Origin: Hydrolagus colliei | Taxonomy: Eukaryota | Direction of reading: 5' to 3' | Length of the DNA: 64,000 bases | Assembly (NCBI GenBank): GCA_035084275.1 | Contig: CM068745.1 | Location: 41,912,001 to 41,976,000, forward strand | Part shown: piece by piece, positions 1-64,000 of the stretch | Layout: the number at the start of each line of letters is the position of its first letter | Position numbering within the stretch: the first letter of the stretch is position 1 | The notes under the pieces: model-generated | Databases searched by the model: none | Seen by the model: only the letters and a program-made list of their open reading frames with translations | Told to the model about the DNA's origin: nothing | Made by a program: the position numbers and the translations under genes

Positions 1-709
1 TTTTTTCCCTTTATTTTCTTTACATTACTCATCATTATTTTAGGCTTCATAAGCTTTGATATATACTGTATATACAGTATAAATATATATATAGTGTATA
101 TGTGTGTGTGTGTATCAATTGCTATCCTGTTAAGCAACACTTAAATGTTGCTTCTAGAATTAAAGAAAAACTTGTGCAGGCTTTTCTCTCTGACATTTTT
201 TTAAAAATACAAAAAAGTCAGGCGTGTTTATTTCCTTCAGCAATCCTAGGAATAATTTCAGAACAGATTCTCTCTTCTCTGGTATTTCTCATGAATCTCG
301 TGATTCATGAAGCATAGATAAAGTCTCGATAACTCATGTTCCACTATAGTGCAACACCCCCAAAACCACAAACAGTATTCAAGGTGTACCCTAGCCAACA
401 TCTTCTCAAAAATATCTTACTCAAAACGTTTTTACTTTTGAATTCAATAACCCTACATATAAAAATCAGAATCCTGTTGTCCTTTAACTGCCTTCGCTAC
501 CTTTCAATGATCCTTTGTAATTTGTACATCCACATGTTTCTCCATTACATTCAGAATTGTACCTCTTTGAATCTTTTTTTGTCCTTAGAGAATGTGTTAA
601 CTATTAGAGGAATCAACATGTTCAGGCAAAGAATACTGTATACTGTGTATAGTAAATTAGTCCTGGAATATCAAACATGTAAAGTATTAAATTCGACATG
701 AAAAGCAAC

Positions 710-1053
710 TAATAATAAAAATCCTTGCACTTGACACCTGCTCGGTGCTTTGAGACGTCTCAAAGCATTTCACAGAATATACTGTAAAGTGAATTAACTG
801 TATTTTGTGGGCAGATCTCAGCAGCTAAATATGTACTGCAGTGTTCCATAAGCAGTCATGGATTGATTGACCAAATTATTATTATTATTTTTGAAGGAAT
901 TAGTATGTCCGGAAATGTGATCTGCCAGTCGACTAACAACCGGGTTCCTACTTACTGCTCGGTAAACAGTGTATGGAGCAAAGAAACTTGCCCAATGTTT
1001 CACCTTGCGGAATGCGGCTCCTCTAGCTTGCAAGTGAGCTAACCACTAAGCTA
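710..1053 (-). mobile_element. tRNA-derived SINE with Deu-domain-like core
   Basis: Reverse complement reads tagcttagtggttag.. (tRNA-like head), conserved core and ..aaggatt(att)n tail; many copies in the window. Confidence 0.7.
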
Positions 1054-1824
1054 AATTATCCACCTATTTGTGGGCTCAGGTTTCTGATCAAATCCATTTA
1101 CAGTAGAAAACTACTTGGGAAAGAAGGGTGCTGAAAATTCCAGCTCAGTACAAAGCTGCTGTTTGACCACAGAAGAAGGAATCAGTAAAGGTTGACTGAC
1201 CATAATGCTATTGCTTTTGTTTTATGCTCTGACTGTGGTATACACAGAAATTTCTGCAAAATAAAGATGTAAACCACAATTTGTTTGTTGAGTTGTGCAA
1301 GACTAATAGAGTATTTTGTCTTCTGAAAAATACAAGACTTGTTAATCATGCATGAAAAATAGTCTAAAATAGTGAGCAAGTGGTCTAGATCAGTCCAAGG
1401 GAGACAAGAGTATAATGACAATTGAAATGAAACATTTGAATTTATTTTGCACTTCACTTATTTTAACAACACTCTCAACCATTGCAACATTAGCAACCGT
1501 GCAACTGTTTTCAGGATATATCAGCAGACTGTGCAAAGGTGCAATTTGCTGGCAGAGATGTTAAATTGTAGTGGAAAATAAAGGTTGACATTACTTTATG
1601 CCCTATTCTCCTTAAGAACAAAACTATAATTAGGTTTTCTTCAATTATGATTCACTAGCTACTTTCAAACTTTCATCTTATGTGCTTGAATAGTTTAAAA
1701 ATATACAACTTCACACTTCTCTATATTGATATGCACAACAGTTCTTTGTAGTGAGAGGATGTGTTACCCATCAGAAGTATCAATATGTTAGAGCAAAGGA
1801 TACTGTAGCTTTGGAAAAGTCTTG

Positions 1825-2000
1825 TAGCATAGTGGTTAGAGTACCTGTCCTGGAAACAAGAGGATCTGGGTTCAATTTCCAAGCAAGGCGGAACATCAGG
1901 CAAGTTTCTTTATTCCACATGCCTCTGTTTACCCAGGTCCTTAAAGCGCTCTGAGACGCAGCCCAGTGTGGACGGAGCTATATAAATGCAAGTTGTTGTT
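1825..2000 (+). mobile_element. tRNA-derived SINE with L2-type tail
   Basis: tagcatagtggttagag head; ..gctatataaatgcaagttgttgtt tail. Confidence 0.6.
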
Positions 2001-2013
2001 AGTTACTTAGCAG

Positions 2014-2325
2014 TAGGGTCCGTTGATATGGAAATTTTCCGATTTACATATATCGACGGGCTCATATCGATATATACCGATATATCGGGGTTTTGTTGTG
2101 CTGCGCATGCGCACGCGCATTCGGAGGTGCCCGCGCATTCAGGAGGCAAATATCTTTCTCTCTGTTTGTCTCTCACACTCACTCTCTCCATCTCTCTCTG
2201 TCTGGTCACCCCCTCCCTCCCTCTCCCACCACCCCCACCCCCGGTCTCCCCCTCCCTCTCCCCACCCCCACCCCCGGTCTCCCCTTCCCTCTCTCCCCCC
2301 CCCCCCCCCAGTCTCCCCCTCCCTC
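2014..2325 (+). mobile_element. 5' fragment of the CGATAT-rich hAT-type MITE
   Basis: Starts TAGGGTCCGTTGATAT like the copies at 8748 and 11371; CT-rich interior; right end missing. Confidence 0.7.
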
Positions 2326-2819
2326 TTTGAGATGTTTCAACCAGATGATAACCTGTTATATCAAATGCAAGGATTATTATTTTTAGTGAAGTGGTCTTAT
2401 TCTTATTCTTATTATTTAGTGAAGCGGTCCTAGGGTTAAAAACTTGAAGTTTCTAGGATGCTCACAAAAGTATATATTTTAATTATTTTACATTTTAGCG
2501 ACAAGTACTGTATACCTTATTTGAGTTTGAATTTGTGTATTTTATCAAGGTGAAATTGAAATAAATATATGGAAAATACATGCTGTACAGGATTTGAAAG
2601 GGTTATTTTTGCTTGTTTAAAACAACCAACCTTGGGTGTTCTACCAGCAACACAAAATACTACTGTGGGATGTTACCATTGACCCCAATGTTAATGATGG
2701 GTATCATTAAAATCTCAAACTGAATATATTATTTATATTCTTACGTTCAGACAATTGTCAGCCTGTGTGTGGTTTTATTTTTTCGGTGCATTTCCTCTCT
2801 TCCTTCCGCTCACCGTTCC

Positions 2820-2828
2820 ATATTTAAG
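2820..2828 (+). promoter_or_regulatory. TATA-like element upstream of IgV gene 1
   Basis: TATTTAAGC about 100 nt before the ATG at 2919. Confidence 0.3.
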
Positions 2829-2918
2829 CAGAGGTGAGAGACAGTTACATCGTAAATGTTTTTGTGCAATATCTGTGTCTTCTCCAAAGCAGCAGCCAGT
2901 GTGAACCACCGACTCCTG

Positions 2919-2964
2919 ATGATCTGGGCTGTGTTGGCTGTGGTGGCTACCTGCTGGTTGCCAG
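2919..2964 (+). CDS. IgSF gene 1 exon 1, signal peptide (MIWAVLAVVATCWLP)
   Basis: ATG plus hydrophobic leader; ends CCAG|gtaaat in phase 1, in frame with exon 2. Confidence 0.8.
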
Positions 2965-3064
2965 GTAAATTACTCCCACCAGCCTGCAGGCAGATCGATT
3001 ACCTTTTGTGGTGACCTTTCAGCTAACTAAGTGAAGTAACCTTTGCCTGATTGATCTCTTGCAG

Positions 3065-3391
3065 ATGTGTTGCTGGCAGCTCAACTCAACCTAGTAATGA
3101 ACGTCACCATTGGCGAGAACCTGTTCCTCCCAGTCCCGGCCACGGCCAGAGCTGAGACTGTGGAGTGGAAATACTCCAGCTCCTCTGGACTGCGATCAAT
3201 TGCAAACTTCTACACGCATCAAAATAATTCTGGCAAAGTCTTTGGTGATTATTTGTACCGTGTTGTTCTGCAGCCCAATGCTTCTCTCTGGCTGCTTCAC
3301 CTGAGGTTGGACGATGCGGGAGAATATTCCTGTATCACCACATATCAGAGTGGCCAAGAACTCGTCCAGGTCATCACAGTGAACGTCTTCG
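3065..3391 (+). CDS. IgSF gene 1 exon 2, V-set Ig domain (CD2/SLAM/CEACAM-N-like, no B-strand Cys)
   Basis: ttgcag| acceptor and G|gtaagt donor, phase 1-1. VEW C-strand Trp; NASLWLLHLRLDDAGEYSC E-F strand motif (ORF 3067..3429). Confidence 0.88.
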
Positions 3392-4096
3392 GTAAGTGTA
3401 GCTTCTTTGTCGATGAAAGAGCTCGTTAAAATAATAACCAGTAAAGATCAGAATCATAGCAATCTTCATAAACAACAAACACAGCTTTGAATAGATATAC
3501 TGTATATGTATACAGTTTATATATTTAAAATAGAAGAAAACTATCCAATCTATCAGTTTTATTGTAAACCATGAGTGAAAATGATCTCACCTGCCATGAT
3601 AACACCACTATCGAAGTGTAACATTGTAAGGTTATTAATTATGATGAATGACACTTTTTAAGTTGCTTTAACACACCCAGTGACTGGAGCTGTCGGGTGG
3701 AAGGCGACTCATTCTAGAGGCTGTAACCTATCTGCCTTCGTTCCCGCAAGTGAAACAAATGGTAAGAATGACTTTCCCCTTGCAAAGTGTTTCTTTTTCT
3801 GACATTTTCATTACTAGTGTGAGGGAGAAGAGTGGGGAGGACTCAACACGATTCAAGCACCAGCCTGTTGAAGCAATAATAATCCAATGTTTATTTGAGG
3901 GCTCTGTCTTATATTGCTATGAACTTGTCTGCCTTTTTTTTCCACATTGCATAGGAACATTAATTTGATTAGTTAATTTCAGGTGATATTACATTTTTTC
4001 GACACGTGGTTGTATTGGTAACTTACCAAGCAGACTTTACTTGTGTAATAAACCTGACAAGGCATTTTTTCTCAGTGGAAATCTTGCATTTTGCAG

Positions 4097-4225
4097 GTTG
4101 TCCCATGGTAAACCAAGTTAACATTGCAGCATTCAGCGCAGCCGCTGCAGCAACAGTGTTTATGATGTTTGCTGTGATAACTTGGGTCATTGTGAGATGT
4201 CGCAGGAGCAGATCAACTGGTCGAG
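4097..4225 (+). CDS. IgSF gene 1 exon 3, transmembrane segment
   Basis: ttttgcag| acceptor and CGAG|gtgag donor. IAAFSAAAAATVFMMFAVITWVIV followed by basic RCRRSR. Confidence 0.82.
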
Positions 4226-4314
4226 GTGAGAAATCCTACTAAAATACAAAACAAACACATTTGGATTCCATCAGAAAGGGACCTAGTAAACTTGTCACAA
4301 GAAGGAGGGTGCCA

Positions 4315-4582
4315 TAGCTTAGTGGTTAGAGCACTAGCCTCGCTAACGAGAGATCTGCGTTTGATTTCCCGCCGGGTAAACCATTGGCTAAGTTTCTTTA
4401 CTTCACACACCTCTGTAAGTAGGAAGCCTTTTAATCCACTATTGTTTGTGGGACATTGTGGTGCACAATTGGCTACTGCGTTTGCCCACAAAATGTACAG
4501 TCAACTGACTTTACAGTATATTCTGTGAAGCGTTTTAAGACATCACAATAAGGAACTATATTAAATGCAAGGATTATTATTA
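4315..4582 (+). mobile_element. Deu-core-like tRNA SINE
   Basis: tagcttagtggttagagc head; tgtgggacattgtggtgcacaattggctactgcg core; aaatgcaaggattattatt tail. Confidence 0.75.
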
Positions 4583-4767
4583 ATATATTTCCACCCAGTC
4601 TTAGATTGTAAGACCATTTCATTAAAAAAAAGACAGTATATTTTATTTATGTATAATTTTCAATTCAGCTTTAATTTAGAAGTTGCTTCTTTGCAAGTGA
4701 GGAAAACCAGCTTCCAAATTATTACTGAATTTAACAATTGTTCAGAACTCTGAAGCATCTTAAATTT

Positions 4768-5082
4768 TAATAATAAAAATAATCCTTGCATTTGATATAG
4801 CGTTTTTCACATCTTCTACATGTCTCAAAGCGCTTCACAGAATATACCGTAAAGTGAATTGATTGTATATTTGTGGGCAAAAAGTGGCAGCCAAATGTGC
4901 ACAGCAGTGTCCCACAAACAGTCGTGGGTTGAAATGACCAATTAGTTATTGTTTTATTCGAGGGATTATTATTAGGCATGTGGAGTAAGGAAACGTGCCC
5001 AAGGTTTCGTCCTGATCTGCCTGGATTCGAATACAGGTCTCACGTTTGTAAGGTGAGTACTCTAACTGTTGAGCTACAGGAC
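4768..5082 (-). mobile_element. Deu-core-like tRNA SINE
   Basis: Reverse-complement copy of the same family. Confidence 0.75.
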
Positions 5083-6679
5083 TCCACAATGATTCACAAT
5101 TGTCCCTGTTTCTCACAGAAATTTTATGACATGCTTCAACAGTAATTTTACCTTGTCTTATCCTGTTTATTATTCTTATTTTGTAGAAGATGCACACTAT
5201 GTATTGATGAAAAAGTAACCTAATGAGCAAGGCAGGCAACAAAACTCAAATATTACAAGCATAAGAAATTAAGATGACTATGACTCAAATGATTTATTTC
5301 CTATAATAGGTTGGTTCTCAACCGTTTAAGATTGGCTCCCCAAAACAGCTTGGGATTGTCAGGAAAATAGGGATGCTGATTTGTGGTGGGGTTGGGGGAA
5401 GACTCCAATTCATGTGTTGTGCTGAAAAGCATAAAACATCGGCACATTTAAAAACCCTGTCAGGCTGAAATGGAACTTCTGAATAGGCTGCACATCGGGA
5501 GCCCATCATAGGGTCACTCAGGAAAGTTTCCTGATTTTCCACAAACCCAGTGCAGTGCGTCCCTTGTTTACACTGGTAAATCCTTAACAATAATACTTGC
5601 ATTTGTTATAGCACATTATTACACAGTTGAAATGCCTTCAAGCGCTTTGCAGAATATACTGTAAAAAATGTTGTGCAAGATGCCGCACTCAATTGTCCAC
5701 AGCAGGGTCTCACAAACAGCTATGGATTGAGTAACTTATTTAAAATAATAACCATAATAAAATCGCACAAAGGTTTGCCAGATATGGACAAGTGAACACC
5801 TTTCTCAAATGCTGATGTGGACATCCAACTTGCAGTTAGTAGAAACACAGACTCTTGCCTAACAAATTACTTACTATAAAGTCGTGATTATTACAATTGT
5901 CAGTTGAATGTGTTATCTGTCTCATGACTGTCGGCATTGAGAATGGTGTCAGGGTCGCCTCCGACATATTAGGTTAATTCTTCTTCGGTACTTTACGAAT
6001 TTCGAAATGTTAACCATGTGTCAAACCTGCGGTAAGAAGGCAAATCAACCCATGCTTACTGCTCCTTGACGTAATTCTTACCACAGATATAATTGACTCA
6101 TAGATGATGAATACAGAATCCTTTACATTACCTGCAATGCAGTGGGTTTCATTGCGTGCAAAACTTATCCAACCAAATAGTGAACTCATACTGAGAACAC
6201 ACAATAATAGTACCTCTTATGTCCCTGCAAAATTGACAGTAATCAGACTAGTATAACGGTATAATGGAACAACCCAGAAAATGGTGGAAGTTGAGCCATT
6301 AGAATTCATGCTGATAAGTTTTTATTACAACAAAGGCAATCATGAACACAAATAATTTAAGGAGAAACACAAACCAAACTACTGTACAATAGCACTGGCA
6401 AGGTGGAATAATGAACTCCATTCCCTTTATAATCTGCTTTTGCATTCAATCTGTCTATGGTGTTTTTTAGGATCTGCTCCTCTTCTTAGCTCTACTGTCT
6501 CAGATAGTTGGGGCAAACTATAAAGTCAGACCATTGTTTGTTTGATGGGAGAAGTACTGTATGATGTTTATGTCCAGCTGCCTCCATTTGCTCGGAGTGT
6601 AGTTGGAGGCCCGGGGATCATCAAATTATCTAACAGTGATTATCCGAAATTCACCACCGTGACTTTCTGGGCTCTGCTA

Positions 6680-7010
6680 CCCCAGTCAATCTATACAGTG
6701 CTTCTTTGGCAACGTTGTACCAAAGATCACAATCTCAAATTCCTCACACTCCCTGGCACTTCCCAACTTTTCTGACCTGCTCACTCCCCAAACCAACACC
6801 CAGAGCATTCGCTCAACAGGCACCGGCCTCCTAAACGTCCCTCGCACCCTCCACCCCACCCTTGGAGGTCGCGCTTTCAACCACTACGCCCCAGAACTCT
6901 GGAGCACTCTCCCTGAATGCCCCCGCTTGCCTCCCTCTCTTCCCCTTTTCAAGTTCCACCTGAATACTGTACCTTCCTCTTCGACTGGACTTATGCCATC
7001 TCCCACTGTG
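6680..7010 (+). mobile_element. L2 LINE 3' fragment
   Basis: Degenerate ..RAF....P.LW..LP-type ORF2 end. Confidence 0.6.
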
Positions 7011-7427
7011 ATGTATCACAGAAAGGAAGGAATCAGGTATGTGTCCACAAGTCACCAGTTTGTAAGTTCACAATTGCAGCCTTCAGTAGGAGAAATCAAG
7101 TAGAGGCCATTTGTTTCAATCCTGAAGTGTTTTTCAGAAATTTGGGGTCAAATGCAATAATCCGAAACATGAGCCACATATGTACCAGTGTAAACTACAT
7201 GTATCTTTCTCAAGAGCCATTCTCCAGAATGATCTGTCACACAATAGTAAGTGCTCTAATAGGCTCAAAGAGAAACCTCTCACTGGACCTTATAATCTGT
7301 CTAAATTCATTCTTCAATATATGTTTATATATGATTCTAAATGAAGTTACAGATAAAGAACAACAAAACAACTTTTCATGTCGAGAGGATGTGCAAAGGT
7401 GAATTGTAATTTTTTGTGTGTTTACAG

Positions 7428-7513
7428 ATAATAGAAAAAACAGTAACGAGTCGCATGAAAAGGAAACGATTCCGAATAATGAAACCTATGAAAGCATGGG
7501 GAGAGTACAATAA
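7428..7513 (+). CDS. IgSF gene 1 probable last exon, cytoplasmic tail DNRKNSNESHEKETIPNNETYESMGRVQ*
   Basis: tttttgtgtgtttacag| acceptor; phase 1 is open to TAA and contains YESM. Four exons total 588 nt (195 aa). Additional small exons cannot be excluded. Confidence 0.55.
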
Positions 7514-8539
7514 TAATAATCCTTGCATTTGATATAGAAATAATAGAAAAATATATTTGACTCAATTATGCCAGATAATCCAGATCCTGTCTCTCCCACC
7601 AAAAACAAACAAGTTGAATTACTGATTTTACAAAATATATTACAAGGACGATCAAAATGGTGACAAAACGTTGTGTAGATAATATACTAATTTGTATTTT
7701 CTTTTGCCATTTCCATTATCCAATATCCATTAATGGAACGAAGAAAAACATTGAGCAAAGTGAGCAAAGTGAGCAAAGTTCTCTGCTCTATTGTGATGCT
7801 CTGTTGGCTGCTGCCAGCATTATTTGATACAGAGAATACAAAAATACATTTATAATGGCATTTTGGTCACTGGGTTGTTGATGACTGTTAAGTTAGATGA
7901 TTAGATATTTCTAAAGGTAATTTCTGCAGCATCAGTAATAGCTCCTGGAGCTTATTTCTGGACTTCATATGAGAAATCAGGAGGACCTCTTTAAAACACA
8001 AAGGTCAATACATAGATATATAGAAGAAAAGAATGGAAAAAGGGGTAGGGGCTCATCAAGTCCACTTATAAAATATTTCCAACCCATGGTTCTTACTACA
8101 CTTCTCTTCTGTTGTGGAGTGTATCTGAGCTAATTGAACCTTTAGATTGTGCCTGGAATTGTGCAATTTTCTCCAATATGTATATACTTTTTTTTAATTG
8201 CATTTCCCAAGGCAATGGTTAAATTAAGGCTAGTAGTTTAGTTTCCAACCTTTACATCAGTTTTTATGGCCTTTTTTCCAGCCAAGCAGCAGCTCCAACT
8301 GGTGTATTGGGTAGCGATGAGTTTGTGAATAACGAGCTCATTTATTCAATTCCTATTTCATGCCGAGTTTACTAGAATCAGCCTGGAGACTAAATTGCCA
8401 GTCAACGATTAGGAAGTGGCAAAATGGATAGGATTCCTGCTCCTCATCTATCTGAAGCACTCTCCAGAACAAAAAATTGCAGTTATGTGGCACCTTTCAG
8501 ATCAGGAGGACATCCCTAGGTGCTGGACAGTGAACAACA

Positions 8540-9730
8540 ATAACAACCACAACAACAAAATTGCACTTCTATAGCACCTTTCACGTCGGGAAGACGTCCC
8601 AAAGTGCTGAACAGTCAGGTCGGGACCCAAGGGGAGGGTCGGGGTAGGGGGAAGGGGAAGGAGAATGGGAGAGGGGGAAGAGTTGGTGGGGCAGCCGAAG
8701 TCGCGGTTGAAGAGGACGGTCTTGAAATCGGCCTTGAAGGAGGAAAGTAGGGTCCGCCGATATGGAAATTTTCCGATATCGATATATCGGTGGTCTCACA
8801 TCGATATATCCGATATATACCGATATATGCCGATATATACCGATATATGCCGATATATACCGATATATCGATATTGCCAGGTTTCTTTATCCTGTGTATG
8901 CGCACGCATTCGGAGGTGCGCGTGCATTCCGATATGCGTGCGCATTCCGTGCTCTAGGCCCAGGAGGTTTGCAATGCCGGCGACAAGGTAAGTTGAAAAA
9001 GTTCACATTATATCGAAAATCCGATATATCGATATATCGCCAGACACAATATACTGATATTTTTTTATACCGAATTTTTCGATATACAAATATATTTAAA
9101 TTTCCAATATCGGCATATCGATATGAAAAATTATATCGATATAACCGATATATCGATATATTGCCGGATACTAGAGGAAAGGGAGGAAGCAAGGCGGGGG
9201 GGCTGCGGGATGGAGTTCCACAGTGTGGGAGTAGAGTGGCTGAAAGCCCAGCCACCGATGGTTGGGCGATTAGGGCGGTGGATGCGGAGCAGGCCGGAAT
9301 CTGTTGAACGGAGGGTGCGGGCAGGCTGGTAGGTCAGAGAGATAGGCGGGGGCAAGGCCGTGAATGGCCTTGAAAGGAAAGTGAGAACAAGGATCTTGAA
9401 TTTGATTCTCTGGGTGACGGGGAGCCAGTGAAGATGCGCGAGGTTGGGAGTGATGTAGTCGCGAAGCCTGGTGTGGGAGAGTACACGAGCTGCAGAATTC
9501 TGAATGATCTGCAGCCTGTGAAGGGAGGAGCTGGGGAGGCTGACGAGGAGAGAGTTCATATAGTCGAGCCTGGAAGTGATAAAGGCATGGATGAGAGTTT
9601 CGGCGGCATGGGGGTTAAGGTAATGGCAGAGTCTGGCAAGAGTGTGTACCCAAGCTGGAGGATGGAATCAAGGTGGGTGGAGGGCAAGGGGGTACGGTAA
9701 GGGAAGGGCAGAAAGGCTAAAGCTCAAACG
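8540..9730 (-). mobile_element. L2 LINE 3' fragment, split by a hAT MITE
   Basis: ORF 9131..9559: LHWLPVTQRIKFKILVLTF..TIGGWAFSHSTPTLWNSIP. Confidence 0.8.
8748..9173 (+). mobile_element. Non-autonomous hAT-type MITE with subterminal CGATAT repeats
   Basis: TAGGGTCCGCCGATAT left end with imperfect TIR; 8-bp TSD GAGGAAAG at 8740-8747 and 9174-9181. Confidence 0.88.
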
Positions 9731-11370
9731 CCGATGGAGGAGCAGCAGGGAGGAGGATGTGAAACAACCGAGAGTCCGCTGAGCAGATGATGCTCAGCAC
9801 TCTGGGTTGTACCATAATTCTACAAGGTGTGTGTGGCTGACACAGCTGTGATGCCCTCCCAAGTCTTGCAATCTTCTAAAACAATACCCATTTGGGTGGT
9901 GGTAGGAGCAAAGGAAAACAGAAGGCAACCAAAGCACACAGAATCGCAAACTAATCATGGCAAGAAAAAAGAAACAATATAATTAGAAACAATATAAATT
10001 ACTTAAGGATTATTATTATAGAATGAAAAGGACCCAAAAGCAATAGAACCAGAAATATAATTTCTGTCTTGAGAATGTTCCATTTTCAGTTGTAATATGC
10101 CACAATAAATAGCCAAACAATATCCTTCAGACATATCTGTTGCTTCATATTATATTTTTACCAGCCATAAAGTGGTTATTTACTGGTCTTTATATAAAAG
10201 GCACAGAGCATATGACAAAGGTAGGAGTAATAAATAATACATGTACACATGATTTTGAGGAAAATTTGCAACAATTTCTTGGGCTAATATTCACAAGGTT
10301 CCATTAATGTAGCATGTATTAATTTCTTGGGGGTCTAATTTTACAATCTGAGTATTAAAAAAATATTTTGCTTGGCTGATATTTTATCAAATAGCTTCAG
10401 TAAAACTATATGTTACTTGTACTGTAAACAGAAAACTGTCCTAGCAGATTTCATTCTTTTCAATGAATGCTCCAAACATCTATCTTTCATCTTTTAATAC
10501 TGTAAACATTAAAGAGCTGTGAAACAAAATCTTCTGCTAGTATTATGTTCCTGGTTTACAATTCTCAGTTAATATAACAAGTTATGGTCAATCAAACCTC
10601 TCTGCATTACAGGTGGTTTACAATAGCGCGGTTCAAAGAGTAAACCTTTCATTTGATTTATTAACCAGTGAAGTTCTGTGCTATAAAAATCAAGGTACAG
10701 TATAAATGTCATTGCCAAGTAGGCATGAATGGTGATGGGTCAACAACATTGGCCAAACTGACTCCACTTCCTGAACTGTTTTCCATAAATCATTGTTTCT
10801 AAACTCTTGAGTTTAGCTGTTAATATCTGATCTACTGCTCAACTGGAATTAATATTCAGATTAAAAGGTTGAAGGAATACAGAGCTGTCCTACATGTTTA
10901 GCGTCCCTGATAGTGTTCTGAATTGGCCCCTCACACCCAGTTATTGCTGCAGTGAGTGGGGGAAGAGCTGGGTCTGATAAACCACTAATTTTAACAAGTT
11001 TCTGTTGCGACAGAACATCAAGTGGATCATTTTACATCCACTTTCATATTTCACATCCATCTGGTTTATCTGCAGTTTAACAAAGGGGGAGCAACATATT
11101 TTGAAAGTTATATTTACAAAGCCCTTCGTCTGTTCTGGATACTCCAGCATGGTGATGGGTTCCTGTATGTGGCAGACACACAAACTGATCAGAAGAATGG
11201 TGTTTCATCCAAAACAATTAGGATCCTGATTATAACCGAACCACAAATAGCTAACAGTCCCCAGTCCCCATTTAGCACTGACATCATGCCAGGCTTGTGA
11301 GCAGGAGATTGGCTGGTCAGCCAGAATGGCTCTAGCAAATATTTCTAAACCTTGTTTGAAACCTTACTAT

Positions 11371-12083
11371 TAGGGCCCGTCGATATGGGAAAATTCCGAT
11401 ATGGATATATCAGTTGGCTCATATCGATATATACCGATATATCGATATTTTGGGGGATTTTCTACTACGCATGTGCGCGCATTCGGAGGTGCATGCGCAC
11501 TCGGAGGTGCGCGCGCATTCGGGACCTATCTTCTCAGGAGGTAAATATCTCTCTCTCTCTGTGTCTCTCACACTCACTCTCTCCATCTCTCTCTCTCTCT
11601 ATGTCTCTCTCTCTGGTCTCTCCCTCACTCTCCCCTCCCCACCCCGTCTACCCCTCCCCCCCGTCTCTCCCTCACTCTCCCCCCCACCCCTGTCTCTCCC
11701 TCCCTCCCCACCCCCCGTCTCTCCCTCCCTCTCCTCCCCCGTCTCTCCCTCCCTCTCCCCCTACCCCTTGTATACCTGTATATTGTATTCGAGGACTACG
11801 AATACAATATGGCGGCTTGCACCTTGGTCTGTGCATTGTGTAGAGATGAGCATTCTGGGTCTTGTAGTTCAGTGTGCGCTCATTCGGGGTGCGCGCGCAT
11901 TCGGATGTGCGCACGCATTCCATGCTCTAGGCCCAGGAGGTTGCAATGCCGGTGACAAGGTACCAATTGTTTTTTTATATTGAATTTTTCGATATATCGA
12001 TATATTTTAAATTCCGATATCGGCATATCGATATGAAAACTATATCGGATATAACCGATATATTGACATATCGACAGGCCAAA
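11371..12083 (+). mobile_element. Non-autonomous hAT-type MITE, same family
   Basis: TAGGGCCCGTCGATAT ... ATATCGACAGGCCAAA; 8-bp TSD CTTACTAT at 11363-11370 and 12084-12091. Confidence 0.88.
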
Positions 12084-12756
12084 CTTACTATACCTCCAGT
12101 AACTATGGCTCCACAGGCACATACTTATATTATAGTGAACTCCAGCTCTAGTGAGACAGTATAACTGGATCTCTCGGAACTTAACCAACTTTGTTGAAAC
12201 CATAACATTTTCAGTCCAACATGTACAAGTCACTGATGACAGTTATTGTAATATTCTCTTTAATATCAGTTCTACTTTCCAGCTCTTTTCCCTCCGTCTT
12301 TGATGTTCTTATTGTTTTGTTCTTTATCCAGTTCTCAATATAATAAGTAATCAATGCTCAACAACTAATCTCAACAAAGTTTATGAATTTTACAAGGAAG
12401 GAGTGGGTGAATACATATTCTGCAGCAAGCGTTTGCTGAATTGAGAGATTTCATCATCTGCTTCCCTTGGAAGCCAGCCAGTTGTGTAAAATACTTTGAG
12501 ATGACCTCCCAACATGAAATGCATCTACAAATGCAAATTGTGTGAATGTTTCTTAGGAACAGCGTTTTTGAATCGACAAATTGGAGAATACAATGTGGAA
12601 GTTTTAAAATTATCTGATCAAAAATACATGTGCAATGTCCTCTTCCAGCAAGCAGTTGGATTTAAAGGACTTAATGTAGATTTTTAAAATTAATTCATAT
12701 TTTATTGCATTTCTCCATTCAATTACTTAAACCTCAATTAGTAATTACATTTACAA

Positions 12757-13170
12757 ATAATAATAATCCTTGCATTTGATGTAATGTATTATCGCTTCTC
12801 AAAGAGATTTACTGAACATATGTACGGTGACTGAATCACAGTAGCCAATTGTGCACAGCAGTGTCCAACATACAGTTGTGGATTGTATTCAGTCACTTTT
12901 GTTTAAAGGAGTTATTCCCCGGAATGACGAACTGTCGACTGTCAATTGACTGGGTTCCTACTTACTGCTAGGTAAATAGATGCATGTAGAGCAAGGAAAC
13001 TTGCCCAATGTTTTGCCCTGCCTAGGAATGCCAGGTTCCGTAATTGTGAAGCGCTCTAAGACGCCGCCCGGATTGGAGGGTGCTATCTAAATCAAAGTTG
13101 TTGTTGTTGTTGTTGTTGAATCAAATCAGGTCTCTCACTTGCAAGGCGAGTGCTCTTACCACTCAGCTAT
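12757..13170 (-). mobile_element. Deu-core-like SINE with a nested SINE tail
   Basis: aataataatccttgcatttg at the left end, family core, then accactcagcta; interrupted by a + strand tail at ~13040-13098. Confidence 0.6.
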
Positions 13171-13867
13171 TCATGGAATGAGTAATGCGATTACTCTTAG
13201 ATAGTTGAAAGAATGTAATTTAGCAATACGTTCAATATTTATCACACCAACGCAATTAAGAATGTCACCCAATGTGGTTGTCAGTAACCCACCAAATCAA
13301 TATATATCTTCATAATTGGCAACTGAGGATCATGATGAAGAAGTCTAACACATCAAACCAGTATTGTCCCTCCATAAAAGGCTAGCGAGGGGTTAAGTAA
13401 ACTCCTGATAACTCATCACGCCAAGGGAAAAGAACTCGGCAACAAAGTATCCAAAGTGGTGAGTCAGGCACAAAGACCTTTGGCATATTGGACTGTGCCA
13501 AGGCCTCCTGCTCTATTTTGTGATGATAGGGTCAGAGGCACGGCTAAAGTCAAAGGTCTGATCCAATAGGCTAGAGGCCACTGAGATGCATCATGCCTAA
13601 TATCCTAATATCAGTTGCAAGATAGGCATGGAGGCGTCTTTGATGCAAGAAACCATCTTATAGGACATTATCCGATCAATTTTAAATTGTGAGAATTTAC
13701 AAGAATTTTAAGAATGTGTGGTGTTATGTGTTAAGCTTAGTGACAAACAAAGCAGAGTCCCCTTATTAATATTTTGCCTGGAACGTGGCCAAGATAGCTT
13801 GTCATTTAAGTGGTAGTAACAAGTTAAGACAGGGTTGAGTTTATTGAGTCAGGCTTCTACTATATTT

Positions 13868-14600
13868 AAGAACATAAGAATTAGGAGCAGGAGTATTCGG
13901 CCTTTCAAGCCTGCTCTGCCATTCAATAAGATCATGGCTGATCTTCTCACCTAACTCTAATTACCTGCCCCATCCCCATATTCCGTAATCCCTCTATTTT
14001 TCAAAAAATCTATATTTTCAAGGACTGAGCATCTACAGCCTTCTGGGGGTAGTGAATTTATGGAATTCACTACCCTATGAGTGAAGAAATGTTTCCTCTA
14101 CTCTATTCTAAAAGGCTGACCCTTAATTTTAAGGCTGTGACCCCTAGTTATAGATTCTCCTACTAGGAAACAATCCCTCAGTGTCTACTTTATCTAGCCC
14201 TTCAAAAATCTTATATGTTTCAATAAGATCCCCCCTAATTCTTCTGTACTCTAGAGAATACAGCCCTAGTTTATTTCAACCTAACTTCATAGGTTAGTCC
14301 CCTCATCCCAGGAACTAACCTAGTGAATCTATGCTGCACTCCCTCTAAGGCAAGTATGTCCTTTTTTAAATAAGAAGACTAAAACTGCACACATTACTCT
14401 AGGTGCGGTCTCACCAAAGCCCTATACAGTTGCAGCAAGACCTCCCTACTATTGTACTCTAAATCTTTTGAAATGAACACTAACATGCCGCTTGCCTTCT
14501 TAGTTGCTTGCTGTACCTGCAAACTAACTTTTTGCGACTGGTGTACAATGACACCCAAATCCTTCTGAACACTAACGCTATCTAATCTCTCCCCTTCTAG
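13868..14600 (-). mobile_element. CR1 LINE 3' fragment
   Basis: Reverse complement encodes degenerate CR1 RT C-terminal motifs; taagaacataagaa terminal repeat. Confidence 0.7.
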
Positions 14601-16206
14601 AAAATAATCTGTTTATAATGCCACATCAAATGCAAGTATTATTATTATTTATTATGTGCTTTCTCTGTCTCCTTATCGTCATCGACCTATCTACCACCTT
14701 CAACACTGTCAAACATTCCATCCTCCTAGACCTTCTTTCCACTCAGCTCATTTTTCATGGACATGCTCTTGCCTGGTTCGAATCTTACCTCCCGCATGGT
14801 CAGGCAATGTTGAGGAGATGGAGGAGGAAAAACAGCTGAGGATCGAACAAGACACCTAGGCTCCTGACTGACTTGGTAACATTGAGTGTGCAACCACTGG
14901 CTCCCAATTAATGAATGGTTTGATTTCATGATTCACTCCGTTTTTCAAATCCCTTCATGCTCTCGCACTTCCCTAACTATCCCATCTGCTTAGTTCCCAC
15001 CATTACCTCTGCTCAGCTGGCTCCAGCCTCCTGTTTGTCGCTATTCCTTCTGCTCTACCATCAATGGCCATGCTTTCAGTTGCTACACCTCGAATCTCTG
15101 GAACTCTCTCCCTCAATCCATTCACCTGTCCCGTTCCACCTCCTAATCCTGGATAAACAATTTACTTTCCGATTGTGCTTAGTCACCTCACCCCCATCCC
15201 GGGGCATCACACTCCGCTACTGTCAGGAGCTCCAGGATTCTACCGCGTATGAAGAGCACTATATAAATGCAAATTGTTGTTGTAAGATGTGTATACAGTA
15301 CCCATGTGTTTATATACTGCCAGCCATGATTGATATTCTAGAGGTGCCAAATGCTTAACCCAAGCCTTCATATGACTGTCTTGACAAAGAGATGTTTGCC
15401 GTAAATTGGAATTGAGGTACAGATCAGCCATGATCTAAAAGACTGGTGGAACAGACTTGATGAGTTGAATGGCCTATACCTGTTCCTTTGTAAAGCTAAT
15501 TCTACCTCCAGTGGTTGATAAATCAGATTGGCTAGAACCCGGCCTCCGTGTTAATGCTTACCACTTTAACCACAATTCCCTTTCTCTTAATGGTCATAGA
15601 GATTGTTAATGGACATTAAAGATTCCATGGCATTGTGGAACAGAAGGAATTTCATTCCCACAATCCCATAAATAAATTACTCACTCAATTCATTGTTCTT
15701 TATGGGACATTGGTGTGTGCATATTGGCTGCTGTGTTCAGTTAAAAATATGGTGTGTGCATCAAAACAATCACATTTGACATTTGAAGATTCAATCAATT
15801 TTATTTCTAACACACAAGTAGTTTTCTTAGCATTCCTATGAAAAATTATTTTAAAGAAAAAATGAAAAATCGACATAAATTAAAGAAAATAGAGTAACTT
15901 TTCTAATGTTCGACAACAAAATATTTGCAATGTTTACAAAAGTTTTCCATGAACACAAATGAAGTATTTGAGCATTGATTACAGACAGACTTCAAAAAAT
16001 TGAAATAACATCATCAATTGAACAATAAAATATGAAGGAAAGAGATTTAGCAGGTTGGATCAGTAATACTAAAGAAGTATTTGTTACAAGGATATAAAAC
16101 ATTTTTTTTAAAAAGGTGCTTGATGTTTACATAGCAAGTTTCTTTGTTGGATATTAGTGAATGAAAAGAAGAGAAAATAAAAGAAAATTAATCGTGAAAG
16201 ATATTT

Positions 16207-16627
16207 TCACATAAAAGAAAACATTTTCTGCAATGATTGTTTACAGCTTTTTTCCTTTCTGTCACATGGTCTCTCAGATTGTTCATTATATGGATTTTTA
16301 CGTGAATGCAAGCTGGGTCTTGAAGGACTCGTATTCACAAGTACTTGTTTGGTTAATTCAAATAATATTTTGCGAGGTGAGCTATTTTGACTGTGACCAT
16401 TCAACTTTCTATGACGCTCGGGGGATCTGTATTTCAATGTTGCTTTATCAGGAGAATCATTTTTCACTTTTAAAGGAGAAAATCTTTGTTTGATATTCTG
16501 GTTAACGTTATATATCAATTTCACTTCAGCTGGGTCATTTGTGTTATTCAAGTGCTCCGAGGTACCACACTCTATTATTGTTGTCTTGGGATTTGGAGAA
16601 ATGCCTGGATCATTGTTCTGAATGAAA
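16207..16627 (-). CDS. CD200: CD200-like copy A exon 5, long cytoplasmic tail (~140 aa)
   Basis: Strong polypyrimidine acceptor ..ttcattgattacag|; phase 2 matches the TM donor; open frame to TGA; homologous to the copy C tail. Five exons total 1242 nt (413 aa). Confidence 0.8.
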
Positions 16628-16736
16628 CTGTAATCAATGAAGGAAAAGAGGAAAAGTTAAAGTATCAACCAAATGGTAACATAAACTGAATATAAACTAA
16701 GACTAACTGCTTAATTCTCTGAATATCACTCGAATA

Positions 16737-17877
16737 CAGGTAGATCCCGATTAATGAATGCCCGGTTAATGAAGCTTTACTACAACGAGGGTTTCTATTT
16801 GTACCACTTCTCCGCTTAACAAATTTGCTATAATGAATGTTTACACACATTTTAAATCTCGCGGGCTTCTCATGCACAGCTTCTCTCTGGTTGACTCAGC
16901 ACCACACACTCAGACTTTAGCATGCCTCAGTTAAGCAGTGCAGTCCCTCCCATATGGGAGGATCTTAAGCGGCAGGATGCTTCGTGGCTTCAATAATTGT
17001 AAGTCAAGATATGGGGCGGGGGAAATAGAGAGATAGGGGAAAGGGGATAGAAGGGAATGGGGATAGAGAGGAGGGAGCGATAGAGAGGAGGGAGGGATAG
17101 AGAGATGGGGGGATAGAGAGATAGAGAGGAGTGGGGGATAAAGAGATAGGGGGGATAAAGAGATAGAGAGGAGTGGGGGATAAAGAGTTAGGCGGAATAG
17201 AGGGGGATAGATGGGAGTGGGGATAGAGAGGAGGAAGGGATAGAGAGATAGAGAGAAGGTGGGGATAGAATAGAGAGATGGGGGGGAATAGAGAAATAGA
17301 GAGGAGGCAGATAGAGAGACAGAGAGGAGGGCGGGATAGAGAGGGAGGGGAGGGGGGAATAGAGAGCAAGGGGAGGAGGGCATAGAGAGATAGAGATGGA
17401 GGTGGGGATAGAGAGGGTAGGTAGAGAGAAAGAGAGGGGGGTGGAGTGGAAAGAAAGAGAGGAGGGGAGGGGGGGGGGGGTAGAGAGAAAGAGGGGAGGG
17501 GGTAGAGAGAAAGTGAGGAGGGAGAGGAAGAAAGAAGCACGTCCCGAGTCAGGAAATGCCTGGGCTCAGGTTGCGATATTTTGGTACGGTGATTGTGAAG
17601 ACCTGGCCTGGAGCAGGTAGGATTGGCATTTTTGGTCCTGCATTTTTTGTCACATTCCGGATTCCGGAACTCCGGACGTTTGGCTGCTCAACCTGTACAC
17701 CGAAAATGTTAGCCCTAGGAACTGCTAGGAACTAAACTGATTTTAGCGGGGAGGCTCGGATCGGGGCGGCATTTTGGCTGCTGCCAAATACAATACAGTT
17801 AAACTCTCGCTGAACTAAATTTTCGCTTAACGAAGCGTTTAAAGTCCCTAACCCCTTCATTAAGCGGGGTCTGCCTG
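16737..17877. mobile_element. Tc1/mariner (Tigger/pogo-like) non-autonomous element in the last intron of copy A
   Basis: TIRs CAGGTAGATCCCGATTAATGAA and rc CAGGCAGACCCCGCTTAATGAA; TA left flank; absent at the homologous site of copy B (~26995). Confidence 0.75.
17025..17535 (+). repeat. Polypurine (GA/GGGATAGAGA)-rich simple repeat
   Basis: About 500 nt of almost pure purines with sparse T. Confidence 0.9.
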
Positions 17878-19059
17878 TGAATACAACAGAATTAGCCCAT
17901 CATCTAAAGTGTACCATCCCATTTGAGATTCTTTAATTCTGAAATCCAGCAACAGTCATTTGAACTTCCTGATATTTAATCTGCAATGATTTGTAATAGG
18001 AGTTGCGATTTTGCCTGCTTTTAAAAAAAAATATCTTTGGTCTTTTGTCACTTTTCACATGTGTAATGAGATAGCGAACGTTTAACCTGTTGCACTATAT
18101 TTATCAATTTAGATTTCCTAGCAGTTCCTAGCGCGAACATTTTCGGTGCACAGGTTGAGCAGCCAAAAGTCCGGAGTTCCGGAATGTGACAAACATTGCA
18201 GGAATAAAAATGCCAATCCTACCTGCTCCAGGCCAGGTCTTCACAATCACCGTACCAAAATATCAGACAGCTGTGTGACACATGTGGTAACCCATTACCA
18301 TGCTTAATAGTATCCAAACCAAGATAAAATTTCCATGCATCCCACCTACACATGTAATCCCAGAGATAGATTGTTGGAATGGAAAGCGCACACTACCCCT
18401 GGAAGACCACTTCCTGCTAACCTAATTCTGGAAATTTTTAGGAGCAGGTTGGCAAGAACCAAGGCTTGAGGACTCCAGATTGTATGTTGGGGTACTGCTG
18501 GAGTCTAACCAGCTAAAACCGCATAACTTGCCATTTATATTGCAAGTTTTCCCGCTGCTTATCTAGCTAGGATCACTCTACATTTAACAGTTTTGGCTTG
18601 CATGGTGAACAAGAGCTCAGTGGGGTGGCTCCCTGCCTCCAGTGACTGGTCTTCCCTTCCAGGTCCTGCTGATGAGCCAGACTGGCTGTGCTCTGGAATA
18701 CTGTGGACCCACCTGGCTCAGGAACCAGACTACCGACACCGACATTCCATTACCAGGCATGTCACCTTAGTGCCAGTGTGGCTCAAAGGAAACTCCATTT
18801 ATCTCTTCCCCAACAAATCTACCTCACTGCTTGATCCCAGACATCACATATGGGTCAGAAGATGCCTCTCCACTGCATCACCAGAAGCTCAGATACATAA
18901 ATAAAGACTGTTGCCTACAGGTATTGTGTGCCACAAGGTTGCCGTAGATTAGGAGCTTACTGTCCTTGAAGGGAGATAAACATGACCAGAGAGCTCTTCC
19001 TCTTCTAAGCACTATACATCAGGACAGTGTCCAGGCTGAAGTTGGTGACCACCATGACT

Positions 19060-19275
19060 CTGACGTAACAACAAATTACATTTGTATAACACCTTTCACA
19101 TCTGGAGGAGCTCCCAATGTGCTGGATAGTCAGGGATGTGCACCCGGACTGGTGGTTGGGATTAGGAGGGTTGGAGGGCTGGGAGGGCAAGTTTTCGAGG
19201 GTGACCAAACACACTGTCGAAGAGGTGGGTCTTCAGATGGGCAGTGAAGGAGGCAAGGGACTTTGGGATGGAGCT
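19060..19275 (-). mobile_element. L2 3' tail shared by all three paralogues (also ~27790-27995 and ~42185-42400)
   Basis: rc ctccatcccaaagtccctt..aagacccacctcttcgac..gtgaaaggtgttatacaaatgtaatttgttgtt matches other L2 tails. Confidence 0.65.
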
Positions 19276-19330
19276 TCTTTCTTTTGACTTTCATTTTTTG
19301 CAAGGTCCCAAATGTGCTCCATAATCTCCA
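19233..19330 (-). CDS. Copy A candidate alternative last exon (VEIMEHIWDLAKNESQKKEAPSQSPLPPSLPI*)
   Basis: In frame with the second donor CAG|gtaatt at 19496. Frame kept in B and C. Acceptor (gttaatttag) is weak. Confidence 0.35.
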
Positions 19331-19515
19331 CTAAATTAACTGACTTCAATTGAGAGGTACTGGACATGCTTCAGTTGGTCTCAATGCTAAGGATTTGTTC
19401 TTAATTTGTCTCCAGACATATTTAAAGAAATCAAGACATTTGTAGAAAACAATACAAGGAAATATAATATTATCATAAATATAATCGGAAATTACCTGCC
19501 CTGAGGTATACATAC

Positions 19516-19633
19516 CATTTGAAATTATTCCATTTATTTCTCCAGTACCAGATTGCCAGACATACCACCACAATACCAATAATTGTGGCAAATGCAATCC
19601 AAATAGGTGAGTTATCTTTCTGTTGATCCAAAG
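19516..19633 (-). CDS. CD200: CD200-like copy A exon 4, transmembrane
   Basis: ccttgcag| acceptor; IWIAFATIIGIVVVCLAIWYWRNKW; TG|gtatgt phase-2 donor. Confidence 0.85.
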
Positions 19634-20799
19634 CTGCAAGGAAAATATATTATAAAATAAACCCGGAAATGTGGTATTAATCCAGAAAAACCTCACTCAA
19701 TATCAGGGGCAATGATGGATGAAGTTCCACACTGTCTTATAATATGAAACTAAGTTATTTCTAGAAAGATGAATGGAATCTGGACCAACCAAGCTGATAG
19801 GACAAGAAACAGTAGCTTCATTTTAATATATCTACATTACAATGCACTCTGTCAATTAGCAGATATGAAAACCAAACTGCAGATTTGGGAATTATACTAG
19901 CGATAAGGGTATTCTTTGGGAGAATTAGGAATATCCATGTGAAACATTCTACTTGGAGATTTAAGGCTGTGGAGTACAGTACATAATAGGTTTGGGGCCG
20001 TCTTCAGTTGGAACTGTCTGAATTAAAAAATAGGGTTTTGCATTCCACGTTTTATGTTTTTAACGCTGACAATTTATATCATATAGAAGCCACCTGTCCA
20101 AACAACGATCCTCAAAACCACAAATGGAATATTATGTATTATCTTCTTACTGTGCCTTCTGCTTCCCTCCTAACTCCACCCTCTCCAACTCTCCTTCCCC
20201 CCACCCCCACCCAAGGTGCAGCGCCTTGGGACGTCCACCCGACGTGAAAGGCACTTTATAAGTGTAAATTGTTGTTGTTGTTGTTGTCCTCCGGACGTGA
20301 AAGGCTCACAATTAACATTACCAACAATTATGTGAAGATAGTCCGACATTACCTTCACATGATTAAATAAAGGATATAAATATCCCTAATGGAAGGAGTA
20401 TAAAAACCATAGAAGTGCTTTGGCCTAGATTTAGTAGAATATTTCCCACCGTTCACCACTAGAAATCAAGGCTTTTTTCCCTAGAGCCGAGAATCAGAAG
20501 TGACCCAATGCAGTCCCAATCTTTAGTAATGGGAACTGATATGCATGGGGGGTCATCCTATTGTGCATCAACGTAATATAAGCAGGGTCTTCAAGACAGC
20601 TCAAACCGTTTCACAGAATATACGGCAAAGTGAATTGACTATACAGTAATTTGTGGGTGAATGTTGAAGGTTATTGCAGAGAACACAGTTTGCTAAGGTG
20701 GTTTGGGTGAAGAAATCACTAGGGTAGTCTTATTTACTGAAACCATTTCTGCTGTGAGATTCTACAATTCTATGATGAATTATGAATAGGAATACATAC

Positions 20800-21105
20800 A
20801 TGTTGTTTCAAGAAAATCCTCTAAAGTGATTGCCCTTTCCAGAGCTGGATGATTCACCACACAGATCACTTTGGAATTAGCAGCATCAGCTGTAGCCACC
20901 GTCAGATTGCTCGTAATCTTTACTCTTCTGTCGAGGTCCATTGTTGAGGATTGAATGGACAGTACCTTCACATTGCCTGTTGTATTCCACGTGATCACTG
21001 GGGCTGGTCGTCCAGTGGCTGAACAAGTCGCCTCAAAACCATAATAACCACTCCTATTTGGAGCAGTGTCAGTGGGCCTGAACTGTAATGTTGGTTCAGG
21101 TTTCA
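20800..21105 (-). CDS. CD200: CD200-like copy A exon 3, IgC domain
   Basis: TCSATGRPAPVITW..ITSNLTV..VICVVNHP resembles CD200 TCSATARPAPMVFW..VICQVLH. aag| acceptor, T|gtatgt donor. Confidence 0.9.
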
Positions 21106-21687
21106 CTTGCAAGTAAAGAAAAGGAAAAATTTTAAATAATATAATAAATCTGAATCTAAAGTTTGTTACCGGTGTCATTCATTGTAAACAGCACTACAAT
21201 GCCTGCAAAGAAACATACACCATACTACACTTAATTGAGGTATCTTCAGCAGTACAAGTAGTCCAAATCCCTTTCACTGTGAAGAACAATATAACCAACT
21301 TCAATTTATATAGCGCCCTCCATGCCGGATGGCATCTCAGAGCGCTTGAGAGGTCTACAGCTATTAACCAATAGTTGTAGACCTCTGTGATATAGCAGTT
21401 AATCCTCTGTCATATAAACATTGTGGTAATATTTAATATTTTGCATGACAAGACAAACACAAACTTAGCTTCAACTGTTTAGACATGTAATAAGACACCT
21501 AACAACAAATACCAATTTATGCCTGTAATAAGGAGTGTCCTATCAACCTCAGTCCCAAAATAATCGACTTTGCTTATTGAAGTAGCTGCAGACTGATATA
21601 GAACTTCTAATTACCAGCGACTAATCTTAGTAACTCTCATTTCACATACATGTTAAGTACAATTCTTGTTTTTAAATCACTACCTAC

Positions 21688-22029
21688 CATTCACCGAAAG
21701 GCAGGTTTTCCCAACTTTTGCTCCATCTGGGAATGTATTGAAGAGACATTGATAACATCCTTCATCTTCAAACCCCATTCCAAAAAGTGTAATTATGGAC
21801 TCCGTTACTTGTGATGGGATGAAAGCTGCTCTACCTTTAAATGATCCGAATATATTTGATCCATATTTTTCACTAAATGTAGCCATGTTTTTAAATCTTC
21901 TACCACCATTCATCATTTGCCAGGTGACTTGTAGAACCTCATTCGACCCCATTAATGCACATTTGAAGGTGACATTACCCCCTAAAACTGCTTCATGTTT
22001 CGCAGATATTCTCACATTCTGTGCTGAAC
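21688..22029 (-). CDS. CD200: CD200-like copy A exon 2, IgV domain
   Basis: QVTWQ..KNMATFSEKYG..EDEGCYQCLFNTF..GKTCLSV matches CD200 motifs (VTWQK, ENMVTFSENHG, EDEGCYMCLFNTF, GTACLTV). Phase 1-1 splice sites. Confidence 0.9.
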
Positions 22030-22711
22030 CTATAATACAGAGAGAGTATTTTAAACATATGTTAGTTTTAGATTGAAATCTTTGCTAATATTATACAGTA
22101 TAATGTACAAAAAAATATAAGTTTTACCAGACTTCAGTGCAGACAGGAAACAAAAGGGTAGGAAACAATTTTATTTTCCGAGTGTGGTGTAATCATGAAA
22201 ATCTTTGCGTTGATATAATGCAGATAATGTCAAGAACATCTCAAATAGCTTCACAATGTGAACAGTAACTGCCTCCAAGGTGAACCAATTAATCTAGTCC
22301 AGGTCTCCTGTTCAATCCCCATATCTCCTAGAGTTTATCCTCTTCAAATATGTATATAATTCACGAACTACTTTCTATTATTTCCATTTGCTCTTGTGAT
22401 GGAATCCCAAACCTTTTTGAGACTAACCTGACTGCTGAGAGTTCTTAAATTTAAAATAATATTAAAAATAATAATAAACCTTGCAATTTCATTTGGTGCC
22501 TTATCCTGTATTCGAGCTAAAATTCTATCTATCACGTTCTTATAAAAAATATAATCACAGAATATTTTTGCATCGTATTACCAGAGCAAACAATCGCAAT
22601 GTCATATTTCTGAATCGAAGTGTAAGATAATGCAGCTCTAATCTTGTCACACATTTTAAACATCTCCTAATGTTTCCCCTAAACTTTGTAAATAACACAG
22701 TGAAGACTTAC

Positions 22712-22766
22712 ACAAGTGTCCAGTGAAGATTTGCAAGATGATCACTTGGATGCCTAAAGTTTTCAT
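22712..22766 (-). CDS. CD200: CD200-like copy A exon 1, signal peptide MKTLGIQVIILQIFTGHL
   Basis: 55 nt from ATG to T|gtaagt; equivalent exon present in all three copies. Confidence 0.85.
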
Positions 22767-23859
22767 TTTTCCCTGAACACCAGCTGTGAAACTGTGGCAA
22801 AAACCTTTAAACTTCCTCACGTTTTATGTAGATTTGTAATTTGAATTATCCAATGAGAGACATGCATTTTACGAAATTGATTGTCTCAGTCACCAATTGG
22901 TTACAACTGCAGATACTGTACAGGAATTAATGTTTAACCGCTGTGGGTGGGTTTGAATCCAGGATAATTATACTTTGCAATGCAGTTTGGGGTCATTGGG
23001 AAAAGTGAGCTCAAAAGGAGGTTTGAATTCAGTGATAAACCTGTAAATATTCCGTAACTTTCAAAATATGTTGCTCCTCCTTCGTTAAACTGCAGATAAA
23101 CCACGTGGATCTGAAATATGAAAGTGAATGTAAAATGATCCACTTGATGTTCTGTCGCAACAGAAACTTGTTAAAGTTAGTGGATGATCAGACCCAGCTC
23201 TTCCCTCACTCACTCCAGCAATAACTGGGTGTGAGGGACCAATTGAGAACACTATCAGGGACGCTAGCCATATACTGTAGGGCAGCTCTGTATTCCTTCA
23301 ATCTTTTAATCTGAATATTAATTCCAGTTGAGCAGTAGATCAGACATTAACAGCTAAACTCTGGAGTTTACAAACAATAATTTGTGGGAAAACAGTTCAG
23401 GAAGTGGAGTCAGATATCAACACTGTTCACGCCTACTTGGCAATGACATTTGTACAACATGGAAGATCACTGGTTAACAAATCAAATCAAAGGATGCACT
23501 ATTTGAAAGATGCCATTGTAAACTAAAAAAATATATAATCTCCTGATTGATTCCAGCAAACTCGGCATGGAATGAGAATTGAGTCAATGAGCACTTGTTC
23601 CACAAACTCATCTGGAACCAATGCACAATCTATAACTACTTCTTCACCAGAGTAAAGGCATGTCAATGTTGGAAATCAAACTACAAGCCTCAAATCAACC
23701 ATGGCCTTGGAAAAGGTAATTTTTTTAAAGAAAAGACGTTGTAGAAATTGCAAAATTCTTCACATTTTCAAAGTACAGTGAAGGTCCATATATGGAACAA
23801 TCTGAGGCACCATATAACAGAAAGGAAAAGAGTTGACCTCTCTCCCCAACACAATACCC

Positions 23860-24145
23860 GTTGCCTTTGCTCCTCCGGTTCTGGTCTCCTCCTTGTCCTC
23901 CACTCAACTATCAGCGGCCGTGCCTTCTGCCACTACGTCCCAAACTCTGGATCGCTTCCTCACTCCCTTCGCCTCGCCTCCTCTCTTTCTAGTTTTAGGA
24001 CTCAGCTGAAGACCTTTTCGACCGTGCCTTCGGTCACCTTTTTACCCCTCCCCCTGGCTCGGGCCCGGGATCCAATGTTGTGAAACACTCTGAGACGCCA
24101 TCCAGCATGGAGGGCGCCTATATAAATCAAAGTTGTTGTTGTTGT
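23860..24145 (+). mobile_element. L2 3' fragment
   Basis: TISGRAF..LW..P.SLRLASSL..LKT motif and gttgttgtt tail. Confidence 0.7.
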
Positions 24146-24614
24146 AAACAATCATTGCTGGGATTTTATTTTAAAGCCAGCCAATAGGGTAAGCAAATTA
24201 AGTTTTCTTTGATGTAAAATATCAATTTTTTTCACAGCCATGTAACAAATATTGATGTAATATTACTGATCCAACCTGTTAGCTCTTTGTCTTTTATATT
24301 TTGTTATTCAATTTCAATTCGTGACATGTTTCAATTTTTTTTAAAGTCTGTTGGTAAACCCTTCACCCACCCCCATCCCATCGTCTCCCGTCCCCAGCTC
24401 AGGTCTGAAACAGTGACTATCCAGTGCCTTGTCCGTCCTCTTGATGTAAGAGGTGCTTTATAAGTGTAACCTTGTTGTTGTTGTAATAAATGCTCAAATA
24501 CTTTATTGGTGTTCATGGAAAGCAATGTTTTGTAAACATTGTAAACATTTTGTTGTCGAACATTAGAAAAGTTACTCTATTTTTTTTATCTTTTTCTGAA
24601 TTTTTATTGTTTCT

Positions 24615-26100
24615 TTAAATTGTTTCTTATCGGGCATGGCTGATGTACTGAATGAGTACTTTGCATCTGTCTTCACAAAAGAAGAGGATACAGCCAATGC
24701 TATAGTATCAGAGGAGAGGGTAGAAGGAATAGATAGGATAAATGTAAACAGAGAGGAATTACAAAACGTTTGACGGTGCACAAGGTAGATAAGTTGTCCA
24801 GTCCGGATGGGATACTAAGGAAAGTACGGGTGAAAATAGCAGAGGCTCTGGCCACAATCTTTCAATCTCCCTTGCACAGGGATTTTGCCAGAGGACTGGA
24901 AGTTTGCTAATGTTACTCCCCTGTACAAAAAGGGGCAGAAGGACAAACCTGGAAACTACTGGCCAATCAGCCTAACCAGCAGGATGGAAACTTCTAGAGA
25001 CTATAATCGGGGACAAGACAGATCTTCACTTAGAAAGATATTGGTTAATAAAGGACAGACAGCATGGATTTGTTAAAGGTAAATCTTCTCTGACAAATCT
25101 GATAGAGTTTTTTGATGAGGTAACAGAAAGGGTGGATGAGGGTAGTGAAGTTGATGTAGTTTATATGGACTTTCAAAAGGCATTTAACAAAGTGCCACAT
25201 AAAAGGCTTATAAAGAAAATAGAAGCCTACAATGTTAAAGAGACAATGATAACATGGATCCAGAACTGGCTGGGAGACAGAAAGCAGGGAGTTGTGGTGA
25301 ATGGCTGTTTTTCTGACTGGAGGGAAGTGTACAGTTGTATCCCCCAGGGATTGGTATAGGGACCACTGTTCTTTTTAATTTACATTAATGACCCGGACTT
25401 GGGTACAGGAAATACCATTTCCAAGTTTGCTGATGACATAAAGTTAGGAAAAATAGTAAATAGTGAGAAGGATAGTAGCCATCTACAGGAAGATATAGAC
25501 AGAATGGTAGAACGGGCAAACAAATGGCAGATTAAGTTTAATGTGGAGAAATGTTAGGTAATGCATTTTGGAAGGAAGAATGAGGAGAGGCAATATAGGC
25601 TGGTACTTACTTAGGTAGTGCAATTTTAACGGGTGTGACAGAACAGTGAGACCTGGCTGTTTGTGTAAGTACTGTGTACCTACAATTACAGTAAGTACAG
25701 TACTGTGTTCAATTCTGGTCACCACACTTTAGGAAGGATGTTAAGGCATTGGAAAAGGTGCAGAGGAGATTTACCAGGATGGTACCAGGAATGAGGGACT
25801 TCAGTTATGAATAAAGGCTAGAGAGGCTAGGTTTATTCTCATTGGAGCAGAGATGGTTACAAGGAGACCTAATAGAGTTTGTCAAGATCATGAGGGGGAT
25901 TCGATAGGGAAAACAAGGAAAAACTATTTCCACTGGTGGGTGTGTCAGTGACCCGAGGTCATAGATTTAAAATAGTTTCCAAAAGAAGCAGAGGGGACAT
26001 GAGGAGAAATGTTTTCACTCGGTGAGTTGTTCGACTCTGGAATGCATTGCCTGAAAAGATGGTGGAAGCCAATTCGATAACAACTTTTAAAACAGAGGTA
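24615..26100 (+). mobile_element. CR1 LINE ORF2 (reverse transcriptase) fragment, degenerate
   Basis: PEDWKFANVTPLYKKG and DEGSEVDVVYMDFQKAFNKVPH motifs; FADD-encoding tttgctgatgac; stops and frameshifts. Confidence 0.9.
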
Positions 26101-26756
26101 GACGTTTAGTTGGCTAGCACTTGTTCATGCATTCATCACATCAAGGCTCGACTATGGGAACTCTCTCCTCACTGGACATGGCATGAATGTGGTGTAGAAA
26201 ATATATTTGAGTGTCAAACAAGGCGCCAAGGCTCAGCACTGGCTCAGTGAGGTGCAATGTGCATCCTGAGACGGTAATGCTTTTTCTTGGAAAATATATA
26301 TTTATTGATCAACATATTTGGTATCGAAGAAATACAAATAAAACAACATCTTCTTTTCCATTTTCCAGATACAGAACAGCATTATGTTGTTGATAAGAAT
26401 TAGGTATGGACATATCTTCCCCACACACAGGTTATGTACAGATTTTTCAGAGGATACTCCCTTTAAAACCGTTGGCAGTAGCCACCTGTGTGCACTACAC
26501 CTTGATAAGATCACTTGCAACTTTCGGAAGAGGCCCCGATGTGCACCGTACACGCACAGGTTGATCGTTCATACATTTTCAGGACTCACTTTGGATATAT
26601 GTCAAGCGTCCTTCACAGGTACACTCCAGGTGGATTTTTCTGTGAGAGCCCAGGAATAGGCAGAGTGTCGTGACAGTGGGTCCCTCTTTCAATGTTACTT
26701 TCTCGGGGGAGTCATTTTTCACTTTTAAAGGAGAAAATCTTTGTTTGATATTCTGG

Positions 26757-26889
26757 TTAACATGAGATATCTTTCTCTTTGGCTGGATCATTTTGCTTAT
26801 TCAAGGGCTCCAATGTACTACTCTCTACTGTTGTTGTTGTTGTTGACTTGGGATTTGGAGGAATGCCTGGATCATTGTTCTTAATCAAA
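26757..26889 (-). CDS. CD200: CD200-like copy B exon 5, truncated tail (LIKNNDPGIPPNPKSTTTTTVESSTLEPLNKQNDPAKEKDISC*)
   Basis: Acceptor conserved; a net 2-nt deletion versus A gives TAA at 26759-26757. Total 954 nt (317 aa). Confidence 0.7.
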
Positions 26890-27952
26890 CTGTAATCAAT
26901 GAGGGAAAAGAAAAGTCAAAGTATCAACCGAATTGTAATATAAATTAAATATAAAGTATGACTAACTGCTTCATTCTCCGAATATCTCCCGAATACATAC
27001 AACAGAATTAGCCCATGATCTAAAGTGCACCATGCCCTTTCAGGTTCTTTAATTCTAAAATCCAGCAACAGGCATTTGAACTCCCTGATATTTAATCTGC
27101 AATGACCTGTAATAGGAGTTGCTAATTTTGCCTGCTTGAGGACTCCAGATTGTGTTGGAGTACTCCTGCAGTCTAACCAGCTAAATCTGTTTAACTTGCC
27201 ATTGTTACTGCAAGCTTTCCCACTGATGGTGTCCTGACGTGAAAGGCAGTATACAATTGTAATTTTGTTGTTGTTGTTGCTTATCCAGATGGGATCACTC
27301 TACACTTAACAGTTTTGGCTTGCATGGTGAACAGGAGCTCAGTGGGGTGGCTCCCTGCCTCTAGTGACTGGTCTTCGCTTGCAGGTCCTGCTGATGAGCC
27401 AGACTGGCTGTGCTCTGGAATACTGTGGGCCCACCTGGCTCAGGAACCAGACTACCAACACCAATATTCCATTACCAGGCATGTCACCTTCGTGCCAGCG
27501 TGGCTCAAAGGAAACTTAACTTATCTCCTCCCCAACATATCAGACTCACTGATTCAGATTCATCCTTGACATCGCAGATGGGTTGGGAGATGCCTGTCTG
27601 CTGCATCCCCAGGAGCACAGATACATAACTAATGAGTGTTGCCTACAGGTATTGTGCACCACAGGTTTGCCCTGAGACCTTGCTGTCCTTGGAGAGATGA
27701 ACATGACCAGAGAGCTCTTCCTCTTCTCAGCACTATACATCAGGACAGTGTCCAGACTGAAGTTGGTGACCACCATGACTCCGAGGAAACAACAACAAAT
27801 TAAATTTGTATAACACCTTTCACATCTGGAGGATGTCCTAATGTACTGGATAGTCAAGGATGTGCCCCCAGTCTGGTGGTTGGGAATAGGAGGGTTGGAT
27901 TCCTGGGAGGGTAAGTTTAGGAAGGTGACCAAATCGTCGAACAGTGGGGACT

Positions 27953-28050
27953 TCAGATGGGCAGTGAAGGTGGCAAGGGACTTTGGGATGGAGCTTCTTT
28001 CTTTTGACTTTCATTTTTTGCAAGGTCCCAAATTTGCTCCATAATCTCCA
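27953..28050 (-). CDS. Copy B candidate alternative last exon (VEIMEQIWDLAKNESQKKEAPSQSPLPPSLPI*)
   Basis: Homologue of 19233-19330; the upstream second donor is weaker here (CAG|gttatt). Confidence 0.28.
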
Positions 28051-28236
28051 CTAAATTAACTGACTTCAATTGAGAGGTACAGGACATGCTTCAGTTGGTC
28101 TCAATGCTAAGGATTTGTTCTCAATTTGTCTCCAGACATATTTAAAGAAATCAAGACATTTGTAGAAAGCAATACAAGGAAATATAATATTATAATAATA
28201 TATAATCAGAAATAACCTGCCCTGAGGTATACATAC

Positions 28237-28354
28237 CATTTGAAATTATTCCATTTATTTATCCAGTACCAGATTGCCAGGCATACCACCACTATACCAA
28301 TAATTGTGGCAAATGCAATCCAAATAGGTGAATTATCTTTCTGTTGATCCAAAG
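28237..28354 (-). CDS. CD200: CD200-like copy B exon 4, transmembrane
   Basis: ttacag| acceptor; IWIAFATIIGIVVVCLAIWYWINKW; TG|gtatgt donor. Confidence 0.83.
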
Positions 28355-29527
28355 CTGTAAGTAAATGTTGGAAACCATATTATAAAATAAACTTTGAAAT
28401 GTGGTTATAATCCAGAAAAACCTCACTCAATATCAGGGGCAATGATCGATGAAGTTCCTCACTGTCTTGTAATATGAAACTAAGTTGTTTCTCAAAAGAT
28501 GGATGGATTCTGGACCAACCAAGCTGATAGGATAAGAAACAGTAGCTTCATTTTAATGTATCTATGGAATGAAACTCTGTCAATTAGCAGTTATGAAAAC
28601 CAAACTGCAGATTTGGGAATTATACTGGTGACAAGGGTGTTCTTTGGGAGAAGGAGGAATATTCATGTGAAAATTTCCTCTTGGAGATTTAAGGCTGTGG
28701 AGTACAGTACATAATAAGTTTTAGGCCGTCTTCAGTTGGAACTGCCTGAATTAAAAAATAGGGTTTTGCATTCCAAGTTTTCTGTTTTTAATGTTGACAA
28801 TTTATATCATACAGAAGCCACTTGTCCCAATAACAATCCTCAAGACTACAGATGGAATATTATATATTATACTGAATATATATCATCTCCAACCATGCCT
28901 TCTGCTCCCCTCCAAACTCCACCCTCTCCTACTCTCCTTCCCCCTAACCCGAATGCCCCCCCTTCCCCACCACCCCCCGGCCCCTGCTCGAGTTCCGACC
29001 TAACTGTTCAGCACCATGGGACGTCCTCCCAACATGAAAGGAGCTCTAAAAATGTAATTTTGTTGTTGTTATTGTATATCTACCTTCACATAATTAAATA
29101 AAGGATATAAATATCCCTAATAGAAGGAGTATAAAAACCATACAAATGCATTCGCATAGATTCAGTAGAATATTTCCCACCGTTCACCGTTAGAAATTAA
29201 GGCCTTTTTTCACAAAAAAGCCGAGACTCACAAGTGACCCAATGGAGATCTTTAGTAATGGGAGCTGATATGCATGGGGGTCATCCTATTGTGCATCAAT
29301 GTAATGTAAGCGGGGTCTTCGAGACAGCTCAAATTGTTTCACAGAATATACTGTAAAGTTAATTGACTTTATAGTATTTTGTGGGTGGATGTTGAAGATT
29401 ATTGCAGAGAACACAGTTTGCTAAGGTGGTTCAGGTGGAGAAATCAGTACAGTAGTCTTGTTGATTGAAAGCATTTCTGCTATAAGATTCTACAATTCTA
29501 TGATGAATTATGAATAGGAATACATAC

Positions 29528-29833
29528 ATGTTGTTTTAAGAAAATCCTCTAAAGTGATTTCCCTTTCCAGAGCTGGATGATTCACCACACAGATCACTTT
29601 GGAATTAGCAGCATCAGCTGTAGCCACCGTCAGATTGCTCGTAATCTTTACTCTTCTGTCGAGGTCCATTGTTGAGGATTGAATGGACAGTACCTTCACA
29701 TTGCCCGTTGTATTCCACGTGATCACTGGGGCTGGTCGTCCAGTGGCTGAACAAGTCGTCTCAAAACCATAATAACCACTTCTATTTGGAGCAGTGTCAG
29801 TGGGACTGGACTGTAATGTTGGTTCAGGTTTCA
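29528..29833 (-). CDS. CD200: CD200-like copy B exon 3, IgC domain
   Basis: ORF 29508..29903; 306 nt, near-identical to copy A. Confidence 0.88.
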
Positions 29834-30710
29834 CTTGCAAATAAAAAGGAAAAATGTTAAATAATATAATAAATCTGAATCTAAAGTTTGTTACCGGTGT
29901 CATTCATTGTAAACAGCACTACAATGCCTGCAAAGAAACATACACCATACTACACTTAATTGAGGTATCTTCAGCAGTACAAGTAGTCCAAATCCCTTTC
30001 GCTGTGGAGAACAATATAACCAACTTCTGTAGACCTCTGTGATATAGCAGTTAATCCTCTTTAATATAAACATTCTGGTAATATTTACTATTTCGCATCA
30101 GAAGACAAACACAAACTTAGCTTCAACTGTTTAGACATGTAATAGACACCTAACAACAAATAACAATTCATGCTTGTAACAAAATACAGAATATACTGTA
30201 AAGTTAATTGACTTTATAGTATTTTGTGGGTGGATGTTGAAGATTATTGCAGAGAACACAGTTTGCTAAGGTGGTTCAGGTGGAGAAATCAGTACAGTAG
30301 TCTTGTTGATTGAAAGCATTTCTGCTATAAGATTCTACAATTCTATGATGAATTATGAATAGGAATACATACATGTTGTTTTAAGAAAATCCTCTAAAGT
30401 GACCTCTGTAGACCTCTGTGATATAGCAGTTAATCCTCTTTGATATAAACATTCTGGTAATATTTACTATTTCGCATCAGAAGACAAACACAAACTTAGC
30501 TTCAACTGTTTAGACATGTAATAGACACCTAACAACAAATAACAATTCATGCTTGTAACAAAAGGAGTGTCACATCAACCTCAAAATAATCCACTTCGGT
30601 TATTGAAGTACCTGCAGATTGATATAGCACTTCTAACTACCAGCGATTAATCTTAGCAACTTTCATTTCAAATAGATATTAAACACTATTTTTTAAAAAT
30701 CAGCACCTAC

Positions 30711-31052
30711 CATACACCGAAAGGTAGGTCTTCCCAAACTTTGATCCTTGTAGTAGTAGATTGAAGAGACATTGATAATATCCTTCATCTTCAAACCCCA
30801 CTCCAAAAAGTGTAATTATGGACTCCGTTACTTGTGATGGGATGAAAGCTGCTCTACCTTTAAATGATCCGAATATATTTGATCCATATTTTTCACTAAA
30901 TGTAGCCATGTTTTTAAATCTTCTACCATCATTCATCATTTGCCAGGTGACTTGTAGAACATCATTCGACCCCATTAATGCACATTTGAAGGTGACATTA
31001 CCCCCTAAAACTGCTTCATATTTCACAGATATTCTCACATTCTGTGCTGAAC
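30711..31052 (-). CDS. CD200: CD200-like copy B exon 2, IgV domain (second disulfide lost)
   Basis: ORF 30700..31038; 342-nt exon, same length as A; reads EDEGYYQCLFNLLLQGSKFGKTYLSV. Confidence 0.88.
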
Positions 31053-31747
31053 CTGTAATACAGAAAGAGTATTTTAAACATATGTTAGTTTTAGATTGAT
31101 ATCTTTGCTAATTTTATACAGTATAATATACTAAAAAAGAATATTTTTTACCAGACTTCAGTGCGGACAGAAAACAAAAGTGTAGGAAACAATCTTATTT
31201 TTCCGAGCGTGGTGTAATCATGAAAATCTTTGCATTGATATAATGCAGATAATGTCAAGAACATTTCAAATAGCTTCACAATATGAACAGTAACTGCCTC
31301 CAAGGTGAACCAATTAATCTAGTCCAGGTCTCCTGTTCAATCCCCATATCTCCTAGAGTTTATCCTCTTCAAATATGTATATAATTAATGAACTACTTTA
31401 TATTGTTTCCATTTATATTGTGATGGTATCCCAAACCTTTTTGAGACTAGCCTGACTGCTGAGAGTTCTTGTCCACACACATATTTTAAATAATAATAAT
31501 AAACCTTGCAATTTGATTTGGTGCCTTATCCTGTATTCAAGCTTAAATTCTATCACGTTCTTAACAAGATATAATCACAAAATATTTTACATCGTTTACG
31601 AATACTGTATTGTATTACCAGAGCAAACAATCGCAATGTCATATTTCTGAATGGAAGTAACTATGATAATGCAACTATAATCTTGTCACACATTTTAAAC
31701 ATCTAATGTTTTCCCTAAAATTTGTAAATAACACAGTGACGACTTAC

Positions 31748-31802
31748 ACAAGTATCCAATGTATATTTGCAAGAAGATTAGGTGGATACCAAAAGTTTTC
31801 AT
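31748..31802 (-). CDS. CD200: CD200-like copy B exon 1, signal peptide MKTFGIHLIFLQIYIGYL
   Basis: 55 nt from ATG to T|gtaagt; homologous to copy A exon 1. Confidence 0.8.
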
Positions 31803-33214
31803 TTTCCCTGAGCACCAACTGTGAAACTGTCGTTAACTCACGGGGTATTTAAACCTGAATTGACCAATGGCAATCGTGCATTTTATAAACTGCCTCTCGG
31901 TCACCAATTGTTACAACTAAATGAATTAATGTTTAATTGCTGTGGGGCATAGATAAATTCCAACTCTTATGGGATATTTCCCACCCACCCCATTCCAGGA
32001 ATATTGTGTGGGTATGAATCCAGGATAATTATATTTGCATCGCAGTTTGCGGTCATTGGAAAAAGTGAGCTCAAAAGTAACAGAAACATTGTGTGGGTTT
32101 GAATTCAATGATAAATATTCCGTAAATTTCAAAATATGTTGCTCCCCCTTTGTTAAACTGCAGATAAACCACGTGGATGTGAAATATGAAAGTGACTGTA
32201 AAATGATCCACTTGATGTTCTGTCGCAACAGAAACTTGTTAAAGTTAGTGGATGATCAGACCCAGCCCTTCCCCCACTCACTGCAGCAATAACTGGGTGT
32301 GAGGGGCCAATTCAGTAGATCAGATATTAACAGCTCCGCAGTTTACAAACAATGATTTGTGGGAAAACAGTTCAGGAAGTGGTGTCAGTTGCCAATGTTG
32401 TTGACCAAGCACTGTACACACCTACTTGGCAATGACATTGACTGTTCCTTGATTTTATAACACGGAGGTTCACAGGTTAAGAAATCAAATCAAAGGATGC
32501 ACTATTTGAAAGATGCCACTGTAAACTGTAAAAGCCAATATAGTCTCCAGACTGATTCCAGCAAATTCGGCATGGAATGGGAATTGAGTCAATGATCACT
32601 TGCTCCACAAACTCATTTGTTCCCAATACACCTTTTATAGCCACTCCTTCACTAGAGTAAAGGCATGTCAATGTTGGAAATCAAACTACAGTACTAGCCT
32701 CAAATCAAGCATTTCATTGGAAAGGTAATTGTTTTAAAAGATAGTGTAGAAATTGCAAAATTGCAGGTACAAACAAAAGATTCAATTAGCCCAGATATAA
32801 TGGGTTGGTTTCTCTGAAATTTCATATCCCTGGAGGGAGACTGAGTGGCTATCAATAGAAGAGAAGAATAATAAGGAGGGTGGGTGGGAAATATCCCATA
32901 AGAGTTGACTTGATGAATCTCTGAGCCTATTTCTGTTTGTTCCTTTCGTCCCCAAAACGGCAATGGATACTCTTGCGGTTCGTCCGTGGGGACCCACTGT
33001 TACAGCACTTGCTACTGTATGGTCTCTTCCCAGGGACTCACAGTAAAACCCATCTCATTGTTGCTGGAGAATCATAAACACATTAAAAGAGCCCTTTCGC
33101 ATTCGTGAAACTAGGTGTTCTTCTGGCAAAACGAGGGGATAGTGAGAGCCTATTTCAGGCCCATGCATGCTAGGATCAGTGATTATGTACTGTCCCACAC
33201 AGCAGGCCGGTGAG

Positions 33215-33860
33215 ACGCTCAGACTAGCCTTCACCATATCCAGGCTTCACTATGGAAACTCCCTACTTGTTGGCCTGCGCAACTCCTCCCTCAATAGACA
33301 GCAGATCATCCACAACTATGCAATATGTGTCCTATCCCCACAGCAGGCTCCATGTCCCTATCACCCCCAACCTCACCTCACACCAATGGCTTCCCATCAC
33401 ATAGAGGTTTCATTTCAAGATCCTGTTTCTCCCATTGAAAGACTACCATGGCCTTGTCCCCCTACCTCCCGCACCCCCCCTTGTCCCCCTCCCTCCCCCC
33501 CCACTATATCTGTGAACTCCTCACCACCTACCAATTTGTCCATTTCCTCCACTCAGTAGGCTCTGGCTTTCACGTCCTCCAACCCACTCGAACCACCATC
33601 AGCGAGAGAGTCTTCAGCCACTCTGCCCCCAAGCTTTGGAGTTCCATCACGCAATTCCTCTGCCTTGTCCCTTCCATAGGCTTCTTGACGTCCTGCCTCA
33701 ACACCCTCATCTTTATCTGTGTCATTGGTCACCTCCACTACCACACCCTTACTTCTACCCTCCCTGATCCTAACCCCAGCTCAGTTTGGAAAGATTATCT
33801 ACCCAGTGCCTTGGGACATCCTCCTGACATGAACGACACTATACAAATATAATTCTGTTG
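33215..33860 (+). mobile_element. L2 3' fragment
   Basis: TISERVFSHSAPKLWSSI motif and typical tail. Confidence 0.7.
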
Positions 33861-34394
33861 GTGTTTTTCAACTGATGTCAAATTGAAAAGTCCAGGCAAG
33901 ATTTCTCTTTGTCCATATTAGAGCATTTGCTGTTGTGCTGACTTGTTTCAGATCATTCTGAAAATTGGCCTTGAATAAGACACACATGGTTTCCATGTAG
34001 CACCAAACATGTGGACATTGTTAGGGAGAGACAGGCAGAGCTAAGGAAAGGAGCAGCTACAAAAACACCAAAATCGAATTGAATGCAAAGAAGGAAATTT
34101 CACTTGATTTAAAGTGACCAAAGACATTATCAAAGAAGAGTTTCCTAAGATGACCCTTCAAGGAGGCGAGACAAGGACTGTGTGATGGAGTTCCAAAGAG
34201 AGCAGCAGAGATACTGAAATGCTCAACCCCTGATAATGGGGCAGGCTGATCGGGGGATATTGTGCAGGCCACAGTCGGTCAAGCAGAGGGAGTGTGTAAG
34301 TTGGGGTGAAATTATTAAGTCACAGACGTAGGGATGAGCAAAGCCATGGAGGGCTTTATAAGCAAGCATAAGGATTTTAAACTACATTCTGGGA

Positions 34395-35165
34395 GTTGGT
34401 AAACCAGGATAGAATCATAGAATCTTACGGTACAAAAGGAAGCCATTCAGCCCATCGAGTCTGTGCTGGCTCTTTAAAAAGAGCAACTCAAACCCATTCC
34501 CCAACTCTCTCCCCATAACCGCGCAAACCCATCCTCCCCAAATCAATGTCTACCTCTCTTTTAAAAGTTGTTATTGAATCTGCCTCCACCACCTTTTCAG
34601 GCAATGCATTCCAGATTCGAACAACTCGCTGAGTGAAAAAAATTCTACTCAGTTCCCCTCTGCTTCTTTCTGAAACTATTTAAAATCTGTGACCACGAGT
34701 CACTGGTACACCAACCAGTTGAAACAGTTTTTCCTTGTTTACTCTGTTGAATCCCCTCATGATCTTGAAAACCTCTATTAGGTCTCCTCGTAACCTTCTC
34801 TGCACCAATGAAAATAAACCTAGCCTTTCTAGCCTCTCCTCATAACTGAAATCCATCATTCCTAATACCATCCTGGTGAATCTCCTCTGCACCCTTTCCA
34901 ATGCCTTAACATCCTTCCTAAAGTGTGGTGACCAGAATTGAACACAGTACTCTAGCTGAGGCCTAACCAAAGTTTTATAGAGTTTATTCAAAACTTCCTG
35001 GCTTTTGTACTTTTTGCCCCTATTATAAAGCTTAGTATCCCATATGCTTTTTTAACAGCCTTGTCTACCTGTCCTGCCACCTTCAAGGAATTACTTACAC
35101 AAACACCAGGTCTCTGTTCCTTCACACCCCTTAAAATTGTACTACCTAACCTATATTGTCTCCCC
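34395..35165 (-). mobile_element. CR1 LINE 3' fragment
   Basis: ORF 34680..34991: LYKTLVRPQLEYCVQFWSPH..LERVQRRFTRM; atagaatcatagaat terminal repeat. Confidence 0.9.
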
Positions 35166-36139
35166 TAATTTCTATAATAATAATAATATAATAATAATCC
35201 TTACATTTATACAGCGCTTTCCACATCTTATCGACATCTCAAAGCGCTTCACAGAATACAACAACGTTCCATGGTAGGGACCAGAGCAGGGGGGGAGGGG
35301 GAGGGAAAGGGAGAAGAAAAGAGGTAAGCAAGGGGGATAATACGTAGGGACCAGAGCAGGAGGGGTCATGTCCTTTATGGGAAAAGGAAAGTAGGACAAT
35401 CGACTATATATTTGTGGGAGAAATGTGGCAGCCAAATTGTGCAGAACAGTGTCCCACAAATAGTCGTGGAAGTGGGATTAGGGTAAAAAGGGGTAAAGAG
35501 GGTAAGGGGAGGGGCCGGAGTAGGGGGAAGGAGAGCACGAAAACTGACTGTAAATTTGTGGGTTAAACGCGGCAGCCAAATTGCGCACAGCAGTGTCCCA
35601 CAAAAGTCGTGGAAGTGGGGTTTGGGGGAAAAGGGGGAAAAGAGGGTAACGGGAGGGGCCAAGGTAGGAAGAAGCAAAATAAAAGACTGCATGGAATAAA
35701 AGATCTTCTACTATCCTTTCTCCCCCATATCAGCTCCATGATCGGCACAGCCTTCTACCACCTCTGTAATATTGCTAGACTCTCCCACTCTCCTTCCCCT
35801 TCTCCCTACCCCGACTCTCCCCCACTACGCTCAGGTCCCGACCTGACTGTTCAGTGCTTTGGGACTTCCTCCCGATGTGAAAGGCGCTATATAAATGCAA
35901 TTTTGTTGTTGTTGTTCTTACAGATGGCTACTATCCTCCTCACTAATTACTATTTTATAGCTGGAGTAAAAAGAGATTATAAATGTGCAGAGCTTGGTGC
36001 AGGAGAGGAAACAAGCTCTAGAGCTCTGAATTATCTGCAGATTGTGGAGGGAAGACTGGAAAGATTGACAAGCGGTGAGTTTGCATAAACAAGCCTGGAT
36101 GTGGTGAACGTATGGATGAGAGTGAGAGGTGAAGCTGCC

Positions 36140-36685
36140 TGAGTGGTGGAGAGCGTGGAGGGGCTGCGGGATGGAGTTCCACAGTGTGGGAGCAGAGCAG
36201 CTGAAGGCCCAGCCGCCGATGGTTGGGCAGTTAGGACGGTGGACACGGAGCAGGCCTGAATCTGCTGAACAGAGGGTGTGGGCAGGCTGATAGGGGGACA
36301 GTAGGTCAAAGAGATAGGTCAAGGCCGTGAATGGCCTTGAAAGTGAGAACAAGGATCTTGAATTTGATTCTCTGGGTGATGGGGAGCCAGTGGAGATGGG
36401 CGAGGATGGGAGTGATGTGGTCACGAAGCCTGGTGCGAGAGAGTACATGAGCTGCAGAATTCTGAATGATCTGCAGCCTGTGAAAGGAGGAGCTGGGGAG
36501 GCAGACGAGGAGAGAGTTTCTGTAGTCGAGCCTGGAAGATAAAGACGTGGATGAGAGTTTCGGTGGCTTGGGGGGTAAGGTAGTGGCGGAGTCTGGCATT
36601 ATTACTGAGGTGATGGAAGGCTGTGCTGGTCATGGAGTGGATGTGGGGGAGGAAGGATAGTTCAGGGTCGAACAAGACGCCCAGA
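36140..36685 (-). mobile_element. L2 3' fragment
   Basis: HITPILAHLHWLPITQRIKFKILVLTFKA (ORF 36306..36599). Confidence 0.85.
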
Positions 36686-37834
36686 TTCCTGATTGGCTTT
36701 GAGATGTGGAGAGAGCAGCCTTGAACAGCCTTGAACGCTGAAGAATCAATTCAATTCTGTTAACCCATTGAAGCCAACTCAGCTCTAAAGCGACCCAATC
36801 AACCCTTTGCGCTTGGCATTTCCAATGCCAAGCGCAAAGGGGTCCTGGAATACTTTATCCGTCAGATACATAATAACAACAAACAAAATTGCATATATAG
36901 AGTGCCTTTCAGGTTGGGAGGATATCCCAAGACATCCCACATCCACTTGTCTTCCTCCTGCTCCTCCCTCCACCCCACAAATTTCAGACCCATCTCAAAC
37001 CTACCCCTCCTAGCCAACGTGTTGGAACACATCATTGTAAATGAACATCGCTGACACATCTCCTTCCACTACCTACTCAAACTCCTCCAATCCATAGCAC
37101 AACAGAGACAGCGCTCATCAAACAACATCCACTACGTGACTAGAACTCCTGCTGTCTCCTCAATCTTCTGGATCTCTCCACTGAGTTCATCACAGTCGAT
37201 CATGTCACCCTCTTCCACCGTCTCTCCATCCTCTTCCACCTAAGTGGGATCGCACTCACGTGGCTCAAGTCCAACCTAAGAAACTACCAACAATGCATAT
37301 CAGCAAATGGTTTTTCCTCTCAACTCTGCTCTTTCACCTGTGCGATATCCAATTCTCCATGGTTCACCCCCTTCCTTCTCTTCTCTGTATATTCCCTCAT
37401 GGCGATGTCACCCACATACATGGGATCAATTTCCACATGAACACAAATGACACTATTAGAGAAAGACCCAAGCACTGATCTTAACTGTTTGGGTTCCAAA
37501 ATAACTGATGATACCGTATTGGTTGAAGCTTGTTACTTATGTGAATACACTATAAGCCATTACAAACATAAACGGAACAATAAAACTGGGCGACTGTTGT
37601 CTTTGTGTTCTTTCACGCCCTGTAGGTGTTCCGGAGAGCTCTAAAAATCACAGCAAAATTCCCATGTCTTATACCCTTATTAGGAGTGTTATTCCTCTTC
37701 CCCCACATATACATTATCATAATTAAATCAGCCAGTTGATCACTTGGACATTCTCCAGAAAGTATGTCAAACCAAGACAATTTAAAAGCCAGGGTTGCAG
37801 GGAGTTGTTATTCAACTCCTCCTTTTATCTTATA

Positions 37835-38215
37835 ACCAATCTACTCTCACCCTACACGCCCACCCGGACCCTCCGTTCAACAGGACTTGGCCTGCTCCAA
37901 GCCCCCCGCCCAAACCGCCCCACCATCGGAGGCCGGGCCTTCAGTTTCTCTGCTCCCACCTTATGGAATGCCATCCCTCAATCCCTCCGTTTCGCCTCTT
38001 CCCTTTCCTCTTTCAAGGCCGGTTTGAAGACTTTCCTCTTCGATCATGCCTTTTGTTCCACTCCGAACTCTTTTACCTCCCCTTCGTGTTTCACCCCTTC
38101 CCAAACACTCCCCTCCCAGCTCGGGTCACACGCCTCTTGTTCAGCGCCTTGGGACGTCCTCCCGACGTGAAAGGCGCTCTATAAATGTAAATTTTTGTTG
38201 TTGTTGTTGTTGTTG
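37835..38215 (+). mobile_element. Young L2 3' fragment
   Basis: LLSPYTPTRTLRSTGLGLL..TIGGRAFSFSAPTLWNAIP; (GTT)n tail. Confidence 0.85.
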
Positions 38216-38782
38216 TACCAGTCTCAATGTACTCTCTTGCTTTCTTTTCATCCATAAAGCCACAATGCTTCAAGGCCACTTTAAGATGAACTAAAGCTGA
38301 AGTAATTACTGAAATTCTCTCATCAATTAGCAGTTTGGGGAGTGTGTGCAATAAGAGGGAACACTTGGAGAAACCTGTTAATTGTGTGTGTGTGTGCACA
38401 TATGCACAACTACCCATACAATTGTCTTAATAATCATATTCCTTACTGCTTCTTATAAAATGAATATGTTTTCTAATTATATTGCAAAGCATCTATCAGG
38501 ACAACACCCAAATCTACTTCCTACAGCTGAATGTCGACAAGATGGAAGCCATTGGCTCCTGTCAACACCTTCTCTCCTGCGTCTGATCTCCTCAACCTCT
38601 CGGGATCTACCTCAGAATCAACAAACCCTTGTACAATATAGAGTCAGGTTTGATTCCCAGCTTCCTTTTCTACCCCCCCATTGGTTCCATTACCAAGATC
38701 GTTTGTATGCATCTTGGTCACATTGCCTGGTCCTTTCGTACCACATAGCCAATGTAGCTGAAAATCTTTAACATGCCTGAGC

Positions 38783-39118
38783 TCCTGTGGCTCAGTGGTT
38801 AGAGCACTTGTCTTGCAAGCTGGGGAGACCAAGCTGGGGAGACCTGTGTTCGAATCCAGGCAGGTCAGGGCGAAACCTTGGGCAAGTTTCCTTACTCCAC
38901 ATGCCTAATAATAATCCCTCAAAAAAAACTCACAAAAATAAAATTGGTCTTTTAATCCACGACTGTGTGTGGGACACTGCTGTGCACAATTGGCTGCCGC
39001 AATTCACCCACAAATATATACAGTCAATTCACTTTACAGTATATTCTTTGAAGCGCTTTGGGACGTTGATAAAATGTGGAAAGCGCTATTTCAAATGCAA
39101 GGATTATTATTATTATTA
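38783..39118 (+). mobile_element. Deu-core-like tRNA SINE, full length
   Basis: ggctcagtggttagagc A-box and gttcgaatcc B-box; core; (att)n tail. Confidence 0.8.
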
Positions 39119-40783
39119 TGATGCCTAAGTCACTTCACAGCTGGACTATTTTCACTGGTCTTCCCACCACCACCATACATAAAATTCAATGAATCCCACA
39201 CTCCACCGCCTTACCCGTATTACACCAGTCCTTCCCAGGCAATTACCGAGCTGATCGATTTCAAGATCTTCTCACTCATTTTCAAATCACATCATGCCTC
39301 ACACCTCCTTACCTACCTGATCTGTTTACCCCGAACTCCACCACCCGCTGTCGCCGCTCAGCTGACTGTGGCCTCCTGTTTGTCCCTCGGGAGGAAAAAC
39401 CATGTCAGAGCCATGCTTTCAGCTGCTGCACCCTGAATCTCTGGAACTCTCTCCGTCAATCCTGCTCCATCCCCGCCTCCTAATCCTGCATGTAGAATTT
39501 GCTTTTCAGTTGTGCTTTGCCACCTCACCCCCATCCCGGGGCATCAGACTCCGCTACTGTCAGGAGTTCCAGGATTCTACCCCATATGAAGAGCACTATA
39601 TAAATGCACGTTATTGTTAGATATACATACTCGTGTTTAAAGCCTTACATGGTGCCAGCCACACGTGCTGTTCTAGAGTTCCAAGTTCAATACCAGTATT
39701 TAAATCAAAATGCTTACACCACGCCTCATACGAGATGTTTGCCGTAAATTGGAGTTGAGGTACAGATCAGCCATCATCTAATAGATTGGTGGAACAGACT
39801 TGATGGGCTGAATGGTCTATGTCTGTTCCTATTTAAAACCAATTCTACCTCCAGTGGATTGAGCGATAAATCAAACTTTGTTGTAACTCTACATCCGTGT
39901 ATATGCTTACTACAGTATTTTAATCATAATTCCCTTTCTCTTCATGGTCTTAGAGATTGTTAATGGGCATTAAAGATTCCATGCCACTATTGGAACATAA
40001 GGGATTTGATTCCCACAATCCCTAAACAAATTAGTCACTTCATTCATTGCAGTTTGTGGGACATTGCTGTGTGCGAATTGGCTGCTGTGTTATCTTAAAA
40101 ATCCAATAAATATTGTGTAGTGCTTTCAAACATTTTGTTAATGTGATCAAATGCTAAATCAATTACAAGGATTGTTATTATGATTGCATACTGTGCTGTA
40201 AGCATTCCACAATTCCATGATACTGTGGGTGCACCTGCACTGACTAGCAGCATTTGAGTGTATTCATTTCACTATATTGTGTGGTGTGCGAATCAAAACA
40301 ATCACTTATTGTAATTGAAGATTGGATCATTTTTATTAAAAATGTTTACTAAAACTACATGCTATAAAAATATCTTTAAAAAGCATTGCCATCCAAATCA
40401 ATTTCAAATTGAAAATGAAAAGTCAGAAAAAGTGTGGATTGACAGAACAAGTTGAAGAAAATAATAACTATTCTAATGTTCGACCACATATTTACAAACC
40501 AAAGCTTTCCATGAACACAAGTAAAGTTATTCAGGATTGATATATAGACTTTTTGAAAGATTTGAACACATCACCAATTGAAATTGAACAGTAAAATATG
40601 AAGGAAAGAGATTTAATAGGTTGGATCAGTAATATTATATCAGAACAGTATTTGTTACAAGTTTGTTTTTTGGATATTAGCGAATGAAAAGAAGAAAAAA
40701 CATGAAGATTCCAACAGCAAATGTGAAAGATATTTTACAACAAAGAAAACTTAATTTGTCTACTCTGTTGACTTTTAATAAGT

Positions 40784-41207
40784 TTAAACAACAAATTTTT
40801 CCTGCAATGAACGTTTACAGCTCTTTTCCTTTCTGTCACATGGTGCCTTAGATAAGTCCGGAAATGGACTTTTACGTAAATGCAAACTAGGCGTTGAAGG
40901 ACTTATAGTCACACATATGTGGTGGGTAAATTCACACAATGTTTCGTAAGGTGAGCTATTTCGACTGTGACAGGTTACATTTCTATGATATATAGGAGAT
41001 TTCCCATTCAATGTTACTTTGTCAGGAGAATAATTTTGAACTTTTAAAGGAGAGAATACTTCTTTGATACTCTGGCTAAAACGAGATATAAAGCTTTCTT
41101 CAGCTGGATCTTTTAGGTTATTAAAGTGCTCCAAAATGCCATTCTCTGGTATTGTTGTTGGTGTCTTGGTAATTGGAGGAATACCTGGTCCCTTGTTCCA
41201 AATCAAA
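40784..41207 (-). CDS. CD200: CD200-like copy C exon 5, long cytoplasmic tail
   Basis: ..ctcattgatcacag| acceptor, phase 2; ORF 40784..41206; homologous to the A tail. Total 1239 nt (412 aa). Confidence 0.82.
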
Positions 41208-41616
41208 CTGTGATCAATGAGGGAAGAGAAAAATAGTCAACATATCAATCAAATTATAATATAAGATGAATACAAACTCTGGCTAACTGTCTCATTCTCA
41301 GAATATCTATCGAACAGATACAACAGAATTAGTTCAACATCCAAATGCATCCTCCTATTTGAGGGCATTTATTCTTAAGTCCAGCAACAATTATTCGATC
41401 TCACTGATATTGTTGGAATGCAATGCGCACTCACCCACTGGGGAGATGCATCCTGCTTACCTAATTCTACAAATTTTTAGGAGCAGGTTGGCAAGAGACA
41501 AGGCTTGGGAAATCGAGTGTGCATTTTGGTACTGCTGGATTCTAACCAGCTAAAACTGGTACTGCTGGAGTCTAACCAGCCATAACTTGCCATTGAAATT
41601 GCAAACTTTTCAGTTA

Positions 41617-41704
41617 CCCAGGTAGCAAGCCCATGTGGGGCCCATATGGGCATGGATCAACCCAAATTGGCCCATATGGGGCCCATATGGGCTTGCTACC
41701 TGGT
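41617..41704. mobile_element. Short foldback MITE in the last intron of copy C
   Basis: CCAGGTAGCAAGCCCATGTGGGGCCCATATGGGC is inverted-repeated after a short spacer; TA on both flanks; absent in A and B. Confidence 0.75.
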
Positions 41705-42354
41705 TACTTATATAGCTAGGATCACAAAAGAGTTTTGTCTTGCTTGGTTAATAGGAACTGAGTGGGTTGGCTCCCTGCCTCCAGTGACTGGTCTTCCCTT
41801 CCAGGTCTTGCTGATGAGCCAGCCTGGCTGTGCTCTGGAATACTATGGACCCGCCTGGCTCAGGAACCAGCCTACCGACACTGACATTCCATTACCAGGC
41901 ATGTCACCTTGCTGACAGTGTGGCTCATAGAAAACTCCACTTATCTCCTTCCCAACAAATCCACCTCACTGCTTGATCCTGAACATCACAGATGGGTCGG
42001 GAGACATCACTTGGCTCCATCCCAGGAGCACAGATACATAACTAATGACTGTTGCCTACAGGTATTGTGTGCCACAAGCTTGGCCTGGGACCTTGCTGTC
42101 CTGAAGAACATGACCAGAGTGCTCTTCCCCTTCTCAGCACTATGCTACAGGACATGCTGAAGTTCGTGAGCACCACAATCCCGAGGTAACAACACATTAC
42201 ATTTGCACAGCTCGTTTCACATTTGTAAGATGTCTCAAATGTACTGGAGAGACAGAGATCCGCATTCAGTCTGGTAGTTGGGATTAGTTGGTTTGGAGGG
42301 CTTGGCGGGTAAATATCGAAGGGTGACCTAAAGCACAATTGAAGAGGGGGGTTT

Positions 42355-42458
42355 TCAGATGGGCAGTGAAGGAGACAAGGGACTTTGGGATGGAGATTCT
42401 TTTTTGAGAGTTTTGATTTCCTTTTTTGCAAGGTCCCAAGTACAATCCCTAATCTCCA
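42355..42458 (-). CDS. Copy C candidate alternative last exon (VEIRDCTWDLAKKEIKTLKKESPSQSPLSPSLPI*)
   Basis: Homologue of the A and B exons with a frame-preserving +6 nt; second donor CAG|gtaatt at 42603. Confidence 0.35.
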
Positions 42459-42622
42459 CTAAATTAACTGATTTCAATTGAGAGGTCCTGGACATGCTTC
42501 AGTTGCTCTCAATGCTGAGGATTTGTTCTCAATTTGTTTAGATATTTTAAAGGAAGCAAGACATTTGTACAAAGCAATATAAGGAAATATAACAGAAATT
42601 ACCTGCCCTGCGGAATACATAC

Positions 42623-42737
42623 CTTTTGAAATCATTCAATTTATTTCTCCAATTCCAGATCACCAGACATACCACTACTATAATAAGTATGGCAAAAGGA
42701 ATCAAAATAGGTAATTTCATTCTCCATTGATCTGAAG
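42623..42737 (-). CDS. CD200: CD200-like copy C exon 4, transmembrane
   Basis: LPILIPFAILIIVVVCLVIWNWRNK (ORF 42547..42771); AG|gtatgt phase-2 donor. Confidence 0.85.
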
Positions 42738-43730
42738 CTGTAAGTAAAATATTGGAAAACGTATTATACAATAAACCTGGAAATGTGGCATATTACTGCA
42801 CTTGGCTGCATCAATAACTAGTTGATAAAAGATAACAATCAATAGAAAAATCTCACTCAGTATGAGGAGCAATGATGGATGAATTTCCACACCATTTTGT
42901 AATATGATATTAAGTGTTTCCAGAAACATGTATGGCATTTGGACCAACCAAGCTTATATGCCAAGAAATAGCAAATTAATTTTTATGTATTTATGCAATG
43001 AAACTAAGTCCATTAGCAGATATGAACCAAAATTCTGCAGATTTGAGAATTCTACTGGTCGAAAGAGTGTTCTTTGGGAGAATTAGGAAAATCCAAGTGA
43101 ATTGGCTTGATGGAAAAATAGTGTTTTGTATTTTTAAATGTTAACCATTTATATTATACAGAAGCGACTTGTCCCAATAGTAATCCTCAAGACCACAGAT
43201 AGAATATTATGTATACATTTACATGAATAATTAAAGAATATAAATATCCTTAACAGAAGGAATATAAAATCCATAGAAATGCTTCATAGAAATGAATCCA
43301 TAGATCCATTAGGATGTTCCCTACCGTTCACTGTTAGAATTAAAGGCATTTTCATTAGAGCAAATGCTCATAAGTGACCCAATAGAGATCTTTTGTACTG
43401 TGAACTGATATGAAAGGGGACTCATCCCATTTGGCATGAATGTAGTTGAAGCATGCTCCATAAGTTCTTTAAAAATTAATTTGATAGATTCCAAAAGAGA
43501 AGGAATAATAATAATATCACATTGCTTTATCTAGTCTTCAAGACAGCTCAAACAGTTTCACAGAATAATGACTGACTATATTTTGTGGGTGAATATTAAA
43601 AGTTATTGGAACAAACAAGAGTTTGATAATGTTCAGGTGGAGAAAATCACCAGGGTAGACTTGTTGGCTGAAAGTATTTCCGCAGTAACATAGCACAATT
43701 CTATGATGAATTATGAACAGGAATACATAC

Positions 43731-44036
43731 ATGTTGTTTTAAGAAAATCCTCTAAAATGATTGCCTTTTCCAGAGCTGGGTGTTTCACCACACAGATCAC
43801 TTTACAATCAGCAGCATCAGTTGTAGCCACCGTCAGATTGCTTGTGATCTTTACTCTTCCGTCGAGCACCATTGTTGAGGATTGGGTGGACAGTACCTTC
43901 ACATTGCCCATTGTATCCCACATGATCACTGGGGCTGGTCGTCCAGTGGCTGAACAAGTCGCCACAAAACCATGATAACCATTTTTGTTTGCAGCAGCGT
44001 CAATGGGACTGAACTGTAGAATTGGTTCAGGCATCA
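43731..44036 (-). CDS. CD200: CD200-like copy C exon 3, IgC domain
   Basis: ORF 43711..44109; TCSATGRPAPVIMW..VICVVKHP; 306 nt. Confidence 0.88.
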
Positions 44037-44600
44037 CTTGTGATGGAAGAAAAGGAAAAATGGTAAATAATATAATAAATCTGAATCTATCATTTGTTAC
44101 TGTTGTCATTCATTGTTGGTATCACTAAAAAACCTGTAAAGAAACATACACCATTTTATACTTTACTGAGACATTGTAAGCAATATGGGATGTCAAATCC
44201 CTTTCACATTGTGAAGAACCATCAGCTGTAAATCTCTGTGATATAGCAGTTAATGTTCTTTGATATAAATTCTTTAAAATTTTAATTTTTACATAAATTT
44301 GATATATATTGTGGTAATAGTTAATATTTTGCATAACAAGATACAACCACAAAGTTAGCTTCAACTATTTAGACATATAAGAGACGCTTAACAGCAAATA
44401 CCAATTCTTGCCCATATCAAAAAGTGGGTCACGTCAACCTCAGTCCCCAAATAATCCACTTTTCCCTATTGAAGTACCTACAGATTGATATAGCACTTCT
44501 AATTACCAGCAATCAATATTAGCAACTCTCATTTAAAATAGATATTAAACACAATTCTTCATATTTGTTCACATTCATATTTTTTAAAATCAGCACCTAC

Positions 44601-44939
44601 CATGCACTGAAAGGCAAGTCTTCCCAAATTTTGTTCCATCTGGGAATGTATTGAAAAGACATCGATAACATCCTTCATCTTCAAACCTCAATTCAGAAAG
44701 ATTAATTATGGACTCCGTTACTTCTGATGGGATGAAAGTTGCTCTACCTTCAAATGATCCAACTATATTTGATCCATATGTTTTACTAAAAGTAGCTATG
44801 TTTTTTTCAGAATGACCATTTAACTTTTGCCAGGTAACTTGCAAAACGTTGTCTGACCCCATTAATGCACATTTGATGGTAACATTACCCCCTAAAATCG
44901 CTTCGTGATTTGCAAGTATTTTGACTTCCTGTGCTGAAC
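44601..44939 (-). CDS. CD200: CD200-like copy C exon 2, IgV domain
   Basis: QVTWQKLNGHSEKNIATFSKTYG..EDEGCYRCLFNTFPDG..GKTCLSV; 339 nt, phase 1-1. Confidence 0.9.
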
Positions 44940-45304
44940 CTGTAACACAAAGAAAGTATTCTGAACATACATTCTTTTCAGATTAAAATCTGTGCTCATT
45001 TTATACAGTACTGTACTTTAAAATAATAACTTTTGCTAGACTTGGGTGAACACAAGAAACAAAAGTGTAGGAAACAAATTTATTTTCCGACCGTAGCGCA
45101 ATCCTACAAATCCTTGCATTGATATAGCGTTGTTCTTGATTTATATCAAATAACTTCATAGTACGAGCAGTAACTGTCTCCAAGGTGAACCGACTGATCG
45201 AATTCAGGTCTCCTGTTCAATTCCCATATCTCTAAGTATTTATCCTCCTGCGATATCAATATAATCCATGAACACGTATTTGGTCACAAATTATATCCCG
45301 ACCA

Positions 45305-46510
45305 TCTGTGGCCAGCGCTCCCTCTGCCTCCTTGACCTATCCGCCGCCTTCAACACTGTGGACAACTCAATTCTCCTCCACCGACTCTCCTCCCACCCCA
45401 ACCTTCAATGGTTTTCCTCCAGGCCCCACGTCGTCTCGGGCGGCGTTCCTCAGAGTTCTGTCCTTGATCTCCTCCTATTCACCCTCTGCATGCTCCATCT
45501 TGGTGACATCATCCGCAGATATGGGGTAAATTTCCACATGTACGCGAATAACACCCAACTCTAACTTTCCACTTCCACCCTCAACTCAAGGACTAACGGC
45601 GTCTTTCCTGGCTGCCTGCCATCGACTCCTAGATGAGACAACGTTCTCGAGTTGAATGTCCGCAAGACTGAGGCCCTCCTGATTGGCTCGCGTCAGTGCC
45701 TCCACACCTCAGGTGCTGACAGCATCAGCATCCAAGGCTACACTCTCTACCTCTCAAAGCCAGTCAGGAATCTGGACTTCTTGTTTGACCCTGAATAGTC
45801 CTTCCTACCCCATATCCCCGCCATGACCAGTACTATCTTCCATTACCTTCACAACATCGCCAGACTCCACCACTGCCTCAACCCTCAGGCTGCCGAAATT
45901 CTAGTCCACACATTTCTCACATCAAGGTGCATCTATGGAAACTCCCTCCTCGTCGGCTTTTCTGGCTCTTCCCTTCACAAGCGGCAGATCTTCCAGAACT
46001 CTACAGCTCACGTCCTCTCCCGCACCAAGCTCCGCGACCACAACACTCCCACCCTTGCCTGGCTCCACTGGCTCCGCATCCGCCAGCGAATCGAATTCAA
46101 GATCTTCATCCTCACTTTCAAGGCTATTCACAGCCTTGCCTCCTACCTTACTGACCTGCTGTCCCCCTATGAAACTGCATGCCCCACTCCATTCAGCGGG
46201 CTCTGGTCTGCTCCATGTCCCCCACCCAGCCCGCCCTACCATTGGCGGAAGGACTTTCAGCCTCTCTGCCCCCATAATCTGGAACTCCATCCCACAGTCC
46301 CTTCGCCTCGCTTCCTCCCTTGCCTTCTTCAAGGTTGGTCCCAAGACCCTCCTCTTCGAGAGTGCTTCTGCTGCCTTCCCAACTCTCTCTCTCCCATCCT
46401 ATCTCTCTCCCACACCCCCTACTCTGCTTGGGTCCCGACCTGACTGTTCATTGCTTTGGGATGGCCTCCCCACATGAAAGGCGCTTTATAAATGTAATTT
46501 TGTTGTTGTT
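45305..46510 (+). mobile_element. L2 fragment in intron 1 of copy C
   Basis: LLDLSAAFNTVD, HMYANNTQL and LHWLRIRQRIEFKIF motifs. Confidence 0.85.
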
Positions 46511-46767
46511 GTTTGCTCTTGCTCTTGGAATCCCACTCTTTTTTGAGACTAGCCTGACCTCTGAGATTGCCCACAAGTATTAATATTATTATTAAATAAA
46601 TAATAATAAATTTAGAATTTGATACTGCATGTTTGAATCATCTCAAATCACTTCAATTAGTTGCTGTGCAAGCGTTTGTGTAAAGCAAGTGTTTTCTGGA
46701 TCGATTTGAGAACCAAATTTAACAAAAACTAAAGTGTTACCTTTTTTCAAAGTATTTACTGAAAACT

Positions 46768-47590
46768 ACAACAACAAAATTACAGCGCCTTTCACGTCGA
46801 GAGGATGTCCCAAGCCACTGAACAGTCAAGGGTCAGGACCCGAGCATGGTGGGGTGTGGGGGGCCAAGGTTGGGATGAGTGAGGGCAGAGAGGTAGAACG
46901 GCGACTGAAGGAACGGTGAAAGAGAAGGGTCTTGAGACCAGTCTTGAAGGAGGTAAGCAAGGAAGCAAGTTGAAGGGATTGTGGGATGGAGTTCCAAATT
47001 GTAGGGGGAAGAGAGGCTGAAAGCCTGGCCGCCAATGGTAGAGTGGGAGACATGAAGCAGGCTGGAGCATGCTGAATGGTGGGAGTGGACAGGTTGTTAG
47101 GGAGTCAGCAGGTCAGTGAGGTGGGAGGAGTCAAAGCCTTGGAGGGCCTTGAAGGTGAGGACAAGGATCTTGCATTTAATCCTCTGAGGAATGGAGAACC
47201 AGGGGACCTGGGCAAGGGTGGAGGTGATGAAGTCATGGACTCTAGTGTGGGAAAGGACACGAGCTGCAGAGTTTAGATGATCTGTGGAGCTTATGGAGGA
47301 AAGAGTTGGGAGGCCGACAAGGAGGAAGTTGCCGTAGTCGAGCCTTGAGGTGACAAGGGTGTAAGGGTTTGAGCGGTCGGAGAGTTGAGGTAGTGATCGA
47401 GACGAGTTATATTGCTGAGGTGGTGGAAGGCAGTGCTGGTCATGGCACGGATATGTAGGAGGAAGGATAGCTTAGGATCAAACATTCCACCCAGGTTCCT
47501 GACTGGCTTGGTGAGGTGCAGAGTGCAGCCGTGGATACTGATGCTGCCAGGGCCTGAGGTGCAAAGGCACTGACGAGAGCCTATCGGGAG
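46768..47590 (-). mobile_element. L2 fragment
   Basis: Antisense L2 ORF2 end motifs. Confidence 0.8.
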
Positions 47591-47599
47591 GGCCTCAAT

Positions 47600-48178
47600 T
47601 TTGAATGTCAACAAGACATTCTTGCATCAGGCGCTGGATTCATCAACCTCCATGGTTGCACACTCAACCTCACCAAGCTAGTCAGGAACCTAGGTGGCTT
47701 GATCGACCCTCAACTGTCTTTCCTGCCCCACATCCAAGCAATAACTCGCTCTGCCTTTCCCCACCTCCACAACATTCCCCGACTCCACCACTACCTCTGC
47801 AGCTCGTGTCCTTTATCGTGACCCCATCATTGTTGGCCAACTCCATTGGCTCCCATCAACCAGAGGAACCAATTCAAGATCCTGGTCCTCACATTTAAAG
47901 CCCTCCACAACTTCGCCCACCCTAAATCCATGACCTTCTTTCTCCTTACCAACCTATCCCCCCCTCCGCTCAGTAGGCTCTGGCCTGCTCCACGTTCCCA
48001 ACCCACCCACCCCACTATTGGCGGGTGAGCCTTCAGCCACTCTGCCCCCAACCTCTGGAACTCCGCAGTCCATCTGCCTCACCCCCTTCAAGTCTGGCTT
48101 CCTTCAAGTCTTGGAGCGCTCCGAGATGCCGTTCACCTTGGAGGGCGCTATATAAATCCAAGTTGTTGTTGTTGTTAC
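47600..48178 (+). mobile_element. L2 fragment
   Basis: FKILVLTFKALH..TIGG motif and (gtt)n tail. Confidence 0.8.
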
Positions 48179-49408
48179 TTAACATGTTGGAATGCACTGA
48201 TAGCCACTCACGCTCCCTAATTTTTTATAGCGGGACATCAGTAGTCTGATGTGTTAAGATTTCATCATGAAACTAGTTTGCCAATTACAGTTTCAAGAAA
48301 AGTTGATAAAGTTTGCTTACCCCACATGCTTATGTTTACCTAGCAGTAAGTAGGAATACGGTAATCAATTGATGCGTCGCTATTCTGGGTAATAATTCCT
48401 TAACAAAACAAGAATAAACTGGTGACACAATCAACGACTGTTTGTGGGACACTGCAGTGCGCAATAGACTGCTAAGTTTCACTCACTTTACATATGTTCT
48501 TGAGGCTCTTTGAGATGTCTCGAGGAAGTGCAAGGATTATTATTATTATTTATCAATGTAACTACTCAATGCGATTTAGGTTTAAGCCATTGAATGGGGA
48601 AATGCAGATCATTTTAAATTTCCCGCGTTGGGCTCTCCAATCGGTCGAGTTAAAAAAGCTGTTGCTGAGTACAAATTTGCATTTATAGATGCATTTGACG
48701 TTGGGAGGGCGCCTCACGATGAAATCTCTCAATTCAGCAAACACTTGCTGCAGAATATGTATTCACCCATTCCTTCCTTGTGAAATACATGAACTTTGTT
48801 GAGAACTGTTATTGAGCATTGATACTGCATTGAGAACTGGATAAGGAATAGGAACATCAAGAGATAGGGAAAGACAGTTCCAGAAAATAGGACTGAGATT
48901 AAAGAGTGGATTTGAATAACTGTCAGTAGTGGCATATACAGCTGGGGCTAAAAATGTGTATATCCAGACCAGACCAAGGGCTCCAAATAATATAGATATG
49001 CCACCTAAACATGTGCCTTCTCCCCTCAGAGGGATGCACTCTGCTGATCTAGTTCTTGAAAATATTAGGAGAATGTTGGTAACAGTCAAGGTTTGGGGAT
49101 CCAAGAGTGCACATTTAAACCAGCTGAAAAGGAACAATTATTTTTCAAATTCATTTTCACCTTAAAGGATAACTTGTGTTTTAAAATACTAAAGATTTGC
49201 TAAAGCTTCAATTCCATTACCTTCTTATAAAGATATAATCACAGAATATTTTTGCATCATTTACGAATATCGTATTACCAGAGCAAACAATCGCAATGTC
49301 ATATTTCTGAATCGAAGTGTAAGATAATGCAGCTCTAATCTTGTCACACATTTTAAACATCTCCTAATGTTTCCCCTAAACTTTGTAAATAACACAGTGA
49401 AAACTTAC

Positions 49409-49463
49409 ACAAGTGTCCAGTGAAGATTTGCAAGATGATCACTTGGATGCCTAAAGTTTTCAT
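49409..49463 (-). CDS. CD200: CD200-like copy C exon 1, signal peptide (same peptide as copy A)
   Basis: 55 nt from ATG to T|gtaagt; followed by a ~4.5 kb TE-rich intron 1. Confidence 0.82.
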
Positions 49464-50397
49464 TATTCCCTGAACACCAGCTGTGAAACTGTGGCAAAAA
49501 CCTTTAAACTTCCTCACGTTTTATGTAGATTTGTAATTTGAATTATCCAATGAGAGACATGCATTTTACGAAACTGATTGTCTCAGTCACCAATTGGTTA
49601 CAACTGCAGATACTGTACAGGAATTAATGTTTAACCGCTGTGGGTGGGTTTGAATCCAGGATAATTAGACTTTGCAATGCAGTTTGGGGTCATTGGGAAA
49701 AGTGAACTCAAAAGGAGGTTTGAATTCAGTGATAAACCTGTAAATAATCCGTAACTTTCAAAATATGTTGCTCCCCCTTCGTTAAACTGCAGATAAACCA
49801 CGTGTATCTGAAATATGAAAGTGAATGTAAAATGATCCACTTGATGTTCTGTCGCAACAGAAACTTGTTAAAGTTAGTGGATGATCAGACCCAGCTCTTC
49901 CCCCACTCACTCCAGCAATAACTGGGTGTGAGGGACCAATTGAGAACACTATCAGGGACGCTAGCCATATACTGTAGGGCAGCTCTGTATTCCTTCAATC
50001 TTTTAATCTGAATATTAATTCCAGTTGAGCAGTAGATCAGATATTAACAGCTAAACTCTGGAGTTTACAAACAATAATTTGTGGGAAAACAGTTCGGGAA
50101 GTGGAGTCAGTTGCCAACACTGTTCACGCCTACTTGGCAATGACATTGATACTGTTCCTTGATTTTACAACAGGGAAGATCACTGGTTAACAAATCAAAT
50201 CAAAGGATGTACTATTTGAAAGATGCCACTGTAAACTAAAAAAACAATATAGTCTCCAGACTGATTCCAGCAAACTCGGCATGGAATGGGAATTGAGTCA
50301 ATGAGCTCTTAGTCTACAAACTCATCTGTACCCAATACACATTCTATAGCTACTTCTTCACCAGAGAAAAGGCATGTCAATGTTGGAAATCAAACTC

Positions 50398-50780
50398 ACA
50401 TTCAAAGCATTCCACGGCCTCACCCCACCCTACCTCTGCGACCTCCGAAGCCCCTACCAACCTGCCCGCGCCCCCGCTCAGCAGGCTCTTGCCTGCTCGA
50501 TTGACATCCCTTGACTCACCCACTCCATCAATGCCGTGAGAGCCTTCAGCCACTCTGCCCCCAACCTCTGGAACTCCATTCTGTAGTCCCTCCATCTCGC
50601 CCACTCCCTGGCCTCCATCAAGTCCTGCCTCAGGACCCTGATCTTCGACAGTCGCATCGGTCACCCCAAATCCCTTCTTTCCCTCCACCCTCCCCATCCT
50701 CGACCCCAGCTTGGGTCTAAAACAATGACTTGGGACGTCCTCCTGACCTGAAAGGCGCTATACAAGTGTGATTTTGTTGT
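50398..50780 (+). mobile_element. L2 3' fragment at the upstream edge of the copy C block
   Basis: L2 tail motifs; homology to the A/B flank ends at ~50395. Confidence 0.7.
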
Positions 50781-50784
50781 GTTT

Positions 50785-51065
50785 GATATAGCACTTTTCA
50801 CTTCTTCTAGACGTCTCAAAAAGCTTCACAGATTATACTGTAAAGTGAATTGATTGTATATATGTGGGCAAAACGCGGGAGCTAATTGCACACAGCAGTG
50901 TTCCACAAACACAAACGTGGATTGAAATAAGCAATTTTTTTTTGAGGGATTATTATTAAGCATGTGGAATAAGGAATGTTGCCTAAGGTTTTGCTCTGCC
51001 TGGAATTGAACCCAGGTCTTTCACTTGTAAGTCGAGTGCTCTAACCACTGAGCTACAGGACTCCA
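50785..51065 (-). mobile_element. Deu-core-like SINE
   Basis: Reverse-complement family copy ending accactgagctacaggac. Confidence 0.75.
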
Positions 51066-52642
51066 CGTAATGGTCTGTAACTTTCAAAATACTATATGTT
51101 GCTTGACATTCGTTAAACTGCAGATGCAGAACAACAAAATCTAACAAACCAAACTGCATTTGTTGAGCATCTTTCACGTTGGGAGGATGTCCCAATGCGC
51201 ATTCAGGGGTCAAGAACCAAGCATGGGCAGTGGAGGGGGGGAGGGGGTGTGGGGGGAGCAGTGGGCAAGTTTGGGATGAAGGAGGGTAGGGAGGTGTATG
51301 GCGGCTGAAGGCACGGTCGAAACACATGGATGTGAAATAAGAAAGTGGATGTAAAAGGCCATCGAGTTAATGCTTAAGGCCATCTCTCCCCCCTACTCCC
51401 CAGCTCGGAGTCGGGCTCCGCCATTGTTAAGCTTTCTGAGATGCTACCCTGCATGGAGGGCACTATATAAGTGCAAATAGTTGTTGCAGGAAAGGACACA
51501 AGCTGCAGGGTTCTGCAGATTGTGGACAGAAGAGTTGGGAGGACTGACAAGTGAGGAGATGGCATGGCATAATTGAGTCTGGATGTGATCAATGCATGAA
51601 TGCGGGACTCAGTGACATAAGGGGAGAGGCAGTGGTGGAGCCAGGTGATGTTGTGGAGGTGGGGGAAGTCAGAATGGGTCACAGAATGAAAGTGGGCTTT
51701 GAGGCAGTTGAGGGTTAAACAAGGTGTCAACGCGCAATGAGGTGCAGAGTATCTCTAAGAATAGTGATGCTGTCAGCACCCAAGGTGTGGAGGCTCTGAC
51801 AGGAGCCAAGCCCTCCGGCCACAGTCTTTTTGAAATTTAACTAGAGAAAGTTAGCTCTTATCCAGGACTTAAGTCTGACAATGCACCAGGAAGAGACTGG
51901 TTGGCTAGTGTAACCAGCAGGGCCCTGGAGTACTACAGATCCACCTTACTTATGAACCAGAATATCTGGACCAGCTCAGAAGAATCAACTGAATTCTGAG
52001 AATTCATTGGAACCAACCCAGCCCTAAAGAGTCTTGAATAATCTACTCCTATTGAAGGATGCAGCCGTCACTCAATCTTTTACATTGAGCAATGCTTCCA
52101 CCAGTTGGAAGTGACAGCAATAAAATAAGGTTAAAAGGGTTTTTTTGTTTGGGAGTTGAATTGTCAGAGGTGCTATAAGATTATATTTCTGGTGCTTACT
52201 GTTTTTAAGATTTTGGATCAGTATACTTTTAAAATACAGTGTAACCAAATACTGATGGAGGTGGAGTTAGAAACATATAAAATATATAATTTTTAAATAG
52301 TTGGAGTCGCTTCGAAGGTCAGAGCACTTCCCAGTGGAATTGATATTCATTCTAGTGTATCTATTTGAGAATACGTTAAGCTGTTTGTATTACTTAATAA
52401 ACCTTGGATTATTACATTATCATATTGGTCATCTCCATTTGAATCTCTTACAGTGCTATTGTTTAGATGAGATGTTAATCCAAGGTTTCATCTGCCTGTT
52501 GAGTTACCCGTTAAAGATCCCATGGCACTATCAGAAAAAGCGAAGGCAGTTTCTCCTGGCATCCTGGCTAACAATCCCCCAAAATAAAATTGGTCACTCA
52601 TTTCAGCTGGAACATTGCTGTGTGCAATAAAATAACGTTATA

Positions 52643-53319
52643 CAGTTAACCCTCGCCAAACGTGGCAGTTATGTTCCTGGAAAACTGCGCACTCGATAAA
52701 ATCGCATTCAGTAAGCTTAGCAAGTAATGGGAAAAAGGGGGTGAGGGGAATTCAGCCACAGGCTACCCACATCAAGCTTCGCTCCCCGGTCTCGTCGCTC
52801 TCCCCACTCTCATAGCTCTCCCCGCTCTCGTCGCTCTCCCTGCGCTCTTCGCTCTCGTCGCTCTCCCCACTCCCATAACAGTCCGAGGCCGAGGAATCAT
52901 CGGCCTCAAACTCCATTAAAGTGGATGCTTGGGAAGAGGCTGAAGCAGATGGCCAAGAAGATGCAGCAAGTTTTCAGTGGATGACTGCTGAGACAAACTG
53001 GAAGGTTGAAAGAAGGAAGTGATTTTCCGTTGTTTTGCCTTCCACCGAAAGTCTTTCATGAGCTTCCTGTAAGGTCCTAAGAGGCCATCCAGACCTGTTT
53101 TAAATTTCAGACTCCTTTCCATTATGGGGTCCATCTTCAAGCTTGACCTCCCAAGTGTGCATCGCGCGGAGCCGTTGTCCTCTCAACTGTGCATGCGCGC
53201 GGGGCCAGCCAGCGCATATACGCAAGTGTTACATGCATTACGAAAAAAAATGATGCATTTTTTCTTTGCATCTAGTTGAATTCGCAATTGAGAAAGTCGC
53301 GTTTGGTGAGTGTTAACTG
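52643..53319 (-). mobile_element. Internally deleted Tigger/pogo transposon with transposase C-terminal remnant
   Basis: TIRs CAGTTAACCCTCGCCAAACG and rc CAGTTAACACTCACCAAACG; TA TSD; ORF 52916..53140 MDPIMERSLKF..KQRKITSFF. Confidence 0.85.
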
Positions 53320-53709
53320 TAAAAGGTTTGCCTACAAATACACAGTTACAACATTTCACAGTAAATCAAGTAAATTGCGATCGTTTGCTCATACCCTCCT
53401 TGTGAGGAGGTACGCAGGATCCCTTGGAGCTGAACTGGCTCCAAGGTGACATGCCTCGCAATGGAATGTAGTAATCGAGCCAGCCCTCTGTGGTCGTCTC
53501 TCATCTGACTCCTGAGCCAGGCAGGTCCACAATATTCCAGCGCTCTACTGATGTCCACACAGCCAGGTTAACATCTCATTCATTTCCTGTTAACCCAACA
53601 AGCCAAAGATAGGATGGTCCTAGCTGGACTAGCAATGGGAAAGCTTGCCATAAAGCAATTTCAATGGAAAGCTATGCGTTTTGAGCTAGTTAGACTCAAG
53701 CAGTACCCA

Positions 53710-54760
53710 CCAGTCAATCATGCCATCCTCTTCCACTGCCTGTCCTCCATCATCCACCTCAGTAGGACCGTACTCACCTGGTTCAAGTCTTACCTCACAA
53801 ACTGCCAGCATTACATCTCTACTGATGGCTTTTCTTCTCGCTTTTGCCCAGTTACCCACGGGGTACCCCAAGGATCCATCTTTGGCCCCCTTCTCTTCCT
53901 TATCTGCACGCTCCCTATGGGTGATGTCATCCGCAGACATGGGGTACACTTCCACATGTATGCTGATGATCCCCAACTCTACTTTTCCACCTCAATTCTG
54001 TGACCCCCACTCCCCTGATGTACTGTCATCCTGCCTGTTAGAAATCAAGAGCTGGATGAGTGCGAATTTCCTTCAGCTCAATGTTGACAAGACGGAAGTC
54101 ATACTCTTTGGCTCTCGTTGACGTCTTCAATCGCATGGCTCTCACCTCCTCCACCTACCCAACCTGCCACTTAGGCATCAAAACCTGTACGCAACTTAGG
54201 CGTCAGGTTTGATCCCCAATTATCCTTCGTCCCCCACATCCGGTCCCTCACCGGCACCGCTTTCTTCCATCTCCGATGCATTGCTTGTCTCCACCAATAT
54301 CTCACCCCCAAAAAATCAAAAATTCTGCGGCCCACATTGTCACCTGAACCAAACTTCACTCCCCAATTACCCCAGTTCTTGCCAGACTTCACTGGCTCCC
54401 CTGTCTCGGAACAGATCGATTTCAAGAACCTCACTCTTGTTTTCAAATCCCTCCACTCCTCTGTACCCCCTAACTCTCTGACTTCCTCTCTCCTCACAAC
54501 AGCACCTGTTGCCTTCGCTCTACCGGTTCTGGTATCCTCCATGTCCCCCGAATCCTCCGTTCTACCGTTGGCGGCTGCACCTTCAACCACTCTGCCCCGA
54601 TGCTCCGGAACTCCCTTCCTCACTGCCTTTGCTCTTTTCCTATTTTCAGGTCATGGCTAAAGACCTTTCTTTTCGACTGTGTTTTTGGTCATCTTTTTCG
54701 GCCTCCCCCTGGCTCAGCCAGGGGATTCGTAATTGTGAAGCACTCTAAGACACTCCAGCG
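53710..54760 (+). mobile_element. L2 ORF2 fragment
   Basis: GVPQGSIFGPLLF and HMYADDPQLY RT motifs. Confidence 0.85.
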
Positions 54761-55229
54761 TGGATGGCAGTATACTGTCTCTCTCTCTCTGTCTGTCTCT
54801 CTCTCTGTGTTTCAATCCACTGTTGGCTGTTTGTGGGACCCCACTGTGTGCAATTGGCTGCCACGCTTCGCCCACAAATACAGTATACAGTCAATTATAC
54901 AGTATATTCTGTGAAGCGCTTTGAGACGTCAATAAGATGTGGAAAACGCTGTATCAAATGCAAGGATTATTATTTATTATTATAAATCCAAGCTGATGTT
55001 GTATGCACGGGCCAACCTGCGCCTGATACTTTCCGAAATTTGGTAATGCCAGATGTGTCCCTCCAGAGTGAGCATTACAACAATCTAGCTCTGGAATTTC
55101 CATATATAGGTGGGATGTATGGAATCTTAGCTTGGATTGGATACTTTTAAGCCATGGTGATGGACTTGCTCAGGGGCCAGACAGACACCCCCAAGTGAGC
55201 AGCTCCTCCTCCTCCTCATTGTTATTAAC

Positions 55230-55860
55230 AGCAACTAAGGGAACCGCCGCCATGACGTAATAACTTGACGTGATCACGCAGAGCACGCCAATCGTGGACA
55301 CGGCGTCGTCAGGGAGACCGAAGGCACCGGGTGGAGGGGGAATCAGGGGGAGAGACAGGCGGCACCGGGGAGAGACCGGGGGCACCGGGTAGGAGGGAGC
55401 CAGTGATAATCCGGGGGGCACAGTGCAGAGCGGGCATCAGGGGAGGAGAGGGCACCGGGGGAGAGACCGGGGGCACAGGGAAGGAGAGGGAGACTGGCGG
55501 CACCGGGGGAGACCGGCGGCACCGGGGGAGGAGGCGGCGGTAACGGCGACACCGACACCCCAGGTATCTGCGGGGCGGGGGGTGGGGGGGGGGTAGCGAC
55601 CCCTCCAGAAGCCGCTTCTCTCGGCACTTGTGAAGTTTGGTGTCGGTGGCGGTGATGGTTCACGTTGTGTGGCCTCCCTTCCTTCAGTGCCGGGGCGGGC
55701 GGGCGGGCGGGCGGTGGGGGGGCCCGGGTGCGGGGTCAGGCGCGGCCTGGCTGCTGTGTGTCGGCCAGGCCAGCGGTCTCGCTTATGTCTCTTGTCCCCG
55801 GCGCCGGGTGGCCTGAGCCTCGGCTGCCGTGTGAGCTGAGCCTGGACCCTGGTCAGAAGG
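55230..55860. promoter_or_regulatory. CpG island, probable promoter of the ARL13-like gene
   Basis: Very GC- and CpG-rich in an AT-rich window. CRE/ATF-like TGACGTAA (55253) and TGACGTGA (55266), CCAAT (55288), GGGCGG boxes near 55695. Confidence 0.65.
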
Positions 55861-55977
55861 CAGACAAGCTGCCCCGACATTGACAACAAACAAAGTGTTG
55901 CCGAACGACCACAAACATAAAGAAACGGGTTAATACCACAGCAGCTCGCCAGGGGAGGAAACTGACCAATGCAGGGT

Positions 55978-56330
55978 GTTATAATAATAATTCCTTGCAT
56001 TTTTGATGTAGCGCTTTTCACGTCTTCTATATACGGGTCTCACGATTGTAAGGGCAAGCACTCTTAACCACTGAGCTACAGGACTCTACAAGGGATAAGG
56101 AAGGGAAAAACAAGTACATCCTTGGCCATTCGTGGAATTACTGTACTTGACAAAAAGTTATTTCTCCCTTCTGGAGGAAAGGGGGTGGGGTTTGCAATGT
56201 GTAAACACAATGCCTGTTCATGTTAGGTTTTTAATAATAATCCTTGCATTTGATATAGCGCTTTTCACGTCTTCTAGATGTCTCAAAACGCTTCACAGAA
56301 TATACTGTAAAATGAATTGACTGTATAGTT
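55978..56330 (-). mobile_element. SINE fragments
   Basis: Two ataataatccttgcattt tails plus head and core pieces. Confidence 0.6.
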
Positions 56331-56714
56331 GTGGGAGCAACGATATCCTGTTGCCTTTAGTGCATTTTAATCTGCTATAGTGCATCTCTGTGAATGCCAG
56401 CCTTAACATTACTTGACGTGTTTGGGACATGACATGTCAAGCGGCAGCCAGGATGGTGGAAGGTGAACTAGATGGACCTTGGTGTTCTTTCGCCTAGCAA
56501 ATTCTTATGCACTCATGTTGTTATTACTGATCACTGTACCATGGCTATAGACTTCAGTATTAGATTTGGCAAGGTATTGAAGTGGAATGTAATGAATAGC
56601 ACAGTAATTCGTGCTCCCGTTCCCACCCAGTCACCTGCAGACCACCCCAGGGCTCCATCTTTGGCCCTCTTATTTTATTTGTCTGTAAGCTCTCTTAGGG
56701 TGATGTCTTAGGGT

Positions 56715-57990
56715 GATCTTCGAGTTTAAGATCCTCGTCCTCACCTACAAGGCCTTACACGGCCTTGCCCCATCCTACCTAACAGATCTACTCTCCCCCT
56801 ACACGCCCACCCGGACCCTCCGTTCAACAGGACTTGGCCTACTCCAAGCCCCCCGTCCGAACCGCCCCACCATCGGAGGCCGGGCCTTCAGTTTCTCCTT
56901 CCATATGCCATCCTTCCATAAGGCATTCCTTATGGAATGCCATCCCTCAATCCCTCCGTTTCGCCTCTTCCCTTTCCTCTTTCAAGGCCGATTTGAAGAC
57001 TTTCCTCTTCGATCATGCCTTTTGTTCCACCCCGAACTCTTTTACCTCCCCTTCGTGTTTCACCCCTTCCCAAACACTCCCCTCCCAGCTCGGGTCACAC
57101 GCCTCTTGTTCAGCGCCTTGGGACGTCCTCCCGACGTGAAAGGCGCTCTATAAATGTAAATTGTTGTTGTTGTTGTTGTTGTCACCTGCAGACACAGGGT
57201 AAACTTCCACGTGTATGTGGATGACACACAAATCTACTTTGCCTCCTCCAATAGCAACTCCAGGTCTGTGGATGTTCTATCAGCTTGTCATGAGTGTAAA
57301 CTTCCTGCAGCTGAATGTGGACAAGACAAAAACCATATTCCTTGTCTTCCGTAAAGGTCTTCACTCCTGTGGTTCTAAACTGCCTCAGACTCATCAAATT
57401 AGGGCGCAATCTAAGCATCTGGATCGACCCCAGTTGTCTTTTCTCTCCCACATCCGGTCAGTGGCCTTCGCCACATTTCCTGCCTCCAAATGTACCTTAC
57501 CCCAAATGCAGCTGAAACCCTCGTGCATGCGTTTGTCACCTCCCGCTTGGATTACTCCAATGTACTTCTCACCAGTCTCCTCAGCTCCACCATTCAAAAG
57601 ATCCAGCTAATTCAGAACTCTGCTGCCCACATACTGATCCAGACCAAACTCCGTACCCACATCTCACCAGTTCTGGCCAGGCTCCACTGACTCCCCATCA
57701 ACAAATGGATTGACTTCAAGATCCTCATACATGTTGAAATTCACTCACTCCCTGGCACCTCCCTACCACTCCGACTTCACTCCCCAGTCATTCGCTTGAC
57801 TGGCACCGGCCCTTTGCTTGTTCTTTGCACCCTTCGCCTCACCATTGGAAGTCATGCTTTCAGCCACTGTGCCCCCAAACTCTGCAATGCTTTTCCTGAA
57901 TTCCTCTACCTTGCCTTCTTTCTACCCCTTTTCAAATCCCACTTGAAAACCTTCCTCTTCGACAATACTTGCAGCCATTCACCCTATTAT
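56715..57990 (+). mobile_element. Two adjacent L2 fragments (56715-57180 young; 57180-57990 older)
   Basis: FKILVLTYKALHGLAPSYL motif; then ETLVHAFVTSRLDY motif. Confidence 0.85.
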
Positions 57991-58439
57991 TGCGTTAATG
58001 TTGTTTTTGTTTACAAATTGATTTTAAAAATTCTCTTTCCCAGCTGAGAATATTGAATGTAAAAACATGAATTTTGAAAAGAATCAGAATTTTATTTTGA
58101 GACTTGATTTTTTTCGCAATGTACTATAGAACTACCAGTTCTCAACTCCCCCTGTTAAGGACATTTAGCTGAAGAACTCTTGTATGGGTCTACCTTATTA
58201 TAACATGTTGCTTTGAAACCAAAAATATTAAACACCATGTTATAATGAGTCTGGAGAAAAAATAGTAACTGATTTCACTTCAGGGCTTTCTTCCTCACAT
58301 GAAAGGCGCTATACAAATGTAATTTTGTTGTTGTTATCTGTTTGTTGCTTTGTGGCATGAATTGACTGGCAATGTTGCATGAATACGCAGAAGTTGACCA
58401 GTTTCCACTGGAAGCCAGAAGTGTACTGGACTTTTGGTA

Positions 58440-58810
58440 GTAAAAGTAATAATCATTGAATTGATATAGCATCTTAGCATACCTACGAGACGTCTCAAAA
58501 CGCTTGACAGAATATACTGTAAAGTGAATTGACTCTGTGTTTTGTGGGTGAAACACAACAGCCAATTGCACACAGCAGTGTCCAACAAACAGTCATGGAT
58601 TGAGTGACCAAATCATATTTATTTATTTTGAAGGAATTATTATTTCTGGAAAAGTGATCAGCCGATTGACTAACAACCAGGTTCCTACCAACTGCTAGGT
58701 AAACAGTTGCGGAGTAAGGAAACTTGCCCAACGTTTCACTCTGCCTGGAATCAAATTTGGGTCCTCTCGCTTGTGAGGTTAGGGCTGTAACCACTAAGCT
58801 ACATGCCTCC
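58440..58810 (-). mobile_element. Deu-core-like SINE
   Basis: Reverse-complement family copy. Confidence 0.7.
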
Positions 58811-59236
58811 ACACTAAGCCACAGGACTCTTCCATGGGTATGGAGAATACCTGGTTTAAAAGGGATCATATGCTCACCCTGTGTTTCTGTTCAACTCTAC
58901 AATTTGTTTGATAGCAGTGCTACAAACTTACATTGTGGGGAGGACCATCATGCCAGGTTTACAATTGGTCTATGTTCAAACCATGTTTATGCTGCTGTGT
59001 TTTAACATGTGTTTTAGACAACATAATACAAAGCTGAATTTAGCATTTGAAATAATATACAAATCCGAATTTACAAGTGACGAAAATGTATGCAACGGTC
59101 ATCAAAGCTATGGTGTGACGAGGTGGAGATGTGTAACAGGGCCAAGTTAGCAATGTCATAGGCAGGTGCAGGAGATAACAGGGTGGACTTGGTGCAGGAG
59201 ATCACAGGGTGGACTTGGTCCAAGGTATGGGTAGTA

Positions 59237-60007
59237 CAGGTACCCCGCCCCAACCGCGGCCTCATCAACCACGAAACTCATGCATCCATGGTTTGCTAAA
59301 TGCGACAACCCTTGCCAACCACCACGGCTTATAACCCTTGCTTGTCCATGGGTTTTAACACTAACACTGGCATTTAGCGCAAGGACCCAGTTGCATCAAC
59401 GAGCCTCGATGTCGCTTCGCGCTAGCGTTTAGCGCTAGGACCCAGTTGTGATGTTGCAATCAACCAGCGACAACACTTCTCTCTTAGCATTAAGGTAAAT
59501 ACAGTAACATGAATTTATTGTCGCTTCTCCGCAGCCTAGCTAGTACGTTTGGGAGCATTGGCTGCCAGGATCTGCAGATCTCTCTCTGTGTAAGTGTATA
59601 ACAGGCTGTAGAAGTCTCTCTCTGTATCTCAGGCTGAAGAGGGATCGCTCTATCTCTCTCTGTGAGTGCAACTCGGACTTTAAAAAGCTCTCTCTCTCAC
59701 CTCTCTATTTCACCTTCTCTTCCCCCACTTCTCTTCCCCACCCTCCCCTTCTCGCTCACCTTCTCTCTCTTCTCTGTCTGTGTGTAGATCAGTCAGTCAG
59801 ACAGATTGCTGCAGATGCGCCCAAACGTACGCCCCCTATCCCTATGTATGTTATAACTATGTTTTTTTTTGTGTTTAGTTCTACGAAATGCGAACTTACT
59901 CCCCATATCCCCATGTTTGCCATAGGGCCCTGTATTTTCCAACCGCGGTTTTACCAACCACGGAGATTTACAGGAACGTATCCCCCGCAGTTGGGGAAGG
60001 ATACCTG
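59237..60007. mobile_element. Tigger-like MITE
   Basis: TIRs CAGGTACCCCGCCCCAACCGCGG and rc CAGGTATCCTTCCCCAACTGCGG; TA on both flanks. Confidence 0.8.
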
Positions 60008-61361
60008 TATTTGAAAGTTGATCACAGTTACAATATGTGAAAAATCAATAGAAATCTGATACTAATTTATCTTTTCTGCCTACATTAAAGATAGACATGG
60101 AATGCTGCAACGTGTTGCAGAGCACAACTCCAAACAATCTATAAAATTGATAAGTGTCATTCTCTTTAATGTGGTGTCATATTATTGAGAACAACAACAA
60201 AAGATTACATTTGTATAGCACCTTTCATATGGAGGAGGACATCCCAAGATGTGAAAAGTCAGAGATTTGGACCCGAGTTAGGGGTTGGGAACAAGAGGGA
60301 TGGAGGGTTGGAGTAGCTGGGTGACCAAAATGAAATATCAAGCCAGTAACAGCTAATTATCAGGTTCTACTTTGTTTGGAGGTTTAGCTTTTTTTAAAAA
60401 AAAACTTTTCCCTTTTATTCTAATGCTTGTGAGACTTGGCATAGTGGTTTATTTTCTATAAAGCACCTGCCTTTGACAGGTATATGAATAGTGTTAAGCA
60501 TTAGTATTAGACCTGCCTACAATTTCAGCTGTGAAGTATAGAAATTATGATTGATTCTATGTTCAAAGTTGTATATATTTTTCAGTCCCATTTTTCTTTC
60601 TTTACTTCAGAAGCTACTTGAAAGTACTTGGCAAATGTAGCTGTGTGACAGAATATAGCCGAAAAAATGGTATCTACGCAATAGTGGGGTTTGTGTGCCA
60701 TATTATTTTTTACCTAAGTGTTTTGTAACAATACCAATGAGCCCTTCACTTATCATTTCTTACACAATATCTTATTTTGTATTTTCTCTTTCTAATGATG
60801 CAGATTGAAAAATAAATACATTTATTTATTTACATTTAAGTAATCGTGTTTGTTTTGTTTACTTATGGGAAGGTTATAGTAACTTGCATTTATACTGTAC
60901 CTTTCATTGGAAATAAATATATTTTATTTTTTACAAATAGAATTCAACCTTAAATGGAGATCAAGTCTATCTGCCTTTGATATAACAAAAATAACTAATC
61001 TTAAAATCCATTTGTGGTATGCATGGAAACAGGAGGGAAAGTTTTTTTTATGGAGAGTCATGAACAGTATGTTGGATGTATTTGTGGAATGGAATATTGT
61101 GTGTACTAAATAATAAACTACAGGATGCTCTTTTCCCCGAATTTGCCAGTACCAGGGCAAGTTGGAATAAATTCATGGTACACAAATGTCCCATATACGA
61201 AGAGTTATTACTTTGTATGGGAGGAATTTGATATCAATAATTGAAATGTGATACATCTGAAGTTCTCAATCTTATGTTGATTTTCCTCTTGTTTCAGATG
61301 TTCAATTCTCAATGGTTATGTGTTCATCTTAAATTCTCTGATCACAGAATTCGTAAGAGAG

Positions 61362-61420
61362 ATGTTTAGCCTCATGGCGAACTGCTGCACTTGGGTAAAA
61401 CTATGGCGAGAACCTGTCAG
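61362..61420 (+). CDS. ARL13B: ARL13B-like ciliary small GTPase, first coding exon (MFSLMANCCTWVKLWREPVR); gene continues beyond the window
   Basis: Closely matches the ARL13B N-terminus [20 protein letters not shown], including the palmitoylated CC. 59 nt ending AG|gtatga; exon acceptor ttgtttcag| at 61297. The ARL13A paralogue cannot be excluded. Confidence 0.82.
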
Positions 61421-61889
61421 GTATGAATTAAAACAATATTGCTCCAATTGAGCCTTACATTCATAAAAATATAAAATTCTAGTTTATACAATAACAAGAA
61501 AACATTTATACAGAGCCGTTCATTTGGGATAGTGTCTCAGAGCATTTAACAGCCTGACACCAAGCAAGGAGTAGGTGACCATAGGTATAGTTGAACAGGA
61601 AGTTAAAGAGGGGACAAGGCAAAGGGATTGTGTCAGAGAGTTCCAGTTTTGTGGCCAGAAGGCTGTGAGAGTAACTCTACATTGGGGCTCGCATAGTCTG
61701 GAACTTTCTAATGCACTGTCAGGGGTTTACATCATTGTTGGAGATACCTTATTTGGATAATATGTTGAATCAAGGGTCCTGTCTGCCAGTTCAGGTAGAT
61801 TTTAAATATCCCATGGCACTATTCAAAATGAGAAAGACACTAGTCCATTATCCCACTAAATTTGGTCATTCACATTATGGCCATGGCCC

Positions 61890-62720
61890 GCACTAGGCTC
61901 CGCGACCACATCACTCCCAATCTCGGTCGTCTCCACTGACTCCCAGAGCAGTGGTTCCCCACTTTTTTTTGCTGCAATCCAAATTGACTACCAGCAGGTC
62001 CTCGCGACCCAAACTTTTTGTTTGCTGTGACCCAAATTAACCACTAGAGGTGATATCGCAACTGAAGCTCAGTTTAGCCAAAACATTATCTCCGTCTGTT
62101 TAGTGGACTCAGCGCTACTCGTAAGTACGCTCTTTATACAAATTAGTCAGCGGTGTTGCATTTTTTATAGCGTTAAAAACTTATTTAGCATTAAAAAAGC
62201 ATTTTCAACATGAAAAAAAGGAGAAAAAAAAGGACTCCCATGGCCCTGATTTGAGTCGGGACCCGAGGTTGGGAACTACTATCCCAGAGGGTCGAATTCA
62301 AGATCCTCGTCCTCACTTTCAAGGCCATTCATGGCGTTGCCCCCACCTATCTCTCCGACCTACTGTCTCCCTATCAGCCTGCCCGTCCCTCCGTTCAGTG
62401 GGCTCTGGCCTGCTCCAAGTCTCCTGCCCAAACCGCCCTACCATCGGTGGCGAGGCTTTCAGCCTCTCTGCCCCCATACTCTGGAACTCTATCCTGCAAT
62501 CCGTTTGCCTCGCTTCCTCCCTTTCCTCCTTTAAGGTCGGTCTCAAGACCTTCCTCTTCGATCGTGCCTTCGCTTACCCTCCTAACTCTCCCCCCTCTCC
62601 CACTCTCCCCCTACTCCGATCCCCCCACCCCTCCGCTCGGGTCCCGACCTAACTGTTCAGCGCCTTCGGATGTCCTCCCAACGTGAAAGGCACTCTATAA
62701 ATGTAATTTTGTTGTTGTTA
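61890..62720 (+). mobile_element. L2 3' fragment (host of the hAT MITE) in an ARL13-like intron
   Basis: RIEFKILVLTFKA..TIGGEAFSLSAPILWNS and (gtt)n tail. Confidence 0.8.
61949..62281. mobile_element. hAT (Charlie-like) MITE inserted in an L2 fragment
   Basis: CAGTGGTTCCCCA left end, rc TAGTAGTTCCCAA right end; 8-bp TSD TCCCAGAG at 61941-61948 and 62282-62289. Confidence 0.85.
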
Positions 62721-63284
62721 TTTGTGGGTTGTGTGCACATTGCCTGCCACATTTTCCAATAACAACAACAACTTTGATTTATATAGTGTCCTCCACGCTG
62801 GACGGCATCTCAGAATGCTTATACAAATATATAGTTCACTTTTTAGTAAATGTCGTGAAGCCCTTTGAGATGTCTCGACGATGTGATAATATGCTCAAAT
62901 GCAAAGAAAATATAATGAATAATGTGTATTGAGGCTGGATGTAAAGAATAGAAAAATAAAAAAATTCTGCACAGGAAGAGGCCAAATGGATCATCATGTC
63001 TGACGACACTATTGATTTTCGAAATCACTTTTTGTATAAATCCCACTTTCCATGTCTCTTTCAATATCCTTTAATGGTTTGCAGTTCAGGTGCTTATCCA
63101 CTTTTGAATAATTCTGTTGATACAGCCTCAGTAAGCTCTTGTAATGAATTTCCAGATGTGATGGTGAATTCTATGCAATTGCAACACCAATTTGTATATT
63201 TGTAGTATTTTTAATGTAAGTAAACATCTTGGAAGATCTGTGTGAAAACTCAAGCAAGGTGGAGAAATATGGAAGTAATAACAA

Positions 63285-63660
63285 CAACAACAATTTTGAT
63301 TTATATAGCGCACTCCATGCCGGACGGTATCTCGCAGTGCTTCACTATAGCAGATCCCGGGACTGAGCCAGAGGCAGGGATAGAAAGGTGACCAAAGGCG
63401 CGGTCGAAGAGAAAGGTCTTCAGCTGGGACCTGAAGCTGAGAAAAGAGGGGGCGAGGTGAAGGTAGTGAGGAAGGGAATTCCAGAGCCTCGGAGCATAGT
63501 GGCTGAAGGCACGGCCAGGGGGGACATGGAGGAAGCCAAACCCAGTGAAGCGAAGGCAACGGGTGCTGGTTTGAGGAGAGAGGAGGTCAGAAAGGTAGGG
63601 GGGTGCAGAGGATTGGAGGGATTTGAAGACAAGGGTGAGGATCTTGAAGTCGATCGATCC
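63285..63660 (-). mobile_element. L2/SINE 3' fragment
   Basis: caacaacaattttgatttatatagcgc tail (rc) and L2-like body. Confidence 0.65.
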
Positions 63661-64000
63661 TCTCTGGTGTTAGAGATTAATTTCACAGGGTGAAATATCA
63701 ATTTCTCAGGTCAAAAATTACGTTACAGCCAGCCTCCGATTGACCAGATACTATTGATTTATTTCTTTTACACCAGGTTTCTTTTACTCGGGTATACTCA
63801 TTGAGCTGACACTAAAGCAAGCAATATTACATTACAGGGCACACATAATCCTCATACACAACAATACCCGGCACACATTACTCGAGGTTAAGAGGGATAG
63901 TCCTTTTCTTGTCTTTTCCTTCCAGTCGGCTACCTTACTGTCATGGTACAGTTTCTTCCATCAGTGGTTCTTCCTTCTTGAGAGCGTCTTGATTACTGTC

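Follow-up and report, generated by a model that had tools for sequence, protein, structure and literature searches.

The question raised by this locus is whether three tandem immunoglobulin-type genes, two of them with long cytoplasmic tails, make up an undescribed signalling system, as the original prediction had it, or belong to a family that is already known. Within the window, the 64,000-nucleotide stretch of Hydrolagus colliei DNA that was analysed, the genes lie on the minus strand as three intact five-exon units (signal peptide, V, C2, transmembrane (TM) and tail), here called A, B and C. Gene A (16207..22766, 413 aa), a CD200 paralogue, consists of a signal peptide exon at 22766-22712, a V exon at 22029-21688, a C2 exon at 21105-20800, a TM exon at 19633-19516, and a tail exon including the stop codon at 16627-16207. 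Gene B (26757..31802, 317 aa), a 3'-truncated partial duplicate of A, has its exons at 31802-31748, 31052-30711, 29833-29528, 28354-28237 and 26889-26757, and gene C (40784..49463, 412 aa), the CD200 paralogue nearest the ancestral state, has them at 49463-49409, 44939-44601, 44036-43731, 42737-42623 and 41207-40784. Splice sites are canonical (AG/GT) at each internal exon, exon phases are 1-1-1-2 in all three genes, and there are no internal stops. The three intact V+C+TM genes that had been predicted were thus recovered at these coordinates with open frames and canonical sites, and the TM-to-tail junctions proposed for them (19516/16627, 28237/26889 and 42623/41207) are the phase-compatible ones.

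Pfam recognises V-set and C2-set_2 domains in the window genes, in which two Ig exons separate the signal exon from the TM exon, and finds no domain in the tail. An AATAAA at 15800..15805 (minus strand) lies approximately 400 nt past the stop codon of A, with equivalents at 40332-40337 for C and at 22903 of the Callorhinchus milii stretch (L001). With the C. milii protein as tblastn query, exactly three copies are found in the window (A, B and C), and a search of the window for a fourth returned only an inverted 5'-flank fragment without exon 1. The window contains no runs of N, and no CD200R-like gene was found in it.

The identity of the locus is given by C. milii. Among 5.8 billion proteins the best match is the C. 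milii OX-2 membrane glycoprotein (413 aa), at 65% identity and 99% coverage including the tail, a protein represented by NP_001279700.1 (named from the deposited mRNA AFK11501.1), XP_007901222.1, UniProt V9KVN7/K4G0N2 and the Ensembl entry 'CD200 molecule'. The five genomic exons of C. milii, with the same junctions as the window genes, translate exactly to XP_007901222.1, and the C. milii mRNA includes the tail exon. Compared with C. milii CD200, gene A shows 66% identity along its entire length and the V domain of C 84%. In addition, both flanks of the window are collinear with C. milii MU249835.1 at 46.52-46.55 Mb, at 73-84% noncoding identity, the 32.5-kb C. milii stretch that was read carrying one CD200 copy where the window has three. 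The locus is CD200 (OX-2), orthologous to that of C. milii. It is from the transcript of this orthologue that we infer the splicing and expression of A, B and C, and in A and C the long tails are very probably spliced onto the TM exon.

The presence of a tail of ~140 aa on the single C. milii gene implies that the long tail is the ancestral holocephalan state and not an innovation of the triplet, which is then a lineage-specific gene expansion rather than a new signalling system. A long-tailed orthologue, the gene family and its architecture are already in public databases, and the locus does not represent a novel type of system. The claim to the contrary is not supported, since annotated C. 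milii CD200 has the same 413-aa long-tailed architecture, and in gar and teleosts annotated OX-2-like proteins carry tails of 100-155 aa, albeit of unrelated sequence. No discussion of the long tail of holocephalan CD200 was found in the literature searched, which covered CD200 of the elephant shark, cartilaginous fish and teleosts and the evolution of CD200, nectin and BTLA. In mammals, CD200 is located next to BTLA, and the convergent neighbour gene was considered as BTLA, as an anchor for mammalian synteny. Neither search identified it as BTLA: the PDB search gave generic Ig matches only, and the sole match among the 5.8 billion proteins was an uncharacterised C. milii protein.

The three copies are whole-gene duplicates including introns (A-B ~88% identical, A-C and B-C ~77%, by blastn), and since the duplication spans whole genes with their introns the pattern is not due to chance. 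A tract comprising the promoter, exon 1 and the start of intron 1 (22528..23682 in A, partner 49213..50396 in C, both minus strand) is 94.3% identical over 1185 nt, as opposed to ~77% elsewhere, and the exon-1 coding sequence is identical between A and C; this shared 5' tract is a gene-conversion tract. Tree support is 100/99 for the holocephalan clade and 100/99 for A+B, and the tree gave no firm order of C, C. milii and A+B, nor of the branches within the CD200 group. One ancestral holocephalan CD200 gene would have been tandemly duplicated twice, with a first event, placed by intron divergence roughly when the C. milii lineage split off, that gave rise to C and to the ancestor of A, and a second, later and partial event that produced B, with a breakpoint within the last exon. 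Following duplication, C would have remained conservative, A would have remodelled its C-C' region and lost its tail tyrosine, and B would be under relaxed constraint and most likely decaying. Along the A lineage, changes are concentrated in the V domain's C-C' region (K57M, L58M, H62R, S63R, E64F and a 1-aa insertion), and ectodomain dN/dS is 0.41-0.61, significantly below 1.

For gene B, homology to A and C stops at 26687, which is A coordinate 16432, leaving a tail-exon remnant at 26687..26889 (minus strand); blastn aligns A 16432-16738 with B 26687-26997, and B 26688-27092 with C 41007-41411. A breakpoint inside the last exon suggests that B lacked the distal half of the tail from the outset, and a 2-nt deletion relative to A creates a frameshift and an early stop. 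The tail therefore ends ~45 aa after the membrane, compared with ~140 aa in A and C, a short tail that had been correctly anticipated. Derived changes in B include C110Y, C128Y, the replacement of NTFPDGAK by NLLLQGSK, and of the juxtamembrane R by I. The CD200 signatures predicted for all three copies stand for A and C, whereas B has lost the CD200-type cysteine pair and the TFPDG loop, its lineage-specific changes being clustered in the rewritten FG loop. A test for positive selection between A and B gave an ectodomain dN/dS of 1.28 (p=0.8), indistinguishable from neutrality, and this value, together with the origin of the short tail in a breakpoint and a frameshift, does not bear out the suggestion that B is decoy-like.

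The tail exons of A (16207..16627, minus strand; 139 codons and stop) and C (40784..41207, minus strand; 140 codons and stop) encode the Ser/Pro-rich, basic tails of ~140 aa that had been predicted, that of A being also rich in Asn and carrying SSPRKIL in place of the tyrosine-containing SSPYxxL. The C tail has SPYETL and four conserved [ST]P sites, and near their C-termini A and C carry PCDRKEKSCKQSLQ and PCDRKEKSCKRSLQ, respectively. The short tail of ~19 aa that is a feature of mammalian CD200 is found in none of the three, including B. An exhaustive profile search with the tail matched C. milii only, with no homologue outside holocephalans. In the model of the C. milii orthologue the tail is predicted to be mostly disordered (pLDDT <50 over residues 321-396), with a weak helix predicted for the C-terminal Cys-x6-Cys segment.

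Two readings would give these genes, or their tails, a different meaning. One is that they are nectin-like adhesion molecules, the long tail being a nectin long tail. Nectin-3 D1D2 is the best PDB match by sequence (2.7e-22 for A, 4.4e-25 for C), marginally over mouse CD200 (91.8 versus 86.1 bits), and NCBI calls some related shark proteins 'nectin-3' or 'nectin-1-like'. Nectins, which adhere homophilically or heterophilically, have three extracellular Ig domains (V-C2-C2) and a C-terminal afadin-binding PDZ motif, E/A-x-Y-V, whereas the window genes have only two Ig exons, and the C-termini MFSFM (A), EKFVV (C) and MVQIE (C. milii) do not correspond to this motif. An extra V-domain cysteine pair (EGC-Y-x-C ... 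G-x-x-C-L), CLFNTF and TCSATxRPAPxIxW occur in A, C and C. milii as they do in mouse CD200, the extra cysteines being invariant in a 16-sequence CD200 alignment and absent from nectin-3. An AlphaFold model, of the C. milii orthologue and not of the window proteins, contains a pair of Ig domains at pLDDT >90 and places a TM helix at 243-272, and its best Foldseek match is mouse CD200 (4bfi_B, E=4e-20, TM 0.80). In the tree, nectin-1 and nectin-3, the two nectin outgroups included, split from all OX-2-like sequences at 100/97, placing the genes outside the nectins, and the tail is similar to no other protein outside C. milii. Domain count, C-termini, cysteine pair, fold match and tree largely refute a nectin identity, which is left barely credible, and the Pfam domains, signatures, fold match, tree and C. 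milii synteny agree on the CD200-like identity originally proposed. The other reading accepts the ectodomain as what matters and regards the tail as a translated but functionless, fast-drifting last-exon appendix, open by chance. Such drift would account for a tail dN/dS of 0.9-1.4 in every pair, indistinguishable from 1, for an amino-acid identity of ~50% versus 76-80% in the ectodomain, and for a nucleotide p of 0.24-0.25, at or above that of alignable introns (0.15-0.20); the lack of a Pfam domain or outside homologue, the predicted disorder, and invariant columns that show no significant clustering into islands are also in its favour. However, the tail ORF is kept in A, C and C. milii, whereas in neutral simulations it survives in 2-3% of cases at full distance and 12-15% at half distance, or ~0.002 jointly across the three lineages. 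All three indels (6, 3 and 3 nt) are in frame, prolines are invariant at 10 of 12-14 positions versus 35% overall (p=0.0006-0.006; three sequences), none of the three sequences has lost any of the four [ST]P sites, and the exon is part of the C. milii mRNA, making a functionless tail very unlikely. Since there are no islands of invariant columns, conserved motifs are claimed for the prolines and [ST]P sites only, and with dN/dS ~1 any function at the level of motifs is drawn from three sequences.

A further reading is that the paralogues themselves signal as a paired-receptor-like set, with C inhibitory through an ITIM, A a long-tailed signaller, and B a decoy or activating partner. The ectodomains of A and B are 91% identical and their tails differ, and C does carry the ITIM-like motif that had been noted, SPYETL matching [SIVL]xYxx[IVL] at the position of SPYKIL in C. 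milii. The clustering of changes in the C-C' region of the A lineage and the FG loop of the B lineage is also compatible with such a set, and viral mimics of CD200, which could drive such divergence, exist (PMC5413580). Against this, the motif is the only tyrosine motif and, as judged from SSPYETL in C and SSPYKIL in C. milii, it appears to be ancestral and lost in A, rather than an innovation of C; neither A nor B has a match. A motif of this form turns up in 11-27% of shuffled tails, and SPYETL also reads as a YxxPhi sorting signal. The activating partner of a paired receptor has a short tail and a charged (basic) residue inside the TM helix, and K, R, D and E are all absent from the TM segment of every copy, so a paired-receptor set is not supported. 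The short tail of B has the origin described above, with A-B dN/dS indistinguishable from neutrality, and the long tail of the single-copy C. milii gene shows that such a tail is independent of any paired set. A paired-receptor-like arrangement, as originally proposed, is thus unlikely.

The reading that we favour, and consider probable, is that the window holds the CD200 locus of a holocephalan other than C. milii, tandemly triplicated, with the ancestral long tail retained on A and C. All three products would be type I membrane glycoproteins in which a CD200-type V domain and a C2 domain precede a TM helix, and to this A and C would add the cytoplasmic tail of ~140 aa encoded by exon 5. By analogy with CD200 elsewhere, the GFCC' face of the V domain would be the ligand surface seen by an inhibitory receptor of CD200R type, carried by myeloid or lymphoid cells. 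The tail may act as a mostly disordered, basic module for proline-directed phosphorylation and sorting, with four [ST]P sites, an SSPYxxL that can be read as YxxPhi (AP-2 sorting) and equally as ITIM, and the C-terminal Cys-x6-Cys, and could tune surface residence or provide CD200-intrinsic 'reverse' signalling. An extension of this scheme, which we think improbable, is that holocephalan CD200 is bidirectional, the tail signalling into the CD200-bearing cell, and that triplication split this function into three forms: C, ancestral and with the tyrosine; A, tyrosine-less and with a remodelled C-C' receptor face; and B, which has no tail, no extra disulfide and a rewritten FG loop. If true, this would represent paired or decoy evolution on the ligand side, with pathogens exploiting the CD200-CD200R axis as a possible driver.

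On the favoured reading, a long cytoplasmic tail is the normal state of chimaera CD200, and as gar and teleost proteins also have long tails, of different sequence, the mammalian tail may be a reduced form. The mammalian tail is indeed 19 aa, as had been stated, but the view that it is inert is dated, with gamma-secretase release and beta-catenin binding reported for it (PMC10741515). The holocephalan genes offer a comparative angle on this recently reported intrinsic signalling, and the triplet provides a compact natural experiment, with one conservative copy, one without the tail tyrosine and with a changed C-C' region, and one truncated.

Among known systems, paired receptors (the CD200R1/CD200R-like activating pair, SIRP and KIR) resemble the window genes in being tandem paralogues with similar ectodomains and differing tails, one of them ITIM-like. 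Unlike these, the window set has no activating-type member, its motif is single and ancestral, and its short-tailed member is a truncated partial duplicate. Nectin-3 (PDB 5b22, 4fom) is about as similar over D1-D2, in both sequence and fold, and has a TFPxG FG-loop motif in common, but nectins have a third Ig domain, an afadin-binding C-terminus and no extra cysteine pair. Mouse CD200 (PDB 4bfi chain B) has, as here, a V + C2 ectodomain with the extra V cysteine pair, CLFNTF and TCSATxRPAP, although mammalian CD200 is only ~30% identical to the window genes and its tail is 19 aa rather than ~140 aa (PMC10741515). Ray-finned 'OX-2 membrane glycoprotein-like' proteins, for instance those of gar (P0025, 419 aa), Sparus (P0056, 418 aa) and Esox (P0053, 366 aa), also have a CD200-type V-C2 ectodomain followed by a tail of 100-155 aa rich in Ser/Thr-Pro and basic residues, with no detectable sequence similarity to the window tails. 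Homology of the gar and holocephalan tails was rejected at an hhalign probability of 0.3%, and the ray-finned tails may be independent acquisitions, or homologous but diverged past recognition. The closest system is C. milii CD200, which differs in that the window has three copies, with A lacking the tail tyrosine and B truncated, and in that the proteins are 65-70% identical. It shares with the window genes an orthologous locus, five exons, splice phases, the V-C2-TM-tail order and a length of 412-413 aa, and its tail aligns end to end with those of A and C at ~50% identity, an alignment that takes in the four [ST]P sites, the PC...EK.CK.SL end, and an NSSP core that is extended to SSPYxxL in C. 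milii and C.

The window DNA is AT-rich, full of repeats and of vertebrate type, with no runs of N found in it. Three sets of Ig-type ORFs lie on the minus strand, and by reading the DNA around these ORFs and searching for signal-peptide exons, complete five-exon models could be built for three tandem genes, A, B and C, all on that strand. Gene A (exons 22766-22712, 22029-21688, 21105-20800, 19633-19516 and 16627-16207) encodes 413 aa, gene B (31802-31748, 31052-30711, 29833-29528, 28354-28237 and 26889-26757) encodes 317 aa, and gene C (49463-49409, 44939-44601, 44036-43731, 42737-42623 and 41207-40784) encodes 412 aa. The acceptors are all AG and the donors all GT, and the exon phases are 1-1-1-2, the usual arrangement for Ig-superfamily genes. 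A Pfam search identified V-set and C2-set_2 domains in A, B and C, and no domain in their tails, the cytoplasmic region (~140 aa in A and C) encoded by exon 5. The original prediction of three CD200-like genes with V, C and transmembrane (TM) segments is borne out by these models and domains, and its TM-to-tail junctions match the models exactly.

Among 5.8 billion proteins, a single close match to A was found, the 413-aa 'OX-2 membrane glycoprotein-like' protein of Callorhinchus milii (65% identical, 99% of the query covered, tail included). Its 90% cluster holds NP_001279700.1/AFK11501.1, named from a deposited mRNA, XP_007901222.1, V9KVN7/K4G0N2 and the Ensembl entry 'CD200 molecule'; none of the A, B and C proteins themselves was present in the collection searched. 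In the C. milii CD200 locus (L001, from MU249835.1, 46.52-46.55 Mb), exons at 14339-14393, 17439-17777, 18262-18567, 20409-20514 and 22097-22532 translate exactly to XP_007901222.1, with the same junctions and phases as A, B and C. The window and L001 are collinear on either flank, at a noncoding identity of 73-84%, and the window is thus the orthologous CD200 locus of a holocephalan other than C. milii, with three CD200 copies versus one in the C. milii stretch. On one flank, window positions 60328-63278 are collinear with L001 1-6043. In C. milii, that stretch contains the 5' portion of an Arf/Ras-family GTPase gene (419 aa), which runs divergently from CD200. On the other flank, a convergent single-V gene of L001 matches the window at about 0.8-7.5 kb. 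In this neighbour gene (window about 2919-4230, plus strand; L001 24386-30312), a signal peptide, MIWAVLAVVATCWLPG, is followed by a single V-set domain (about 3085-3393) and then a TM segment (about 4090-4230). A search of 5.8 billion proteins gave a single relative, the uncharacterised C. milii protein LOC103184824 (226 aa). The gene occupies the place corresponding to that of BTLA, which adjoins CD200 in mammals; a BTLA identity was not established by this search.

The sequence scores of the window genes against nectin-3 D1D2 and mouse CD200 are nearly equal, and the choice between these families falls to other characters. The extra V-domain cysteine pair of CD200 and the motifs CLFNTF and TCSATxRPAPxIxW are common to the window genes and are not found in nectin-3. 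Nectins have three Ig exons and an afadin-binding C-terminus, whereas the window genes have two Ig exons and C-termini without such a motif. A maximum-likelihood tree sets nectin-1 and nectin-3 apart from all OX-2-like sequences (support 100/97) and unites the holocephalan genes in one clade (100/99) in which A and B are sisters (100/99), without a settled branching order among C, C. milii and A+B. With the C. milii orthologue standing in for A, B and C, AlphaFold predicts the Ig domains with confidence, along with a TM helix, and in the PDB this model most closely resembles mouse CD200 (4bfi_B, E=4e-20), with nectin-3 behind it. Several lines therefore favour CD200, and a nectin identity is improbable on the exon count, C-termini, tree split and fold match.

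The three genes are tandem duplicates of the whole gene, introns included, with a nucleotide identity of about 88% for A-B and about 77% for A-C and B-C, and intron distances (K) of 0.08-0.16 for A-B and 0.17-0.21 for A-C. Over 1185 nt running from the promoter through exon 1 into intron 1, A (22528-23682) and C (49213-50396) are 94.3% identical, versus about 77% in the remainder, and the equivalent region of B is only 77-86% identical. As judged from these identities, the stretch is a gene-conversion tract, and it may hold A and C under common regulation. In the ectodomain exons, A-B dS is 0.034, below the intron K, which hints at exon-biased gene conversion between these youngest two copies. 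Intron 1 measures 4469 nt in C but 682 nt in A and 695 nt in B; the additional sequence (45273-49213) consists of dispersed repeats recurring many times in the window (for instance, around 36.1-36.7, 46-47.6, 56.7-57.2 and 62.3-62.7 kb) and in the C. milii locus. Part of the CD200 5' flank and of intron 1 recurs in inverted orientation in the stretch that separates gene A from the neighbour gene (10616-11118 and 12205-13002, plus strand), with 83-86% identity to 23523-23042 and 50236-49739. Exon 1 was not found in this copy, which is a leftover of further rearrangement.

In the case of B, homology to A and C breaks off midway through the tail exon, at 26687 (16432 in A), and B thus arose by a partial duplication without the distal tail and 3' UTR. 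A 2-nt deletion also shifts the frame, and the protein ends about 45 residues past the membrane. The A-B spacer (23757-26687) contains a reverse-transcriptase-like ORF (25132-25359, ...YMDFQKAFNKVPHKRL...), and since this spacer borders the breakpoint, a retroelement may have taken part in the duplication. Both CD200-type cysteines are lost in B (C110Y, C128Y), NTFPDGAK has become NLLLQGSK, and the signal peptide has seven changes in 18 residues; A-B dN/dS is 1.28, not significant. Given these changes and its truncated origin, B is most likely a decaying copy, although it may be a neofunctional short-tailed form. The V domain of the A lineage has 16 private changes versus 9 in C, about twofold, concentrated at residues 57-64 (the C-C' region), with a 1-aa insertion and charge changes.

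The tails of A, C and C. milii align end to end at about 50% identity. A profile of the three was searched against 1.84 billion representative proteins with HMMER at full sensitivity, and matched only C. milii CD200. Comparison of A, C and C. milii shows purifying selection on the ectodomain (dN/dS 0.41-0.61, p=0.0002-0.04) but none evident in the tail (0.9-1.4, not different from 1). Tail evolution is close to neutral by this measure, by a nucleotide divergence (p about 0.25) equal to or above that of alignable introns, by the lack of clustering of invariant tail columns, and by a pLDDT below 50 over most of the C. milii tail, with weak helices at 306-319 and 397-412. There is also evidence that the tail is not junk. 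Its frame is open in three lineages, although in simulations of neutral change only 12-15% of frames survive to half the distance observed and 2-3% to the whole of it, and its three indels, of 6, 3 and 3 nt, are in frame. Of 12-14 proline positions, 10 are invariant, versus 35% of positions overall (p=0.0006-0.006), four [ST]P dipeptides are common to all three tails, and the tail exon is present in C. milii mRNA. The region is read as a disordered tail under weak, residue-specific constraint, with a putative role in proline-directed phospho-regulation or in sorting.

The genes had been proposed to form an undescribed paired-receptor-like set, with a long-tailed A, an ITIM-like C and a decoy-like B. 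The ITIM pattern is matched at one alignment position, as SPYETL in C and SPYKIL in C. milii, whereas the A sequence at this position is SPRKIL and the region is missing from B. The motif predicted for C is thus present but ancestral: it was lost in A, and C did not newly acquire it. Shuffling the tails produces a match of ITIM form in 11-27% of cases, and the motif residues also fit a YxxPhi endocytic signal. No charged residue occurs in the TM helix of A, B or C, and there is therefore no activating-type partner. On these grounds the paired-receptor system was abandoned: the window holds a lineage-specific triplication of CD200, with a long tail ancestral to holocephalans. The genes and junctions were correctly observed, and their interpretation was only partly right.

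Sequence databases have for years included the long-tailed CD200 of holocephalans, and no paper discussing it was found in the literature searched. Gar and teleost OX-2-like proteins have long, S/T-P-rich tails as well, and hhalign detected no similarity between tails of this type and the holocephalan tail. The tail of mammalian CD200 is 19 aa and was long held to be inert, but is now reported to be freed by gamma-secretase and to bind beta-catenin (PMC10741515; see also PMC5413580).

Follow-up and report, generated by a model that had tools for sequence, protein, structure and literature searches.

A CD200-like tandem copy lacking the F-G disulfide cysteines carries these changes in a probably unconverted divergence island and may be decaying under gene conversion

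In a 64-kb stretch of genomic DNA (hereafter the window, i.e. the whole of the sequence analyzed), we find three CD200/OX-2-like genes, here called copies A, B, and C. Copy B has lost both cysteines of the extra disulfide that joins the F and G strands of the V domain, and its FG loop has been rewritten. These changes begin at a breakpoint within the V exon and belong to a block of old A/B divergence that continues at equal density into the adjoining intron; moreover, the last exon of B is frameshifted and truncated. On balance, and judging from sequence comparison, we lean toward the interpretation that B has been functionally released or is decaying, and that it owes its intact appearance to gene conversion from A.

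The three copies were recognized by gene structure, homology, and synteny. A tblastn search with the V-exon translation of copy B returned three CD200-like V exons in the window, all on the minus strand, at 22029-21688 (copy A), 31052-30711 (copy B), and 44939-44601 (copy C). A weak tblastn match to 'CYHCLFN' at 25222-25260 was set aside as chance, all frames there having been read with no Ig exon found. Gene models were built from splice sites, reading frames, and homology; the human CD200 sequence served as a lead for locating exons only, and the conclusions rest on database sequences. Copy A (16207..22766, minus strand, 413 aa) and copy C (40784..49463, minus strand, 412 aa) are complete, with signal, V, C2, transmembrane, and tail exons at 22766-22712, 22029-21688, 21105-20800, 19633-19516, and 16627-16207 in A and at 49463-49409, 44939-44601, 44036-43731, 42737-42623, and 41207-40784 in C. 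The exons of copy B, also on the minus strand, comprise a signal-peptide exon (31748..31802) that is open, encodes MKTFGIHLIFLQIYIGYL plus a split Cys codon and ends in a GTAAGT donor; the V-set exon, with 113 full codons, phase 1 at both ends, an intact AG acceptor and GTAGGT donor, and a Pfam V-set match (E=3.8e-8); a C2-set exon (29528..29833; Pfam C2-set_2, E=5e-10), which is ~2% diverged from that of A and is read as a recently homogenized block; a transmembrane exon (28237..28354); and a last exon that in its present reading spans 26757..26889. Each copy has the signal peptide, V-set, C2-set, and single transmembrane helix of the CD200/OX-2 architecture, one exon each, followed by a long last exon, with compatible phases and GT/AG sites, and the phase-1 exons encoding V-set, C2-set, and transmembrane segments are those of CD200 (OX-2; PDB 4BFI; Hatherley et al. 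2013, PMC3664923).

The top database relative of these genes is an OX-2-like protein of Callorhinchus milii (71-78% identity), and the best named homologs are OX-2 proteins. In the 32.5-kb C. milii locus (MU249835.1), which contains just one CD200 V exon, an IgV neighbor gene, a single CD200 gene (NP_001279700, 412 aa), and an Arf/Ras-family gene follow one another, and the window is flanked in the same way, with the IgV neighbor gene on one side and the Arf/Ras-family gene on the other. The Arf-side flank is matched at 60.3-63.3 kb of the window with 79-84% nucleotide identity; this match (~60328-63278, plus strand) covers the 5' flank and first part of the Arf/Ras-family GTPase gene (419-aa product in C. 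milii), confirming that synteny also holds at the far end of the CD200 cluster. Because these flanks are common to the window and to C. milii, in which the gene is single, we assign the window to another holocephalan with a triplicated gene; by homology and synteny it is a tandem triplication of a CD200/OX-2-like gene, and CD200 has expanded from one to three copies in a holocephalan lineage. In a protein tree, A and B group together, and the terminal branch of B is six times longer than that of A (0.076 vs 0.012). The tree does not date the duplications, since it leaves C, C. milii, and (A,B) in a three-way split. Proteins resembling B were not found in other species in a protein collection that covers one holocephalan gene cluster.

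The interval 30711-30790 is the 3' end of the copy B V exon on the minus strand. Here B reads EDEGYYQCLFNLLLQGSKFGKTYLSVY where A and C read EDEGCYQCLFNTFPDG.K.GKTCLSV. In a codon alignment of the V exons of A and B, which contain 19 base differences in all, the encoded residues differ at 14/113 codons (9, 11, 30, 41, 84, 91, 98, 99, 100, 101, 103, 105, 109, and 113). Nine of these 14 lie in the last 23 codons (91-113), a clustering with a hypergeometric P of 1.4e-4, or 0.001 when corrected for window choice and 0.009 when the LLLQ block is taken as one event. Codon 91, the F-strand cysteine of the disulfide, is TAT (Tyr) in B (30780-30778, minus strand) and TGT (Cys) in A (21757-21755, minus strand) and C, and codon 109, the G-strand cysteine, is TAC (Tyr) in B (30726-30724, minus strand) and TGC (Cys) in A (21703-21701, minus strand) and C. 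The codon alignment and the codons as read therefore bear out a preliminary description of this exon, which had reported both TGT>TAT and TGC>TAC losses and the 9/14 differences, including a (CTA)3 run, in the last 23 residues. Between the two cysteine positions, codons 98-101 of B (30759-30748, minus strand) are CTA CTA CTA CAA (LLLQ) in place of ACA TTC CCA GAT (TFPD), i.e. seven base changes within 12 nt that probably represent one or two complex events, and the FG loop is N-L-L-L-Q in B compared with N-T-F-P/L-D in A, C, and C. milii, whose single copy thus retains the ancestral motif. Together, TAT/TAC and CTACTACTA mark the B V exon relative to A. A search for a template of the (CTA)3 segment revealed no CTA microsatellite nearby. 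B keeps the canonical Ig residues, i.e. Cys23, Trp36, Cys94, and the D-x-G-x-Y motif.

The consequences of these replacements can be assessed against the solved structure of mouse CD200, for which the preliminary description was right in invoking an extra V-domain disulfide and a receptor-binding face. In this structure, the exposed F-G strand disulfide is described as 'conserved in CD200 orthologs', residues T95, G97, S98, Q99, and K100 of the FG loop contact CD200R, F96 occupies a hydrophobic pocket of the receptor, and mutation of L92, N94, or F96 destroys CD200R binding (PMC3664923). Aligning the V exon of A to chain 4bfi_B with phmmer places both extra cysteines in register, and A and C carry the motif EDEGCY.CLFNTFP.G...GKTCL. 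What sets B apart from CD200 is the absence of the two F-G cysteines and of the contact residues Thr-Phe-Pro; the Asn-Thr-Phe contact motif (mouse N94, T95, and F96) is absent as such. Because B replaces both cysteines and the equivalents of mouse T95 and F96, its canonical binding to a CD200R-type receptor was very probably altered or lost. A gene for such a receptor is absent from the window. To this extent the earlier proposal of an altered ligand specificity stands, and we infer that B no longer binds a receptor of this type canonically; its other part, selection for a new specificity, is unsupported by the comparisons below.

Among 200 V domains from the 150 best family representatives, 175 have both F-G cysteines, 16 have neither, and 9 have a single one (Fisher 5e-16); the 16 domains without either cysteine show that disulfide-free relatives exist. 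At the positions where B has Leu-Leu, an aromatic residue is found in 183/200 and a proline in 172/200 of the related V domains. Nectin/PVR V domains (nectin-3, PDB 5B22) are as close as CD200 by sequence and fold, with phmmer E-values for the A V exon of 8.5e-14 (nectin-3) and 2.2e-13 (CD200) and Foldseek TM-scores for the B model of 0.89 (nectin-3) and 0.85 (CD200 4bfi_B), and neither Foldseek nor the PDB sequence search could separate the V domain into CD200 or nectin. Like B, nectins have no F-G disulfide, but their FG turn is still of the aromatic-Pro-x-Gly type (TFPLG), which is gone from B. By sequence and synteny together, the nearest relatives of B are CD200 genes and not nectins. AlphaFold2 modeled the V domain of B as confidently as that of A (pLDDT 90.7 vs 88.2), with the same strand map, an F strand at 90-98 and a G strand at 102-112, and residues 91 and 109 on neighboring strands. 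This prediction, which had been suggested as a check, proved non-discriminating: AlphaFold2 is insensitive to destabilizing substitutions, the models of A and B come from the same alignment, and stability is not addressed by them.

These observations raise the possibility, which we consider doubtful, that B is an expressed CD200-like ligand in which the disulfide was lost as a compensated pair and the FG loop was rebuilt for an altered binding partner, e.g. another CD200R-family member, or to escape a pathogen decoy, with selection blocking overwriting by A. That the changes fall exactly on the receptor-contact loop, that the family V domains mostly have both cysteines or neither and B has lost both, and that B is modeled confidently all speak for such a ligand, although the last of these is weakened by the insensitivity of AlphaFold2. 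The pattern of divergence along the duplicated unit, however, speaks against it.

The divergence between A and B along this unit is bimodal, with stretches of 0-5% alternating with stretches of 10-20%. Around the V exon, it amounts to 5.6% over the final 339 nt of intron 1 and falls to 1.6% across V codons 1-83; it then rises to 16.5% over the final 91 nt of the V exon and to 19.7% over the first 183 nt of intron 2, before returning to 5.8% over the 121 nt of intron 2 that follow. One island of old A/B divergence (30528..30801, minus strand; A 21778-21498) thus runs from V codon ~84 through codon 113 and on into intron 2 for ~190 nt; it is ~280 nt long, 16-20% diverged, and flanked on both sides by sequence that is 2-6% diverged. 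An excess of change confined to the B binding site was not found when the exon end was compared with the adjoining intron (16.5% vs 19.7%, Fisher p=0.62). The clustering is, therefore, beyond chance within the exon (P=1.4e-4) but not relative to the adjoining intron. A maximum chi-square scan places a breakpoint at A 21736, within the FG-loop codons (permutation p<0.001). Upstream of it, the site patterns among A, B, and C are 8 A-only, 11 B-only, and 110 C-only, and downstream 23 A-only, 29 B-only, and 31 C-only (p=5e-12 for the change; p=1.5e-6 for introns alone). With C. milii as outgroup, the upstream block has 48 derived sites common to A and B, 5 A-only, and 7 B-only, and the island has 19 A-only, 20 B-only, 13 C-only, and 7 common to A and B; in the intron part of the island, these numbers are 18, 11, 9, and 6, respectively.

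The blocks in which A and B differ by 0-3% indicate recent gene conversion as judged from their identity; they take in the greater part of the V exon together with ~370 nt of intron 1, and the C2 exon together with ~200 nt of intron 2. The simplest reading of the mosaic would be an old A/B duplication that was later patchily homogenized by gene conversion, with one tract ending inside the V exon. A second case lies at the 5' end of A, where the promoter and signal exon (22572-23685) match the region upstream of C (49269-50400) at 95.6% identity, and the two signal exons are identical, compared with ~79-82% identity between A and C elsewhere; this block likewise points to a 5' end that was recently converted or duplicated, and in C it is set off from the V exon by ~4 kb of repeat-rich insert (45273-49269). 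Because the identity of the A and C 5' ends is far above that of the remainder, conversion has clearly been active in the cluster. High-divergence islands like that at the V-exon end also occur in purely intronic parts of the unit, and so this island needs no selective explanation. A conversion boundary explains the localization of the B changes without an adaptive change of specificity, and the argument of the preliminary description from localized change to selection does not survive the breakpoint at which the cluster starts or the equal density with which it runs into intron 2. A conversion-resistant island can, nevertheless, also be the footprint of selection for divergence.

Abrupt boundaries and active conversion, as in the 95.6% A/C block against ~80% identity elsewhere, would also fit an island copied into B, or A, from a further CD200-like paralog or pseudogene outside the window. 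We regard this as improbable. The 64-kb window holds three V exons only and no donor, and a second copy of CTACTACTACAAGG was not found in it when up to 2 mismatches were allowed; the C. milii locus has one gene only; and the similar numbers of A-only, B-only, and C-only changes in the intron part of the island, with a weak common stem of A and B, are those of an old split in place.

The rates of change within the island differ between the copies. In its exon part (91 bases), private changes number 10 in B, 2 in A, and 5 in C, and in its intron part (183 bases) 15 in B, 21 in A, and 15 in C. B has changed at the same rate in exon and intron (10/91 vs 15/183, p=0.51), whereas A has changed more slowly in the exon (2/91 vs 21/183, p=0.0095), and between A and C. 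milii 6/91 exonic and 49/189 intronic bases differ. Seven of the 10 B-private exonic bases belong to the (CTA)3-CAA block, i.e. a single low-complexity event, without which the exon rate of B does not exceed its intron rate. The A-B dN/dS in the V 3' end is 1.1. Omega between A and C is 0.35 in the F-G hairpin compared with 0.6-0.9 in the other coding regions that differ between them, and by this measure no part of the ligand, which otherwise evolves fast, is more constrained than the hairpin.

When exons 1-4 are counted, signal exon included, the changes that map to B by parsimony are 22 nonsynonymous and 5 synonymous, compared with 3 and 4 for A. Polarization in the signal exon is unreliable because A equals C there by recent conversion and B shares LIFLQ with C. 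milii; seven nonsynonymous changes counted there for B were, therefore, dropped as evidence, not all of them being derived in B. Without the signal exon, the ratio in B is 15:2, with few changes involved. The resulting omega values are ~1.3-2.2 for B and ~0.2 for A. With three paralogs and one outgroup, omega in B does not significantly exceed 1 in binomial tests (p=0.23 for 15/17; p=0.42 for 22/27), and these tests give the proposal of the preliminary description no support. An expressed ligand is thus disfavored by the clustering that extends into the intron, by the comparable islands in pure intron, by an exon rate equal to the intron rate, by the absence of a significant excess of omega, and by the share of the (CTA)3 event in the exon-end changes.

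Three further lines of evidence point the other way. First, in the V 5' and C2 blocks, both recently converted, strict parsimony against C gives B 5 nonsynonymous and 0 synonymous changes, plus an ambiguous E30D, and the canonical Ig residues are kept. Second, none of exons 1-4 is interrupted in B, and their splice sites are good; under neutrality, the probability that these exons would have escaped a frameshift is 0.04-0.11, as estimated from the intronic ratio of frameshifting indels to substitutions (0.08) scaled to the exonic substitutions. Third, the chance loss of both partners of one disulfide is roughly 0.03-0.04, an estimate made post hoc from the B-lineage rate, and the paired loss is, therefore, weak evidence for continued selection on folding, under which the second cysteine loss may have been selected. 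C>T (22) and G>A (20) are the commonest substitutions on the B lineage, and because G>A is among these two classes, both Cys>Tyr changes are of the expected mutational kind.

The preliminary description had missed the lesions in the last exon of B. Relative to A, this exon has grown by 9 nt in an (ACA)n tract at 26846-26826 and has lost 2 nt between 26772 and 26771, a deletion that shifts the frame into a TAA stop at 26759-26757, cutting the tail to 44 residues and the protein to 317 aa compared with 413 aa for A and 412 aa for C. An out-of-frame remnant of the tail exon follows (26687..26756, minus strand), and the homology of B to A and C ends at ~26687, so that B lacks half of this exon on its 3' side as well as the 3' flank common to A and C; by this comparison B is a 3'-truncated duplicate. 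With a frame lesion and a truncation relative to its parent gene, B has one of the marks by which pseudogenes are recognized, in the last exon only; its lesions are confined to that exon, and the four ectodomain and membrane-anchor exons contain no stop or frameshift. Mammalian CD200 works with a short tail, and even where the gene is intact, change in the tail exon is close to neutral (omega 0.9-1.4 among A, C, and C. milii). Both facts weaken the truncated tail as proof of lost function, and the truncation proves little about the function of B, although it still counts against an expressed ligand.

The intact tail exons lie at 16627-16207 in A, 41207-40784 in C, and 22098-22529 in C. milii (sequence L002). 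The cytoplasmic tail of these chimaera genes, at ~140 codons, differs from the short mammalian tail, as do the three tandem copies from the one of CD200; its open frame is nearly constant in length (139-143 codons in A, C, and C. milii) and contains the conserved patches IKQRFSP, HSQNSSP, and EKSCK, and Pfam finds nothing in it.

Taken together, we favor a scenario in which A and B would be old duplicates partly homogenized by gene conversion, and in which the last ~30 V codons of B would lie in an unconverted island extending into intron 2. In this island, the F-G hairpin of A, C, and the C. milii gene would have remained under purifying selection while B drifted at the neutral rate, losing both F-G cysteines through G>A transitions, and a complex (CTA)3 event would have replaced its Thr-Phe-Pro-Asp contact motif; B would also have become 3'-truncated and frameshifted in the tail exon, and its intact exons 1-4 would owe much to recent conversion from A. 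We infer that B is a relic or a pseudogene in progress.

Comparison with known systems bears on the same choice. The mouse genes iSEC1 and iSEC2 (Gm609/Gm17783; Kojima et al. 2016, PMC5098219) resemble B in being lineage-specific, diverged tandem duplicates of CD200 beside the parent gene, and as paralogs with a biology of their own they provide a precedent for an expressed B. These proteins retain the two additional cysteines on strands F and G ('a particular feature of CD200'), still bind CD200R, and have lost a C2-domain cysteine (PMC5098219); B is the opposite in that its F-G cysteines are lost. Viral CD200 homologs of herpesviruses and poxviruses (HHV-8 K14/vOX2, rat CMV e127) are likewise diverged CD200 V-C2 proteins, in which the F-G disulfide and most interface residues are conserved and which bind CD200R like the host ligand (PMC3664923); B conserves neither. 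Because iSEC1/2 and the viral homologs all retain the F-G cysteines, a functional B would be unusual, and by the same analogy a decaying B would be ordinary. Unprocessed pseudogenes and conversion-mosaic paralogs of tandem immune clusters resemble B in boundary truncation, frameshift, an omega that in B is near 1 on small counts, and patches overwritten by a functional neighbor beside old degenerate patches; they differ from B, which has no stop or frameshift in its four ectodomain and anchor exons.

If B is decaying and patched by conversion, it would be an ordinary feature of tandem immune-gene clusters, and its main value would be as a caution: under concerted evolution, the boundary of a conversion tract can yield a cluster of amino acid changes at a binding loop, and the adjacent intron should be compared before selection is invoked. 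A functional B would be the first documented case of a CD200-lineage ligand that operates with neither the F-G disulfide nor the Phe contact, and would point to ligand-side diversification in the CD200/CD200R system. A paired-receptor arms race is known for CD200R, and a living B in which the disulfide is dispensed with, the contact hairpin remade, and the gene held apart by selection despite ongoing conversion, which we consider unlikely, would be its ligand-side counterpart, of independent origin in cartilaginous fish.

Finally, several features of the window bear on its assembly or accompany the CD200 cluster. Intron 2 of B contains a local duplication (30028..30402, minus strand) in which 30186-30402 is a 100% copy of 29341-29557, a segment that comprises the final 30 nt of the C2 exon together with its donor and 187 nt of intron 3, and 30023-30184 is 98.8% identical to 30402-30563. 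Intron 2 thereby gains a spare splice donor; the duplication must be of very recent date if it is not an assembly artifact. Between the IgV neighbor gene and the 3' end of A, the interval 7009-11110 (plus strand) repeats part of the CD200 locus a fourth time in inverted orientation, on the strand opposite to A, B, and C and collinear with the promoter, 5'UTR exon, and intron 1 of the C. milii gene (L002 9394-13953). The promoter/first-exon region has its sole match in the window here (7009-7661; L002 9394-10052; 77%), and A, B, and C each keep just ~1 kb of intron-1-like sequence upstream of the signal exon. This copy could be a real rearrangement or an assembly inversion. Tandem-repeat assemblies sometimes create duplications (here of 217 nt at 100% and 162 nt at 98.8% identity) and inverted copies of this kind, as would be expected if B were a chimeric or collapsed mis-assembly whose odd segment is not a real haplotype. 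We hold this to be very improbable: B-specific substitutions extend over the whole 6-kb unit with a coherent phylogenetic pattern relative to A, C, and C. milii, the 19 V-exon base differences, including a 7-base complex change, cannot be read errors, and the window contains no Ns.

The IgV neighbor gene (~2856-4240, plus strand) encodes a single IgV domain and a transmembrane segment (V exon ~3055-3400, TM exon ~4080-4236). Its V domain is without the usual B-strand cysteine, and its sole relative in the protein collection is the uncharacterized C. milii LOC103184824, which shares 54% identity and occupies the same syntenic position beside CD200. An open reading frame fragment of a reverse transcriptase is found at 53614-54003 (plus strand; Pfam RVT_1, E=4e-10), and dispersed repeat families lie between and around the gene copies (e.g. 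4768-5041, 38839-39118, and 45669-47597), some of which are also present in the C. milii locus.
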